Source: an uncultured Pseudomonadota bacterium (GTDB lineage Bacteria; Pseudomonadota; Gammaproteobacteria; Burkholderiales; Casimicrobiaceae). Taken from it: 64,000 bases of DNA. Where the stretch lies: contig CAVPMH010000025.1 of NCBI GenBank assembly GCA_963706225.1, forward strand, positions 76,667 through 140,666, written 5' to 3'. Position numbers and translations under genes: made by a program. The notes beneath the pieces were generated by a model that was not told where the DNA came from, searched no databases, and was given only the letters and a program-made list of their open reading frames with translations. This document shows, in pieces, positions 1 to 64,000 of the stretch (the first letter of the stretch is position 1; the number at the start of each line of letters is the position of its first letter).

Positions 1-1620
1 CGCTGCGACGGCAACCGATACCGACGGCACGATCGTCGCGGTCGAATTCAGAAACGGCAGCGCGGGCGGCAGTCTGCTCGGTCGCGCGACAACGCCGCCG
101 TACGCCACGTCGTGGACGAACATGGCCGCGGGAGTCGTATGCCATCGTGGCGGTCGCCTACGATGATCGCAATGCAGCGACAACGTCGGCTCCCGTGCAC
201 GTCACGGTCGACGCAAATGTTCTTCCGACGGTCGCGTTGACCGCGCCCGCCTCGAATGCACGCTATACGGCGCCGGCGAGCATCGCGATTGCCGCAAGTG
301 CGAGCGACAGCGACGGAACCATTGCGAAGGTGGAGTTCTATGCGGGGACGACACTGATCGGCTCCTCGAACGCCGCGCCCTACACGGCGACGTGGAGCAA
401 CGTTGGCCGCCGGCTCCTATTCGATCACGGCCAAGGCGACCGACAACGTAGGCGGCGTTGCGGTGTCCTCTGCGGTGCCGATCACGGTCGTGAACAACGC
501 GCTCCCGACGGTCGCGTTCACGGCACCAGGTCCCGGCGGCCAGTACTTCGCGCCGGCGACGATCTCGTTGAGCGCGAACGCCGCGGACAGCGACGGCACG
601 ATCGCGAGCGTTCAGTTCTATGCGAACGGCACGCTGATCGGCACGTCGACGACAGCACCGTACGGGATGGTGTGGGACAGTGTTGCGGGAGGAACGTATT
701 CGCTGACGGCCAAGGCAACGGACAACGCCGGCGGCACGGCAACATCGCCAGCAGTGAACATCACGATTGTTGGCGCACCGGTCCTCAATATCGACAGCAA
801 ACTGGCCAATGCGACGATCGACGACGACAATGTCCTGGTGCGCGGCTTCGTGTCGGCGCCAGCCAATTCCGCCGTTACCGTGAATGGCGCCGTGACGCAC
901 ATCGACGACTTTGGATTCTTCCAGGCGAACGATGTCCCGCTGACGCCGGGCGCAAATTCCGTGACGGCGGTCGTGACGACCCAGGATGGACAGTCCACGT
1001 CACAGTCCATCACGATCAACAGCAGCGGTGCAGGCGCGTTCGTGGTCCATGCGTCGCCCACCGAGGGCCTGGATTCGCTCAAAGTGACCTTCACCGTCGA
1101 GAATCCCGGGAACGTCCCCTTCAAGCAGATCAACTTCGATCTCGACAACGACGGCTTCCCGAATCTCATCGCCACGGCGGCGCAATTCTTCGATGGAAAG
1201 CTTACGGTCACCGCCACCTATCCCGCCGGCACGTGGCTTGCGGTCATCAAGGTTTTCGACGATCAGGATCGCGTCATCTACTCGACCAGCAAGTCGATCG
1301 TCGTTTTCGTTCCGAGCCTGCTTCAGGGCAATCTTCGGGCGATCTACGACGGCATGCTTGGGCGGCTTCGCGCGGGTAATATCGCGGGAGCGCTGACAGC
1401 ATTTACCGGCTCGGCATACGACAAGTACAACGCGATCTTCACGCAGCTACAAGGGTCGCTCGCCACGATTGTCGACCAGCTCGGCGAGATCAGCGAAATC
1501 AACTTTGGCGAGGACATCGCCGAATTCAGCGTCACGCGCAATACGGCCAATGGGCCGCAACGGTTCATGCTGTACATGATCCGCGCCGAGGATGGCATCT
1601 GGCGCATCGACGGGATGTGA
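1..1620 (+). CDS. Ig-like (Big_7-type) repeat surface/secreted protein with C-terminal PKD-like and NTF2-like domains; 5'-partial, frameshifts near 134 and 403
   Basis: At least three repeats of PTVxxTAP...DSDGTIxxVxFY...PY...W...GxYxxTAKATDN across frames; then an Ig domain (VTVNG...VPLTPGANSVT), a PKD-like segment (SPTEG...FDLDNDG...YPAGTW) and a tail ending AEDGIWRIDGM. Confidence 0.75.
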
Positions 1621-1624
1621 CTAC

Positions 1625-2322
1625 ATGAGAGTACTCGGCCTTGTTGTGCTGTACATCGCAGTGGCCTTGTTCGGCGCGGCAGCGCTCGCCAAGCTGCCGC
1701 ACGTTCTGTACGGCAAGCGGATTGCCGGACAGGTTGTCGATGCGGATACGGGTCAGCCAATCGCCGGCGCGCATGTGGCGTTCATTTGGGTGTCGGGAAT
1801 CATTCCAAGCGGCTTTACCGGGCACAACTCGCGCGATATCTGCTATCACGCGGCGGCCGCGGTGACCGACCAAGCGGGTCACTTTCAGATCGAACCATGG
1901 CGAAAATGGAGTACGTACAGCGTTTATCCCAGAGGAGCCGATCGCGCTGGTGTATGCGCGCAATTACACGCCCCGACAGATACCTCTCCAGGTGGGATAC
2001 TGCAAGCACCGATCGAACGAACGAACGAGCGTTTCGCGTTGAAAGCCTTCAAGGGAAACGTCGATCAGCGCATGGATGCGCTGTTTTGGGGACTTGCCAA
2101 CAGGGATTGCACGTACGGAGGACAAAGCCAGAAGAGCCTGTATCCGATTGTTAAAGGCGTCTACGAAGAATCGCGCCAAGATCGCGCGCACCAAGGATAA
2201 TCAGGACAAACCGTCCATATCATCGCGCGCATGGCCGCAAAGGCAGCGCTCGCGCAGAATCCAAATGGGCCAGTACACGATGAGGCGAGCGAACGCATTC
2301 ATCGAGGAGCATCTTGAAATGA
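1625..2322 (+). CDS. Exported carboxypeptidase-regulatory-like domain protein (several frameshifts; 3' end approximate)
   Basis: Hydrophobic N-terminus MRVLGLVVLYIAVALFGAAALA, then GQVVDADTGQPIAGAHV...VTDQAGHFQI; coding-like sequence continues in shifted frames to NAFIEEHL near 2320. Confidence 0.6.
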
Positions 2323-4881
2323 GCGCGCAAGCAAGTGCTGGTTTTCTTGGCATCGCTAGCTATTGTGCAGTCGAGCATGGCACATCGCTTACGAACAGGC
2401 AACTCATGCCTTACTCACGAAGCAACGCACTTTTGCAATCTCGCAGCTTATCTGGACCTGGAACGGTCGAAGAATTCAGTCCATTGGCATATAGCCTAGG
2501 ACTCGATACTATCTTCCGCTTGGGAGTAGCGAATACTACTTCGAGTTCATCGGAAACTTTGACTGGCTCAAACGCATATCCAGCGAAAGCTCAAGATTAC
2601 GAAACGAAGATCCTCGACCGCGTCAAGCTCAGTGGCGACTGGAAACTCCGATTCAAAGTTGGGTAATGTTCGGTGCGATTCGGGAAGACGACAATCCGAG
2701 CGAGGACCCGCCTACTCCGCAGGACGTGGAGACAGGTATAAGCCGCCCGTTGCACCACTTCTTCGATCCCTACTCTAACAAACCCCTTAACGCTCCCGGA
2801 TTGGATGCCATCGAAAATGATGTGCGCAAGAACGTCGACTGGGCGATTGGCGTCCACGATAGTTTCAATGATCCGAATACTCCTGAATCACCTCGCCGGA
2901 ATCGATTCACGGTTTTCGACGCGCGGGAATCGATGTTTCGCGCGCTGACGCTGATGACGAGTAGTGGTGGCTCGGCTACAGCGATATTTCTGACGGGATC
3001 GACGCGACGACGAAGCAGCAATGGCGCCAAGCGTACTGGGCGACTGCGTTCCGCGCCCTCGGCGACGTGCTTCACCTGAATCAGGATATGGCGCAGCCTC
3101 AGCACACGCGGAACGAGCCGCATTCAGGCAAGTTGTGTCCTTTCGAGAAAATCTGCCTGGCTGGACATACGAGCATTTATGAAAAGTACATCAATGCCCG
3201 GGCGCTCAAAGACAGCGGTTTCAAGTCGCTTTCGCCCTTTCGGGTCTTCGTGTCGATTCCAATCTTGCCGTTGAACTTCGGACCATATCCAATTCCCACG
3301 TTCGCGAGATATACCGACTACTGGAGTACTTCGCCTGGCCCGAATAGCCTCACCGGCAAGGGTCTCGCCGACTACAGCAATCGCGGCTTCTTCACCGCGG
3401 CGAAAAATCTGGATTCGCTCGCATACCCATCACCGTCAAGCAATCCCGCGAACTACACCATCAGAAGTGCCGTGCCTACACTATGGGACGGGTCAGCATC
3501 GACAGACAGTACTCCGGTGTACGTCTACTTCGGCGATGTGCCTGATACCTACCAGCAACAATCGGCCTCCAATGTCGCGCTTACGACCTACGGAATGTGG
3601 GACCAGTTCCTGTCGTCGAAGTCCCTTCCCGATAAATACACGCTCAATCGCCTCAACTACGACGCGATGGCGGACCTCCTCCTTCCGCGCGCCGTCGCCT
3701 ATTCCGCTGGCCTGATCAATTTCTTCTTTCGCGGTCGCCTCGACATCACGCTTCCTGACGAAGGCGTGTTCGCGCTTGCCGACCATGCTACGGATGACGG
3801 CTTCACGCTGTTACGCGCGAAGATCAGAAACACGACGCCGGCCTTCGTCGATCCGCAAGGCCAATCGCAGCCGCAGAACATGAATGGCGGTGCATTCTTC
3901 GCAGTGATCCGATACCACAAGGACAAAAAGTACGTGGCGAGCCTCGACACCGTTGTCGGTGCGGCTCCATGCAACGATTATTCGGTCGTGGTCAATCCCG
4001 CGAAGCTCGATGCCTCGACGGATTGCCGTGACGGCGTCGAGCAAATCATCGTGTCGCAACCCGTTTTTGGCGAATCGCTCGACGCTGGCGGACAGAAGCT
4101 TGTCGAATTCGATTTCGCCAATTCGCCGATCCCGTTCGGCATGACCGACGTGGTGCTTCAGATCGTCTACCGCGGTCCTCTCGGCAGCGAAGCGGACGCG
4201 GTTGCCGTCGGCACCCTGGACGTCTCCGAACCCACGTACTTCACGTATCAGAACGCGAGCGACTACATTCATCTGGGAGAGCACGTCTACACCCGCGGCG
4301 AGGTCAATTCAGACCCGGCTCTGCTCGCCCTCGTCCAGCCGCAATACTGCGTGGATTATCGCCAGCCGCCGCCGCATCTGATCGACGGGTGCCTCGAACA
4401 ATTTGCGCTGGATCTCACGGTGAGTTTCGGCGATTTGTCCAAGCCGATCGCACAGGTCATCGGCTTGCCGAACCGTCGCCTCATCCGCTTCGTGTATCTC
4501 GCGCTCGCCGATGAGGGCTTCAATCCGCCGATAGTCAAAAAGGGAACGAGACGCGTAAGAGTCACCGCGCGGCGACATGCAAGCACCTCCGCGAAGGCGC
4601 TGCTCTATCAGGAAGGGACGTGCCTGCCGCTGGATCCCTTCGACATCCCGCCGCGCATTTCGCAGATGACGGTCATTTCGTCGACTCAGATCGGTTATCA
4701 CCTCGACCAGCTCGGCAAATTGCGCGGCGTCAACGGCTGGTACGACGTCTCGTGCGTCGTCAACGGCGACAACGCGACCCCCGGCGCGACCGACGATCGC
4801 AATCAGGTGATGACGCCTCTCACCCCGATGAGCGAGGAGGTCGAGCCCTACGCGTTAACGATCATGCCCGAGTATTTGTAG
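2319..4881 (+). CDS. Secreted zinc-dependent phospholipase C / S1-P1 nuclease-fold protein with a long C-terminal extension (frameshifted 5' part)
   Basis: GAGGAG at 2304-2309, ATG 2319, signal-like stretch, AYEQATH (2387-2407), GAIREDD (2672-2692), HHFFDP (2753-2770), ALGDVLHLNQDMAQPQH (about 3055-3105), GHTSIYE; ORF pieces 2666-3079 and 3067-4881. Confidence 0.6.
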
Positions 4882-4913
4882 AGGAGCGCGGGCCGTGCTC
4901 TACAGATGAGCGC

Positions 4914-6081
4914 TCACGCCGCCCGCAGCGCATCGACAATCTTCATCCGCGCCGCGCGCGCCGCCGGCAGGAACCCGCCGATGAACCCCATCGCGAGCGC
5001 GAAGATCAGCGACGCGACGACGATGCCGGGGGTCAGCGTGAACGAGAACGCGATCTCGGCGAACGTCTGGAAATTCGTCGTCGAGATCGACGTCGCCTGC
5101 ATGACCGAGGCGGCAAGCAATCCGACGATGCCGCCGACCAGCCCCAGCAGCAGCGCCTCGCCGAGAAACGCCGCGAGGATCGCGCCGCGTGAAAAGCCCA
5201 GCGCGCGCAACGTTCCGATTTCCCCGGTGCGCGACGCGACGCTCGCGTACATCGTGATCGCCGCGCCGATCACCGCGCCGATCGAAAAGATGATCGAGAT
5301 CGACGTGCCGAGGTAGCTGATGAATTTCGACAGCGCCTCCGATTGCTCGGCATAGAAGCGCCTTTCGCGCTTCGCCTCGAGCGTCAGCCGCGGGTCGTTT
5401 TCGATCGCCGCCTTCGACGGCGTCGAACTCGCTCGGATCGTTCAGCCTGAACAGCATCGACGAATAGCCGGTGCGGCGAAACGCCTGCAGCATCTGCTCG
5501 GCATCGCCCCAGATCTCGGAATCGAACGCGGTGTGGCCGGCGTCGAAAACGCCGACGACCGTCCAGTCGCGCGACGCGAAGCGCAGCGTCTCGCCGAGGC
5601 CCGCGCCCTGGAATCCGTCCGCGATCGCGCGCCCCGCGATCACCTCGGCCGTTCCCGGTCGAAACATCCGGCCTTCGACGAGCGCTACTTGCGGCCGCAG
5701 CGTCAGCCCGGCCGGCGTCACGCCGCGGATCACGACGTTGGCCGCCTTGCCCGTCGCGCGCTTCGGCAGGCTGATCAGCACGACCTCCTCCTTGGAGACC
5801 AGCGGCCGACCGTCGGCGGCGAGCGCAATCTGCGGCAGGCTTTCGACGATTCCCGCCTGCAGACGCCCGAAGCCGCTTTGCACTTCGGTCTGCGAGCTGC
5901 GGCGAATCACGACGACGTTGTCGTCCTGGCCGGTGGCGACCAGCGTCTTTTGCAGGCCGGCCGAGAGCATCAGCACGGTCGCGAACACGTACACGACGAG
6001 CGCCATGCCGCCGGCGGTCAGCGTCGTCGTCAGGCGGCGCGCCACCAGGTTGCGGGCGATGTAATTGAGCGGGATCGCCAT
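4914..6081 (-). CDS. MacB/FtsX-family ABC permease (frameshift near 5415)
   Basis: NYIARNLVARRLTTTLT N-terminus; C-terminal RTGEIGTLRALGF and PAARAARMKIVDALR in ORF 4914-5273. Confidence 0.88.
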
Positions 6082-6161
6082 CAGTGGGGATGGGCCGCCC
6101 CGACCGACTGATCAGCCCCCCGGGGGCAGCGAGCGGAGCGAGCGTGGGGGGACGTTCCATG
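6082..6161. repeat. Family-A palindromic repeat copy between the two permease genes
   Basis: GGGCCGCCCC...GCCCCCCGGGGGCAGCG...GCGTGGGGGG, the same core as the 59271-59444 units. Confidence 0.75.
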
Positions 6162-7331
6162 TCAGCCGATCGCCCGCAGGCCGTCGACGATGCGCACTCT
6201 TGCTGCGCGCCATGCGGGAATGGCCGCGGCGACCACGCCGATGATCAACGCGGCCATGAGCTGCATCATGAGCGTTTCCCGCGAGACCTTGAACCCGGCG
6301 AGGATCGAGCCGATCGTGCTCGCGAACACATTGGCCAGCGGAAACGTCGCCGCGATTCCCAGCAGGCCGCCCAGCAGCGCAATGCCCACGGACTCCGCGT
6401 AGATCAGCATCGCGACGAAGCCGTTGCTGAAGCCGAGCGCCTTCAGCGTCGCGTATTCGCCGTAGCGCTCGCGTGCCGTCATCGCCATCGTGTTGGCCAT
6501 CACCGCCATGATGATCACGATGACGACGAAGCTCACCGCCTGGATCGCGAGCAGGATGGCCTCCGACATCGCGACGAAGCCGAGCTGGAATGCCTTTTCC
6601 GTCTCGGTCAGCGTCTCCGCAAGCGAGTTCTTGAACGTCGCGTCGATCGCCTGCGACACGGCCGCGGCGTCGTCGGCGTTGCGCAGCTCCTCGACGAACA
6701 CGCCCGTCTGATCGCCCCGCCCGGGAAATTGCCGCTTGATCGTCTCGTTCAGGTAATCGAAATGGAAGAAGAACGTCGACGTGTCGGTGCCCTCCTGCGC
6801 GCCGTCGTAGATGCCGCGCAGGTTGAACGTCCACGTGCCCGGATAGATCGTGCCGCGCAGCGGAATCTGGTCGCCGACTTTCCAGCCGTACTTGTCCGCC
6901 AGCTTGCGTCCCGCGATCGCGCCCACGCGGTCGGCGAGGAACGCGCGCCGCTCGTCATCCGGCAGCACGAACTCCGGGTACATCGCGAGATAGGTGGGTG
7001 CGCTGATCGCGAATTGCGCGAAGAAATTCCGCTCGTTGATGTACACGCCGCCGAACCAGTTCGCCCACGCCACCGACGTGATGCCGTCGACCTGGCGGAT
7101 CTTCTGCGCGTAGGTCAGCGGCAACGCGAACACGAGCGACACCGAGCTCCGCGTCACGAGCCGCGCCGACGAGCTGGCGTTCGCGCCGGCGTACCACGCA
7201 TCGACGATCGTGCGCAGCATCCCGAACGCCGCGATCGCGACGATGATGCCGACGATGGTCAGCGTCGTGCGCAGCTTGTGGCGAAACGCGTTGCGCAGCA
7301 CGAGCAGCGGAACGAACATCAGTCGGGTCAT
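6162..7331 (-). CDS. MacB/FtsX-family ABC permease
   Basis: LRNAFRHKLRTTLT, RERYGEYATLKALGF, PAWRAARVRIVDGLR. Confidence 0.9.
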   Translation of the reverse strand: MTRLMFVPLLVLRNAFRHKLRTTLTIVGIIVAIAAFGMLRTIVDAWYAGANASSSARLVTRSSVSLVFALPLTYAQKIRQVDGITSVAWANWFGGVYINERNFFAQFAISAPTYLAMYPEFVLPDDERRAFLADRVGAIAGRKLADKYGWKVGDQIPLRGTIYPGTWTFNLRGIYDGAQEGTDTSTFFFHFDYLNETIKRQFPGRGDQTGVFVEELRNADDAAAVSQAIDATFKNSLAETLTETEKAFQLGFVAMSEAILLAIQAVSFVVIVIIMAVMANTMAMTARERYGEYATLKALGFSNGFVAMLIYAESVGIALLGGLLGIAATFPLANVFASTIGSILAGFKVSRETLMMQLMAALIIGVVAAAIPAWRAARVRIVDGLRAIG

Positions 7332-8083
7332 CAGGCGACCAGGACGCCCTTTTCGAGATGCACGAGGCGATGCGCCTTTTCCGCCGCCTTCGGGTCGTGC
7401 GTGACCATGATCACCGTCTTCCCCAGCTCGTCGTTCAGGCGCTCGAGCAGACCGAGAATTTCCTCGGCGGTGGTGCGATCGAGGTCGCCGGTCGGCTCGT
7501 CGGCGACGATCAGCGTGGGATCGCTGATCAGCGCGCGCGCGATCGCGACGCGCTGCTGCTGGCCGCCGGACAATTCGTTGGGCAGATGCGTCGCGCGATC
7601 GGTCAGCCCGACGAGTGCGAGCGCCGTTTCCACGCGCTCGCGCCGTTCGCGCCGTGACAGCGACGTGAGCTGCAGCGGCAGCTCGATGTTGCCGAACGCC
7701 GTCAGCACCGGCATCAGGTTGTAGAACTGGAAAATGAATCCGACGTGCGTCGCGCGCCACAGCGCGAGGTCGGCATCGGAGAGCCGCGCGATATCGACGC
7801 CCGCGACGCGGACCTCCCCGGACGACGGCTTGTCGATGCCCGCGATCATGTTGAGCAGCGTCGACTTTCCGGAGCCCGACGGCCCCATGAGCGCGATGTA
7901 GTCGCCCGCAGCGACATCGAGATCGATGTCGACGAGCACGGGGATGATCTGGTCGCCGCGCACGTAATATTTCGTCAGCGCGCGAACCGACACCAGCGGC
8001 ATCGCGGACGCGCGATCGACAGCGCCCGATTCGCTCGCACTGCCGGCGGCAGGTCCTGTCGCGCGCTGCAGTGCCGCCGTCAT
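7331..8083 (-). CDS. ABC transporter ATP-binding protein (LolD/MacB-type)
   Basis: GPSGSGKST, LSGGQQQRVAIARA, ADEPTGDLD, VTHD. Confidence 0.93.
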   Translation of the reverse strand: MTAALQRATGPAAGSASESGAVDRASAMPLVSVRALTKYYVRGDQIIPVLVDIDLDVAAGDYIALMGPSGSGKSTLLNMIAGIDKPSSGEVRVAGVDIARLSDADLALWRATHVGFIFQFYNLMPVLTAFGNIELPLQLTSLSRRERRERVETALALVGLTDRATHLPNELSGGQQQRVAIARALISDPTLIVADEPTGDLDRTTAEEILGLLERLNDELGKTVIMVTHDPKAAEKAHRLVHLEKGVLVA

Positions 8084-9298
8084 TTCTCGGCGGTCTTCAC
8101 CAGTGCGCCGGTTGCAAGCGATGGCGCGGGCTTCGACACCGCCTTCTCGCCCGCCTTGACGTCACCGGCAATCGCCGTCGCGTCGCCGATCTTCAATCCC
8201 GGCGTCACCGGCACGGCGACGGCGCGCCCATCGCGCATCACGAATACCACGCTGCGTCCATCGCGCTGCACGATCGCATCCGGATTGACGGCAACCACCG
8301 GCTTCTGCTGCTCGGGTGCCACTTCCTGCGAGAGGAAGCTCACCTTCGCGCTCATTTCGGGAAGGATGCGCGGATCGATCGCGTCGAACGCCACCTTCGT
8401 CATCACGGTCGCCTTCGCGCGATCGACGGTGGGGACCATCCGGTTGATGTGACCGCGAAAGCGCGTGTCCGGCAGCGCGTCGAGCACGATCTCGGCCGGC
8501 TGCCCGACGTGCACCTTGGCGAGGCTCGATTCGGAGACGTCGGCTTCGACTTCGAGCGTGCCCATGTCGGCCATCGACACCACCGCGCCCTTCGAGTCCG
8601 TCGCGCTGGAAAACGGCGTCACGAGATCGCCGACGTTCGCGCTCTTCGACAGGATGACGCCGTCGAACGGCGCGCGGATCTCCGTGTAGTCGACGGCGAC
8701 GTCGGCGTTGCGCGCATTGGCGAGCGCCACGTTGAGATTGGCCTGCGCGCTCGCGACGCCCGCTTGCGCACGGTCGAGGCGCGCCTTCGCGGTGTCGAGC
8801 GCCGATTGCGAGATGAAGCCCTTGCCGACGAGCTCCTCGTTGCGCCGGTATTCGACTTGCGCATTCTCGCGCTCGACTTCGCTTTGCCGGACGTTGGCGC
8901 GCGCGGCGCGCACCGACGCCTGCGCGCTTTGCGCCTGCGCGACGACGTCGCGATTGTCGATGCGCGCGATGAGATCGCCCGACTTGACGCGCGAGCCTTC
9001 GGCAACGCCGAGCCATTCGAGCCGGCCCGTCGCCTTCGACGAGATGGCCGCCTTGCGCTGCGCGACGACGTAGCCGGTGGCGTTCAGCACGACGTATTGC
9101 TGCGACGGGTACGTCGTGATGATCGGCGTCGTCGCCACCACCTGCGCGCGCGGCTGCGCGGCGTACCACGCGGCCGCCGCGGCAACGCAGCACCAGGACG
9201 ATGGCGAGCCCTATCCATTTGCGCCGGCGGCGACGCCGGATCGGCGCAAGCTCGCGATCGATGCGCAGGCGGGAGAGGTCGGGAGGTGCTGCGGTCAT
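8080..9298 (-). CDS. MacA-type periplasmic adaptor (membrane fusion protein); frameshift near 9185
   Basis: NATGYVVAQRKAAISSK, IRAPFDGVI, LEVEADVSE; N-terminus MTAAPPDLSRLRIDR lies in another frame. Confidence 0.88.
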
Positions 9299-9356
9299 GA
9301 AATGAATTGCCGGCCATTGCGGCCGGCGAAATTCGATTTTACCGCGATCCCCGCCG

Positions 9357-9420
9357 CCCTCACCCCAACCTTCTCCCGCGCGCGGGCGAGGGAGCCGAGC
9401 GCAAGCGGGGCGGGTGAGGG
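9357..9420. repeat. Family-B REP-like palindrome
   Basis: CCCTCACCC...TCTCCCGCGCGCGGGCGAGGGAG...GGGTGAGGG; related copies at 35551 and 52357. Confidence 0.7.
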
Positions 9421-9462
9421 GACTTGCGGCGAACTCAGTTGCGCCCGGCGCGCGGCAACCCT

Positions 9463-10314
9463 TCAACCGGCGACGCGGGTTTGGCAGGTGCGGGCGCAGG
9501 TGCGGACGCCGACGCGACCCGAGCGATTGAGAAGCAGGCAAACGACTATCCAGTACGCGGCCAGCACGAGCAGCGGCAGAAGTGCCGGACGCGAACGGTA
9601 ACCGGTGAACGAGGCGATCAGGCCGCCGAGCCGGCCCGAATCGTCGAGCAGACGCGAGGTATTCCACACCGGATCGACGAGCGCCGGCACGACATCGAGC
9701 GCGATCAGCTTTTCGATGCCGGAAACGAGCAGCGCGCCGGCGAGCAGCAGCAACAGGATCTCGCTCACGCGGAAGAACACGCGCCAGCTCAGGATGCGCG
9801 ACCCCTGCTGCAGCAACCAGAAAGTCGCGAAGGCCGCTGCGATGCCGAGAACCAGCACGACCGGCAGATGCGCGATGCCGCCTTTTTCCGCGCCGAGCCC
9901 GTAGAGAAAGACAACCGTCTCGGCCGTCTCGCGGCCGACCGCGAGCGCCACGACGATCAGCAGCCCCCACCAGTTGGCCGCGCGCGCGTTGCGCGCCATG
10001 TTCGCTTCGAGATCCTTCTTGAACGTGCGGCCGTGCCGGCGCATCCAGAACACCATCTGCACGATCAGCGCCGATGCCACCAGCATGATGACGAGCTGGA
10101 AATAATCGAGGCCGTTGCCGGAAAGCGACGAGGCGATGCCCAGCATGACGAGGGCAAGCACGAGCGCCAATCCGGCGCCCGCTGCGACACCGCCCCAGAG
10201 GAATCGCATCCCGGTTGCCGCATCGGGCCGGTGCTTCAGCCACGCATACAGAATGCCGACGACCAGCATGGCCTCGGCCGATTCGCGCCAGACGATGAAC
10301 AGTGCGTTACCCAT
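9463..10314 (-). CDS. FTR1/EfeU-family iron permease
   Basis: Two RExxE motifs (WRESAEA, GRETAET) and several TM segments. Confidence 0.9.
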   Translation of the reverse strand: MGNALFIVWRESAEAMLVVGILYAWLKHRPDAATGMRFLWGGVAAGAGLALVLALVMLGIASSLSGNGLDYFQLVIMLVASALIVQMVFWMRRHGRTFKKDLEANMARNARAANWWGLLIVVALAVGRETAETVVFLYGLGAEKGGIAHLPVVLVLGIAAAFATFWLLQQGSRILSWRVFFRVSEILLLLLAGALLVSGIEKLIALDVVPALVDPVWNTSRLLDDSGRLGGLIASFTGYRSRPALLPLLVLAAYWIVVCLLLNRSGRVGVRTCARTCQTRVAG

Positions 10315-10382
10315 GATGTCGCGCTCGACCCCGACTATTTCGCGACTCCCCCGGCCAGCATAGCAAAAGAACGCCGCCACGT

Positions 10383-10403
10383 AAATAATAATCATTATTA
10401 TTT
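10383..10403. promoter_or_regulatory. Fur box upstream of FTR1
   Basis: Perfect 10-1-10 inverted repeat AAATAATAAT-C-ATTATTATTT, AT-rich in a GC-rich background, about 70 bp upstream of an iron permease. Confidence 0.85.
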
Positions 10404-10479
10404 GCGACGACCGCCGAAACCACTGATCCGTTTCGATACAACGGGTTGCAGCCGCCGCGCCCGGATGGACGCCTGAAAC

Positions 10480-11402
10480 CTAGCCGCCGTCGAGCGGCGT
10501 CGGCGCCGCCGGCAGCGGCTCGACTCGCCGTCCCGCGAGCAGCGCCTGGGCCGCGATCAGGGCGAGACCGGTCCCGATCATCGCGATGCCGGCCCATTCG
10601 TTCGCGGCAAGGCGCTCGCCGAAAATCGCCATCGACGACAACAGCGCAATGACGGGAACGGCGAACATGTTGAGCGACGCGGTGCCCGCGGGCAGCCAGC
10701 GCAGGATTTCCATCCACAGCAGGAAGCCGCCGGCGGTCGACACGACGCCGACGATGATCAGAAGGAACGCCTGCGCGATGCTCCATTGCGTCGCCGGCAC
10801 GCCGAACAACCACGGCAGCAGCGAGAGCGGCAGGACGCCCAGCAGCATTTGCCAGCAGACGAAACTCAGGAGATCGAAGCCGCGCACGCGTTGAAAGTAC
10901 TTCATCGCGACCGTGCCCGCGGCCCAGCCGAATCCCGACAGCACCGCCCACAACTTCGGGCGCGAGGTCGCCCTCCCACGCCCACGGCTCGACGACGAGC
11001 AGCAGGCCGGCCAGCGCGAACGCGATCGCCGGGGCCTGCAAGCCGCGCACCCGCTCGTGCAGGATCGGCCACGCGATCAGCAACGTCCAGAACGGCATCG
11101 TGAAGACGAGCACCGACGTGCGCCCGGCGCCGCCGCCTGCGATCGCCATCGTCGTTGCGCCGAAATTGATCGTCGTCTGGAAGAGCGCCGTGACGATCAC
11201 CGCGCGCCAGCTATGCGGCCATATCCGCCCGCCGCGCGCGATCAGCACCGCGAACAGCACGAGCGTCGCGAGCCAGGTGCGCTGCATGTTGAATGCGAGC
11301 GGATGCGCGTGCAGAAAGCGCGGCCTTGATCACGACCCAGTTCAAGCCCCACACGAGCGTCAGCAGCGCGAGCGCGGCGTAGGCGCCCTTGCGCGACTGC
11401 AC
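10480..11402 (-). CDS. DMT/EamA-family transporter (frameshifts near 11320 and 10960)
   Basis: LTLVWGLNWVVIK, AGRTSVLVFTMPFW, LHER, IFGERL spread over three frames. Confidence 0.85.
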
Positions 11403-11418
11403 GCTGAAAGCGCGAGCC

Positions 11419-12318
11419 TCAAGCGGCGCCGAGGAACGATTCGACGAGTGCCGCCACCTGCGCGGGCTGATCGTGGTGCAGCATGTGGCCGGCATCCGGT
11501 ATCGTCGCAAGCCGCGCACCGGGGACGTGCGCGATGCGCCGGCGCACTTCGTCGAGGCCGTCGGCGCCGGCCTCGCCTTCGGGATGATCGGCAAGCCAGC
11601 GCGGAATTTCGGAATCTTCCGCGGCGATCCACAGCACCGGCGCGGTGACGTTGCGCCAGATCGCGAAGGTTTCGTCCATCCGGTAGACGTGCGGAAACGG
11701 CAGCTTGTGGCGCGGGTCCGACACGAGCTCCGCGCGGCCGTCGGGAAACACCGCCGCCCAGCGCTCGGCGAGAAACTCGCGCCTTGTCGCGCGGCAGGCG
11801 CGGATTCTTCTTCTGCAGCCGATCGGCGACGGCGGCGAGATTCGCATACGGACGAAACGGCGGCGGATTCGCCAGTGCATCGAGCCACGCGGCGATTTTG
11901 CGCGGCGCCTTGTCCGGGGCCTCGGCGGGAATGCCGAAGCCTTCGAGCGACACGACGCGATGCACGCGCCGCGGCCGCACGCCGGCGTAATCCATCGCGA
12001 TGTTGCCGCCAAGGCTGTGGCCGACGAGGCGCACGGGGTTATCGGGCACGAAGCGCTCGAGCAGCGCCTCGAGATCGGCGATGTAATCGTAGAACCAGTA
12101 GCCCTGCGCCTGCCAGCCCGAGCGGCCGAAGCCGCGCAGATCGGGCGCGATCGCATACCAATCGCCCGCGAGCGCATCGACCAGGAATTGAAACGACGCG
12201 CCGACGTCCATCCAGCCGTGCAGCAGGACAATCGGCGTCGCCTGCGGCTCGCCCCACGTTTGCACGTGGTGGCGTTCGCCGCGCACGTCGACGAAATGCG
12301 ACGTCGCCGGCTTGATCG
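11419..12318 (-). CDS. Alpha/beta hydrolase (start uncertain; frameshift near 11780)
   Basis: LHGWMD, APDLRGFGRS, GHSLGG nucleophile elbow, AGHMLHHDQP. Confidence 0.88.
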   Translation of the reverse strand, partial: RSSRRRRISSTCAANATTCKRGASRRRRRLSCCTAGWTSARRFNSWSMRSRAIGMRSRPICAASAARAGRRRATGSTITSPISRRCSSASCPITPCASSATALAATSRWITPACGRGACIASCRSKASAFPPRPRTRRRAKSPRGSMHWRIRRRFVRMRISPPSPIGCRRRIRACRATRREFLAERWAAVFPDGRAELVSDPRHKLPFPHVYRMDETFAIWRNVTAPVLWIAAEDSEIPRWLADHPEGEAGADGLDEVRRRIAHVPGARLATIPDAGHMLHHDQPAQVAALVESFLGAA

Positions 12319-12642
12319 CTATTTCCTGCGGCAAAGCGCTACGCCATCCTGCCAGCCGGTACGGTAGTTCGGATCGCCGGCAAAGCGCGCGGCATCCTTG
12401 CGCTCGGCACTCGAAGCGCTCGCGCAACCGTCGGCATAGCCCTGGCGATACGGCAGCGGAAACCCGGACAGGTTGATCGACGGCGGCGGCGGCTCCGCGT
12501 TGCGCGGCAACGGCGGTGCGGAAGGCGGCAGCGCGGGTGCGACCGGCGCGGTGGCGCAGCCGCTCGTGACGAGCGCGACGGCGATTGCGCAAGCCAGAAG
12601 GCGCGCATCGAATCGTTGCGCAATCGATGCAATCCTGCGCAT
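12319..12642 (-). CDS. Small proline-rich lipoprotein
   Basis: Lipobox VTSGC; YRQGYADGC...YRTGWQDG motif. Confidence 0.65.
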   Translation of the reverse strand: MRRIASIAQRFDARLLACAIAVALVTSGCATAPVAPALPPSAPPLPRNAEPPPPSINLSGFPLPYRQGYADGCASASSAERKDAARFAGDPNYRTGWQDGVALCRRK

Positions 12643-12714
12643 TGCGCTCACGAATGGCCGCGCGGATCGGTCGTGTTGGCGGAGTAGAATTCTAGCATTC
12701 CCGCAATGCGCCTC

Positions 12715-15700
12715 ATGTCATCTCCCGGCTTCGTCCACCTGCGGCTGCACAGCGAGTATTCGATCGCGGACGGAACGGTTCGCATCGACGACGCCGTCGA
12801 CGCGGCGGCAGCCGACCGCATGCCTGCGCTCGCGCTCACCGATCTTGCGAACCAGTTCGGATTGATCAAGTTCTATCGCGCGGCGCGCGCACGCGGCATC
12901 AAGCCGATCGCCGGCTGCGATGTCTGGATAGCCAATGAGCACGAGCCCGAGCAACCGTCGCGCGCCGTACTGCTGGCCGCGACGCGCGAAGGCTATCTGC
13001 GGCTTTGCGACTGGCTGTCGCGCGCGTATCTCTCGCATCAGCATCGCGGCCGCGCCGAGCTCGACCGTGCGTGGTTTCGCGACGGCACGCAGGGCCTCAT
13101 CGTCTTGTCGGGTGCGCGCGACGGCGATGTCGGACAGGCGCTCCTGCAAGGCAACACGGCGACGGCGAAACGGCTCGCGGGCGAATGGGCCGCCGCGTTT
13201 CCGCAACGTTACGTGCTCGAGGTGCAGCGCGCCGGCCAGCCCGACGAGGAAGCGCTGGTGCAGGCGACCGTGGCGCTCGGTGACAGCATCGGCGTGCCGA
13301 TCGTCGCGACGCATCCGATCCAGTTCCTGACGGCCGACGATTTCCGCGCGCACGAGGCGCGCGTGTGCATCGCCGAAGGCCACACGCTCTCCGACAACCG
13401 TCGCCCTCGCCGCTTCACCGCGCAGCAGTACTTCGTGACGCAGGCCGCGATGGCGGAGAAGTTCGCCGATCTGCCGGAGGCGCTCGCGAACAGCGTCGCG
13501 ATCGCGCAACGCTGCAACCTGTCCATTCCGCTCGGCACCAACCATCTGCCGCAATTTCCCACACCCGCCGGCATCTCGCTCGACGACCATCTGCGCGCCG
13601 AAGCGGCGGCCGGTCTCGAGCGGCGTCTTGCGCAACTCTATGCCGACGCCGGGGAGCGCGAGCGTCGCCGTCCGGAATACGCGGCGCGTCTCGACGTCGA
13701 GACGAACACGATCGTGCAGATGGGCTTCCCGGGCTACTTCCTGATCGTCGCCGATTTCATCAACTGGGCGAAGAACAACGGCGTGCCGGTCGGCCCCGGC
13801 CGCGGATCGGGCGCCGGTTCGCTCGTCGCGTATTCGCTCGGCATCACCGATCTCGATCCGTTGCGCTACGCGCTGCTCTTCGAGCGGTTTCTCAATCCCG
13901 ACCGCGTGTCGATGCCCGACTTCGACATCGACTTCTGCCAGGACGGGCGCGACCGCGTCATCGATTACGTCAAGGACAAGTACGGCGCCGAATCGGTGTC
14001 GCAGATCGCGACGTTCGGAACGCTCGCGGCGAAGGCCGCCGTGCGCGACGTCGGACGCGTGCTCGATCTGCCCTACTCGTTCGTCGACGGCATCGCCAAG
14101 CTGATTCCGTTCCAGCCCGGCAAGACGGTGACGCTGCGACGACGCAGCGGCGATGCGGAAGCGAACGTCATCTACGCGCGCGAAGCGGAGCCGCTGCTCG
14201 ACCAGCGCGAGGCGGACGAGGAAGAGGTGCGCGAGCTGCTGTCGCTCGCCTGCGAGCTCGAAGGGCTGCCGCGCAATGTCGGCATGCACGCGGGCGGCGT
14301 GCTGATCGCGCCGGGCAAGCTCACCGATTTCTGTCCGCTGTACGTCCAGCCCGGCGCGCAGGCGCCGGTGTCGCAGTTCGACAAGGACGACGTGGAAGCG
14401 ATCGGCCTCGTCAAGTTCGATTTTCTCGGGCTCACGACGCTGACGATCCTCGACTGGACGCTGCGCTACATCCGCAAGCTCGATCCGGAGTCGTCGATCG
14501 CGCTCGAAACGCTGCCGCTCGACGATGCGCGCACGTTCGACATCTTCCGCAAGGCCAACACCGCGGCCGTGTTCCAGTTCGAATCGCGCGGCATGCGCGA
14601 TCTCGTCAAGCAGGCGCAGCCGACGCGCTTCGAGGACATCATCGCGCTGGTCGCGCTGTACCGGCCGGGACCGATGGAGCTCATTCCCGCTTACAACGCG
14701 CGCAAGAGCGGCCGCGAGCGCGTCGAATATCTCGATCCGAGGCTGGCGCCCATCCTCGAGGAGACGTGCGGCGTGATGGTGTATCAGGAACAGGTGATGC
14801 AGATCGCGCAGGTGATCGGCGGCTACACGCTCGGCGCCGCCGACCTGCTGCGCCGCGCGATGGGCAAGAAGAAGAAGGAGGAGATGGCGCAGCAGCGCGA
14901 CATCTTCGTCGCGGGCGCCGAGAAGAACGGGCTCGCGCGCCACAAGGCCGTGCAGCTCTTCGACCTGATGGAGAAGTTCGCCGGCTACGGCTTCAACAAG
15001 TCGCATTCGGCGGCGTACGCGCTCATCGCCTATCAGACCGCGTACTTCAAGACGCATCACGCGGCGGCGTTCATGGCGGCGAACCTGTCGCTCGTGATGG
15101 ACGACACCGACAAGGTCAAATCGCTGTACGACGACGCGATCGCGCAGGGACTCGCGATCCTGCCGCCCGATGTCAACGCGTCGACGTATCGCTTCGAGCC
15201 GGTCGATTCGAAGCGCATCCGTTACGGCCTGGGCGGCATCAAGGGCACCGGCCAGGCGGCAATCGAGGCGATCGTCGCCGCGCGCGAAGAGAGACGGGCC
15301 GTTCGCCGATCTCTTCGACTTCTGCCGCCGCGTCGACAAGCGCGTCGTCAACCGCCGCGTCGTCGAGGCGCTGGTGCGGGCGGGCGCCTTCGATGCGATC
15401 GACCGGCGTCGCGCCGCGCTTTTCGCATCGGTCGGTCTGGCACTCGATGCCGGCGAGCGCGCCGCCGCGACGGCGTCGCAGGTCTCGCTGTTCGGCGAAG
15501 AAGCCGCGCCGCCGATGCCGGTGAACGGCGCCGCACGCGACTGGACCGAGGCCGAGCGGCTCGTGCACGAAAAGGCGTCGCTCGGCTTCTACCTCTCCGG
15601 GCATCCGTTCGCAGCGTATGCCGCCGAGCTCGCGCCGATCGTGCGCACGTCGCTTGCCAGCCTGCAGCCGAAGGCCGATCGCGTGCTCGTCGCGGGGATC

Positions 15701-16181
15701 GTGACGTCGCTGCGCATCCAGGCGAGCCGGCGCGGCAAGATGGCGTTCGTCACGCTCGATGACGGCAAGGGCCGCGCCGAAGTGATGATCTACAACGAAA
15801 CGTTCGACGCGGTGCGCACGCTGGTGCGCGAGGACCAGCTCGTGATCATGGATATCCGCGTGATGCAGCGGATGACCGACGACGGCGAAGCGCAGGGCTT
15901 GCGCATCATCGCCGAGAGCGTGTTCGACCTCGCGGCCGTGCGCCGGCGCTGGGCGAAGGGGTTGCGTCTCGCCTTCAACGGCAATGCATCGGCCGACCGG
16001 CTCGCGGAAATCCTGCAGCCGTTTCGTCCGGGCAGCCTGCCGATCACGGTCGCCTACGTCAACGACCGCATCGGCGGCGAAGTCGATTTGTCGCGACGCG
16101 TGGCGCGTGACACCCGACGATGCGCTGATCGATCGCCTGCGCGAGTGGCTCGCGCCGGAGAACGTGCAAGTCGTCTACTGA
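12715..16181 (+). CDS. dnaE: DNA polymerase III alpha subunit (frameshifts near 15290 and 16090)
   Basis: FVHLRLHSEYSI, GPGRGSGAGS, SMPDFDIDF, YGFNKSHS, OB-fold C-terminus ending WLAPENVQVVY. Confidence 0.97.
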
Positions 16182-16204
16182 TTCGCGGATCGCGCGAAGG
16201 CCTC

Positions 16205-17419
16205 ATGCTGAACGCCGCGGTTGCGCAATACGCGGCCTTCTTCCGTCTTCCCGACGTCACGCGGCTGCTCGCGATGGCGTTGCTCGCGCGGATGCCGATC
16301 GGTACGGTCACGCTCGGCATGCTGCTGCATGTACGCTCGCTCACCGGGTCGTTCGCCGTGGCCGGCGCCACCGTTGGTTCGTACCTCGGCGCATCGGCCG
16401 TCGCCGCGCCATTCGTCGGTCGCTGGATCGATCGGCACGGACCCCGTGCGGCATTGGTCGTTACCGGCATCGGGTGCCCGTCGGCGCTGCTGGTGCTGTG
16501 GCTCGCGAAGCCGCTCGGGCTTTCCGCGACGATGCTCTGGGTGATCGCCGGCGTCGCGGGCGTGCTTTCGCCGCCCATTACGGTGCTGACGCGCACGATG
16601 TGGCGTTATCGCTTCGACGACGAGGCTGCGCGCCGCACGGCCTTCGCGCTCGACGCCGTGCTCGTCGAATTCGCGTTCACCGTGGGCCCGGCGCTGATCG
16701 CGTTGCTGCTCGCCGTCGGATCCCCGGCGCTCGCGTTCGGCGCGCCGTTCGTGTTCACGGCGCTCGCCGTGCCGACGTTCATCGCATCACCGGCGCTGCG
16801 CTACTGGCGTCATGATCCGCACGCGAAGCGCCATTTGCTCGGCCCGCTCACCGAGCCGCGATTGATCGCGGTATTTGCGACGACGTTCCTGCTGGCGTGC
16901 AGCCTCGGCCTGCTCGAGGTGGGCTATCCGGGATTCGCCGCGCACGCGCAAAGCCCGCCGCTCGCGGGACTTCTGATCGCGACGAACTCGATCGGCAGCG
17001 CCCTTGGCGGACTCGTCTACGGCGGATTGCATGTTGCGCTCGCGCACGAGCGGCAACTGCGCCGCGTGCTCGGCCTGCTGGTGCTGCCGCTCGTCGCGCA
17101 GGCGGTGATTGCGTCGGCCGGCTGGCTCGCGCTCGTCGCGTTCATCGCGGGACTTTGCATCGCGCCGTCGCTGACGGTCGTCACGCTGCTGATCACGTCG
17201 TACGCACCGGCTCGCTATGCGACCGAGGCCTTCACGTGGTCCGCCACGTTCATCGTCAGCGGTGTCGGCGCGGGCAATGCGCTCGGCGGAGTGCTGCTCG
17301 AACGGCTCGATTCGGCGGCCGTGTTCGCAAGCTCGGCAACCGGCGCACTGCTGGCTGCCGGATGCGCGTTGACGCTGCGTTCACCGGACGCAGCCCGATC
17401 AGCGCGAGGTCGCGGATGA
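16205..17419 (+). CDS. MFS transporter
   Basis: GRWIDRHG motif A and about 12 hydrophobic segments. Confidence 0.85.
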   Translation: MLNAAVAQYAAFFRLPDVTRLLAMALLARMPIGTVTLGMLLHVRSLTGSFAVAGATVGSYLGASAVAAPFVGRWIDRHGPRAALVVTGIGCPSALLVLWLAKPLGLSATMLWVIAGVAGVLSPPITVLTRTMWRYRFDDEAARRTAFALDAVLVEFAFTVGPALIALLLAVGSPALAFGAPFVFTALAVPTFIASPALRYWRHDPHAKRHLLGPLTEPRLIAVFATTFLLACSLGLLEVGYPGFAAHAQSPPLAGLLIATNSIGSALGGLVYGGLHVALAHERQLRRVLGLLVLPLVAQAVIASAGWLALVAFIAGLCIAPSLTVVTLLITSYAPARYATEAFTWSATFIVSGVGAGNALGGVLLERLDSAAVFASSATGALLAAGCALTLRSPDAARSARGRG

Positions 17420-17500
17420 AGCGCGACATGCGGCCAATACCGCACTTCGGATGCCGACGCGCACGGCGACCGGCCGTCGTCATCGACGCCCGGCACACCG

Positions 17501-19032
17501 GTGCGGCGCCCGGTCGTTCTCGGCTGCGTGATGCTCGCGCTGTTCATGGCCGCGGTGGAAGTGACGATCGTCGCGACGGCGTTGCCGCAGATCGTCGGCA
17601 AGCTCGGCGGCTTCGCGTACTACACGTGGGTTTTCTCCGGCTTCCTGCTGACGCAGTCGGTGACGATTCTCGTCTTCGGCAAGCTCGCCGATCTCTACGG
17701 TCGCCGTCCGGTGCTCATCGGCGGCATCGTCGTCTTCCTCATCGGGTCGACGCTGTGCGGCTTCGCGTGGTCGATGCCGGCGTTGATCGCGTTCCGCCTG
17801 CTGCAGGGGCTCGGCGCAGGCTCGATCCAGCCGGTTGCAACGACGATCGTCGGCGACCTTTACACGCCGCAGGAGCGGCCTCGCGTGCAGGGCTGGCTGT
17901 CGAGCGTGTGGGGCTTCGCCGCGATCGTCGGACCGCTTGCCGGCGGCCTCATCGTCGAGGCGTTGTCGTGGCACTGGATATTCTGGATCAACGTGCCCGT
18001 CGGGTTGCTCACGATCGTCGGGCTGACGCTGTTCCTGCGCGAGGAGGTCGCGCATCGTCCGCACGCGATCGACTACGCCGGCGTCGGTCTGTTCTGCGTG
18101 GCGATCGCGGCACTCCTCGTCGCGGTCATGCAAGGCGGCGTGGGCTGGCCGTGGCGCTCGCTGCAGACGCTGCTGCTCGTCGCGCTGTTCGCCGTCGCGT
18201 TCGCGCTTTACATGCTGCGCGAGCGCCGCGCCGCGGAGCCGATGATCGATCTCGCGCTGTGGCGGGCGCCGCTGATCGCGAGCGTCAATGCCAGCGCGCT
18301 GTTCGCCGGGAGCGGCGATCATCGGCGTGACGTCGTTCGTGCCGATCTACGTGCAGGGCGTGCTCGGACGCTCGGCGATCGTCGCCGGCTTCGCGCTCAC
18401 CGCGATGTCCGTCGGCTGGCCGCTCGCGTCGATGCTGTCGGGGCGCTTCCTGCGTGCGCTCGACGCGCGCGGCACGGTGCGTATCGGCGGCGGCCTGCTC
18501 TTCGCCGGCGCGCTCGATCTCGCGCTGATGCCGCCGGGCTCGGGCCCGGCATGGGTGGCGAATCGGCTCCTTCATCATCGGTTTCGGCATGGGTCTTCTC
18601 AACACGACGTTCATCATTCTCATCCAGGGCAGCGTGCCCTGGACGCAGCGCGGCAGCGCGACCGCGTCCAGCATCTTCTCGCGCATGCTCGGCAGCACGT
18701 TCGGCGCGGCTGCGCTCGGCGCCGTGCTCAACACCAGCCTGCACGATCGTTTCGCCGGATCGGCTGGCGCGAGCGCGATCGACGAGGTGCGGCAGATGTT
18801 CGACAACGCTGCCGGCGGCGCACTTTCGGGGACACCGCACGCGGCGCTGCTCGACGCGCTCGGCGCAGCGTTGCAGCACGTCTTCCTCGCGCTGGCCGTG
18901 TTCGGCGCACTGACGCTGATCGCGACCTGGTTCGTGCCGCGGCGCGCGATCTTCGCGCAGACGGGGAGCGCGCGTTCCGCGAGCGACGATGCAGCCGAAG
19001 CGTCGACGCACGCGAGCCGTCGCCGCCGCTGA
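17501..19032 (+). CDS. DHA2/MDR-type MFS efflux transporter (frameshifts near 18310 and 18555; start may be upstream)
   Basis: VEVTIVATALP, GKLADLYGRR, RLLQGLGAG, WHWIFWINVPVG. Confidence 0.87.
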
Positions 19033-19067
19033 TCGTAGAATCGGCATTTCGACAAGGAGCGTTCGCC

Positions 19068-20069
19068 ATGGCACTTCCCCCGTCGATGCGTCACATCGCG
19101 ATCACGCAACCCGGCCCGCCCGACGTCATGCACGTCTCGCAAGCGCCGGTGCCGCAACCGGATGCGGACGACGTGCTGATCGAAGTCGCGTATGCCGGCG
19201 TCAATCGGCCCGATTGCGCGCAGCGTGCCGGCACCTATCCGCCGCCGCCGGGTGCCTCGCCGGTTCTCGGGCTCGAAGTCGCCGGGCGCATCGTCGCGCG
19301 CGGCGCGAACGTCACGCAGTGGAACGTCGGCGACGAAGTTTGTGCGCTGACGCCGGGCGGCGGCTACGCGCAGTATTGCGTGACGCCGGCCGCGTGGTGC
19401 CTGCCAATACCGCACGGCTTTTCACTCGAGCAGGCGGCCGGACTGCCGGAGACGTACTTCACGGTCTGGAACAACGTGTTCGATCGCGCGGGACTCAAAT
19501 CCGGCGAGTGGTTTCTGGTGCACGGCGGCACGAGCGGCATCGGACTCACCGCGATTCAACTCGCCAAGGCGTTCGGCGCGACGGTGATCACGACGGCAGG
19601 AAGCTCCGAAAAAACGGCGTTCTGCCTCGAGATGGGCGCCGATTATGCGATCGATTACAAGACGCAGGATTTTGCCGCGGAGGTGAAGCGGATCACGGAC
19701 AAGCGCGGCGTCGACGTGATCCTCGACATGGTCGGCGGCGACTATGTCGAGCGCAATCTCAAGTGCCTGGCGCTCGAAGGCCGCCTCGCGCAGATCGCGT
19801 TTCTCGCCGGCAGCCGCGTCGAATGCGACTGGCGCTTCATCCTGCTGAAGCGCCTGACCGTGACGGGATCGACGTTGCGCGCCAGCCCGTCCGAGCGCAA
19901 GGCGGCGCTTGCGCGCGAACTGCGCGAAAAGGTCTGGCCGCTGCTCGAGCAAGGCAAGGTGAAGTCCGTCATTCACGCGACGTTCGACCTTGCCGACGCC
20001 GCGAAGGCGCACGCGCTGATGGAATCCTCGAAGCACATCGGCAAGATCATGCTGCGCGTCGGGCATTGA
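19068..20069 (+). CDS. NAD(P)H-quinone oxidoreductase (PIG3/zeta-crystallin family)
   Basis: AGVNRPD, GLEVAG, HGGTSGIG, HIGKI; SD AAGGAG. Confidence 0.92.
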   Translation: MALPPSMRHIAITQPGPPDVMHVSQAPVPQPDADDVLIEVAYAGVNRPDCAQRAGTYPPPPGASPVLGLEVAGRIVARGANVTQWNVGDEVCALTPGGGYAQYCVTPAAWCLPIPHGFSLEQAAGLPETYFTVWNNVFDRAGLKSGEWFLVHGGTSGIGLTAIQLAKAFGATVITTAGSSEKTAFCLEMGADYAIDYKTQDFAAEVKRITDKRGVDVILDMVGGDYVERNLKCLALEGRLAQIAFLAGSRVECDWRFILLKRLTVTGSTLRASPSERKAALARELREKVWPLLEQGKVKSVIHATFDLADAAKAHALMESSKHIGKIMLRVGH

Positions 20070-20093
20070 GCGCTCGAGCGCATGCACGCCCTT

Positions 20094-20128
20094 CTGATAC
20101 CTGTTACCTGACCTCTGATCCCTGATCA
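20094..20128. repeat. Five imperfect tandem heptamers
   Basis: CTGATAC CTGTTAC CTGACCT CTGATCC CTGATCA between convergent genes. Confidence 0.7.
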
Positions 20129-20872
20129 GTATGTTGCGCGCCCGCCGGATGCATCGAACACCGCGCCGGTGGTGAACGAGCACTCCTCGGAGGCGAGCCA
20201 GCACACGAGCGCCGCGATTTCGTCGACCGAGCCGAAGCGGCCCATCGGGATTTTCGACAGCATGAAATCGATGTGCGGCTGCGTCATCTGATCGAAGATC
20301 GCCGTGCGTACGGCGGCCGGTGTCACGCAGTTGACGCGGATGTCGGTTTTCGCGAGCTCCTTGCCGAGCGACTTCGTGAGGCCGATCACCGCGGCCTTCG
20401 ACGCGCTGTACGCGGGCGCGTTCGGATTGCCTTCCTTGCCGGCGACCGATGCGAGGTTGACGATGCGCCCGTAGCCGGAGTTGCGCATGATCGGCACGAC
20501 GGCGCGATTGCAGTAGAAGAGCCCGTGCACGTTGACGTCGAACACCTGTCGCCACGCCTCGACCGGATATTCCCATGTCGTCGTGTTCGGTCCGGTGATG
20601 CCCGCCGAGCATACGAGCACGTCGATACCGCCCAGCCGCTCGGCGGTCGCCTGCGCGGCGCGCTCGACCGCGTGATGATCGGTCACGTCGAGCGCATGCG
20701 TCGTCACGGCGACATCGAGCTTCTCGCTCGCATTCGCCAGCGCGCGCTCGTCGCGATCCCATAACGCGACGTTGGCGCCGCTCTTCGCGAGTCGGTCAGC
20801 GACCGCGAGTCCGATGCCCGCCGCGCCGCCGGTCACGACCGCACGCCGGTTGCGGAAATCCAGTTGATTCAT
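20126..20872 (-). CDS. SDR-family oxidoreductase
   Basis: TGGAAGIG, YSASK, VNCVTP. Confidence 0.92.
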   Translation of the reverse strand: MNQLDFRNRRAVVTGGAAGIGLAVADRLAKSGANVALWDRDERALANASEKLDVAVTTHALDVTDHHAVERAAQATAERLGGIDVLVCSAGITGPNTTTWEYPVEAWRQVFDVNVHGLFYCNRAVVPIMRNSGYGRIVNLASVAGKEGNPNAPAYSASKAAVIGLTKSLGKELAKTDIRVNCVTPAAVRTAIFDQMTQPHIDFMLSKIPMGRFGSVDEIAALVCWLASEECSFTTGAVFDASGGRATY

Positions 20873-21087
20873 TGCCTCTCCATTGAATGACGGCGCCATC
20901 TGTCAGGCACATCGGTTGCTTGAAGATCGTCGCAAGCAGGCGGCCGCAGCGGCTTCATGAAGCGTCGTACGACGACGAGTCACCGCCGCCATCGACTCGA
21001 ACGTAATTCTTACTGTCTCGGCGGGAAAAGAGTTGCACCGATGTCAGTCGGTACGCTCGTTCCGCGCCGGACTGCACGGAGGCCGTC

Positions 21088-21246
21088 ATGTCGATTTCGC
21101 TGATTGTCCTGATCGTCGTCATTCTGCTCCTGATCGGAGCGCTGCCGTCGTGGGGCTATAGCTCCGGGTGGGGCTACTGGCCGAGCGGCGGACTGGGAAT
21201 CGTGATCCTGATCCTGATCATCCTGATGCTGATGGGCCGGATCTAG
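21088..21246 (+). CDS. DUF3309-type small membrane protein (52 aa, below the ORF-track cutoff)
   Basis: MSISLIVLIVVILLLIGALPSWGYSSGWGYWPSGGLGIVILILIILMLMGRI with GGAGG SD. Confidence 0.85.
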   Translation: MSISLIVLIVVILLLIGALPSWGYSSGWGYWPSGGLGIVILILIILMLMGRI

Positions 21247-21371
21247 CGCACGGCGGTTGCCAGCGTCGGCGCGCAGTGCCACGCCGCGCGATGACGGCGC
21301 GACGCGATGCGGCGTGCCGTCGCACGCGCGAGCACGGTTGCAGTAACCGGTCCATTGCGGCAAAGTCGGCC

Positions 21372-22639
21372 ATGGATGACGTCGTCATCGTGGGCGCCGG
21401 CATTTGCGGTCTTGCACTGGCCCTCGCGCTGCATCGGCGCAACATCGGGTGCCGCGTTTACGAGCGCGCACCCGAGATCACCGAGCTCGGCGTCGGCATT
21501 ACGCTGTTGCCGCATGCGATGCGCGAGTTGACGGCGCTCGGCCTCGGCGACGAATTGCTTCACGCGGGAATCGAAAATCGCCAAAGCGAATTCTTCAACC
21601 GCTTCGGCCAGTCGATCTACAGGGAGCCGCGGGGAAAATTCGCAGGCTATGCCTGGCCGGAAGTGGGCATCCATCGCGGCCGATTGCAGAAGATTCTCCA
21701 TCGCGCCGCGCGTCGAGCGGCTCGGCGCGGATCGCATCAGGACCAACCATGCGTGCATGCGCGTCGAGCAGGACGACAAAAGCGCGACGGCCACTGTTCC
21801 GGGAAACGACGTCCGGCCGCAGCTTGCCGCCGGCCAGCGGATCGGTCATCGTCGCCTGCGATGGCGTCAACTCGACGATTCGCAAACAGTTCTATCCCGA
21901 CGACGCGGTAGCCTTTGCCGGCATCAATACGTGGCGCGGCGTTACCGTGCGCAAGCCGATTCTCGACGGACGCACGTATATCCGGATCGGCTCGATCCTG
22001 ACCGGGAAGATCGTCATCTACCCGATCGTCGACGATGTCGATGGCCGTGGCCATCAACTCGTCAACTGGGTGGCGGAGATCAAGCAGGATCGATTCGCCC
22101 GAAACGACTGGAACAAGCCCGGCAACCTCGACGATTTCCAGCAAATCTACGCCGACTGGAAATTCGCGTGGCTCGATGTCCCGGACCTGATCCGCGGCGC
22201 CGCTTCGATCCTCGAGTATCCGATGGTCGACAAGGATCCGGTTGCGCAATGGACGTTCGATCGCGTGACGCTCGCCGGGGACGCCGCGCATCCGATGTAC
22301 CCGCGCGGCTCGAACGGGTCGGCGCAGGCGCTGATCGACGCTCGGGTGCTTGCCGACAGCCTGCAGCGCGAGCCCGATCGCTGCGCGGCGTTGCGCGCCT
22401 ACGAGCGCCAGCGTCGGCCCGCCACTTCACAGGTGGTGCGAACCAATCGCGAGTTCCCGCCGGACTTCATCAACATCAAGGTCGAGCAATTGGTGGGTGA
22501 TCGTCCGTTCGACGATCTCGACCGATACATCACGCAGGACGAGTTGCGCGCGCTATCCGACGAGTACAAGCGCATTGCCGGATTTGCGTTGAGCAACGCC
22601 GGGCAACGCGTCGAGCAAGCCGAGCAGAGGCCGTCATGA
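21372..22639 (+). CDS. FAD-dependent monooxygenase (group A, PhzS/salicylate-hydroxylase-like); frameshifts near 21710 and 21795
   Basis: GAGICG, ACDGVNS, LAGDAAHPMYPRGSNG. Confidence 0.88.
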
Positions 22640-23678
22640 GCACGCTGGGAACATTGGAAGAGCTGCCGCTCGACTACCGCAAAACGCTCGAGGACGAGCA
22701 TCTCGCGCCGCTGTGGCCGATGCTTCGCGACGTCCTGCCGCACGACGCGCCCAGGGCGCTGACCAGGCCATGCCTGTGGGCGTATCAGCGCATCCGCCCG
22801 TTGCTGCTTCGCGCCGGCGAGTTGACGCCGGTCGAGAAGGCAGAGCGACGCGTCCTCGTGCTATGCGATCCGGGCCGCGGTGCTGGCGCCATGCAAGCCA
22901 CGTCCGTCATCTACTGCGGACTCCAGCTCCTGCTTCCCGGCGAGGTTGCGCCGGCGCATCGACACACGCCAAGCGCGGCACGAATCGTCATCGAAGGCGA
23001 AGGCGCGTATACGGTCGTGGAGGGCGAAAAGTGCCCGATGCTGCCCGGCGACCTGATCCTCACGCCCGGCGGCACCTGGCACGATCACGGTCACGAGGGC
23101 GCTGCTCCCGTCGTCTGGCTCGATGCACTCGACTTGCCGCTCTTCGTGTATCTCGAAGGGTCGTATGCGCAGGAGCGCGCGTTCCAGACGCCCGACGATC
23201 GTCCCGACGCTTCGCAAGTCGAATACACCGCGGCGGGACTGCTGCCGGCGCGAACCCCGGGAGAGCGCGCCGCCACGCTATCCGCTGCTGCGCTATCCGT
23301 GGCAGCGGACGCGGCGCGCATTGCAGCAGGCCGGCGCGCAGCCTGCCGGACGGACAACCGGTCGAGCTCGACTACGTCAATCCGGAAACCGGCGGGAGCT
23401 GCCTGCCGACATTGGGATTCACCGCGGTGATGCTGCCGCCCGACAAGCGCTTGCGCGCGCCGAAGCGCTCGTCGAGCGCGGTGTTTCACGTCGTCGAAGG
23501 CGAAGGCCATTCGACGATCAACGGCGAGCGCTTCGCCTGGCATGCCGCCGACACGTTTTCCGCGCCGGTATTTGCCGACATCGAGCACGAGGCGTCGGCA
23601 GAGCCGGCGTTCCTCGTGCGCATTCACGACGCGCCGCTCCAGCAAAAGCTCGGCTTTTACGAAGAGCGCACTTCGTGA
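22636..23678 (+). CDS. Gentisate 1,2-dioxygenase-like bicupin (frameshifts near 23270 and 23335)
   Basis: AERRVLVL, APAHRHTPSA, GDLILTPGGTWHDHG, YVNPETG. Confidence 0.85.
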
Positions 23679-23687
23679 CGGTGCCCT

Positions 23688-24365
23688 TCAGGTGAGCGTC
23701 GCTTCTTCGCCTTTCGCAAACGCGCGCAGCATCGCGCCGAGCTTCACCATTTCCGGCGAGCTCGCGGCATCGCCGAGTTGTCCCGTCCCGGCGATGAACG
23801 TCGCGACTTCGCCGTGACTCATCGTCGCGAGCGCCGAGCCGGTCCAGATGCCGAGCGCCGGCGCATTCTCGCTCACGGGCTCGGCCGAGAGCCACGACGG
23901 TTGTGCACGAACCTCGTCGACAAACGACTTGTGGCCGTGCGCATCGCTGCCGACGACCACGACGGCGTCCGCCGGCAGCGCCGCGAGCGCTTGTTCCGCA
24001 CGCTCGAGCTGCGTCTGATGCACGATGGCGGCAACAGGTGCAACCGTCGCAACGCAGCGCTCGAGCGCTTCAGCGTCGTGCACCGGCGCGCCGACGATGG
24101 GCACCGCTCCGGCCTTGATCACGCCGAGCAGGCTCGCCACGAACGCGGGCGATTCCGGCAGCAGCAGCAGCACGTGCGCGCCCTTGTCGATGCCGAGGCT
24201 CCTGACCATGTTGCCGGTGCGATTCATCAGCGCAGCCACGTCCTGGTACGAATAGGTTTTCTGCGCGAACGCGAACGCGTGGCGATCGCCGCGATTGGAG
24301 GCGATCAGCGCATCGATCAACGTGGCAGCGACGTTGGGCGTCAGTTCGGCGACAGTTGCAGCCAT
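23688..24365 (-). CDS. Truncated AMP-binding (aryl-CoA ligase N-terminal-like) protein, 225 aa
   Basis: TYSYQDV...NRTGNM...LLLLPESPAFVASLLGVIKAGAVP; no TSG(S/T)TG loop and no C-terminal domain; SD GAGAGG. Confidence 0.65.
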   Translation of the reverse strand: MAATVAELTPNVAATLIDALIASNRGDRHAFAFAQKTYSYQDVAALMNRTGNMVRSLGIDKGAHVLLLLPESPAFVASLLGVIKAGAVPIVGAPVHDAEALERCVATVAPVAAIVHQTQLERAEQALAALPADAVVVVGSDAHGHKSFVDEVRAQPSWLSAEPVSENAPALGIWTGSALATMSHGEVATFIAGTGQLGDAASSPEMVKLGAMLRAFAKGEEATLT

Positions 24366-24383
24366 GGGCGATTTCCTCTCGGT

Positions 24384-25196
24384 TCAGCGTGGTGGATGCG
24401 TCCAGAACAAGGCGCGCCGCTCCAGATATTCGATCGCATAGAAGAACGCGATGCCGATGATCGACAGCAGGACGATCACCGCGAACGTCTGCGCGACATC
24501 GAGCTGGAATTCGCTCTGCTTGATCACGTGGCCGAGACCCGCTTCGGCGCCGACGAACTCTCCCACGACGGCGCCGACGACGGCGAGCACGATCGCCGTC
24601 TTGAGCCCGGCGAATATCACCGGCATCGCATCGGGCAGCTTCACCTTGACGAGCGTCATCGTGCGCGAAGCGGCGAGCGATCGCATCAGCTTGAGCTTCG
24701 CCTCCTCGACGCCGGACAGTCCCGACACGACGTTGATCAGCAGCGGAAAGAACGCGATCAGCGCGGCCATGACGATCTTCGATCCCATGCCGAACCCGAA
24801 CCACACGAGCAGGAGCGGCGCGAGCGCAATCTTCGGCGCGGCGTTGAGCGCGATCAGGTACGGCATGGCGACGCGCCGCGCCGTCGGAATTTCGGCGATC
24901 AGCACGCCGAGAACGAAGCCAAGCCCCACGCCGAGCGCGAATCCCGCGAGAATCTCGTAGATCGTCGTCAGCGTATTCGCGCGCATCGGCCCGCCGAACG
25001 CGATTTCGCGCAGTGCCGCCCAGAGCTCGACGCCGATCGCGGAGGGCGCCGGCAACACCAGCCGGGAGACGAGGCCGGCACGGCAGATCGCCTCCCAGAC
25101 CACGAGCACGCCCACGCCGGCCGCGACGGCAATGGCGATTTCCGTCCGGCCCATCGCGGCCGACGGCTCAGGAATCGGCTCGGCGTTCAGGCTCAT
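24384..25196 (-). CDS. NitT/TauT-family ABC permease
   Basis: PKIALAPLLLVWFG, VVGEFVGAEAGLG. Confidence 0.9.
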   Translation of the reverse strand: MSLNAEPIPEPSAAMGRTEIAIAVAAGVGVLVVWEAICRAGLVSRLVLPAPSAIGVELWAALREIAFGGPMRANTLTTIYEILAGFALGVGLGFVLGVLIAEIPTARRVAMPYLIALNAAPKIALAPLLLVWFGFGMGSKIVMAALIAFFPLLINVVSGLSGVEEAKLKLMRSLAASRTMTLVKVKLPDAMPVIFAGLKTAIVLAVVGAVVGEFVGAEAGLGHVIKQSEFQLDVAQTFAVIVLLSIIGIAFFYAIEYLERRALFWTHPPR

Positions 25197-25997
25197 CCAG
25201 CGTTTTCCGAACGGCGGTGACAAAATGAAAGAACGCGTCGGTCGAAAGCGTCGCTTTCGAGCGCGGCCGCGGAAGATCGATCGGAATGACGCGACTGATG
25301 CGGCCGGGCCGCGGGCTCATCACGACGACGCGATCGGAGAGAAACACCGCCTCGCCGATGTTGTGCGTCACGAACAGGACCGTCTTGCGCAGCGCTTCCC
25401 AAATCCGCAGCAGCTCGAGATTCATGAACTCGCGCGACATCTCGTCGAGCGCCGAAAACGGCTCGTCCATCAGCAGCACGGCCGGGTCGTATAGCAGCAT
25501 CCGGCAAATCGCGACCCGTTGCTGCATGCCGCCGGAAAGCTCGAACGGATAACGCTGCGCGAACGCCTCGAGCCCGACGAGCCGCAGCAGCGCATGGGCC
25601 TTCTGCAGGTAATCGTTGCGATCGAGCGCGAAGACTTCGATCGGCAGCAACACGTTGTCGAGTTGGTGCGCCACGGCAGCAGCACCGGTGACTGGAACAT
25701 CATCCCGATGCTGCGGCTCGGCCCTCTCATCTCGCTGCCGTGGACGCTCACGCGCCCGCTCGACTTCGCGACGAGACCGGCGACGATGTTGAGCAGCGTG
25801 CTCTTGCCGCAGCCGCTCGGCCCGACCAGCGAGACGAACTCGCCTTCGCGAACCCCGAGCGATACGTCCTGCAGCGCGACGAGCGTCTCGTGTCCGAGCC
25901 GGTAAGCCTTGGCAAGCTGCTCGACCTGGATCGCGATGCCGTTCTCCCCGGTCGTCCGGGAAGAACCGCTACGCGCGGTGTCGACGGCCACGAGCAT
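25168..25997 (-). CDS. NitT/TauT-family ABC ATP-binding protein (frameshift near 25668)
   Basis: GPSGCGKST, LSGGMQQR, MDEPFSALD, VTHN. Confidence 0.9.
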
Positions 25998-26005
25998 GTC
26001 GGGCG

Positions 26006-27070
26006 CTATTCCGCGGGCACCTTGTAGCTTCTGGCGTCCGCCTTCACTTTCGCGGCGTCGAAGCGATTGATGTCGGGGATCAGATCGTTGGTGAAGGCCT
26101 GCGACACATCGACCTTCTGCTTCAACTGGTCGCTGTCGACGAGAAAGTCGTCGATCGCTTCCCACGCCTTCGGCGATTGATAGCCCCAGCGGCCCTGCGC
26201 CTCCGGATTGAGCTTGTGCAGCTCCAGCGTATAGCGCAGCAATGGCTTCGTGAATTTCGGATTCTTCGCGTTGTCCGGCACGGCCTTCGTGATGCTCGCC
26301 CAGCACGCGTCCTGATTTTCGAAACAGAAGACCGTCGCCTTGGCGATGGCGCGCGCGAGGCCGGTCGCGGTCTTCGGATCCTTGTCGAGACTCGCCTTCG
26401 TCGCGATCAGCGAATCGCTGATGAACGTCGACGTGGGCCCCTCGGTGAACCGGCGCATCTTCGTTCCCTGCAATTCGATCGCCATGATGTCGACGAACGA
26501 CGCCGAATAGGCAGCGATGCGCTTCTGCTGCAACGCGATCGCCGCCGGCCCGCCGCGACCGACCTCGGCGATCTCGACGTCCTTCCCGGGACCCACGGTG
26601 AGCCCGGCGTTCTTCAGCGTGGCCAGAAGATACGGATACTGCCCGCCCGCCACCGTCGAGATGCCGATCTTCTGGCCCTTGAGGTCGGCGATCCGTTTGT
26701 ACGGACTGTCTTCGGGCGTCGCGAACTGGTAGACGTGTCCCTGATACGCCGTATAGAAGGACTTCGTCGCCTCGCCGGCGGCGAGCCCGTTCAGCACCTG
26801 TGCGGGTCCGGAGAACGCATAGTCCGCCTGTCCTGTCGCCATCGCCTTGAACGACGCGGAGGCGCCGTTCAAGCTCAGGATCGTGACCTTCAGCCCTTCG
26901 TCCCTGAAGTAGCCCATCTCTTCGGCGACGGCGAGATAGGGCCACGCAGCGCCGTTCGGAAACGACAGCGCGAGCTTCACGTCCTTCAGCGTCTGCGCGC
27001 CTGCGCCCGATACCGTTGCGGCGAGCATGGCGGCAAGCAATGCGTGGGCGACCTGTCGATAGCTTTTCAT
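26006..27070 (-). CDS. SsuA/THI5(NMT1)-like ABC substrate-binding protein
   Basis: Signal peptide MKSYRQVAHALLAAMLAATVSGAGA; AEEMGYFRDEGL, IADLKGQKIG. Confidence 0.85.
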   Translation of the reverse strand: MKSYRQVAHALLAAMLAATVSGAGAQTLKDVKLALSFPNGAAWPYLAVAEEMGYFRDEGLKVTILSLNGASASFKAMATGQADYAFSGPAQVLNGLAAGEATKSFYTAYQGHVYQFATPEDSPYKRIADLKGQKIGISTVAGGQYPYLLATLKNAGLTVGPGKDVEIAEVGRGGPAAIALQQKRIAAYSASFVDIMAIELQGTKMRRFTEGPTSTFISDSLIATKASLDKDPKTATGLARAIAKATVFCFENQDACWASITKAVPDNAKNPKFTKPLLRYTLELHKLNPEAQGRWGYQSPKAWEAIDDFLVDSDQLKQKVDVSQAFTNDLIPDINRFDAAKVKADARSYKVPAE

Positions 27071-27573
27071 GATGCTCCTCCTGAACGGTCCTGCTTCGGC
27101 TCGCGGATCGGCGCGAGCGGCTGCACGCCGTAGCGCTCGAGCCAGATGCTGCGAACGTCCGCTTCCTTTACACCCTTGTTGAACACGTACGCGGGCGAGC
27201 GCACCGGAAGCGCTACCTGCACGGCGATCTTGACGACGGCATTCACCGGATATTGCCGGCCTTCGCGATCCCACAATTCGTTGGCGACGAGATCGAACGT
27301 CGCGCCTTCGGTCACGATCTCGCACACGCCCTTGAAACGATACCCGCGGCGAAGGAACGGATCGACCATGTTCACCTCGATGTACGGATTCTGTTTCAGG
27401 TTGCGAACGGTCGCGGGCGACATGATGTCGGCAAAGGCGAGGTGGTCCTTGTCGATCACGCGCAGCGAGCCCTTCGGCGAAAGATTGGGCTTGCCGTCGG
27501 GCGTGACGGTCGCGACGTAGCACAGCCGCAATCCGGCGACCATGCGCTCCATGTCTTCGGTGATGATGGCCAT
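27067..27573 (-). CDS. Pyridoxamine 5'-phosphate oxidase-like FMN-binding split-barrel protein
   Basis: VATVTPDGKPNLSPKG, TVRNLKQNP, RRGYRFKG. Confidence 0.85.
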   Translation of the reverse strand: MAIITEDMERMVAGLRLCYVATVTPDGKPNLSPKGSLRVIDKDHLAFADIMSPATVRNLKQNPYIEVNMVDPFLRRGYRFKGVCEIVTEGATFDLVANELWDREGRQYPVNAVVKIAVQVALPVRSPAYVFNKGVKEADVRSIWLERYGVQPLAPIREPKQDRSGGAS

Positions 27574-27588
27574 CGGCTGTCCTGTCGA

Positions 27589-28230
27589 TCAGATGTCGAG
27601 CTTGAAGCTGTCGGCGGTATCGCGGTGCGGGACGAACTTCTTGCTGACCTGCTTGATGTTCTCGATGCCGCGCGGCTCTTCGAACAACAGGCTGCGCTGC
27701 GCCGCGAGCAGCGGAAAATCCTGCACCGTCAGGATGATCGCCTGCTCGTCGCCGTCGTTGACGTGCTGGTGATACACCCACGCCGGGCACAGGAACGTGT
27801 CGCCCTTCTGCCACTCGATTTTCGTCGGCTCGCCATCGTCCTCGTCCTGCATCACGTCGAACCCCTTGCCCTGCAGCACGTGATAGATCGCGAACGAGTT
27901 GTGCCGGTGCGGCTTCAGGCCTTCACCCGGATTGAGGATCGTCATGCCGATGAGCGCGCCCGGGGCGGTGCTCGCCATCTCTTCGGTATCGTTGTTGACG
28001 AGGATGATGAAGCGCCGGTCGGCCCCGGGAATCGGCGAGCTTGCGATCTCCTGCAGCTTGGCGTGGCAGTCGGTCCAGTTCCAGCGCGCGGGCCGGATCT
28101 TCGTGCGAACCGCCTTCGGGTACCACTCGTCGTCGGGCAGCAGGCTCGTGTGCTCGAATTTCTCGCCGGCCTTCCGGACCTTTACCTTCTTGCCCTTCAG
28201 TATCGAGTCGACATCCTTGATGAGTGCCAT
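27589..28230 (-). CDS. Single-cupin protein, gentisate-dioxygenase-like metal site
   Basis: PHRHNS...QGKG...GDTFLCPAWVYHQHVN; SD AAGGAG. Confidence 0.8.
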   Translation of the reverse strand: MALIKDVDSILKGKKVKVRKAGEKFEHTSLLPDDEWYPKAVRTKIRPARWNWTDCHAKLQEIASSPIPGADRRFIILVNNDTEEMASTAPGALIGMTILNPGEGLKPHRHNSFAIYHVLQGKGFDVMQDEDDGEPTKIEWQKGDTFLCPAWVYHQHVNDGDEQAIILTVQDFPLLAAQRSLLFEEPRGIENIKQVSKKFVPHRDTADSFKLDI

Positions 28231-28280
28231 TGCCGCAGTTCTCCTTGCAGGGCCAGCGCGATTTGCCGTTCGGGTTCCGA

Positions 28281-28343
28281 AGTGTAGGCGGGTGATTGGC
28301 ATGCTTCAAGAACCACTTTCGCGCTTTTTATCCTGACCACTTT
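28281..28343 (-). promoter_or_regulatory. Putative sigma70 promoter of the cupin operon plus MocR-type direct repeats
   Basis: Minus strand TTGAAG (28304-28309)-N17-TACACT (28281-28286); ACCACTTT direct repeats at 28312 and 28336. Confidence 0.6.
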
Positions 28344-28384
28344 GGAGGATCATCGGCGGCTCGATCGATGAGCCGACGCTCGAC

Positions 28385-29857
28385 ATGGATCTGACCCTCG
28401 ACATTGCCGGCGGCCGCGGGCTATCGCATCGGCTCTATCGGGAGCTGCGCAAAGCCGTCCTCGATGGGCGGCTGCGCCGCGGCGAAAAGCTGCCGTCCAC
28501 GCGCGAGCTCGCCGTTTCGCTCGCCGTGTCGCGCAACACCGTGAGCGAGGTGTACGAGCGGCTCGGACGCGAAGGCTATCTCGCCGGCCGGCATGGCTCG
28601 GGGACGTTCGTGGCCGAGCAGGGCCGCGAAAGCGAACACGACGCGCGGCGCTTGCCGCTTTCGGCGCCGAAGGTCAGCGAGTGGGCGCGGCGGCTGTCGC
28701 ATTCGCGATCGATCGTGCCGACCCGCGAAATGGTGCACGACTTTCGCCCCGGGCTTCCCGACCTGCGCAGCTTTCCGATCGAAATCTGGCGTCGCTTGGC
28801 CGCGCAGAACCTGCGCGTGCTTTCGAACGATGTCGGCGCCTACGGCGACGCCGCCGGCCAGCCGCGATTGCGCGCGGCGATCGCGCGCTATCTCGCGCAC
28901 TCGCGCGCGGTGCTCTGCGACGCAGGCGACGTCTACGTCTGCAACGGCTCGCAACAGGCGCTCGATCTGATCGGGCGAATCCTCGTCGAGCCGGGCACGC
29001 GGGTCGCGATCGAAAATCCCGGTTACACGCCGGCGGCATCGATCTTCCGTGCGATGGGTGCGGCGATCCTGCCGGTGCCGGTCGACCACGACGGGCTCGT
29101 CGTCGAGCGGCTGCCGAGCGACGCCAAGGTCGTGTACGTGACGCCTTCGCACCAGTTTCCGCTCGGCGTCACGCTGTCGCTCGCGCGGCGCAAGGCGCTG
29201 CTCGACTGGGCGCAGGCGAGCCGCGCCGTCATCATCGAGGACGACTACGACAGCGAATTCCGCTTCGGCGGCCGGCCGATGGAATCGCTGCAGGGACTGG
29301 ATCGATCCGGTGCCGTCGTCTACCTCGGCACGTTCTCGAAGGTGCTCTTTCCGGGGCTGCGGCTTGGCTACGTCGTAGCACCCGGATGGCTGCAGGAATC
29401 GTTCGTCGCCGCGAAATGGATCACCGATCGCCACACGTCGGCGCTGGAGCAATCGATCATGGCCGACTTCATCGCGGGCGGTCATTTCGGCCGGCATCTG
29501 CGCCGAATGCAACGCACGTATCACGAGCGCAGGCAGGCGCTCGTCGACTCGCTCGAGCGCTGGACATCCGGCTATCTGTCGTTGTTGCCGTCGCACGCGG
29601 GATTGCACGTGGCTGCGATGCTACCCGAGCGGTTCGACGCCGAGGAGCTCGTTCAACGCGCATACGAGGCAGGAGTGGGCGTGTATTCGATCGCGCCGTT
29701 TTATCTCGGCGCGCCGAAGCCGGGACTGATCTTCGGCTACGCCGGTTGCACGGTGCCGGAGATCCAGGAGGGCGCGCGCCGGCTGGGCGGCATTCTAGGA
29801 TCGATGGGGGCCCCGCCGCGAGTGACCATCAAGGAAACGGGGGAGTGCCGGCAGTAG
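28385..29857 (+). CDS. MocR/GabR-family regulator (GntR HTH plus PLP aminotransferase-like domain)
   Basis: GEKLPSTRELA...VSRNTV HTH; IIEDDYDSEF; GTFSK PLP lysine. Confidence 0.93.
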   Translation: MDLTLDIAGGRGLSHRLYRELRKAVLDGRLRRGEKLPSTRELAVSLAVSRNTVSEVYERLGREGYLAGRHGSGTFVAEQGRESEHDARRLPLSAPKVSEWARRLSHSRSIVPTREMVHDFRPGLPDLRSFPIEIWRRLAAQNLRVLSNDVGAYGDAAGQPRLRAAIARYLAHSRAVLCDAGDVYVCNGSQQALDLIGRILVEPGTRVAIENPGYTPAASIFRAMGAAILPVPVDHDGLVVERLPSDAKVVYVTPSHQFPLGVTLSLARRKALLDWAQASRAVIIEDDYDSEFRFGGRPMESLQGLDRSGAVVYLGTFSKVLFPGLRLGYVVAPGWLQESFVAAKWITDRHTSALEQSIMADFIAGGHFGRHLRRMQRTYHERRQALVDSLERWTSGYLSLLPSHAGLHVAAMLPERFDAEELVQRAYEAGVGVYSIAPFYLGAPKPGLIFGYAGCTVPEIQEGARRLGGILGSMGAPPRVTIKETGECRQ

Positions 29858-29918
29858 GAATCGAACCCACGACCAACGGTTTACAAAACCGCTGCTCTAC
29901 CAACTGAGCTATGCCGGC
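29846..29918 (-). tRNA. tRNA-Thr(TGT), CCA not encoded
   Basis: GCCGGCATAGCTCAGTTGGTAGAGCAGCGGTTTTGTAAACCGTTGGTCGTGGGTTCGATTCCTACTGCCGGCA folds as a cloverleaf with anticodon TGT. Confidence 0.95.
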
Positions 29919-30005
29919 GTCGCGCACGATTGTAGCGCCGCCCCCGGGGAAGCGATCGTACGACGCAAGAAGAAAGCAGCGTGCGCGACGCGCGCGCGGG
30001 AGCGC

Positions 30006-30425
30006 TTACTTGACGACCTGAAGATGCGAGCGCTTGCGAGATGGTTCGCCGAGCTTCGGCTGCGCGTCGACGTCACGCGCGCCGCTGCTCGATGCGAGTG
30101 CCGCGACGGGATCGTCGGGCGCGGTGAAGGAAAAGCCGTAGCCGGTTTCCTTCGCGAAGATGCCGATCACGGCGCCGATCGGCACGGCCACTTCCTGCGA
30201 CGAGCCGTTGAAGCGCGCGGTGAACTGAATCCACTGATTGTCGATCGTGAGCTTGCGCGTCGCGGTCGTGCTCACGTTCAGCACGATTTCGCCGTTCTTC
30301 ACGAACGCGGCCGGCACGCGCGTCTGCGGGTTCACGCGCACCGCGAGATAGGGTGTCAAGCCGTTGTCGGCGCACCATTCGCAAATGGCGCGCACGAGAT
30401 AGGGTTTGGCGGATTGCTCTGACAT
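30006..30425 (-). CDS. sspB: ClpXP specificity-enhancing factor
   Basis: KPYLVRAICEWCADNGLTPYL, ARFNG, C-terminal HLQVVK. Confidence 0.95.
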   Translation of the reverse strand: MSEQSAKPYLVRAICEWCADNGLTPYLAVRVNPQTRVPAAFVKNGEIVLNVSTTATRKLTIDNQWIQFTARFNGSSQEVAVPIGAVIGIFAKETGYGFSFTAPDDPVAALASSSGARDVDAQPKLGEPSRKRSHLQVVK

Positions 30426-30628
30426 GGAGAAAATCTTACGCTCGGCAATTCGGTGGTCAAGACGCCAGCTTTACGGCCGTCAGCCTGCGATCCTCGGTGT
30501 GGCGCGCGAGGGCATGCGCGGCCCACGTTGTGCGTTACATGGTTGGAAAAGTGTCGACCTTCTTTACGGTTCGCCTCCGAAAGCCGCCAAAACCGCGCCT
30601 GGCCGACAGATGCATGCAATGATGATGC

Positions 30629-31228
30629 CTACTTGCGCATCCCCCGTTCGGCCGAGGTCAGCGCTTCGGAGAACGCCGGGCGCGCGAACAGCCGCTCGGC
30701 GTACTTCATCAGCGGCGCCGCCTGCTTGGGCATCTGGACGCCGTAATAGTCGAGCCGCCAGAGCAGCGGCGTGATCGCCACGTCGAGCATCGAGTAGTCC
30801 TCGCCGAGCATGTGCTTGTGCTTGGCGAAGACCGGCGCGATCTGCATCAGCGCATCGCGCACGAGGCCGCGCGCCTTGTCGGACTGCTTCTGGTTACCAC
30901 TCTCCAGCGCGTCGATGTGCACGAAGAGCTCCTTCTCGAACCGATGCAGGAAGAGCCGCGCCCGGGCGCGCATGACCGGATCGGCCGGCATGAGCTGCGG
31001 ATGCGGGAAGCGCTCGTCGATGTACTCGTTGATGATGTTGGATTCGTGCAGGACGAGGTCGCGCTCGACGAGCACCGGCACCTGGTTGTAGGGGTTCATC
31101 ACCGCGAGATCCTCGGGCTTGTGGTCGAGGTCGACGTCGATGATCTGGAAGTCCATCCCCTTTTCGTGCAGCACGATGCGGCAACGCTGGCTGAACGGAT
31201 CGGTCGTGCCGGAATAAAGGGTCATCAT
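30629..31228 (-). CDS. sspA: Stringent starvation protein A
   Basis: MMTLYSGTTDPFSQRCR, ESNIINEYIDERFPHP. Confidence 0.95.
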   Translation of the reverse strand: MMTLYSGTTDPFSQRCRIVLHEKGMDFQIIDVDLDHKPEDLAVMNPYNQVPVLVERDLVLHESNIINEYIDERFPHPQLMPADPVMRARARLFLHRFEKELFVHIDALESGNQKQSDKARGLVRDALMQIAPVFAKHKHMLGEDYSMLDVAITPLLWRLDYYGVQMPKQAAPLMKYAERLFARPAFSEALTSAERGMRK

Positions 31229-31248
31229 GTCGAATCTCCTGGGATTGC

Positions 31249-31295
31249 AATGGGGTCAGAGCCGGTGACCGCGATGTCACGGCTCTGACCCCATT
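31249..31295. repeat. Family-C hairpin (GGGGTCAGAG-type REP)
   Basis: AATGGGGTCAGAGCCG(G)TGAC...GTCACGGCTCTGACCCCATT, 20-bp stem with one bulge. Confidence 0.8.
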
Positions 31296-31301
31296 CGAAG
31301 G

Positions 31302-32099
31302 CTAGTGCAGGTCTTTCCAGTACTCGCGCTTCAGTGCGTACGCGAAGGTGAACAGCACGCCGAGGAACAGCAGCACGACGATGCCGAGATGGATCCGCTT
31401 GTTGCGGACCGGCTCGGCCATGTAGTCCATGTAATTGACGAGGTCCGTCACGAACGTCTCGTATTCGGTGCGCGTCATCGTCCCCGGGACATCGGGCGAC
31501 ACGCGCAGCATCGCGTACTTGTGGTCCTTGAGCGGTTCCACCATCGACAGACCCTTCACCGCGATCGCGGCGGCCGTCGCCTTTTCGTGATCCTCGTATT
31601 CGGTCGAGACGAGCTTGTTCTCGCCGGAGAGTTGCCACAGCACGTTCGGCATGCCGACGTTGGGGAACACGAGATTGTTCCAGCCGGTGGCGGACTTCTC
31701 GTCGCGATAGAAGCCGAGCAGGTAGTTGTACAGCCAGTCGCGGCCGCGAATCCGCGCCTCGACGGTAAGGTCCGGGGGCGGATTGCCGAACCACGCCTTG
31801 CCGTTCGCCGGCGTCAGCGCGACCGTCATCGTCTCGCCGATCTTGTCGGTCGCGAACATCAGGTTGTCGGTGATCTGTGCCTCGGTGAGCCCGAGGTCTG
31901 TCAGGCGGTTGTAGCGCATGTACTGCGCCGAGTGGCACGTGAGGCAATAATTGACGAAGTTGCGGGCGCCGCGCTGCAGCGACTCGTCGTCGAGCCGGTT
32001 GACCGGCGCGGGCGCCAGGCGAAGCCCCTCCTCCTGCGCGGACGCGATACCCGCGAACATCGCCAGCAGGACAAGCAACAGGCAGGCAACCCGTCTCAT
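31302..32099 (-). CDS. petC: Cytochrome c1
   Basis: LQRGARNFVNYCLTCH, PPDLT, C-terminal TM then KREYWKDLH. Confidence 0.95.
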   Translation of the reverse strand: MRRVACLLLVLLAMFAGIASAQEEGLRLAPAPVNRLDDESLQRGARNFVNYCLTCHSAQYMRYNRLTDLGLTEAQITDNLMFATDKIGETMTVALTPANGKAWFGNPPPDLTVEARIRGRDWLYNYLLGFYRDEKSATGWNNLVFPNVGMPNVLWQLSGENKLVSTEYEDHEKATAAAIAVKGLSMVEPLKDHKYAMLRVSPDVPGTMTRTEYETFVTDLVNYMDYMAEPVRNKRIHLGIVVLLFLGVLFTFAYALKREYWKDLH

Positions 32100-32215
32100 C
32101 GCCTCGGCCTCATTGTTCCACCTTGGTATGCGCGCAACGCGCGTCGGCCTCGCGCGACTCGCCCCGCGCCGCGCCCTTCGGGCCTCGGCTCGCTTCGCTC
32201 GCCCGCGGGGCTCAT
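32096..32215 (-). other. 39-aa bridge mini-ORF (repeat-like insert) between petB and petC
   Basis: MSPAGERSEPRPEGRG...MRPRR; ATGA overlap with both the petB stop and the petC start. Confidence 0.55.
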
Positions 32216-33486
32216 CGCCACCTCACCCGCGTCGGTTGCGGCTTCGTCCGGTCGCGCGCCGTATACCACGGCATCAGCACGAAAAACAGGAAATAGACGA
32301 TCGTGAGCACCCGCGAGACCACGGTCGCGCGATCGGCGGCGTAGAACGGGAAGCTGTCCGCGAACTGTCCCCACGCGGTCACCGGGACGGTACCGAGGTA
32401 GCCCAGGATCAGGAATGCGACGACGAACGCCGCGAGGAACGACTTGTAGAGCGTCCCGCGGTAGCGAATTGATTTGACCGCGCCGCGGTCGAGCCACGGC
32501 AGCACGAAGAAGATCAGGACCGCCGCCCCCATGACGATCACGCCCCACACCTGCGTCTCGAGAAACGAGGGCACCGCCCTCAGCATTGCGTAGTACGGCG
32601 TGAAATACCAGACGGGCGCGATTTCCGGAGGCGTCTTCAGCGGGTCCGCCGGCATGAAGTTGTTCGCCTCGAGGAAGTACCCGCCCATGTCCGGCAGGAA
32701 GAACACGATGATGGAGAACACCGCGAGAAACACGATGACGCCGACGATGTCCTTCACCGTGTAATACGGATGCGAGTAGATGCCGTCGAGCGGCAAACCG
32801 GTGCCCGGGTCTTTCGGCTGCTTCTTGATCTCCACGCCGTCGGGATTGTTCGATCCGGTTTCGTGCAGCGCCATCAGGTGCGCGGCCACGAGCGCCAGCA
32901 GCACCAGCGGCAGCGCGGCGACGTGGAACGCGAAGAAGCGGTTCAGCGTGATGTCGGAGATCGTGTAGTCGCCGCGAATCCACAGCGAGAGGTCGTCGCC
33001 GATCACGGGAATGGTCGAGAACAGGTTCACGATCACCTGCGCGCCCCAGTACGACATCTGCCCCCACGGCAGCAGGTAGCCGAAGAACGCCTCGGCCATG
33101 AGCGCCAGGTAGATCAGGCAGCCGAAGATCCATGTGAGCTCGCGCGGCTTGCGGTAGCTGCCGTACATGAGCCCGCGGAACATGTGCAGGTAGACGACGA
33201 CGAAGAACATCGACGCGCCCACCGAGTGCATGTAGCGGATCAGCCAGCCCCACTGGACGTCGCGCATGATGTACTCGATCGACTCGAACGCTTTCGTCGC
33301 GTCGGGCTTGTAGTTCATCGTGAGCCAGATGCCGGTGAGGATCTGCATCACGAGCACGAACGCGGCCAGCGATCCGAAGTAGTACCAGAAGTTGAAATTC
33401 TTCGGCGCGACGTACTTGCCCCACTGGCTGTTCCACAGCGCAGTCAGCGGAAAGCGCTCGTCGATCCAGGTCATCACCTTGCTCAT
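32212..33486 (-). CDS. petB: Cytochrome b
   Basis: NFWYYFGSL, RYMHSVGAS, PWGQMSYW, PVWYFTPYY. Confidence 0.97.
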   Translation of the reverse strand: MSKVMTWIDERFPLTALWNSQWGKYVAPKNFNFWYYFGSLAAFVLVMQILTGIWLTMNYKPDATKAFESIEYIMRDVQWGWLIRYMHSVGASMFFVVVYLHMFRGLMYGSYRKPRELTWIFGCLIYLALMAEAFFGYLLPWGQMSYWGAQVIVNLFSTIPVIGDDLSLWIRGDYTISDITLNRFFAFHVAALPLVLLALVAAHLMALHETGSNNPDGVEIKKQPKDPGTGLPLDGIYSHPYYTVKDIVGVIVFLAVFSIIVFFLPDMGGYFLEANNFMPADPLKTPPEIAPVWYFTPYYAMLRAVPSFLETQVWGVIVMGAAVLIFFVLPWLDRGAVKSIRYRGTLYKSFLAAFVVAFLILGYLGTVPVTAWGQFADSFPFYAADRATVVSRVLTIVYFLFFVLMPWYTARDRTKPQPTRVRWR

Positions 33487-34085
33487 CGCGCGCTTCCCTT
33501 GGTGTCCTCGCCGATCACGACGAGCGTGTCGGAAAGATACTTGTAGGGTGGAATGACGAGGTTCGTCGGCGCGGGCACGCCCTTGAACACGCGGCCGGCG
33601 AGGTCGAATTTCGACTGATGGCACGGACAGAAGAATCCACCGAGCCACTCGGGTCCGAGATCGGCGGGTGCTACCTCCGGGCGAAACGTCGGCGAGCAGC
33701 CCAGGTGCGTGCAGATGCCGATCGCCACCCAGAGGTTCGGCTTGATCGAACGCGTCTCGTTCTTGCAATACGGCGGCTGGTGAGGAACGCTCGATTTCGG
33801 ATCGGCGACGCGGTCATCCATCTTCGGCAGCGTCGCGAGCATTGCCGATGTCCGATTGAGGAGCCAAATGGGCTTGCCGCGCCATTTGACGTTGATCTTC
33901 ATGCCGGGCTCGATCTTGCTTGTGTCCACTTCGACCGGCGCACCGGCCGCCTTGGCGCCCTCGCTCGGCCAGAGCGACATCACGAAAGGCGTTGCGACGG
34001 CGATGGCGCCAACGCCGGCGACGACCGATGTGGCGCCGATCAGGAATCGGCGCTTCTCCTTGTTCGCTATCGCTTCGGTCGCCAT
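33483..34085 (-). CDS. petA: Rieske iron-sulfur subunit
   Basis: KRRFL Tat motif, CTHLGC, CPCH. Confidence 0.97.
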   Translation of the reverse strand: MATEAIANKEKRRFLIGATSVVAGVGAIAVATPFVMSLWPSEGAKAAGAPVEVDTSKIEPGMKINVKWRGKPIWLLNRTSAMLATLPKMDDRVADPKSSVPHQPPYCKNETRSIKPNLWVAIGICTHLGCSPTFRPEVAPADLGPEWLGGFFCPCHQSKFDLAGRVFKGVPAPTNLVIPPYKYLSDTLVVIGEDTKGSAR

Positions 34086-34284
34086 CCCTGCCTTTCGCCG
34101 CGCTCATGCCGCAAAAACCTTCGAATTATACGGGAACCGGGCTTCGGGTTTGCAGCCGTCGCCAGGATTGCGGCCGGATTCCACCATTGGAACAAGTAGT
34201 TGCCGAGCGGCACGCGTCATCCTGCCAGCGGTTCGCACGTTACGGGAAGCGCTGATGCGCGCCGACTATAATTGGCGCGTTCGC

Positions 34285-34369
34285 ATGATTCCCCCGCGCT
34301 TGCGGCTGTCGCCGCTGCGCTGCCCCCGGGGGCGGCGTTCGCGCCTCGAGGCGGCTCTGCGGCGCTCAT
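34285..34369. repeat. Family-A repeat copy (reverse orientation) upstream of the protease gene
   Basis: Reverse complement ATGAGCGCCGCAGAGCCGCCTCGAGGCGCGAACGCCGCCCCCGGGGGCAGCG...GCAAGCGCGGGGG aligns by eye to the lptB 87-bp unit. Confidence 0.72.
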
Positions 34370-34379
34370 TGAACCGACC

Positions 34380-35534
34380 GTGCTGAAAAAATTCTGGCTC
34401 GTCTTCGCGCAGGCGTGCACGTTGTGCCTCGCGGCGCTGTTCGTCGTCGCGACGCTGCGGCCCGATTTGCTGCCGCGGCTCGCCGGCAAGGCAAACAACG
34501 TCGTGCTGCTGCAGCAGGCGTCGACCGATGTGGCGACGCCGCGCGTCGCGAGCTATGCCGATGCGGCGAGGAAGGCGATGCCGGCGGTCGTCAACATCTA
34601 CACGAGCAAGGCCGTGCATGCGCGCAATCCGTTGCTCGACGATTCGATCCTCCAGCGCTACTTTCCGGAGCTCGCCGAGCGCGGGGCGACGCGCCGCGCC
34701 ACGAGCCTCGGCTCCGGCGTCATCGTCGCGCCCGAAGGCTACGTGCTCACGAATCACCACGTCGTCGAAGGCGCCGACGATATCGAACTGGTACTGTCCG
34801 ATGGACGCGAGCTGCATGCGCATGTGCGCGGCGTCGATCCCGAATCGGATCTCGCCGTGCTCAAGGCCGACGGCGAAAACCTGCCGACCATCACGTTCGG
34901 CACGATGGAGCATCTGCAGGTCGGCGACGTCGTGCTCGCAATCGGCAATCCGTTCGGCTTCGGCAACACCGTCACGATGGGCATCATCAGCGCGCTCGGG
35001 CGCAACCATCTCGGCATCAATCGCTTCGAGGACTTCATCCAGACCGATGCGCCGATCAATCCCGGCAACTCCGGCGGCGCGCTCGTCGACACGGCGGGCA
35101 ACCTGATCGGCATCAACAGCACGATCTTTTCCCAGTCGGGCGGCTCGATGGGGATCGGCTTCGCGATCCCGGTGTCGCTCGCGCGAAGCGTGCTGGCGCA
35201 GATCATCAAGCAAGGCGAAGTGACGCGCGGGTGGCTCGGCGTCGAGCCGCAGGCGATCACGCGCCAGGAAGCGCAGGCGCTGGCCTTGGCACGCACCGAC
35301 GGCGTTCTCGTGCGCGCATTGCAGCACGATGGACCGGCCGACCGCGCGGGTATCCAGGTGCGCGATGTCGTCGTCGAGATCGGCGGTCAGCCGACTCCCG
35401 ACGTGCCGCAACTCCTCGCCCGCATCGCCGAGCTGACGCCGGGATCGAACGCCAAGGTGAGGATTCTGCGCGACGGCAAGCCGCTCGACATCGACGTCGT
35501 CGTCGCGAAGCGGCCGCGAGCGGAACCACAGTAA
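34380..35534 (+). CDS. degS: DegS/HtrA-family serine protease with one PDZ domain
   Basis: TNHHVV, DLAVLK, NPGNSGG; position next to tatC. Confidence 0.85.
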   Translation: MLKKFWLVFAQACTLCLAALFVVATLRPDLLPRLAGKANNVVLLQQASTDVATPRVASYADAARKAMPAVVNIYTSKAVHARNPLLDDSILQRYFPELAERGATRRATSLGSGVIVAPEGYVLTNHHVVEGADDIELVLSDGRELHAHVRGVDPESDLAVLKADGENLPTITFGTMEHLQVGDVVLAIGNPFGFGNTVTMGIISALGRNHLGINRFEDFIQTDAPINPGNSGGALVDTAGNLIGINSTIFSQSGGSMGIGFAIPVSLARSVLAQIIKQGEVTRGWLGVEPQAITRQEAQALALARTDGVLVRALQHDGPADRAGIQVRDVVVEIGGQPTPDVPQLLARIAELTPGSNAKVRILRDGKPLDIDVVVAKRPRAEPQ

Positions 35535-35550
35535 CGCACTTTCGCCCCGG

Positions 35551-35604
35551 CTCTCTCCCGCTCGCGGGAGAGAGTGCCTGAGCAGCGCGAGGGCGGGTGA
35601 GGGA
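35551..35604. repeat. Family-B REP-like palindrome between convergent degS and tatC
   Basis: CTCTCTCCCGCTCGCGGGAGAGAG hairpin followed by GGGCGGGTGAGGGA. Confidence 0.7.
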
Positions 35605-35616
35605 GCCGCGAGTTCC

Positions 35617-36381
35617 CTACTTCGCCGGCTCGGTGCCTTCCGTTCCCGCCTCCGGCAGCGGCGCCGCCACGAATCGCGCCAGCAGGAGGCCGAGCTCGAA
35701 CAGCAGCCACAACGGGATCGCGAGCAGGCTCTGCGAAATCACGTCGGGCGGCGTGAAGATGGCGCCGACGACGAACGCGCCGACGATCACGTACGGCCGC
35801 ACCGACTTCAGCTTCTCGAGCGACACCACGCGCATGCGCACGAGCACGACGACGATGATCGGCGTCTCGAACGTGATCCCGAACGCGATGAACATCGTCA
35901 GCACGAACGACAGGTACTTGTCGATGTCCGTCATCATCTGCACGCCGGCCGGCGTGTAGCCCGCGAAAAAGCCGAACGCGACCGGGAAGACGAAGAAATA
36001 CGCGAACGACATGCCGAATACGAAAAACACGCAGCTCGAGACCAGTACCGGGAGAACCAGCCGCTTCTCGTTCTGATACAGGCCGGGCGCGACGAACGCC
36101 CACGCCTGCCAGAGCACGTAGGGCAGCGCGAGCAGGAACGCCGCCATCAGCGTCACCTTGAGCGGCACGAGAAACGTTCCGGTGACGTCGGTCGCGATCA
36201 TCGTCGACCCGTGCGGCAGCACGCGCAGCAACGGCTGCGCGAGCAACGCATAGATATCCTTCGCGAACGGAAACAGCACGAGGAGCACGACGACGACCGC
36301 GATGATCGAGCGCATCAGCCGCGTGCGCAGCTCGATCAGGTGCGAAAGAAAGGATTCCTGCGGGTCGGACGTATCGCTCAT
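35617..36381 (-). CDS. tatC: Tat translocase TatC
   Basis: SHLIELRTRL, FVAPGLY, TPPDVISQ. Confidence 0.97.
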   Translation of the reverse strand: MSDTSDPQESFLSHLIELRTRLMRSIIAVVVVLLVLFPFAKDIYALLAQPLLRVLPHGSTMIATDVTGTFLVPLKVTLMAAFLLALPYVLWQAWAFVAPGLYQNEKRLVLPVLVSSCVFFVFGMSFAYFFVFPVAFGFFAGYTPAGVQMMTDIDKYLSFVLTMFIAFGITFETPIIVVVLVRMRVVSLEKLKSVRPYVIVGAFVVGAIFTPPDVISQSLLAIPLWLLFELGLLLARFVAAPLPEAGTEGTEPAK

Positions 36382-36447
36382 CGAATGCTCGCAGGCGTCA
36401 GGCGCCGGCGCGCGAGACCGGCGGCGCGCACACGTGCGGCGCGGGAA

Positions 36448-36885
36448 TCAAATCTTGTCGAAGCCCGGCAGCGGCGCCTGGCGCGGCGGCGCGGAATCGG
36501 CCGGTGGCGCCAGCGGCGCGGCCGGCGAACTTCCCGGCGTGACGTTGTCGCGCGTTGCTTCGGCGCCAGCGTCGCGCGTTGCTTCGGCGCCGGCGGTGTT
36601 GAGCTCGTGCTCGACACGCCGCACGCCGGTGCTGACATCGTCCGCCGCCGTCTTGACCGACTGTTCGAATTCGCGCGCGGCGCCCTGTATTTCGCGTTGC
36701 AGCCCGCGCAATTCGTCGAGCTCCATTTCGCGGCGGATGTCCGACTTGACGTCGTTCACGTAGCGCTGCAGACGCCCGAACAGAAGACCGAGCGTGCGCG
36801 CGGTCTTCGGCAGCCGCTCCGGGCCGATGACGACGAGCGCCACGACCGCGATGACGACGATTTCCGAAAAGCCGATGTCGAACAT
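36448..36885 (-). CDS. tatB: Tat translocase TatB
   Basis: MFDIGFSE...IGPERLP. Confidence 0.96.
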   Translation of the reverse strand: MFDIGFSEIVVIAVVALVVIGPERLPKTARTLGLLFGRLQRYVNDVKSDIRREMELDELRGLQREIQGAAREFEQSVKTAADDVSTGVRRVEHELNTAGAEATRDAGAEATRDNVTPGSSPAAPLAPPADSAPPRQAPLPGFDKI

Positions 36886-36939
36886 GAAATCACGCTACCG
36901 GCGCCGCGGCGCGCGGCAGACCGCAGCCGCTGCCGTCGC

Positions 36940-37173
36940 TCATACCTTCGTCGACGACTCCTGGCGGACCTCGCCTTCGATCGTGCGACCGGTGACCTGC
37001 GACGGCGGCTCGGGTGGCGCGGGCGATTCGCCGTCCGCGCTCTTCATGCCTTCCTTGAACCCTTTCACGGCGCCGCCGAGGTCCTGACCGATGTTGCGCA
37101 GCTTTTTCGTGCCGAAGATCAGCACGACCACCAGCAACACGATCATCCAATGCCAGATGCTCAATCCACCCAT
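36940..37173 (-). CDS. tatA: Tat translocase TatA
   Basis: SIWHW...[14 protein letters not shown]. Confidence 0.96.
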
Positions 37174-37186
37174 CGTTCCCTCCTCG

Positions 37187-37561
37187 TTACTCCGTCACGT
37201 CCCGCGGCCGCGCCAGCATCGGCCCGAGCGGTTCGGGACCGCCGAGCACATGCACGTGCACGTGCTTCACGTCCTGACGTCCGACGCGGCCGGTGTTGAC
37301 GATCGTCCGAAAGCCGTCGTTCGCCCCCTGCTCGCGCGCAAGCCGCCCGGCCAACGCCAGGATCTTGCCGAGCGCCGGCGCGTCGGCGTCGGTCGCGTCG
37401 TACAGCGACGCCATATGCTTCTTCGGCACCAGCATGAAATGCACCGGCGCGAGCGGTTGAATGTCGTGGAACGCAAGCACGTCTGCGTCCTCGTAGACCT
37501 TTCGGCTGGGGATCTCGCCGCGCACGATCTTGCAGAATATGCAGTTGGAGTCGGTTGCCAT
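37187..37561 (-). CDS. Histidine triad nucleotide-binding protein
   Basis: [15 protein letters not shown]. Confidence 0.93.
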
Positions 37562-37598
37562 GGGGATCGTTCGCTCACGGGCGGACGCCGATGCGAAC

Positions 37599-37937
37599 TC
37601 AGCCTCCGCGGGATGCTTTCTCGGCATGCCCGGACACGCCTTCCCGGCGCGCCAGCTCTTTCAGCACGTCAGCGGGACCGAGGCCATGGCGGGCGAGCAG
37701 CACGAGGCAGTGGAACCACAGATCGGCGACCTCGGCGATCAGGTGGATTTTATCACCGTCCTTCGCGGCCAGGACCGTCTCGATTGCTTCCTCGCCGATC
37801 TTCTTCAGGATGCGGTCATCGCCACCGGCGAAAAGCGATGCGACGTAGGAGCGGCTTGGCTCGGCGTCCTTGCGCGCTTCGATCGTCGCGGCGATACGGG
37901 CCAGGATGCCGGCGTCCGGGGAATCATTCGTGGCCAT
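37599..37937 (-). CDS. hisE: Phosphoribosyl-ATP diphosphatase
   Basis: [17 protein letters not shown]. Confidence 0.95.
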
Positions 37938-38313
37938 AGACCGTCACCGGGTCCTCGAGGACGGGCTCGATCGTGTGCCATTCGTCGCCGTCGAGCCGCC
38001 GATAGAAACACCGCTCGCGCCCGGTGTGGCAGGCGATGCCGCCGACCTGCTCGACGATCAGCAGGATGGCGTCGCGGTCGCAGTCGAGCCGAATTTCGCG
38101 CACCCGTTGCACGTGGCCCGAACGCTCGCCCTTGCGCCACAGGCGGCCGCGCGAGCGCGACCAGTAATGCGCCTCATGCGTGTCGCGCGTGAGCGTGAGC
38201 GCGTCGCGGTTCATCCACGCGAGCGTCAGCACGCGATGCGTCGCCGCGTCCTGCGCGATGACGGGGGCCAGGCCGTCGGGGTTCCAGCGCACGGCGTCGA
38301 GCCAATCGGTCAT
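37924..38313 (-). CDS. hisI: Phosphoribosyl-AMP cyclohydrolase
   Basis: YWSRSR...KGERSG, DCDRD, ACHTG..CF. Confidence 0.95.
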
Positions 38314-39068
38314 CGGATCTCGAGGCCGGCTGCGCGCATCGCCGCCTTCGCCTGCCCGACGGTGAACTGGCCATCGTGGAAGATCGACGCCGCGAGGACG
38401 GCGTCCGCGCCGCCGACCGTGATGCCGTCGACGAGATCCTGCAGCGATCCGACCCCGCCCGATGCAATCACCGGAACATTGACGGCATCCACGACCGCGC
38501 GCGTCAAGCGCAGGTCGAAGCCCTTGCGCGCGCCGTCGCGATCCATGCTCGTCAGCAGGATCTCGCCCGCGCCCAGCGCCGCGACTTCCTCCGCCCACTG
38601 GATGGCATCGATGCCGGTCGGCGTCCTGCCCCCGTGGATGTAGACCTGCCATTGATCGACCGCGCATTGCTTCACGTCGATCGCCGCCACGACGCACTGC
38701 GCGCCGAAATGCGCGGATGCCTCGGCGAACAGCTCGGGCCGCTCGATGCCGCCGGTGTTGATGCTGACCTTGTCGGCGCCCGCGTTGAGCAGGCTGCGAA
38801 TCTCGTCGACCGAGTTGACGCCGCCGCCCACTGTCAGCGGAATGAACACCTGGTCGGCGACGCGCTCGATCATGTCGTAGAGCAACCCGCGATTTTCGAT
38901 GCTCGCGCGGATGTCCAGGAATGCGATCTCGTCGGCGCCCTCGCCGTCGTAGCGGCGGGCGGCTTCGACCGGGTCCCCGACGTCGCGCAGGTTGACGAAG
39001 TTGACGCCCTTGACGACGCGTCCGCCGGCGATGTCGAGGCAGGGAATGATGCGTTTCGCGAGACCCAT
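38310..39068 (-). CDS. hisF: Imidazole glycerol phosphate synthase cyclase subunit
   Basis: [25 protein letters not shown]. Confidence 0.96.
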
Positions 39069-39114
39069 ACGTCCCATTCTAACCGTCGAGTCGTGCGTGC
39101 AGCGCTGGCCGCAT

Positions 39115-39846
39115 TCAGCCCTTCGCGAGCTTCATCGCTTCCCTGAAATCCAGCTTGCCCTCGTACAGCGCGCGCCCGGCGATGGCGCCGATGATGCCCT
39201 CGCTCGCATACGGAATGAGCTGGTGGATGTCCTGCAGCGACGCGATGCCGCCGCTCGCGATGATCGGCGTCTTCAGCTCGCGCGCGAGCTTGACGGTCGC
39301 CTCGACGTTGACGCCCGTCAGCATGCCGTCGCGGCCGATGTCGGTGTAGACGATCGCCTCGACGCCGTAGTCCTCGAATTTCTTCGCGAGGTCGACGACG
39401 TCGTGTCCCGTCATCTTCGACCAGCCGTCGGTCGCGACCTTGCCGTCGCGCGCGTCGAGGCCGACGATGATGTGACCGGGGAACGCATAGCATGCGTCGT
39501 GCAGGAAGCCGGGGTTCTTGACCGCCGCGGTCCCGATGATGACGTAGCTGATGCCGTCGTCGAGGTAGCGCTCGATCGTGTCGAGGTCGCGGATGCCGCC
39601 GCCCAGCTGCACGGGAATCTCGTCGCCGATGACGCTCGCGATCTCGCGAATGGCGAGCTCGTTGCGCGGCTTGCCGGCGACCGCCCCGTTCAGGTCGACG
39701 AGATGCAGCCGCTCGGCGCCGAGATCGAGCCAGTGCCGGGCCATCGCGGCGGGGTCCTCGGAAAACACCGTTGCGGAATGCATGTCGCCCTGCTTGAGAC
39801 GCACGCAATGTCCGTCCTTGATATCGATCGCGGGAATGATCTGCAT
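39115..39846 (-). CDS. hisA: ProFAR isomerase
   Basis: [24 protein letters not shown]. Confidence 0.96.
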
Positions 39847-39909
39847 GGCAGCGGGGGCTGCGTGGAGGAGTGAAGCTGGCGGCTCGCGCGCGGACTTCGG
39901 CGAAGATCG

Positions 39910-40554
39910 CTAAGGCTTTCCGTCCCAGGCGACGAAATTGGCGAGCAGGCGCAGACCCGCGCGCTGGCTCTTTTCCGGGTGGAACTGCACGGCGAAGATA
40001 TTAGCCCTCGCTATCGCGCAAGTAAACGGCGCCGGGTACGACGTCGTTGCCGCCGTCAACCCGGCATCGGCTGGAACCGGATAGTAGCTGTGCGCGAAGT
40101 AGAACCGCTCGTCGTCCTCGATTCCGGTCCACAGCGGGTGCGCGCGCGCCTGCCGAACGGGACTCCAGCCCATGTGCGGAATCTTGAGCCGTTCGCCGGA
40201 GGGCAGGTGCTGCTCCTCTTCGCGAAACCGGCGAACGCGCCCGGCAAGCGCGCCAAGGCACCTCGTCGGCCCCTCTTCGCTCTCGTCGAACAGCATCTGC
40301 AGGCCGAGACACACGCCGAGGAACGGGCGATCGCGCAGGCATTCGAGCACGACGCCACGAAGGCCCGTGGCGTCGAGACCCGCCATCGTATCGGGCATCG
40401 CGCTCTGACCCGGCAGGACGATGCGTGCCGCCTCGCGGATGAGCGCCGGGTCCCCGGTGACGACGGTCCGCGCGCCGGGCGCGACATGCGTGAGCGCCTT
40501 CGCAACCGAGCGCAGGTTGCCCATGCCGTAGTCGATCACCGCGATCGTCGGCAT
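39910..40554 (-). CDS. hisH: Imidazole glycerol phosphate synthase glutaminase subunit
   Basis: DYGMGNL, GVCLG, QFHPEKS. Confidence 0.96.
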
Positions 40555-40566
40555 CGAGCGGCAGGC

Positions 40567-41179
40567 TCACAAGGCGTCCCTTGGTCGAGGGGATTTCGTC
40601 GGCCGCGCGCGGGTCGCGCTCGCACGCCATCCGAAGCGCGCGCGCGAACGCCTTGAACACCGTTTCCGCCTGATGGTGCGCGTTGTCGCCGCGCAGGTTG
40701 TCGACGTGCATCGTCACCAGCGCGTGGTTCGCGAAGCCCTGGAAGAATTCGTGAATGAGGTCGACGTCGAACGTGCCGACGAGCGCGCGCATGAACGGCA
40801 CGTGGAATTCGAGCCCCGGACGGCCGGAGAGATCGAGGACGACGCGCGACAGCGCTTCGTCGAGCGGCACGTACGCGTGGCCGTAGCGGCGGATGCCGCG
40901 CTTGTCGCCGAGCGCCTGTCGCACGGCCTGGCCGAACGTGATGCCGATGTCCTCGACCGTGTGGTGCGCGTCGATGTGCAGATCGCCCTTGGCCGCGACG
41001 GCGAGGTCGAGCATGCCATGGCGACCCACCTGGTCGAGCATGTGATCGAGAAACGCAATGCCGGTCGCAAGCTGCGTGTGGCCGCTGCCGTCGATCACGA
41101 CGCGGACCTCGATCTCGGTCTCCGCGGTTCGACGCGCAACCTGCGCGCTGCGGATTGGCGATTCCATCGGCGCATTCAT
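40567..41179 (-). CDS. hisB: Imidazoleglycerol-phosphate dehydratase (one-base indel at the 3' end)
   Basis: [24 protein letters not shown]. Confidence 0.95.
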
Positions 41180-41192
41180 GACGGTCTATCCT

Positions 41193-42296
41193 TCAGCATC
41201 GCTCGAGCACATCGATGAGCGCATCGTTTTCGGCGGGCGTGCCGACGGTGATTCGCAGGCAGCTCGCGAGCAGCGGATGCGCGCCGTCCAGGTTCTTGAC
41301 CAGGATCTTCGCGTCGCGAAGCGCGGCAAACCACGCGTTGGCGTCGGGAACGCGCGCAAGCACGAAGTTGGCCTGCGTCGGGAACACGCGTACGCGCGAC
41401 AGTCTCGCAAGCGCCGCCGCGAGACGCGTCCGTTCCGCGCGAATCGCTGCCGCCTGTCGCGCGAAGAGCTCGCCGTGCGCGAGCAGGAGCGGCAGCGCCG
41501 CCTGCGTCAGACTGCTCACGTTGTACGGCGGGCGCAGCTTGTCGAACTGCGCGATCCAGTCCGGATGGCCGACGGCGTAACCGAGCCGCAGTCCCGCCAG
41601 GCCGATCTTCGACACGGTGCGCACGACGACGAGGTTCGGAAAGTCGAGCACGCGAGGCAGGAATGTCGCATCCGCATACGCGTAATACGCCTCGTCGATC
41701 GCGACCAGCCCGGGCGCCGCGCGCACGATGCGCTCGACGTCCGCTGCTTCGAAGAGATTGCCTGTCGGGTTGTTCGGAAAGGCGAGCCACACCAGCGCCG
41801 GCCGCTCGCGTGCGATGGCGTCGAGCATCGCGTCGGCGTCCAGCGAGAAGTCGCTGTGCAGGGCAACACCGGTGAAGCGCGCCTGCGCCACCCGCGCGCT
41901 GCGCCGATACATCACGAACGACGGCTCGGGGGCGAGGACGCTTGCGGCAGGACCGGCGATGGCGGACGTCAGGATCTGGATAAGCTCGTCGGATCCATTG
42001 CCGAGCAAAAGCGAAACGTCCGCGGGCAGCTTCAGCGCCGCGCGCAATGCGTCCTTGACCGCGCGGGCGTCGCCGTCGGGATAGCGGTTGATCGGTACGC
42101 GCGATACGGCCTCGCCGAGTGCTGCGGCGAGCTCGGCCGGCAAGGCGTACGGATTTTCCATCGCGTCGAGCTTGATGTAGCCCTCGGCGTCCGCAACCGT
42201 GTAGCGCGTCAACGCCTGCACGTCATCGCGCACGGTGGCCGCGATACAGGCGCGTCGCGCGTTGTCGAGAAGCGCGTCGCGATCGGGCGCATTCAT
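41193..42296 (-). CDS. hisC: Histidinol-phosphate aminotransferase (true stop may be 41176)
   Basis: [30 protein letters not shown]. Confidence 0.95.
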
Positions 42297-43618
42297 CCAT
42301 CGGCACCCGCAACGCGCGCCGCCGCCGCGCGCGCATGCGCGATCAATCCCTCGCCGGTCGCGAGCGTCACGGCAACGGGGCCGAGCGCCTGCGCGGTCCT
42401 GCGCGCGATGCGCAGCACGCTCGTGCGTTTCTGGAAATCGTACACGCCGAGCGGCGACGAAAATCGCGCCGTACGGCCGGTGGGCAGGACGTGATTGGGC
42501 CCCGCGCAATAATCGCCCAGCGCCTCGCTCGCGTAGTGACCGACGAAAATCGCGCCGGCATGCCGAATCTGCGGCAGCAGCGCATCGGGATCGGCGACGG
42601 CAAGCTCGAGGTGCTCGGGCGCGATGCGGTTGGCGAGCGCGCAGGCTTCGGCGAGATCGCGCGTCCTGATCAGCGCGCCGCGATGCGCGAGCGACGCCGC
42701 GATGATCGATGCGCGCGGCATCTCGATGAACCAGCGTTGCGCGCTTTGCGCCACGCGCTCGATGAGCGACGCATCCGGCGACAGCAGGATCGCCTGCGCC
42801 ATCTCGTCGTGCTCGGCCTGCGAGAACAGGTCGATCGCGACCCAGTCGGGATTGGCGCTCGCGTCGGCAAGGACGACGATTTCCGATGCACCGGCCACCA
42901 TGTCGATGCCGACCGCGCCGAAAACGCGCCGTTTCGCCGCCGCGACGTACGCATTGCCCGGTCCGCAGATCTTGTCGACGGCGGGAATGGTTTGCGTTCC
43001 GTACGCGAGCGCGGCGATCGCCTGCGCGCCGCCGATCGTGTAGACGTGCGTGACACCGGCGAGATGCGCGGCGGCGAGCACCAGCGGATTGCGCACGCCG
43101 TCGGGCGTGGGCACGGCGACGACGATCTCGGCAACGCCCGCCACCTGCGCGGGAATCGCATTCATCAGCATTGACGACGGATACGCCGCCTTGCCGCCGG
43201 GCACGTACAGCCCGACGCGGTCGAGCGGCGTGATGCGCTGTCCGAGCTCGGTTCCGTCCGCATCGCGAAATGCGAAACCACCGCTCTTCTGCCGCTCGTG
43301 AAAATCGCGAATGCGGACTGCCGCCCTCTGCAGTGCGTCGCGCTGCGCGCCCGGAAGCGCATCGTACGCGGCGCGCATCGTCGCGCGGTCGACGGCGAGA
43401 TCGGCCAAGCGCTGCGCACGCAGCCGATCGAAGCGCTCGGTGTAATCGAGCACCGCCGCATCGCCGCGCGCGCGCACGTCGGCGATGATCGCCGCGACCG
43501 TTGCATCGATTGCCGGGTCCTGTGCCGCCTCGAACGCGATGAGCGCTTCGAGCGCGGCATCGAAATCCGGCGCTCGCGTGTCGAGCGTGCGCAAACGCAA
43601 CACGGGCTTCGCGTTCAT
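42293..43618 (-). CDS. hisD: Histidinol dehydrogenase
   Basis: [31 protein letters not shown]. Confidence 0.96.
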
Positions 43619-44265
43619 GCGGCGACGGCCGAAGCTTCGGCGAGCGCGTCGATCAGCGGTTTGGCGATATCGCGCTTCAGTTTGAGCGCAGCGGGGCTCA
43701 CGATGAGCCGCGCCGTGATCGGCATGATGTCCTCGACCGCGACAAGGTCGTTCGCCTGCAGCGTGTGGCCCGTGGAGACGAGATCGACGATGGCATCGGC
43801 GAGTCCCGCGAGCGGCGCCAGCTCCATCGAGCCGTACAGCTTGATCAGGTCGACGTGCATCCCCTTCGCCGCGAAGTGCTCGCGCGCGGTCTTGACGTAC
43901 TTCGTCGCGACGCGGATGCGCGCGCCGCGCTGTACCGAATGCGCCCAATCGTAATCGCGTCGCGCCGCGACGACCAGGCGACAGCGCCCGATGCCGAGGT
44001 CGAGCGGCTGGTACAGACCTTCGGTTCCGTGCTCGAGCAGCACGTCCTTGCCGACGACGCCGAGATCGGCGGCGCCATACTGAACATAGGTCGGGACGTC
44101 AGTTGCGCGCAGGATGACCAGCGACACGCCCGGGCGATCGGTTGCGACGATCAGCTTGCGCGACGTGCACGGATCTTCGACAGGAACGACGCCCGCCGCT
44201 GCGAGCAGGGGGAGCGTTTCGTCGAGCAGGCGCCCCTTCGAGAGCGCCAGGTTGAGCGTGGGCAC
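43615..44265 (-). CDS. hisG: ATP phosphoribosyltransferase, short (HisZ-dependent) form
   Basis: [24 protein letters not shown]; 216 aa. Confidence 0.95.
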
Positions 44266-44342
44266 GGGGCGGACCGCAGGTTGAACCTGTCGATTCTACC
44301 GGAGCGGTCCGCATGCGCCCTCGCGCCCCCCAGTTGTGCCCC

Positions 44343-44585
44343 TCAATCGTCGTCGTCGATATACGCCGTCGGCGCAGAGGGGTAGACGACCGACGGCCGC
44401 TCGTACGTCACGCCGTGGTCGCGATACGTCACCGTCGCGTCCGGCTCGTAGACGATCGGCCGCGAATCGTAGTGATACCGGTAATGCAGGAGCGGGCCGC
44501 CCCAGTCGACGGTGGTGGCGCATCCGCCGAGCAGTCCGGCGAACGCCACGCCGGCCAGCGCCGCTTTCGTCAATCCATGTTTCAT
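44343..44585 (-). CDS. Small Tyr-rich lipoprotein
   Basis: MKHGLTKAALAGVAFAGLLGGC lipobox; SD GGAGG. Confidence 0.65.
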   Translation of the reverse strand: MKHGLTKAALAGVAFAGLLGGCATTVDWGGPLLHYRYHYDSRPIVYEPDATVTYRDHGVTYERPSVVYPSAPTAYIDDDD

Positions 44586-44678
44586 GGTGCCTCCATTCGC
44601 TAGGACGCCACAAATTAGGGCAGACGAGTTCCTGCGTGGTTCCTGCGACATCGCCGCGCGAGGGTGTCGGATGGACTC

Positions 44679-46028
44679 CTACACGGCGACCACCGGCCCT
44701 GCATCGCGATCCCAGGCGAGCGTTCCGCCGACATACGTCGCGCGGATCGCCCGGTCGTCGCCAAGCGCCAGTTGCACGCCGAGCGCCTCGTCGATGTCGT
44801 TGACGTAGCGCATCCGGAACTCGATCAGCGGCGTGGAGCAAAGATCGATGACGACGAGATCGGCCTCGCGTCCGGGCGCGATTGTGCCGATCTCGGCGTC
44901 GAGGTCGAGCGCCGCGGCCGCGCCCGTCGTCGCGAGCCACCAGGCGCGCGACGGCGACAGCGGATGGCCCTGCAGATGCGCGACATCGCTCGCCGCCTGC
45001 ATCGTGCGCAGCATCGAGAAGCCCGTGCCGGCGCCGAGATCCGTCGCCAGCGCGACGTGCACCGGACGCGCCGGGTCGCGCGCGCGATGGAGCGCGAACA
45101 GGCCGCTGCCGAGGAAATTGTTCGATGTCGGACAATGCGCGAGCGCCGTGCGCGACTCGGCAAGCCGATGGAAATCGCTTTCGCCGAGGTGAATTCCATG
45201 CGCGTAAATCGCCCGGCGCCCGAGCAGGCCGAATTGCGCGTACACGTCGAGATAGGAACCCTGCGCCGGATAAAGCGTCGTGATCCAGGCAACCTCGGCC
45301 GCGTTCTCGGCGACGTGGGATTGCACGTAGGCCCCGGGCGTCTCGCGCCACAGTGTGGCGGCCGCCTCGAGCTGCTCCGGCGACGACGTGGCGGCGAATC
45401 GCGGCGTGATCGCATACGCGAGGCGATCGCGATGATGCCAGCGGCCGATCAATGCCTTGCTCTCGTCGTATCCGCGCGTCGCGGTGTCGAGCAGGTCGGC
45501 GGGCGCATGGCGATCCATCAGCACCTTGCCCGCGATCATCCGCATTCCGCGCCGTTGCGCACCCTCGAACAGCGCATCGACCGACGCGGGATGGACCGTT
45601 CCGAAAACGGCGGCCGTCGTGATGCCGTGGCGCAGGTTCTCGTCCAGGTAACGCGCGGCGACCGATCGCGCGTAGTCGATGTCGGCGTAGCGCGCTTCCG
45701 CCGGAAACGTGCAGGCGGCGAGCCATTCCAGCAGCGGCTTGCCGCCGGCGCCGATGACCGGCAGTTGTGGATAGTGCACATGCGCATCGATGAACCCGGC
45801 GCTGATCAGGGCATCCCGGTAATGCGTGACCGGCGTGCCGGACGGAAGGCGCGCGGCGACCTCGTCAGCCGGGCCGCAATCGACGATGCGGCCGTTCGCC
45901 ATGGCGACGATCGCATCGCGCTCGTAGCGACGCACCGCCTGCGCGTCGGCGGTGAACGGATCCCCGCCAAACGTAAGGAGCGCGCCGCGAATCGCGGTGA
46001 CCGGTTCCGGGTTCGCCCCCGCGATCAT
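44679..46028 (-). CDS. guaD: Guanine deaminase
   Basis: GFIDAHVHYPQ, AITPRFA, QSHVAEN, HCPTSNNFLGSG, ATDLGAG. Confidence 0.92.
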   Translation of the reverse strand: MIAGANPEPVTAIRGALLTFGGDPFTADAQAVRRYERDAIVAMANGRIVDCGPADEVAARLPSGTPVTHYRDALISAGFIDAHVHYPQLPVIGAGGKPLLEWLAACTFPAEARYADIDYARSVAARYLDENLRHGITTAAVFGTVHPASVDALFEGAQRRGMRMIAGKVLMDRHAPADLLDTATRGYDESKALIGRWHHRDRLAYAITPRFAATSSPEQLEAAATLWRETPGAYVQSHVAENAAEVAWITTLYPAQGSYLDVYAQFGLLGRRAIYAHGIHLGESDFHRLAESRTALAHCPTSNNFLGSGLFALHRARDPARPVHVALATDLGAGTGFSMLRTMQAASDVAHLQGHPLSPSRAWWLATTGAAAALDLDAEIGTIAPGREADLVVIDLCSTPLIEFRMRYVNDIDEALGVQLALGDDRAIRATYVGGTLAWDRDAGPVVAV

Positions 46029-46041
46029 CGCGAACGGCGCG

Positions 46042-46884
46042 CTATTGGCGCGCCGTGCGCACGTTGTCGGGATTCGCGGCGCCCGCGTTCGTGCGAAACG
46101 GATTGATGTCGAGGCCCCCGCGCCGCGTGAACCGCGCAAGCACCGAAAGCTGCTCGCAGCGGCAGCGCGAGGCGACGTCCACGAAAATGCGCTCGACGCA
46201 ATGCTCGTGAAAGCCCGCGTGGCACCGATACGAAACGAGATAGCGCAACAGCCCTTCACGATCGATGCGCGGGCCGCGATACGTCAACTGCAGCGACGCG
46301 ATGTCCGGCTGCGCGGTGACCGGGCACACCGACCGGAACAGCCGGCTCGTCAGCCTCTCGTCGACGATATCGCCATTCGCGGAAAGGAACGCCGGCTCGA
46401 CGTCGTACGCGTCGCAGGCCACGCGCTGGTCATCGATGCTGTCGCCCGCCAGCTCGCGAATGGACTGCGCCTCGAACGCCGCCGGCCCGCGCAGCGCGAC
46501 GCCCACCTGCGCGCCACAGGCTTGCGACAGGTCGCGCTCGATCATCGCCGCGATTTCGGTCATGCCGGCGCAACGCGTCTGCGCGAACGAGCCGAGATAG
46601 AGCTTCATCGATTTCGATTCGATGATCGACGGTGAATCGATCGGCACGTCGAGCGTCGCGAGCGCGACCTGCGGCTTTCCGCCGGTGTCGAGCCAGGTCA
46701 ATTCGTACGCCGTCCACAGATCGACGCCGGTGAACGGCAGCGCGCTGGAGAGTCCCAACGCCGCGCGTTGCGGCGCGCGCGGCACGGCGAACAGCAGCGA
46801 CGGCGCGTATTGGTCCGGATGGCCGCTCGGCCGGCCGAGCGGCGCGCGCGCGAGGTCGTCCGCGGAGAGATCGGCTGAAATCAC
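46042..46884 (-). CDS. queF: NADPH-dependent preQ0 reductase (two-domain YqcD type)
   Basis: [33 protein letters not shown]. Confidence 0.95.
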
Positions 46885-48134
46885 TGTATCCGCCGGATGC
46901 GCGCGCCGAGCGCCGAGAGCTTTTCCTCGATGCGCTCGTAGCCGCGATCCAGATGGTAGATGCGGTCGATCGTCGTTTCACCGTCGGCGACGAGTCCCGC
47001 GATGACGAGGCACGCCGATGCGCGAAGGTCGGTCGCCATCACGTTCGCGCCGGTCAGCCGCGCGACTCCCTTGACGACCGCCGCGTTGCCCTCGACCTCG
47101 ATATCGGCGCCGAGCCGCTTCAGCTCCTGCACGTGCATCATCCGGTTCTCGAAGATCGTTTCGGTGATCACCGATGCGCCGTCCGCGAGCGTCGCGAGCG
47201 CCATGAACTGCGCCTGCATGTCGGTCGGGAACGCCGGGAACGGCGCGGTGCGGACGTTGGCGGCGCGCAATGCGCCGTTGCCGCGCACGTGGATGCTCGC
47301 GCCAGCCGCTTCGATAAGCGCGCCGGCCTCGCGCAGCTTGTCCATGATGGCGGCGAGAGAAGCCGCGTCGGCGCCGGCAATGATCACGTCGCCGCGCGTT
47401 GCGGCCGCCGCGGCGAGAAACGTTCCGGTTTCGATGCGATCCGGCATGATGAGATGCGTGGCGCCGTGCAGTGCGGCCACGCCCTCGATCACGATGCGAT
47501 CGCTGCCCGCACCGGTGATCCGGGCGCCCATCGCGCAAAGGCACGTCGCGAGATCGACCACTTCCGGCTCGCGCGCCGCGTTGTCGAGCGTCGTCACGCC
47601 GTCGGCCAGCGCCGCGGCCATCATCAGGTTCTCGGTCCCGGTCACGGTGACGACATCGAACACGAAGCTCGCACCGGTGAGGCGCGTGGCGCGCGCATTG
47701 ATGTAGCCGTGCGTGAGGTCGATCTCGGCGCCCATCGCCTGCAGGCCCTTGATGTGCTGATCGACCGGTCGCAGGCCGATCGCGCAGCCGCCCGGCAGCG
47801 AGACGCGCGCCTCGCCGCAGCGCGCGAGCAGCGGCCCGAGCGCCAGGATCGACGCGCGCATCGTCTTGACCATCTCGTAGGGCGCCGACGGCCAGTCGAT
47901 GTGCGCAGCGTCGAGCGTGATGCCGTCCGGGTCGTGGCGTTGCTGCCGCACGCCCATCTGCGACAGCAGCGCGCTCATCGTGCGCACGTCGTTGAGGTGT
48001 GGAACGTTGGCGAGCGTCAGCGGCTCGCGCGTCAGCAGCGCCGCGCACAGGATCGGCAGTGCCGCGTTCTTGGCGCCCGAGACGCGCACCTCGCCCGTGA
48101 GGCGGCACCCGCCTTCGATGACGAGCTTATCCAT
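46881..48134 (-). CDS. murA: UDP-N-acetylglucosamine 1-carboxyvinyltransferase
   Basis: [30 protein letters not shown]. Confidence 0.97.
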
Positions 48135-48387
48135 TCGTCGAACCCGCTTTCCCGCCCGCGGCATGCTCTTCCGGGGTCTGCGTGTTCATCGACAGCGCGT
48201 GCACCTCCTCGCGCATCCGCTCGCCGAGCGCCGCGTAGACCAGCCGATGCCGCGCAATGCGCGACAGGCCGCTGAATGCGCGCGAGACGATCAACGCCTC
48301 GAAATGGTGACCGTCGCCGGTGACGTCGACGACGTCGCAGTCGAGGCCGGTCTCGATGGACGACTTGATCGATTCGCTGGTGACCAT
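48127..48387 (-). CDS. BolA/IbaG-family protein
   Basis: [19 protein letters not shown]. Confidence 0.92.
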
Positions 48388-48397
48388 TCTTTTCCCT

Positions 48398-49177
48398 TCA
48401 GTGGCGAAGCTTCCAGCCGCGCGAGAGCATCAGCAGCGCGATGCCGGCGAGCACGACGGCCGCGGCGGCGACGAGCGCCAGCGAGATACCGGGCGCGATG
48501 TCGGACAGCCCGAAAAATCCGTAGCGAAAGCCGTCGATCATATAAAAGAACGGATTGAAATGCGACAGCGCCTGCCAGAACGGCGGTAGCGAATGGATCG
48601 AGTAGAACACGCCGGACAGGAACGTGAGCGGCATGATCAGGAAATTCTGGAATGCCGCGAGCTCATCGAACTTGTCCGACCAGATGCCCGCGATCACGCC
48701 GAGCGTGGCGAGGATGCCGCTGCCGAGCACGGCGAATGCGATCGCCAAGGCCGGATGCGCCATCGTGAACGGCCCTGGAACGAACAGCAGCGTCACGGCG
48801 AACACGCCGATCCCGACGACGAGGCCGCGCACCATCGCACCGAGCACGTAGGCCGCGTACATGTCGAGCGGCGACAACGGCGGCAACAGCACGAAGATCA
48901 GGTTGCCGGTGATTTTCGACTGGATCAGCGACGACGACGCGTTGGCGAACGAGTTCTGCAGCACCGACATCATCACGAGCCCGGGGACGAGGAACGCCGT
49001 GTAGCGGACCTGGCCGTTGAAGACCGACACGCGCGACTCGAGCACGTGCGAAAAGATGAGCAGGTAGAGGAGCGCCGTCAGCACCGGCGCGGCGATCGTC
49101 TGGAAGCTGACCTTCCAGAAGCGCAGCAGCTCCTTCTGGAGCAGCGTGAGCCAGCCGGAGCCGACGATTTCGATCAT
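48398..49177 (-). CDS. ABC-2 type permease (YadH-like)
   Basis: KELLRFWKV, LTFLSGVFY, NPFFYMIDGFRYG. Confidence 0.9.
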   Translation of the reverse strand: MIEIVGSGWLTLLQKELLRFWKVSFQTIAAPVLTALLYLLIFSHVLESRVSVFNGQVRYTAFLVPGLVMMSVLQNSFANASSSLIQSKITGNLIFVLLPPLSPLDMYAAYVLGAMVRGLVVGIGVFAVTLLFVPGPFTMAHPALAIAFAVLGSGILATLGVIAGIWSDKFDELAAFQNFLIMPLTFLSGVFYSIHSLPPFWQALSHFNPFFYMIDGFRYGFFGLSDIAPGISLALVAAAAVVLAGIALLMLSRGWKLRH

Positions 49178-50115
49178 GCTTCGGGGATCGCAATCGGGGG
49201 CTCGGTCTCGTCGGTCGTTTCGCTGCCGGCCATGATGCGCAGGAATGCCTGCTCGAGATCGGTTTCGGCCAGCGCGAGATCGTCGATCGAAACACCCGCG
49301 CCACGAAACGACGCGAGCAGCCGCTCGAGCTCCGCGTAGCTCTCGAGACCGAGGTAGTACACCGATCCTTCGCGCCGGTGAATGCGATGCTGCCATTCGT
49401 CGGGCAACCGTTCGGCCGACACCCGCACCGTCAGCCCGGCGAATCGCGACAACAGGTGCTGCGTCGTGTCGAGCGCCACGATGCGGCCCGATTTCAGCAT
49501 GGCGATGCGGCCGCACAGCGCCTCGGCCTCCTCGAGATAGTGCGTCGTCAGGATGATCGTGTGGCCTTCGCGGTTGAGCTTGCGAATGAACCCCCACAGG
49601 CTCTGGCGCAGCTCGACGTCCACACCCGCCGTCGGCTCGTCGAGGACGATCACCGGCGGCTTGTGGACGAGCGCCTGGCCCACCAGCACGCGCCGCTTCA
49701 TGCCGCCCGAAAGCGCGCGCATGTTGGCGTCGGCCTTTTGCGTCAGGTCGAGGTGATGCAAAAGCTCGTCGATCCACGCATCGTTCTTGCGCAGGCCGAA
49801 GTAGCCCGACTGGATGCGCAGCGTTTCGCGAACGCTGAAGAACGGATCGAAGACGAGCTCCTGCGGCACGACACCGAGCGCCCGGCGCGCCTTGCGATAG
49901 TCGCCGACGACGTCGTGGCCGAGAATTCGCGCCGTCCCGCGATCGGCGCGCGTCAGTCCGGCGAGAATCGATATCAGCGTCGTCTTGCCGGCGCCGTTCG
50001 GGCCGAGCAGCCCGAAGAACTCGCCCTGCGCCACGCGCAAATCGATGCCGGCGAGCGCCTGCACGCTGCCGAAGCGGCGCGCGATGCCGATCACGTCGAC
50101 GGCATCGGGCATCAT
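49174..50115 (-). CDS. ABC ATP-binding protein (YadG-like)
   Basis: [26 protein letters not shown]. Confidence 0.92.
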   Translation of the reverse strand: MMPDAVDVIGIARRFGSVQALAGIDLRVAQGEFFGLLGPNGAGKTTLISILAGLTRADRGTARILGHDVVGDYRKARRALGVVPQELVFDPFFSVRETLRIQSGYFGLRKNDAWIDELLHHLDLTQKADANMRALSGGMKRRVLVGQALVHKPPVIVLDEPTAGVDVELRQSLWGFIRKLNREGHTIILTTHYLEEAEALCGRIAMLKSGRIVALDTTQHLLSRFAGLTVRVSAERLPDEWQHRIHRREGSVYYLGLESYAELERLLASFRGAGVSIDDLALAETDLEQAFLRIMAGSETTDETEPPIAIPEA

Positions 50116-50127
50116 GTCGCGGAAAGC

Positions 50128-50442
50128 TCAGTCGAGCAGGTTCTCGACGCCGTAGACGACGGCGAGCGAGCGCAGCGATGCCGGCAGGCCGGTGGCGGAC
50201 AACGTGCGCCCTTCGCCGGCGGCGCGCCGCTTCAGCGCGATGATGATCGCGAGCGCCGCCGAATCGGCGTGACGCATGCCGCTGAAGTCGACAATGCCGT
50301 TCGCCGGCAAGGGCGTCGCCTTCGATGCCTCGAAGATCGTGGCGGCGCCGTCGAGCGTCAGCGCACCGGCGAAATGCCACCCTGCGTCGGACACGGTAAA
50401 GCCGCCAATGGCCTCCGCGTCGGCCGGCGGATGCTCGATCAC
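50128..50442 (-). CDS. mlaB: STAS-domain protein
   Basis: DSAALA, LAVVYGV; operon context. Confidence 0.82.
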   Translation of the reverse strand: MIEHPPADAEAIGGFTVSDAGWHFAGALTLDGAATIFEASKATPLPANGIVDFSGMRHADSAALAIIIALKRRAAGEGRTLSATGLPASLRSLAVVYGVENLLD

Positions 50443-51086
50443 TTCGCGGCACCGCCCGAATTCTTGCTCGCGAGGGCCTGGATCAGCCCGTCGATGCCGC
50501 CCGATTGCACCTGCTGGGTGAACTCGTCGCGGTAATTCGTGACGAGCGACACGCCGCCGACGATCACGTCGTACGCCTTCCAGCCCGCGGGCGTCTTTTC
50601 CATGCTGTAGTCGATCTCGACCGGCGTCTGTCCGGGCCGGACGACCGTCGTGCGCACGGTCACGTCGGCGGCATCGGGCGCGGCACGCAACGGCTCGTAC
50701 TGGAGCGTCTGGTCGCGATACTGGTTGAGCGCATTGGAATACGTGCGGATCAGCAGCGACTTGAACTCGTCGGCCAGGCGCTTTTTCTGCTCGGGCGTCG
50801 CCTGCCGCCAGGACCGCCCCATGGCGAGCGCCGTCATCCGGTCCATGTCGAAGTGCGGCGCGAGCTTCGCCTCGATCAGCTCGCGAATGCGCGCCTGGTC
50901 GCCCGCCTGCACTTTCGGGTCGGTCTTGATGATCTGGAGCGCCTCCTGCGACACGCGCTTCACGAGCGCATCCGGCGCTTCCTGCGCGAGCGCCGGCAAC
51001 GCGACGAGCGCCAGAACGGCCACGGCAACGCTGCGCGCGCCGGCCGCCATGCGGGCCGCGCGACGCGAGTGCGGATTCGACGTCAT
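50439..51086 (-). CDS. mlaC: Phospholipid-binding protein MlaC
   Basis: LLIRTYS, WKAYDVIVGGVSLVTNYR. Confidence 0.92.
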   Translation of the reverse strand: MTSNPHSRRAARMAAGARSVAVAVLALVALPALAQEAPDALVKRVSQEALQIIKTDPKVQAGDQARIRELIEAKLAPHFDMDRMTALAMGRSWRQATPEQKKRLADEFKSLLIRTYSNALNQYRDQTLQYEPLRAAPDAADVTVRTTVVRPGQTPVEIDYSMEKTPAGWKAYDVIVGGVSLVTNYRDEFTQQVQSGGIDGLIQALASKNSGGAAK

Positions 51087-51793
51087 TCTTCATCCTTCGA
51101 AGGCGGCGGCTTCCCGTCGTACACGAGATATTGGCGGCGCTGCAGATACGAGCGCCGGATGAACGTGTACGGATCGAGTGCTGCCTGGTTGACGAGATTT
51201 TCGGCCTGCAGCGCCGACGCGCGCAGATCGACGAGATTCAGCGCCCAGAGGATGTTGCGCGTCGAGATGTCGTTGATGTAGCCAATCGGGCTCGCATACG
51301 CACGGAGGATGGACCCGGTGCCATCGCGCACGGTGGTCGGGCCGAATACCGGAATGAACAGGTACGGACCCTGCGGCACGCCCCAGACGCCGAGCGTCTG
51401 CCCGAAATCCTCGTTGCCCTTCGGGATGCCTGCGTCGCCCGCGATGTCGATCAGGCCGCCGATGCCGAACGCGGTGTTCGTGATGACGCGGCCAAGGTCG
51501 TTGCCGGCCTTGTCGGGCTTCCCCTGCAACACGTCGTTGGCGAACGAAAACAGGTCGTCGATGTTGCCGAAGAAATTCGTCACTGCCTGGCGCACGAGCC
51601 GCGGCGTGTAATCGACGTACGCCTGGACCACCGGCTTGACGATCTTGCCGTCGACGACCTGGTGGACCTGGTACGAGACGCGATTCGCAGGCTCGAAAGG
51701 ATCCTCGCGCGTCGGACCCATGGCGCAGCCCGCGAGCAGCGCGGCAACCGTCACGGTCCCGGCGCAGTGCCGGATGATGCGCAGCGAAGTCAC
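51083..51793 (-). CDS. mlaA: MlaA/VacJ lipoprotein
   Basis: LAGC, DPFEPANR, EDFGQTLG, GPTTVRD. Confidence 0.93.
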   Translation of the reverse strand: MTSLRIIRHCAGTVTVAALLAGCAMGPTREDPFEPANRVSYQVHQVVDGKIVKPVVQAYVDYTPRLVRQAVTNFFGNIDDLFSFANDVLQGKPDKAGNDLGRVITNTAFGIGGLIDIAGDAGIPKGNEDFGQTLGVWGVPQGPYLFIPVFGPTTVRDGTGSILRAYASPIGYINDISTRNILWALNLVDLRASALQAENLVNQAALDPYTFIRRSYLQRRQYLVYDGKPPPSKDEE

Positions 51794-52338
51794 TTGCCAC
51801 CTCCTGCGGACACTGCAGCACCGGTACCGGAACCCGCACTTGCCGCGGCAGGCCCGTTGCTGGCGCCTGGCGCTGCGCCGTTGCCTGCAGCAGCCTTGTC
51901 GAACATGAACTGGCCGATCAGCTTCTCGAGCACGATCGCCGATTGCGTTTTCCCGATGCGCGCGCCGTCGGCGAGCATCTGCGTGTCGCCGCCGGAGTCG
52001 AGCCCGATGTACACCTCGCCGAGCAGCCCGGACGTGAGGATCGATGCGATCGTGTCCTTGGTGAACTGATAGCCGCGATCGATTTTCATCGACACGACCG
52101 CCTGGTACGTTTGCGGATCGAGCTTGATGCGCTCGACGCGGCCGACGACGACCCCCGCCGCCTTCACCGGCGCGCGCAGCTTCAGGCCGCCGATGTTGTC
52201 GAATGCGGCGTCCAGATGATAGCCGGGCGCGCTGCTGACCGACGTCAGGTTGCCGACCTTGAGCGCCAGGAACAGGATCGCGGCGACGCCGATCGTCACG
52301 AAGATGCCGACCCACAGGTCCAGCGTCGATCGATTCAT
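51790..52338 (-). CDS. mlaD: MCE-domain protein MlaD
   Basis: FDNIGGLK, TSGLLGE, VLEKLIGQF. Confidence 0.94.
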   Translation of the reverse strand: MNRSTLDLWVGIFVTIGVAAILFLALKVGNLTSVSSAPGYHLDAAFDNIGGLKLRAPVKAAGVVVGRVERIKLDPQTYQAVVSMKIDRGYQFTKDTIASILTSGLLGEVYIGLDSGGDTQMLADGARIGKTQSAIVLEKLIGQFMFDKAAAGNGAAPGASNGPAAASAGSGTGAAVSAGGGK

Positions 52339-52424
52339 GCGCGCCCCTCGCCGCGGTCCTCTTCCCAACCGGGGAGAGGTGCCGAGCGAATGCGAGGCGA
52401 GTGAGCGGATTGTCCGGGTCTCAT
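52335..52424 (-). other. 29-aa bridge mini-ORF containing a Family-B repeat, between mlaE and mlaD
   Basis: MRPGQSAHSPRIRSAPLPGWEEDRGEGRA*; ATGA overlap at both ends; contains the CCTCTCCCC/GGGAAGAGG hairpin. Confidence 0.6.
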
Positions 52425-53230
52425 GCGCCTACACCTACCCCTCTGAACATGAAGACGGTGAGCACGAAATCGAGCGCCAGAATCGAAAGCGAGCTGGCGA
52501 CGACCGTTCGCGTCGTCGCCGTCGAAACGCCTTCGGCGGTCGGTCGCGCGTTATAGCCTTCGAACACCGCGATCGCGCTGACCGCGATGCCGAACACGAC
52601 GCTCTTGATGAAGCCGTTGAGGATGTCGTGGCCGAAATCGACAGCCGCTCGCATGTTGCCCCAGAACGCCCCGGAATCGATGCCGATCAGCTTCACGCCG
52701 ACCAGGTAGGCGCCGAAGACGCCGAGCGTCGAGAACAATGCGGCAAGCAGCGGCATCGATACGACGCCGCCGACAAAGCGCGGCGCCACGACGCGCGCGA
52801 GCGGATCGACGGCCATCATTTCCATTGCGGACAGTTGCTCCGTGGTCTTCATCAGCCCGATTTCGGCGGTGACGGCACTGCCCGCGCGGCTGGCAAAAAG
52901 CAGACCCGCCACGACCGGCCCGAGTTCCCGAACGAGCGACAGCGCCACCAGGATGCCGAGTGATTCGTTCGCGCCGTACCGCGTGAGCACCTCGTAGCCC
53001 TGAAGGGCCAGCACCATGCCGACGAACAGCCCCGACACGAGAATGATGACGAGCGACAGGACGCCGGAAAAATAAATCTCGCGCAGCGTCAGTTGCAGGC
53101 GCCGGAACGCGCCGGGAAGATGCATCAGCACCGCGACCGAAAAGCGCGCGGCGAACCCCAGGCGCTCGATGGAGTCGAGCGTGCGCCCGCCCACCCGGCG
53201 CAGCGCCCACGTAACCGAATCAGCCGGCAT
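52421..53230 (-). CDS. mlaE: Permease MlaE (in-frame GTG at 53275 also possible)
   Basis: LVRELGPV, AEIGLMKTTEQL, ATTRTVV. Confidence 0.94.
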   Translation of the reverse strand: MPADSVTWALRRVGGRTLDSIERLGFAARFSVAVLMHLPGAFRRLQLTLREIYFSGVLSLVIILVSGLFVGMVLALQGYEVLTRYGANESLGILVALSLVRELGPVVAGLLFASRAGSAVTAEIGLMKTTEQLSAMEMMAVDPLARVVAPRFVGGVVSMPLLAALFSTLGVFGAYLVGVKLIGIDSGAFWGNMRAAVDFGHDILNGFIKSVVFGIAVSAIAVFEGYNARPTAEGVSTATTRTVVASSLSILALDFVLTVFMFRGVGVGA

Positions 53231-53271
53231 GCGCTGTGCTCCCGACGCCTGCGGCTGCCGCCGCTCGGCGC

Positions 53272-54105
53272 TCACGCAAACTCCTCGGCCACCGCGCGCG
53301 CCGGATAGTGGAACGGCACCGGTCCGTCGGGCTCGCCGTCGACGAACTGGCGCACGAACGAATCCTTCGATTGCCGCACCTCGTCGGGCGTCCCCTGCGC
53401 CACGATCCCGCCTTCCGCGACGAAGTAAATGTAGTCGACGATCTTCAGCGACTCGTAGATGTCGTGCGTGACGACGACCGACGTGATGCCGAGCGCATCG
53501 TTCAGCTTGCGGACGAGCTGCCCGACGATGCCGAGCGAGATCGGATCGAGGCCGGCGAACGGCTCGTCGTACATGACGAGCATCGGGTCGAGCGCAATTG
53601 CGCGCGCGAGGGCCACGCGCCTCGACATGCCGCCCGAAAGCTCGGCCGGACGCAGCTGCGCCGCGCCGCGCAGTCCCACCGCGTTGAGCTTCATCAGCAC
53701 GAGGTCGCGAATCAGCTCCTCCTGCAGTTCGGTGTGCTCGCGCATCGGGAACGCGATGTTCTCGAACACCGACATATCGGTGAACAGTGCGCCGAACTGG
53801 AACAGCATGCCGATCCTGCGACGAAGTGCGAACAGCGCCTCGCGATCGAGCGCCATCACGTCCTGGCCCGCCACGGTGATCGTGCCGCTTTGCTGGCGCA
53901 ACTGGCCGCCGATCAGGCGCAGGATCGTCGTCTTGCCGCAGCCGGAGCCGCCCATGATCGCGACGAGCTTGCCACGCGGGATCGCCATGTCGATGCCGCG
54001 CAGCACCGGCCGGCGGCGATCGTAGCCGAACCACACGCCCGTCATCCGGACGGCAATTTCAGTCGGGCACGTCGGCAAGACGGCAGCCGGTTCGACAACG
54101 GACAT
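53272..54105 (-). CDS. mlaF: ATPase MlaF
   Basis: GGSGCGKTT, FQFGALFTD, LSGGMSRR, YDEPFAGLDP. Confidence 0.94.
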   Translation of the reverse strand: MSVVEPAAVLPTCPTEIAVRMTGVWFGYDRRRPVLRGIDMAIPRGKLVAIMGGSGCGKTTILRLIGGQLRQQSGTITVAGQDVMALDREALFALRRRIGMLFQFGALFTDMSVFENIAFPMREHTELQEELIRDLVLMKLNAVGLRGAAQLRPAELSGGMSRRVALARAIALDPMLVMYDEPFAGLDPISLGIVGQLVRKLNDALGITSVVVTHDIYESLKIVDYIYFVAEGGIVAQGTPDEVRQSKDSFVRQFVDGEPDGPVPFHYPARAVAEEFA

Positions 54106-54214
54106 TTGGGGGACAGCGGGAGGGCGGAAGAAGGATTGTATCCGGTGGGCGAAACGCCCCGCAACGACGTCAATCGGAGACAGTGGCACAAGGGCTCGGT
54201 CGAGGGCCCGCGGC

Positions 54215-56179
54215 TTACTCGCCCTTCAGCAACCGCTGCTCGGCGCGCGCCAGCTCCGCTGGCCGGCCGAGCAGCACGACAGCGTCGCCCGGCGCGAAAC
54301 GCCAATCGGCGCCAGGCATCACCGATCGCGCACCGGGTCGGCGCACGCCGGTCACTTCGACGAGCGCGCCGACGTTCAATTCGTCGAGCGACCGGCCGAT
54401 CGCATGCGCACGTTCGCCGAGCAGCACCGTATGCAGTCGCGGCTGCATGTTGTCGGCGGCGTCCGCGACATCGCTCGCGCCGTGGAAGAAACCGCGGAAC
54501 AGTCCGTATCGTTGCTCGCGAACCGTCCGGATGCGCTTCAGCACGCGGTTGAGCGGCACACCCAGCACGAGCAGCGAATGCGACGCGAGCATCAGGCTGC
54601 CTTCGAGCACCTCGGGAACGACCTCCGTGGCGCCGGCCGCGAGCAGCCGGTCGATCTCGCCATCGTCGCGCGTGCGCACGATCACGGGCACTTCGGGGCG
54701 CAGATGCTGCACGTGGTGAAGGATCCGGATCGCGACGGCGGTATCCGCGAACGTGATCACGACGGCGCGCGCCTTCGCGAGCCCGGCGGAAACGAGCGTC
54801 TCGCGCCGGCTCGCATCGCCGTAGATGACGCTGGTGCCGTCGGCGGCCTCGCGCACGCGCTGCGGATCGGCATCGAGCGCGAGATAGGCAATGTCCTCGC
54901 GCTCGAGCAGGCGCGTCAGGTTCTGTCCGCTCCGGCCGAAGCCGCACACGATGACGTGGCCCTGGCGCGCCATCGTCCGGGCCGCCACTTGCGTGAGCTC
55001 GGCTGCGCGCGCGAGCCAGTCGTTGGCCGTCAGCTTCCTCACCCACCGCTCCGCGTGCTGGATGAGCAGCGGCGCAAGCAGCATCGACAGGATCATCGCC
55101 GCGAGCACCGCCTGCGCGAATCGTGGCGACAGCAGCCCGGTCTGCGTCGCGAGCGCGAGCATGACGAGCGCGAATTCGCCCGCCTGCGCGAGATAAAAGC
55201 CGGTCCGCAGCGCGGTGCCGGTCGGCGCGCCGAACGCGCGGGCGAGGACGACGATCAGCACGAGCTTCGCCGCCACGGGAACGATCAGCAACAGCAGCAC
55301 GTAGCCCGCGAGCACGCGATCGACGTGAAGGTCGAGCATCATGCCGATCGTGATGAAGAAAAGTCCGAGCAACACGTCGCGAAACGGCTTGATGTCCTCT
55401 TCGACCTGGTAGCGGAATTCCGTTTCGGAGATGAGCATGCCGGCGAGAAACGCGCCGAGTGCCAGCGACAGGCCGAAATAGCCGGTGATCGCCGCCATCC
55501 CGAGCGTCACGAGCAGCACGTTCAGCACGAAGAGCTCCGACGAGCGCTGGCGCGCGACCAGCCGAAACCACGCGCGCATCGGCCGTTGCCCGAGAAACAG
55601 GATCACCGCCAGCGCGATCGCGGCCTTGAAGAGCGCGCCCGCGAGCACCCACCCGGTGGCAAGACCCGGCAGCCCGAGCGACGGAATCAGGATCAGGAAC
55701 GCGACGACCGCCAGATCCTGGAAGAGCAGGACGCCCATCACGTCGCGTCCATGCGGCGTGCCGAGCTCCGAGCGCTCGGCGAGCATCTTCGACACGATCG
55801 CCGTCGAGCTCATCGCGAGCGCGCCGCCCAGCACGATGCCGGCGCGCCACCCGTAGCCCAGCAACTGCATGGCGAGCGTGCCGGCGCCCGTCGTGATGGC
55901 GACCTGCGCTGCGCCGAGTCCGAAGACCGCACGGCGCATCGTGCGCAATTGCGGCAGGCTGAACTCGAGTCCGATCGAGAACATCAGGAACACGATGCCG
56001 AACTCGGCGAGCTCGCGCGTCGCATCGTCGTCGGGGACAATGCCGAGCGCGTGCGGGCCAAGCGCGATGCCGACGATCAGGTAGCCGAGGATCGGCGGCA
56101 ATCGGATGCTGCGGCACAACGCGACGACGACGACGGAGGCCGCGAGCAGCATCAGGATCAGCAGCAGCGTGTTCGGCAT
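54215..56179 (-). CDS. CPA2-family cation:proton antiporter with TrkA-N/TrkA-C domains
   Basis: LAMSSTAIV, LLFQDL, GFGRSGQ, YGDA. Confidence 0.92.
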   Translation of the reverse strand: MPNTLLLILMLLAASVVVVALCRSIRLPPILGYLIVGIALGPHALGIVPDDDATRELAEFGIVFLMFSIGLEFSLPQLRTMRRAVFGLGAAQVAITTGAGTLAMQLLGYGWRAGIVLGGALAMSSTAIVSKMLAERSELGTPHGRDVMGVLLFQDLAVVAFLILIPSLGLPGLATGWVLAGALFKAAIALAVILFLGQRPMRAWFRLVARQRSSELFVLNVLLVTLGMAAITGYFGLSLALGAFLAGMLISETEFRYQVEEDIKPFRDVLLGLFFITIGMMLDLHVDRVLAGYVLLLLIVPVAAKLVLIVVLARAFGAPTGTALRTGFYLAQAGEFALVMLALATQTGLLSPRFAQAVLAAMILSMLLAPLLIQHAERWVRKLTANDWLARAAELTQVAARTMARQGHVIVCGFGRSGQNLTRLLEREDIAYLALDADPQRVREAADGTSVIYGDASRRETLVSAGLAKARAVVITFADTAVAIRILHHVQHLRPEVPVIVRTRDDGEIDRLLAAGATEVVPEVLEGSLMLASHSLLVLGVPLNRVLKRIRTVREQRYGLFRGFFHGASDVADAADNMQPRLHTVLLGERAHAIGRSLDELNVGALVEVTGVRRPGARSVMPGADWRFAPGDAVVLLGRPAELARAEQRLLKGE

Positions 56180-56251
56180 GGGCCGGGCGAAGTTAGCACG
56201 CCGCCGATGGTTGCAGCGGCACCGCGAAGGGGCGGCGGTATACTTTGCGCG

Positions 56252-57284
56252 ATGATCGCCCATGCGGATGCGCAAAGCGATGCGCGCGACGCCCCACCCG
56301 GTACCGTCGACGCGCAACGCGCACTGGCGCTCGCCCGCGACGTTCTCGACACCGAGGCGCGCGCGATCTCGTCGCTCGGCGCGCGGCTTTCCGCACCGTT
56401 TGTCGCTGCCGTCGAGCTGATGCTCCGGTGCCGCGGCCGCGTCGTGGTCTCCGGCATCGGCAAATCCGGACACATCGCGCGGAAGCTCGCGGCGACGCTG
56501 GCGTCGACCGGCACACCGGCTTTCTTCGTGCATCCCGCCGAAGCGGGACACGGCGACCTCGGCATGATCACCGCGGACGACGTCGTCGTCATGCTCTCGA
56601 ACTCCGGCGAAACCGACGAGCTGATGATGCTGACGCCGCATCTGAAGCGCCAGGGCGCCAGGCTGATCGCCTTGACCGGCAACGAGCAGAGCTCGCTCGC
56701 GCAGTCGGCGCACGTCCATCTCGATGCGGCCGTCGATGCCGAAGCGTGTCCGCTCGGGCTCGCGCCGACCGCCAGCACGACGGCCGCACTGGCGCTCGGC
56801 GACGCGCTTGCGCTGGCCGCTGCTCGATGCGCGCGGGTTTTCGGTCGAGGACTTCGCGCGCTCGCATCCTGGCGGCTCGCTCGGCCGCCGGCTGCTGACG
56901 CGCGTCGCGCGACGTCATGCGCACGGGGCAGCGCCGTGCCGCGCGTCGCGGATACGGCGACGCTCGCCGAAGCGATCGTCGAGATGAGCCGCCAAGGGCA
57001 TGGGCATGACGTGCGTCGTCGACGAACGACGACACAGTCGCGGGCATCTTCACCGACGGCGATCTTCGCCGTGCCTGAGCCGGTCCGGCGATCCGAATCG
57101 GCGCGCGTCGCCGACCTGATGACGAAGCGCGCCGCGCACGATCGACGCCGAACGCCTCGCCGCCGATTGCATCGTGCTGATGGAGACGCCACCGAAGATC
57201 ACGTCGCTGCTCGTCGTCGATGCCGCCGGCACGCTGGTCGGCGCCGTGCAGATGCACGATCTCTTCCGCGCGCGCGTCGTCTAG
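56252..57284 (+). CDS. kdsD: Arabinose-5-phosphate isomerase, KpsF/GutQ family (several frameshifts in the CBS region)
   Basis: GIGKSGHI, HPAEAGHGDLG, LAPTAST, HPGGSLG, HDLFRARVV. Confidence 0.92.
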
Positions 57285-57298
57285 CGTCATGGGCGCCG

Positions 57299-57848
57299 AT
57301 GACGACTGACCTGACCGCCCGCGCGCGCCGCGTGCGCCTGCTGTCGTGCGACGTCGACGGCGTGCTGACCGACGGACGCATCTACGTCGACGACCACGGC
57401 CACGAGTTCAAGGCGTTCTGTGCGCTCGACGGCGTCGCGATGCATCTGCTGGCAGACGCCGGCATCGTCGTCGCGTGGATCACCGGGAGCAGCGCGCCCG
57501 CGGTGGCGCATCGCGCGCAGCAACTGCGCATTCCGCATCTCGTGCAGGACGCGCACGACAAGCGCGCGCCGTGGGAGCGGCTGCGCATCGATCTGGGGTT
57601 CGCGCCCGAGCAATGCGCGCACATCGGCGACGACCTGCCGGACATCGCCGTGCTGGCCGCATGCGGCCTCGGCGTGACGGTGCCGCACGCACCTGCCGCG
57701 GTTCGCGCGCATGCGCATTACGTCACGTCGCGCGACGGCGGCGGCGGCGCGGTGCGCGAGCTGGCCGACATCATTCTCGCCGCGCAAGGATACGACGACG
57801 CGCGCGACGCGCCGCGCGCGGGCGCCCGCGCTCGCGCCGGCGCGCTGA
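57299..57848 (+). CDS. kdsC: KDO 8-phosphate phosphatase (3' end approximate)
   Basis: DVDGVLTDG, IGDDLPD, GGGAVRE. Confidence 0.9.
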
Positions 57849-57862
57849 AGCCCGATCCCGCG

Positions 57863-58488
57863 ATGGATCGCACGCGCGCCTTCTTCGATCGCCTCGTCGC
57901 GTGGTCGCCGGTTCTGCTGCTCGGCGCGCTCGCTGCGCTCACGTACTGGCTCGACGCGCAGGTGCAGCCGCCGCCGGCCCGGCGCGACGGATCGTCGCGC
58001 CACGACCCCGATCTGTTCCTGCAGGATTTCAAGGCGATCACGTTCGACGCGCAGGGCAAGCCGCGCGAATCGTTATCCGCGGTGCGCGCCGATCACTTTC
58101 CCGACGACGACAGCGCCGAGCTCGCGGACCCGAAACTGTCGCTGACCGAGACGGGTCATCCGACGATGACGATCAGCGCCGATCGCGGAACGATTGCCGG
58201 CGACCGCGACCACGGCGATTTTGCGGGGCACGTGCGCGTCGAGCGCGCCGCGGAAACGCAGCCGGCGAAGCCGGGCGAGACACCGACCGGCCCCGTTACG
58301 CTCACGACCGAGCCTGCTGCACGTCTTCACCAAGGAGCAGCGCGCGCAGACCGATCAGCCGGTGACGATCGAGGAACCGCGTGGAATAATCCGCGGCCGA
58401 GGCCTCGAGTTCGACAACAAGGCGAAGACGCGTGCGGATCAAGTCGCACGTCAGCGGCACGCTCCAACCTCAACACGAACCCAGATGA
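57863..58488 (+). CDS. lptC: LPS export protein LptC (frameshifted)
   Basis: [21 protein letters not shown]; context between kdsC and lptA. Confidence 0.87.
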
Positions 58489-59187
58489 CGCAACCCGGTA
58501 TTGCCGCACGGCGAGTGCGTGGCGCTCGCCGCATGCGCGATCGGCCTTCTCGGCCCCGCGGTCGCCGGCGCCGAGAAGGCCGATCGCGACAAGCCGATCA
58601 ACTTCTCGGCCGAGCAGCCGGCGGAAGTGGACTTCGACAAGCGCGTCGGCACGCTGCGCGGCAACGTCGTGATCACGCAAGGAACGTTGACGATTCACGC
58701 GGACAGGATCGACTTCAAGCAGAATCCGGACGACTCGCTGTCCGCGACCGCGGTCGGCAAACCGGTGAGCTTCCGTCAGAAGAAGGACGACTCCGACGAG
58801 TATTTCGAAGGCTACGCGCAGCGCGCCGTGTACGACGGCCAGACGCAGACGCTCGAGCTGTTCGACAACGCGCTGCTCAAGCAGGGCAAGGACGAGATCC
58901 GCAGCAATTACATTTCCTACAACAGCGCGACCGATATGTTCCGATCGGAGGGCCGGCCCAACGCCCCCGGCGCCGAAGGTCCGGGCGCACGCGTGCAAGG
59001 CGTATTCGAGCCGCGTACCGAAACGCCGCTCGGAACGAAAGGCGCGCCGAAATCCGACGGGAAGGAAACGGCCCCGGCCGGCAAGGCCGCAGCGACAACG
59101 AAGGATGGCAAGCCGGCAACGCCCGCGCCGGCCGCAAAGGCGGCCCCGCCGCTCAAGCTCACGCCCGACCCGACGCTGCAGAAGTGA
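58485..59187 (+). CDS. lptA: LPS transport protein LptA (5' frameshift)
   Basis: [25 protein letters not shown]. Confidence 0.9.
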
Positions 59188-59444
59188 GTGCCGCCGCGCC
59201 GATCCAGCATGCGAACGCCTCCCGCTGGGAGGCCGCGCAGCGACCCGCCTCGCAACCGTGGGGGGACCGCATGAGCGGCGACGGGCCGCCCCAAGACGCG
59301 AATTCCGCCCCCTGGGGGGCAGCGCCGCGACGCACGTCGCAAGCGTGGGGGGAGCACATGAGCGGCGACGGGCCGCCCCAAGACGCGAATTCCGCCCCCT
59401 GGGGGGCAGCGCCGCGACACACGTCGCAAGCGTGGGGGGAACAC
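59184..59444 (+). repeat. Three tandem 87-bp Family-A units in frame with lptB
   Basis: Units 59184-59270 (diverged), 59271-59357 and 59358-59444 (last two differ at 2 nt). Confidence 0.9.
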
Positions 59445-60168
59445 ACCAGCAAGCTTACGGCAGCGCACTTGCGCAAGCGCTACAAGGCGCGCACCGTCGT
59501 CCACGACGTTTCGCTCGAAGTCGCGAGCGGCGAGGTGGTGGGCCTGCTCGGCCCCAACGGCGCCGGCAAGACGACGTGCTTCTACATGATCGTCGGGCTC
59601 GTCGCCGCCGACGGCGGCAACATCTCGCTCGACGGCGAGAACCTGTCGCGGCTGCCGATCCATCGGCGCGCGCGGCGCGGGCTTTCCTACCTGCCGCAGG
59701 AAGCGTCGATCTTCCGCAAGCTGACGGTGTCGCAGAACGTGCGCGCGATCCTCGAGCTGCAGGACCTCGACGCCGACGCGCTCGTCGAACCGGCTCGACG
59801 CGCTGCTCGAGGACCTGTCGATCTCGCATCTGGCCGACGCGCCGGCGGTATCGCTGTCCGGCGGCGAGCGGCGGCGCGTGGAGATCGCGCGCGCGCTGGC
59901 GACGCGGCCGCGCTTCATCCTGCTCGACGAGCCGTTCGCAGGCGTCGATCCGATCGCCGTGCTCGACATCCAGAAGATCATCGGCTTCCTGAAGGAGCGC
60001 GGCATCGGCGTGCTGATCACCGACCACAACGTGCGCGAGACGCTCGGCATCTGCGACCGCGCGTACATCATCAACGAAGGCCGGGTGCTCGCGTCCGGCG
60101 CGCCGGGCGAGATTGTTTATAATGAGGACGTCCGGAAAGTTTATCTCGGGGAGCACTTCCGGCTCTGA
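59358..60168 (+). CDS. lptB: LPS export ATPase LptB (start lies inside a repeat: 59184, 59271 or 59358; frameshift near 59790)
   Basis: [43 protein letters not shown]. Confidence 0.93.
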
Positions 60169-60243
60169 CTCGCCACGATGCGAGCGACCGGCTGTCCCGT
60201 CGATGCCGGCGTAGCTGCACCCTTCTAGAAAGCGCGGTCGTCG

Positions 60244-61716
60244 GTGAAGCAGACGCTCCAACTCAAGCTCTCGCAGCACCTCACGCTGACGCCGCAGTTG
60301 CAGCAGTCGATCCGGCTGCTGCAGCTGTCGACGATCGAGCTCAATGCCGAAGTCGAGCGCATCCTGCAGGAAAATCCGCTGCTCGAGCGCGCCGAAGTCG
60401 AGGAGGAGCGCGTAGCTGCCGAAGTGCCGCTGTCCGGTCCGGGACGCGTCACCGACGGCGCCGAGCCCGCAACGCGCGAGACCACGTCGAGCGACACGGC
60501 GTCCGAGATGCGCGCGACGCGCGACGATGCGCCGGAAGTGGCCGACTTCGCCGATTACGGCGGCGGCGGCGACAGCGACTGGGGCGGTGGCAATTCCGGA
60601 GACGACGACGATTTTCTGCCGCAGCAGATCGCGACCAGCACGCTGCGCGACCACCTGAATGGCCAGCTCGCGCTGCTCAACCTGCCGCAGCGCGACCGGC
60701 ACATCGTCATGGCGCTGATCGACGCGCTCGACGACGACGGCTACCTGCCAACACCGCTCGAGGAAATCGCCGAGCTGTTTCCGGCGGAACTCGAGATCGA
60801 GCCCGAGGAGCTGTCGATCGCCCTCAAGTTCGTCCAGAGCTTCGAGCCGTCGGGTGTCGGCGCGCGCGATTGCGCCGAGTGCCTTGCGCTGCAACTGAAG
60901 ACGCGGGCGCCCGACACGCCGTTTCTCGCCGACGCGCTGAAGGTCGTCGATGGCAACCTTCCGCTGCTCGCGAACCGCGACTTCACCAAGCTGAAGCGGC
61001 TGCTGCATACCGACGACGCCGGCGTGCGCGGCGTGCGCGACCTGATCCGCAGCCTCAATCCCCGGCCGGGCGGCGCGTTCGCGAAGGCCGAGGCGAACTA
61101 CGTGATCCCGGACGTGGTCGTACGTAAGATCAGGAACCAATGGGTCGCGGCGCTGAACGAGGCGGCGATGCCGAAGCTGCGGCTGAACCGCATCTACGCC
61201 GATATCCTCACGCGCAATCGCGAGAGCTCCAACCAGCAACTCGCGGCGCAGCTTCAGGAAGCGAAGTGGCTGATCCGCAACGTGCAGCAGCGCTTCGACA
61301 CGATCCTGCGCGTCGCCAAGGCCATCGTCGAGCGCCAGCGGCGCTTCTTCGAGCACGGCGAAGTCGCGATGCGGCCGATGGTGCTGCGCGAGATCGCCGA
61401 CATGCTGTCGTTGCACGAATCGACGATATCCCGCGTCACCACGCAGAAATACATGCTGACGCCGCGCGGCACGTTCGAGTTGAAGTACTTCTTCGGCAGC
61501 CATGTCGCGACCGACACGGGCGGCGCCGCTTCGGCGACGGCGATTCGCGCGCTGATCAAGCAGCTGATCGCCGCCGAAGATACGAAAACACCGCTTACCG
61601 ACAGCAAGATCGCCGACATGCTCGGCGAGCAGGGGATCCTGGTCGCCCGGCGCACGATCGCGAAGTACCGCGAGGCGCTGCAGATTCCGCCGGTCAACAT
61701 GCGCAAGGCGCTTTGA
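60244..61716 (+). CDS. rpoN: RNA polymerase sigma-54
   Basis: TPQLQQSIRLLQL, HESTISR, RpoN box ARRTIAKYRE. Confidence 0.97.
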   Translation: MKQTLQLKLSQHLTLTPQLQQSIRLLQLSTIELNAEVERILQENPLLERAEVEEERVAAEVPLSGPGRVTDGAEPATRETTSSDTASEMRATRDDAPEVADFADYGGGGDSDWGGGNSGDDDDFLPQQIATSTLRDHLNGQLALLNLPQRDRHIVMALIDALDDDGYLPTPLEEIAELFPAELEIEPEELSIALKFVQSFEPSGVGARDCAECLALQLKTRAPDTPFLADALKVVDGNLPLLANRDFTKLKRLLHTDDAGVRGVRDLIRSLNPRPGGAFAKAEANYVIPDVVVRKIRNQWVAALNEAAMPKLRLNRIYADILTRNRESSNQQLAAQLQEAKWLIRNVQQRFDTILRVAKAIVERQRRFFEHGEVAMRPMVLREIADMLSLHESTISRVTTQKYMLTPRGTFELKYFFGSHVATDTGGAASATAIRALIKQLIAAEDTKTPLTDSKIADMLGEQGILVARRTIAKYREALQIPPVNMRKAL

Positions 61717-61912
61717 GGGATTCCTCTTCGGCGACTTGCCGCCGGTTGCCGACCGTCGCGCTCGGCCTTTGCGCGCCACGCGCCACCCCGCCATTCGCAT
61801 CGCCCGTCGCGCATCCAACGCAAGCGCGCCGTCAACCGGCCGCGCGAATCGGCGCGCCTGCGCGGCTACAGCGCGGCACGCGACCTTCATTTCAGCATGG
61901 AAGGAGAGCCTG

Positions 61913-62260
61913 ATGAATCTGCACCTCACTGGCCATCATCTCGACATCACCCCGGCGATCCGCGATTACGTGATCGCGAAGCTCGAGCGGGTGAATCGCC
62001 ATTTCGACCATGTGATCGACGTCAGCGTGGTGCTCTCGGTGGACAAGCTGCGACAGAAAGTGGAGGCGACCATCCACGTGCGCGGCAAGGACCTGCACGC
62101 GGAAAGCATCGACGCCGACATGTATGCCGCGATCGACGCGCTCGCCGACAAACTCGACCGGCAGGTCCTCAAATACAAGGAGCAGCTCAAGGATCACCGC
62201 ACCGACACGGCCGCCATCGACCGCTCGGCGGTCGGCTCGGGCGCCGAGGAGTCGAGCTAG
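61913..62260 (+). CDS. hpf: Ribosome hibernation promoting factor
   Basis: TGHHLDITPAIR, DMYAAID. Confidence 0.94.
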   Translation: MNLHLTGHHLDITPAIRDYVIAKLERVNRHFDHVIDVSVVLSVDKLRQKVEATIHVRGKDLHAESIDADMYAAIDALADKLDRQVLKYKEQLKDHRTDTAAIDRSAVGSGAEESS

Positions 62261-62271
62261 CCAGGCTTCAC

Positions 62272-62339
62272 GGGGTCGGAGTCGTTGAAAAGCGAGCGAG
62301 CGGCCGCCGTTCAAGCATAATTTCAACGACTCTGACCCC
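62272..62339. repeat. Family-C inverted repeat (REPIN-like doublet)
   Basis: GGGGTCGGAGTCGTTGAAA-N30-TTTCAACGACTCTGACCCC, 19-bp arms with one mismatch. Confidence 0.8.
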
Positions 62340-62397
62340 TTGAAACATATAATCGGCCGGTTTGCCTTTGCGTCCAGAGCGACGCGCACCGGCCTTC

Positions 62398-62859
62398 ATG
62401 AACCCGATCGCGGCCCTGCTGCCCGCCTCCAACATCGTCGTCGACCTCGACGCCGCATCGAAGACGCAATTCTTCACGGCGGTGGGCGGCGTGTTCGAGC
62501 GGAGCGCCGGGCTTTCGCGTGCGCACGTCGCGGCCAGCCTCGCCGCTCGTGAAAAGCTGGGCTCGACGGGACTCGGCCAGGGCATTGCCATCCCGCACGG
62601 GCGCATCCATGGCCTGCCCGAAGCAGTGGGCGCGTTCGTCCGGTTGCGTGCACCGATCGCATTCGACGCGCCCGATGGCAAGCCGGTCGATCAACTGTTC
62701 GTGCTGCTCGTGCCCGAGCAGGCGACCGATCAGCATCTGCAGCTTCTGTCAGAGCTCGCCCAGATGTTCTCCGAGCGCGCGTTTCGCGACCGCCTGAGCA
62801 CCGCGAAGGACGCGGCGGCACTCGCCGACGCCTTCCGCGACTGGCGCCCGGGAACATGA
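62398..62859 (+). CDS. ptsN: PTS EIIA-Ntr
   Basis: REKLGSTGLGQGIAIPHGR, FDAPDG. Confidence 0.94.
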   Translation: MNPIAALLPASNIVVDLDAASKTQFFTAVGGVFERSAGLSRAHVAASLAAREKLGSTGLGQGIAIPHGRIHGLPEAVGAFVRLRAPIAFDAPDGKPVDQLFVLLVPEQATDQHLQLLSELAQMFSERAFRDRLSTAKDAAALADAFRDWRPGT

Positions 62860-62888
62860 GCGCCGCCGCAAGCGTGGGGGTCGCATGA
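62856..62888 (+). other. 10-aa bridge mini-ORF (Family-A remnant) between ptsN and hprK
   Basis: ATGAGCGCCGCCGCAAGCGTGGGGGTCGCATGA, ATGA overlap at both ends. Confidence 0.6.
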
Positions 62889-63847
62889 CCACCGCCGGGC
62901 ACGCCGCGATGCGGCAGGTCACCGTCGAGCAGTTTCTCGATGACAATCGGGAGCGCCTGGGGCTCGTCTGGCTCGCGGGCCGCGACGGCGGTACGCGCAT
63001 GCTCGTCGGCGAAAGCTCGCTGCGGCCGACGATCGGGCAAGTGGGCCACATGAACCTGATTCACCCGTTCCGCGTCCAGATTCTCGGCGCCGCGGAGCTC
63101 GCTTACCTGCGCGCGTTACCCGAAGACGAGCTCAACCGATCGATCAATCGCCTGTTCACGACGGAGCTCGCCGCAATCGTCGTCGGCAACGGCGAGCAGG
63201 TTCCGCGGCACCTCCTCGACATGTGCAACCAGCACAGGATCGCGCTCGTCACGTCGCAGCAGCCCTCGCCGCACATCGTCGACGTTTTCCGCATCTATCT
63301 TTCGCGCGTGCTCGCCGAATCGACCACGTTGCACGGCGTGTTCCTCGACGTGCTCGAGCTCGGCGTGCTCATCACCGGCGCATCGGCGATCGGCAAGAGC
63401 GAGCTCGCGCTGGAGCTCATTTCGCGCGGCAACGGGCTCATCGCCGACGACATCGTCGAGCTCTACCGGATATCCCCCGACACGATCGAGGGACGCTGCC
63501 CGGCGGTGCTGCGCGATTTCCTCGAGGTGCGCGGCATCGGCATCCTGAATATCCGCACGATCTTCGGCGAGACGGCGGTCCGCCCGCACAAGCTGCTGCG
63601 GTTGCTCGTGCACCTCGAAGATCACGGCAACGAGGCGTTCTCGGATCTCGACCGCCTGCAGGTGAACGCGACGTTCCAGGAAATCCTGGCGGTGCCGATC
63701 CGCAAGGTGACCATTCCCGTCGCCGCGGGACGCAACCTCGCAGTGCTCGTCGAGGCGGCGGTACGCAACTTCGTCCTCAACCAGCGCGGGATCGACAGCA
63801 CGAAGGAGTTCATCGAGCGGCAGCAGAAGCTCATGAATGAAGGTTGA
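62885..63847 (+). CDS. hprK: HPr kinase/phosphorylase
   Basis: LHGVFLD, GKSELALELI, ADD, LEVRGIG, VAAGRN. Confidence 0.95.
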   Translation: MTTAGHAAMRQVTVEQFLDDNRERLGLVWLAGRDGGTRMLVGESSLRPTIGQVGHMNLIHPFRVQILGAAELAYLRALPEDELNRSINRLFTTELAAIVVGNGEQVPRHLLDMCNQHRIALVTSQQPSPHIVDVFRIYLSRVLAESTTLHGVFLDVLELGVLITGASAIGKSELALELISRGNGLIADDIVELYRISPDTIEGRCPAVLRDFLEVRGIGILNIRTIFGETAVRPHKLLRLLVHLEDHGNEAFSDLDRLQVNATFQEILAVPIRKVTIPVAAGRNLAVLVEAAVRNFVLNQRGIDSTKEFIERQQKLMNEG

Positions 63848-64000
63848 ATGGACCTGATGCTCATCGGCGGCGTGTCGGGATCCGGCAAGAACGTGGCGCT
63901 CACCGCGTTCGAGGATGCCGGCTACTACACGCTCAATAACCTCCCTCCGCCGCTGCTCGTCGAAACCGCGACGTACCTCGAGCGCTCCGGCCAGCAGCGG
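63848..64000 (+). CDS. rapZ: RNase adapter RapZ (3'-partial)
   Basis: [18 protein letters not shown]. Confidence 0.88.

Follow-up and report, generated by a model that had tools for sequence, protein, structure and literature searches.

Repeat families at stop/start overlaps of operon genes in a Casimicrobiaceae lineage: a probable translational relay through bridge ORFs

Several short repeat families have probably colonised the stop/start overlaps between genes of the same operon in a lineage of Casimicrobiaceae (Burkholderiales), where they would relay translation from the upstream to the downstream gene through a small bridge ORF. The DNA stretch analysed here, the window of 64,000 nucleotides, comes from the MAG of a soil betaproteobacterium, denoted G000, which is 66% complete and consists of 25 contigs. 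We write NTGA for a 4-nt overlap between the stop codon of one gene and the start codon of its neighbour (ATGA and GTGA types). At least three unrelated repeat families, designated A, B and C-like, share the relay design; all are short (about 60-120 nt), GC-rich and hairpin-forming. That this geometry is under selection appears well supported by the sequence comparisons described below.

In the proposed mechanism, a ribosome ending on the upstream gene would re-initiate on the bridge ORF, served by the original Shine-Dalgarno (SD) sequence that is still in the 3' end of the upstream gene. It would then melt the hairpins of the element as it translates, stop on the downstream start and re-initiate there. 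Because insertion would thus have little polar effect, such copies would survive. Copies with a length of 0 mod 3 would instead lengthen the downstream protein, as at lptB. The same strategy has been put forward for mycobacterial MIRUs. What the sequences show is the geometry with its excess over chance, the empty sites, the covariation of the structure and the specificity for the sense strand; that the bridges are translated, that ribosomes re-initiate, how the elements spread and whether they tune expression is inferred.

Operon junctions in the window

In the first-pass annotation, which was made from the letters of the window, three spacers had been described as taken up entirely by an ORF bounded on either side by ATGA. 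The coordinates confirm this: the ORF codes for 39 aa at petB/petC, 29 aa at mlaE/mlaD and 10 aa at ptsN/hprK. Gene frames and starts here and below were obtained with a codon-usage caller made for this analysis rather than from curated annotation. The features are the following.

6082..6161, plus strand: degenerate family-A-like copy between two MacB/FtsX-type permease genes, antisense to both
32096..32215, minus strand: petB-petC bridge ORF, 39 codons and a stop, inside a 116-nt family-B insert
34292..34368, minus strand: family-A copy between the divergent genes degS and petA, outside any operon junction
52335..52424, minus strand: mlaE-mlaD bridge ORF, 29 codons and a stop, in an 86-nt family-C-like hairpin insert
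59185..59445, plus strand: three tandem 87-nt family-A units, from lptA to lptB; the lptA stop (59185-59187) forms a GTGA overlap
59457..60168, plus strand: body of lptB; a 1-nt insertion near 59783 shifts the frame
62856..62888, plus strand: ptsN-hprK bridge ORF, 10 codons and a stop

At petB/petC, read on the minus strand, the petB TGA (32214-32212) overlaps the bridge ATG at 32215, and the bridge TGA (32098-32096) overlaps the petC ATG at 32099. The recurrence of junction sequence on both sides of the inserts, noticed early on, holds: GGCGATGAG is duplicated around the petB/petC insert (32219-32211 and 32103-32095), GCGCATGA lies on either side of the mlaE/mlaD insert, and TGAGC is the duplicated junction sequence at lptA/lptB of the relative G001. 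These repeats of 9 nt, 8 nt and 5 nt at three sites could be target-site duplications, as in MITEs, or equally the incomplete start of a further tandem unit.

Empty sites, which the first-pass annotation had anticipated in relatives, exist at three junctions. Plain ATGA overlaps of the form ...GGAAATGAGC... are present at petB/petC in at least 20 relatives, empty ATGA sites at mlaE/mlaD in at least 12, and AAGTGAGCAAGCTC with the GTGA overlap and no insert at lptA/lptB in at least 8, G001 having one unit there. Given these plain overlaps, the three spacers are insertions. The anticipation failed at ptsN/hprK, where the bridge is a deletion derivative of family A in which 5' TGAGCGCCGCC is joined to 3' GCAAGCGTGGGGGTC; this mini-form recurs at the same junction in one relative (G036), and the other relatives have ordinary spacers with no ATGA overlap.

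The repeats before lptB are, as first read, in frame with the gene: the three units measure 87 nt each, and the ATGs of these units, at positions 59272 and 59359, lie in the lptB frame. Contigs from DNA and RNA libraries span the joints between the lptA end and unit 1 and between unit 3 and lptB, and those from the RNA libraries lend weak support to a relay. The lptB gene itself is split over two frames. Alignment with four relatives reveals the extra letter near 59783, which is missing from most contigs of four sequencing runs, and G000 probably carries indel errors, the frameshifted lptB included. No single run contains more than 43% of the words that were sampled. Two other copies had been placed one base from the relay state. 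At the permease junction (spacer 6164-6081, minus strand) this is correct, the ORF falling one base short of meeting TGATG in relay phase. The degS copy occupies no operon junction.

Repeat families and reading-frame phase

With nhmmer, family A gives about 58 hits in G000, spread over 53 loci; four relatives have 11-38 matches apiece. The 5' end of the element is TGAGCG, the TGA of which becomes the stop codon of the upstream gene (17 copies in G000 serve in this way), and the preceding base together with TG makes a start codon. In the frame of that start, the element stays open through three covarying hairpins, up to a G-run that is unpaired in the predicted fold and placed like a Shine-Dalgarno sequence, 4-9 nt before N+TGA. 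The latter combines the stop of the bridge ORF with the downstream start, the first base of which is often supplied by the element. This anatomy bears out the earlier suggestion that the elements bring their own start, SD and stop. Terminal inverted repeats, a MITE feature, are absent from the 44-copy consensus, which has internal stems only and the ends of which, TGAGCGCC… and …GCGTGGGGG, are non-complementary by inspection. A subfamily specific to G000 (…GGGGGGATCATACAAGC) retains the stop-codon feature only, adjoining stop codons with no start after them, and relatives of family A from outside the genus have neither the stop nor the start feature. Copies in genomes G098 and G147 fall within open frames. 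The number of units varies (0, 1 or 3 at lptA/lptB, up to 7 in G013), and tandem arrays comprise up to 204 codons of repeats.

The first-pass annotation had counted at least two repeat families, a number that families B and C-like now raise to at least three. The petB/petC insert (family B) is single-copy in G000 and has repeated copies in the relatives G008 and G038; in G008, three tandem 119-nt units and a short one make up four chained ATGA..ATGA ORFs. The mlaE/mlaD insert, likewise single-copy in G000, resembles the hairpins at ~9340-9420 and ~35545-35610 in the window as well as a fill in another genome. Family-C hairpins sit at the ends of convergent genes. An nhmmer search of G000 with the petB/petC, mlaE/mlaD and tatB/tatC spacers returned self or weak matches only; the families of the petB/petC and mlaE/mlaD spacers are visible only through relatives.

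Phase was compared in four better-assembled relatives of the same Casimicrobiaceae genus (94-100% complete). Among the 29 sense family-A loci between co-oriented genes that could be scored there, 22 have the relay, 3 are in frame and 4 are broken (binomial p = 3.4e-6 for 22/29 against 1/3), although such copy counts overstate independent selection because a new copy has the same length as the one it derives from. All 29 loci are at different sites, and merging by flank similarity joined none; each of the two loop/tail variants may have a single origin. The strand matters: only 2 of the 10 antisense copies scored in these genomes have the relay and 8 are broken (Fisher p = 0.003). Of the 48 full units in relatives, 32 consist of one ORF of 29-35 codons with NTGA at either end. 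In the 10 tandem arrays of the four relatives, none of the 21 steps is 1 mod 3; all are 0 or 2.

The mlaE/mlaD junction was surveyed in 107 genomes. Taking the mlaE stop automatically from any long open frame gave spurious chains in GC-rich DNA and was dropped, so that frames were anchored by tblastn instead. The 12 NTGA-type fills differ in sequence and length, with bridge ORFs of 12-47 codons, and comprise 10 single relays, 1 in-frame extension and 1 two-ORF chain, none being broken. Where the upstream stop is not overlapped by a start codon, none of the fills in these genomes forms a chain. In other clades, mlaD lies behind ordinary spacers with no bridge and is expressed from them, so the relay is not required.

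An excess of relay or in-frame geometry, expected in the first-pass annotation, was thus found in the four relatives and at mlaE/mlaD, but not for family A in G000 itself. There, (d-u) mod 3 is distributed as 9/12/12, the NTGA loci divide into 7 relay, 7 in-frame and 9 broken, and 3' NTGA ends occur in only 4 of 33 NTGA units. We do not take this randomness as a refutation, given the 66% completeness, the 25 contigs, the frameshifted lptB and the derived subfamily that has no 3' start; it may be due in part to that subfamily and in part to assembly indels. When gene pairs of G000 are considered, NTGA at both ends is found in 56/243 in relay phase versus 49/383 in the other two phases (OR 2.0, Fisher p = 0.001), an enrichment that weakens against phase 0 alone (30/191); some in-frame cases may have been taken for -4 overlaps by the caller.

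Could this geometry be a mechanical by-product? Elements that integrate at NTGA/TGAGC, duplicate it and copy the length of their master would obtain ATGA ends and an open, GC-rich frame free of charge, and the downstream gene would initiate independently at the G-rich SD of the element, leaving the bridge ORF idle. The junction is indeed duplicated at three sites, most units have the NTGA…NTGA frame regardless of context, and stop codons are rare in sequence of 67% GC; moreover, NTGA at both ends is associated in phase-0 pairs too (the 30/191 observed compare with 24 expected), and spacers devoid of a relay work in other clades. Nevertheless, we regard this explanation as unlikely, because bridges always vary by multiples of three, both per unit (29-35 codons) and at mlaE/mlaD (12-47), a 1-nt indel in a loop is offset in the tail, and tandem periods avoid 1 mod 3. 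Furthermore, unrelated fills at mlaE/mlaD all keep the chain, whereas antisense copies of equal length and composition do not.

RNA structure and bridge peptides

The stems of family A show compensatory changes, with a bias towards G·U over A·C on the sense strand (80 vs 12), and most of the 58 copies in G000 are strongly co-oriented with the neighbouring genes. The three hairpins with their covariation, this orientation, the G000 subfamily next to stop codons with no start following, and the family-C hairpins at convergent gene ends would all suit elements that are mainly RNA structures in operon mRNAs. Such elements would be REP/BIME-like 3' stabilisers, processing sites or attenuators that set the ratio of upstream to downstream product, with the ORF incidental or merely letting ribosomes through. 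We consider this very unlikely to be their main role, as it leaves unexplained the conserved frame, the 3' N+TGA and the lack of 1 mod 3 tandem periods. An Rfam search of the whole window returned nothing but a tRNA, with no family matching the repeat elements. RNA structure is also compatible with the relay rather than exclusive of it.

The bridges preserve the frame rather than the peptide. Copies differ in the frame in which their second half is read (…AAAKPQAWG… vs …AAAIAASVG…), a 1-nt difference in the hairpin loop being compensated in the tail; differences per codon position (366/345/317 and 274/289/385) are flat or inconsistent, with no consistent third-position excess; and the mlaE/mlaD fills have no peptide in common. 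That the bridges encode functional small proteins made in step with the operons, such as MSAAGPSQGANCAPSGGSAAAxAASVGV, is hardly credible even though the N-terminal half recurs in most copies and arrays reach 204 codons, for conservation follows the stems and the composition is of low complexity.

Known systems and biological significance

The relay of translation through a bridge, the reading we favour, is not a layout new in kind, contrary to the first-pass annotation, which knew of no such described system: MIRUs were so described in 1997. According to a review, MIRUs insert at start codons and have an internal ORF coupled at -4 nt, and their insertion is thought to have a minimal effect on expression (PMC12548453, citing Supply et al. 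1997). The elements of the window and its relatives resemble them in that the start of the internal ORF overlaps the upstream stop and its stop overlaps the downstream start. Family A likewise consists of short units, often in tandem, that lie between genes of the same operon in the orientation of these genes, and unit number varies between strains. The host, however, is a betaproteobacterium rather than an actinobacterium, and we liken the elements to MIRUs by layout and do not file them as members of that sequence family. Two further differences lie in the number of families, the design being common to at least three unrelated ones here, and in family A itself, which brings three covarying hairpins and an SD-like G-run of its own. 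Our search of one literature collection found neither MIRU-like or intercistronic relay repeats outside mycobacteria nor several unrelated families sharing the design.

Three other systems invite comparison. REP/BIME/REPIN elements are mobilised by RAYT (Y1) transposases and share with the present repeats a short, GC-rich, palindromic sequence, high abundance and a place in intergenic DNA that is transcribed. G000 also has a RAYT gene, but the units of family A are arranged as direct tandem repeats, not as inverted pairs, and its copies favour the sense strand and keep to one fixed frame. A RAYT or DUF559 partner had been suggested, and neither suggestion survived. The RAYT gene, the sole PF01797 hit (L013 1432-2121), is flanked by GGYGTCGGAGGTGTAAT and not by family A; it has its own REP family of 88 copies and was rejected as the mobiliser. 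The search for a mobilising enzyme uncovered no DUF559 gene and identified no other enzyme. Rickettsia palindromic elements sit inside genes and contribute codons to the host protein; similarly, in-frame units at lptB would add 29-87 residues, and 3/29 loci in the relatives are in frame, but most copies here occupy a stop/start overlap as a separate mini-ORF. Finally, in short upstream ORFs and the engineered bicistronic design, an ORF ending on the target start delivers ribosomes and removes inhibitory structure, whereas the leader ORF here is itself coupled to the upstream gene and carried by a multicopy repeat.

More tentatively, and with considerable doubt, unrelated mobile families of this one soil lineage may each have converged on a self-contained relay cassette, in which a stop and a start would be followed by an open frame, an SD and a combined stop/start, on overlaps in essential operons (lpt, mla, cytochrome bc1). 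Variation in the number of units (0-7 units, 29-204 codons) could then serve the host as an inherited control of subunit ratios and of how efficiently the genes are coupled.

For annotation, these elements mean that essential genes, lptB among them, are given wrong starts and that mini-ORFs are missed, and in noisy assemblies tandem units collapse or shift frame. The lineage offers natural test material for termination-reinitiation, with bridges of 10-204 codons, three unrelated families, antisense controls and empty-site alleles. Among co-oriented gene pairs in bacteria, about one in four is joined by a stop/start overlap, which would seem the worst place for an insertion; the elements described here show a general low-cost way for selfish DNA to reside there, an idea that rested until now on one actinobacterial example from 1997.

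Operon junctions and gene content of the window

The window (contig C25, 76667-140666) belongs to an assembly of 3.37 Mb (67% GC, 25 contigs); the closest relatives with a name are Casimicrobiaceae MAGs (order Burkholderiales) from soil and rhizosphere. The gene names proposed in the first-pass annotation agree with the Pfam matches.

Genes of the window by Pfam match
petA, petB and petC, a degS-like protease, tatABC and his genes
mlaF, mlaE and mlaD, with MlaA and MlaC
lptA, lptB, rpoN, hpf, ptsN and hprK
two MacB/FtsX-type permeases

That annotation had proposed that repeat inserts at operon junctions carry bridge ORFs preserving translational coupling, and its statements on the junction sequences all hold on rechecking, apart from two corrections. 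On the minus strand, petB ends in ...GGCGATGAG, and the ATG within this string starts an ORF of 39 codons whose TGA lies within a second GGCGATGAG, which also contains the petC ATG. The layout is the same between mlaE and mlaD, where a 29-codon ORF is flanked by two GCGCATGA strings, and a 10-codon ORF bridges ptsN and hprK. Three 87-nt units (59185-59445) follow the lptA stop with their ATGs in frame with lptB; ahead of the conserved LptB N-terminus, no start codon other than these was found. A degenerate copy of the same repeat family (A) lies antisense at the permease junction, one base off phase. The corrections concern the degS copy, which lies in the divergent degS/petA region and not at an operon junction, and ptsN/hprK, where relatives have an ordinary spacer and not an overlap. 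The 66-nt tatB-tatC spacer (36382-36447, minus strand) is GC-rich, unique in the genome and devoid of a bridge ORF.

A 1-nt insertion at 59770-59790 splits lptB, normally an essential gene, between two frames; none of the four relatives compared has the extra letter, and most of the short-read contigs from four public runs lack it too. This, along with a CheckM completeness of 66% in just 25 contigs, is a sign of indel errors in an assembly of doubtful quality, and we therefore fetched all family-A loci found in four congeners that are 94-100% complete (G013, G046, G008 and G041).

Repeat families and their empty sites

At least two repeat families had been noted, and at least three are involved. 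Family A, retrieved by iterated nhmmer seeded with the 87-nt unit, has 58 copies at 53 loci in the window's own assembly and is present throughout the genus. Its consensus, TGAGCGCCGCCGGGCCGCCCCAAGGCGCGAA..GCCCCC-loop-GGGGGCAGCGCAGCGGCGA.AGCCGCAAGCGTGGGGG, forms three hairpins whose stems carry compensatory changes (C-G 29, G-C 4, T-A 3 and T-G 5 at one pair); on the sense strand, 80 G·U pairs stand against 12 A·C pairs, which makes the constraint strand-specific. A deletion derivative of this family, found in the relative G036 as well, makes up the ptsN/hprK bridge. Family B, the petB/petC insert, is represented by one copy here and by repeated copies in G008 and G038; G008 carries a chain of four ATGA..ATGA ORFs, made up of three 119-nt units plus one short unit. 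The mlaE/mlaD insert (family C-like) is akin to window hairpins at approximately 9340-9420 and 35545-35610 and to one fill in another genome. These two hairpins read CCCTCACCCGCC…CTCTCCC-loop-GGGAGAG, and the copy at 35545-35610, by its position between convergent genes, resembles a terminator or an element of the REP type. The elements matched no Rfam family and lack terminal inverted repeats.

Comparison with congeners shows that the lptA/lptB, petB/petC and mlaE/mlaD inserts sit at stop/start overlaps, as the check on empty sites proposed in the first-pass annotation had foreseen. In at least eight congeners, lptA...AAGTGAGCAAGCTC...lptB is a GTGA overlap without an insert, and in G001 a single unit has TGAGC on both flanks; petB...GGAAATGAGC...petC occurs in at least 20 congeners and mlaE...GGCGTATGAAYCGC...mlaD in at least 12. 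Congeners differ in which sites are filled and in unit number (0, 1 or 3 at lptA/lptB). The junction is duplicated and, therefore, a stop remains to the left of the insert and a start to its right. The bridge ORF would now use the original SD, which is inside the upstream gene, and every element places a new G-rich motif ahead of the start that it displaces (GGGGG for family A, GAGG for family B, GAGGGG for the mlaE/mlaD insert).

Reading frame across the inserts

In the four congeners, every family-A locus found was taken, and a relay was defined as an upstream stop with an overlapping start, an ORF across the element(s), and a stop overlapping an ATG, TTG or GTG 4-9 nt beyond the G-run. Sense-oriented loci flanked by co-oriented coding genes number 29, all at different sites, and at 22 of them the chain is unbroken (binomial p = 3.4e-6 against one third); three read in frame into the downstream gene and four are broken, three of these with non-TGA stops. 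Antisense copies, which match in length and composition and provide an internal control, comprise 2 relays and 8 broken loci (Fisher p = 0.003). In tandem arrays the periods are 86, 87, 89, 96, 98 and 99 nt, and the steps modulo 3 are 0 in 14 cases, 2 in seven and never 1; a seven-unit array in G013 is a single 204-codon ORF ending on a TTG start. An ORF of 29-35 codons running from one 4-nt stop/start overlap (NTGA) to the next is present in 32 of 48 full units. The reading frame of the second half of the unit varies between copies, with a 1-nt hairpin-loop difference compensated in the tail, and inter-copy differences show no consistent third-position excess; the peptide is not what is conserved.

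The mlaE/mlaD junction was surveyed in 107 genomes, with frames anchored by tblastn. It is commonly tight (-4 to +8 nt), with gaps of at least 9 nt in 27 genomes, 12 of which have a start overlapping the upstream stop (eleven NTGA, one TGATG). These 12 fills encode bridge ORFs of 12-47 codons, mostly of unrelated sequence: 10 are single-bridge relays, one an in-frame extension and one a two-ORF chain, with none broken. Counted conservatively, there are seven events, five in relay phase (p ~0.045, our estimate) and all seven unbroken. No chain was found among the remaining fills, where no start codon overlaps the upstream stop; thus, the relay is one solution and not a necessity.

In the window's own assembly, the genome-wide phase test suggested in the first-pass annotation gave a divided answer. 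Family A shows no phase preference ((d-u) mod 3 = 9/12/12), and its loci with NTGA at the upstream stop comprise 7 relays, 7 in-frame and 9 broken cases. Among all co-oriented gene pairs with gaps of 12-150 nt, delimited by our own gene caller, NTGA at both ends is about twofold enriched in relay phase (56/243 against 49/383 in the other two phases; Fisher p = 0.001), an enrichment that shrinks when set against phase 0 alone. Gaps of 12-400 nt yield 80 complete dual-overlap bridges. Only 4 of 33 NTGA-type units have a 3' NTGA end; many units form an assembly-specific subfamily ending in ...GGGGGGATCATACAAGC, in which the 5' TGA is often still the upstream stop and no start codon follows. Assembly indels may add to this departure from the relatives.

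This assembly has 55 dual-ATGA bridges of at least 45 nt, of which 36 are unique in sequence and 13 come from multicopy repeats. Another small family of the relay type, 69 nt long, has 4-5 copies (e.g., C16:54709-54777 and C3:15781-15849). Composite elements at C15:105732-105848, C21:81196-81312 and C12:73829-74083 combine ATGAGCGC with two inverted RAYT-type REP sequences and the 3' half of family A, with ATGA still at both ends and in relay phase.

Distribution, mobility and known systems

In a 150-genome sample of the order (E ≤ 1e-8), family A was detected only in its own genus and, with weaker matches, in two further genera, and was not found in two other genera of the same family. Family-A-like copies from outside the genus (loci L241-L245; genomes G098 and G147, of other families of the order) have neither the 5' TGA nor the 3' start, so that the relay ends were probably acquired later, as an adaptation; two of them lie inside long open frames, possibly as in-frame gene insertions.

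The first-pass annotation had also suggested looking for a RAYT/TnpA or DUF559 gene. No DUF559 gene was found in the assembly, and its sole RAYT gene encodes a RAYT-like Y1 transposase of 229 aa (PF01797; locus L013 1342-2232, contig C13 ~85294-86184), flanked by inverted GGYGTCGGAGGTGTAAT of its own REP family (88 genome copies). This REP/REPIN system is separate from and unrelated to family A, and the elements described here are not its REPINs. In one metatranscriptome library, contigs span the joint between the lptA end and unit 1 and that between unit 3 and lptB, giving weak hints of expression across the junction, with DNA carry-over possible.

The layout had been believed undescribed. 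This belief was mistaken: mycobacterial MIRUs share it, according to a review (PMC12548453), which cites Supply et al. 1997 for the view that the arrangement minimises the impact on expression. Our literature search found no reports outside mycobacteria or of several unrelated families with this layout. The original interpretation is partly supported: across the genus, the relay geometry is real, it recurs and its frame is under constraint; the translational relay itself is inferred from it, with any regulatory use and the mechanism of transposition likewise putative.
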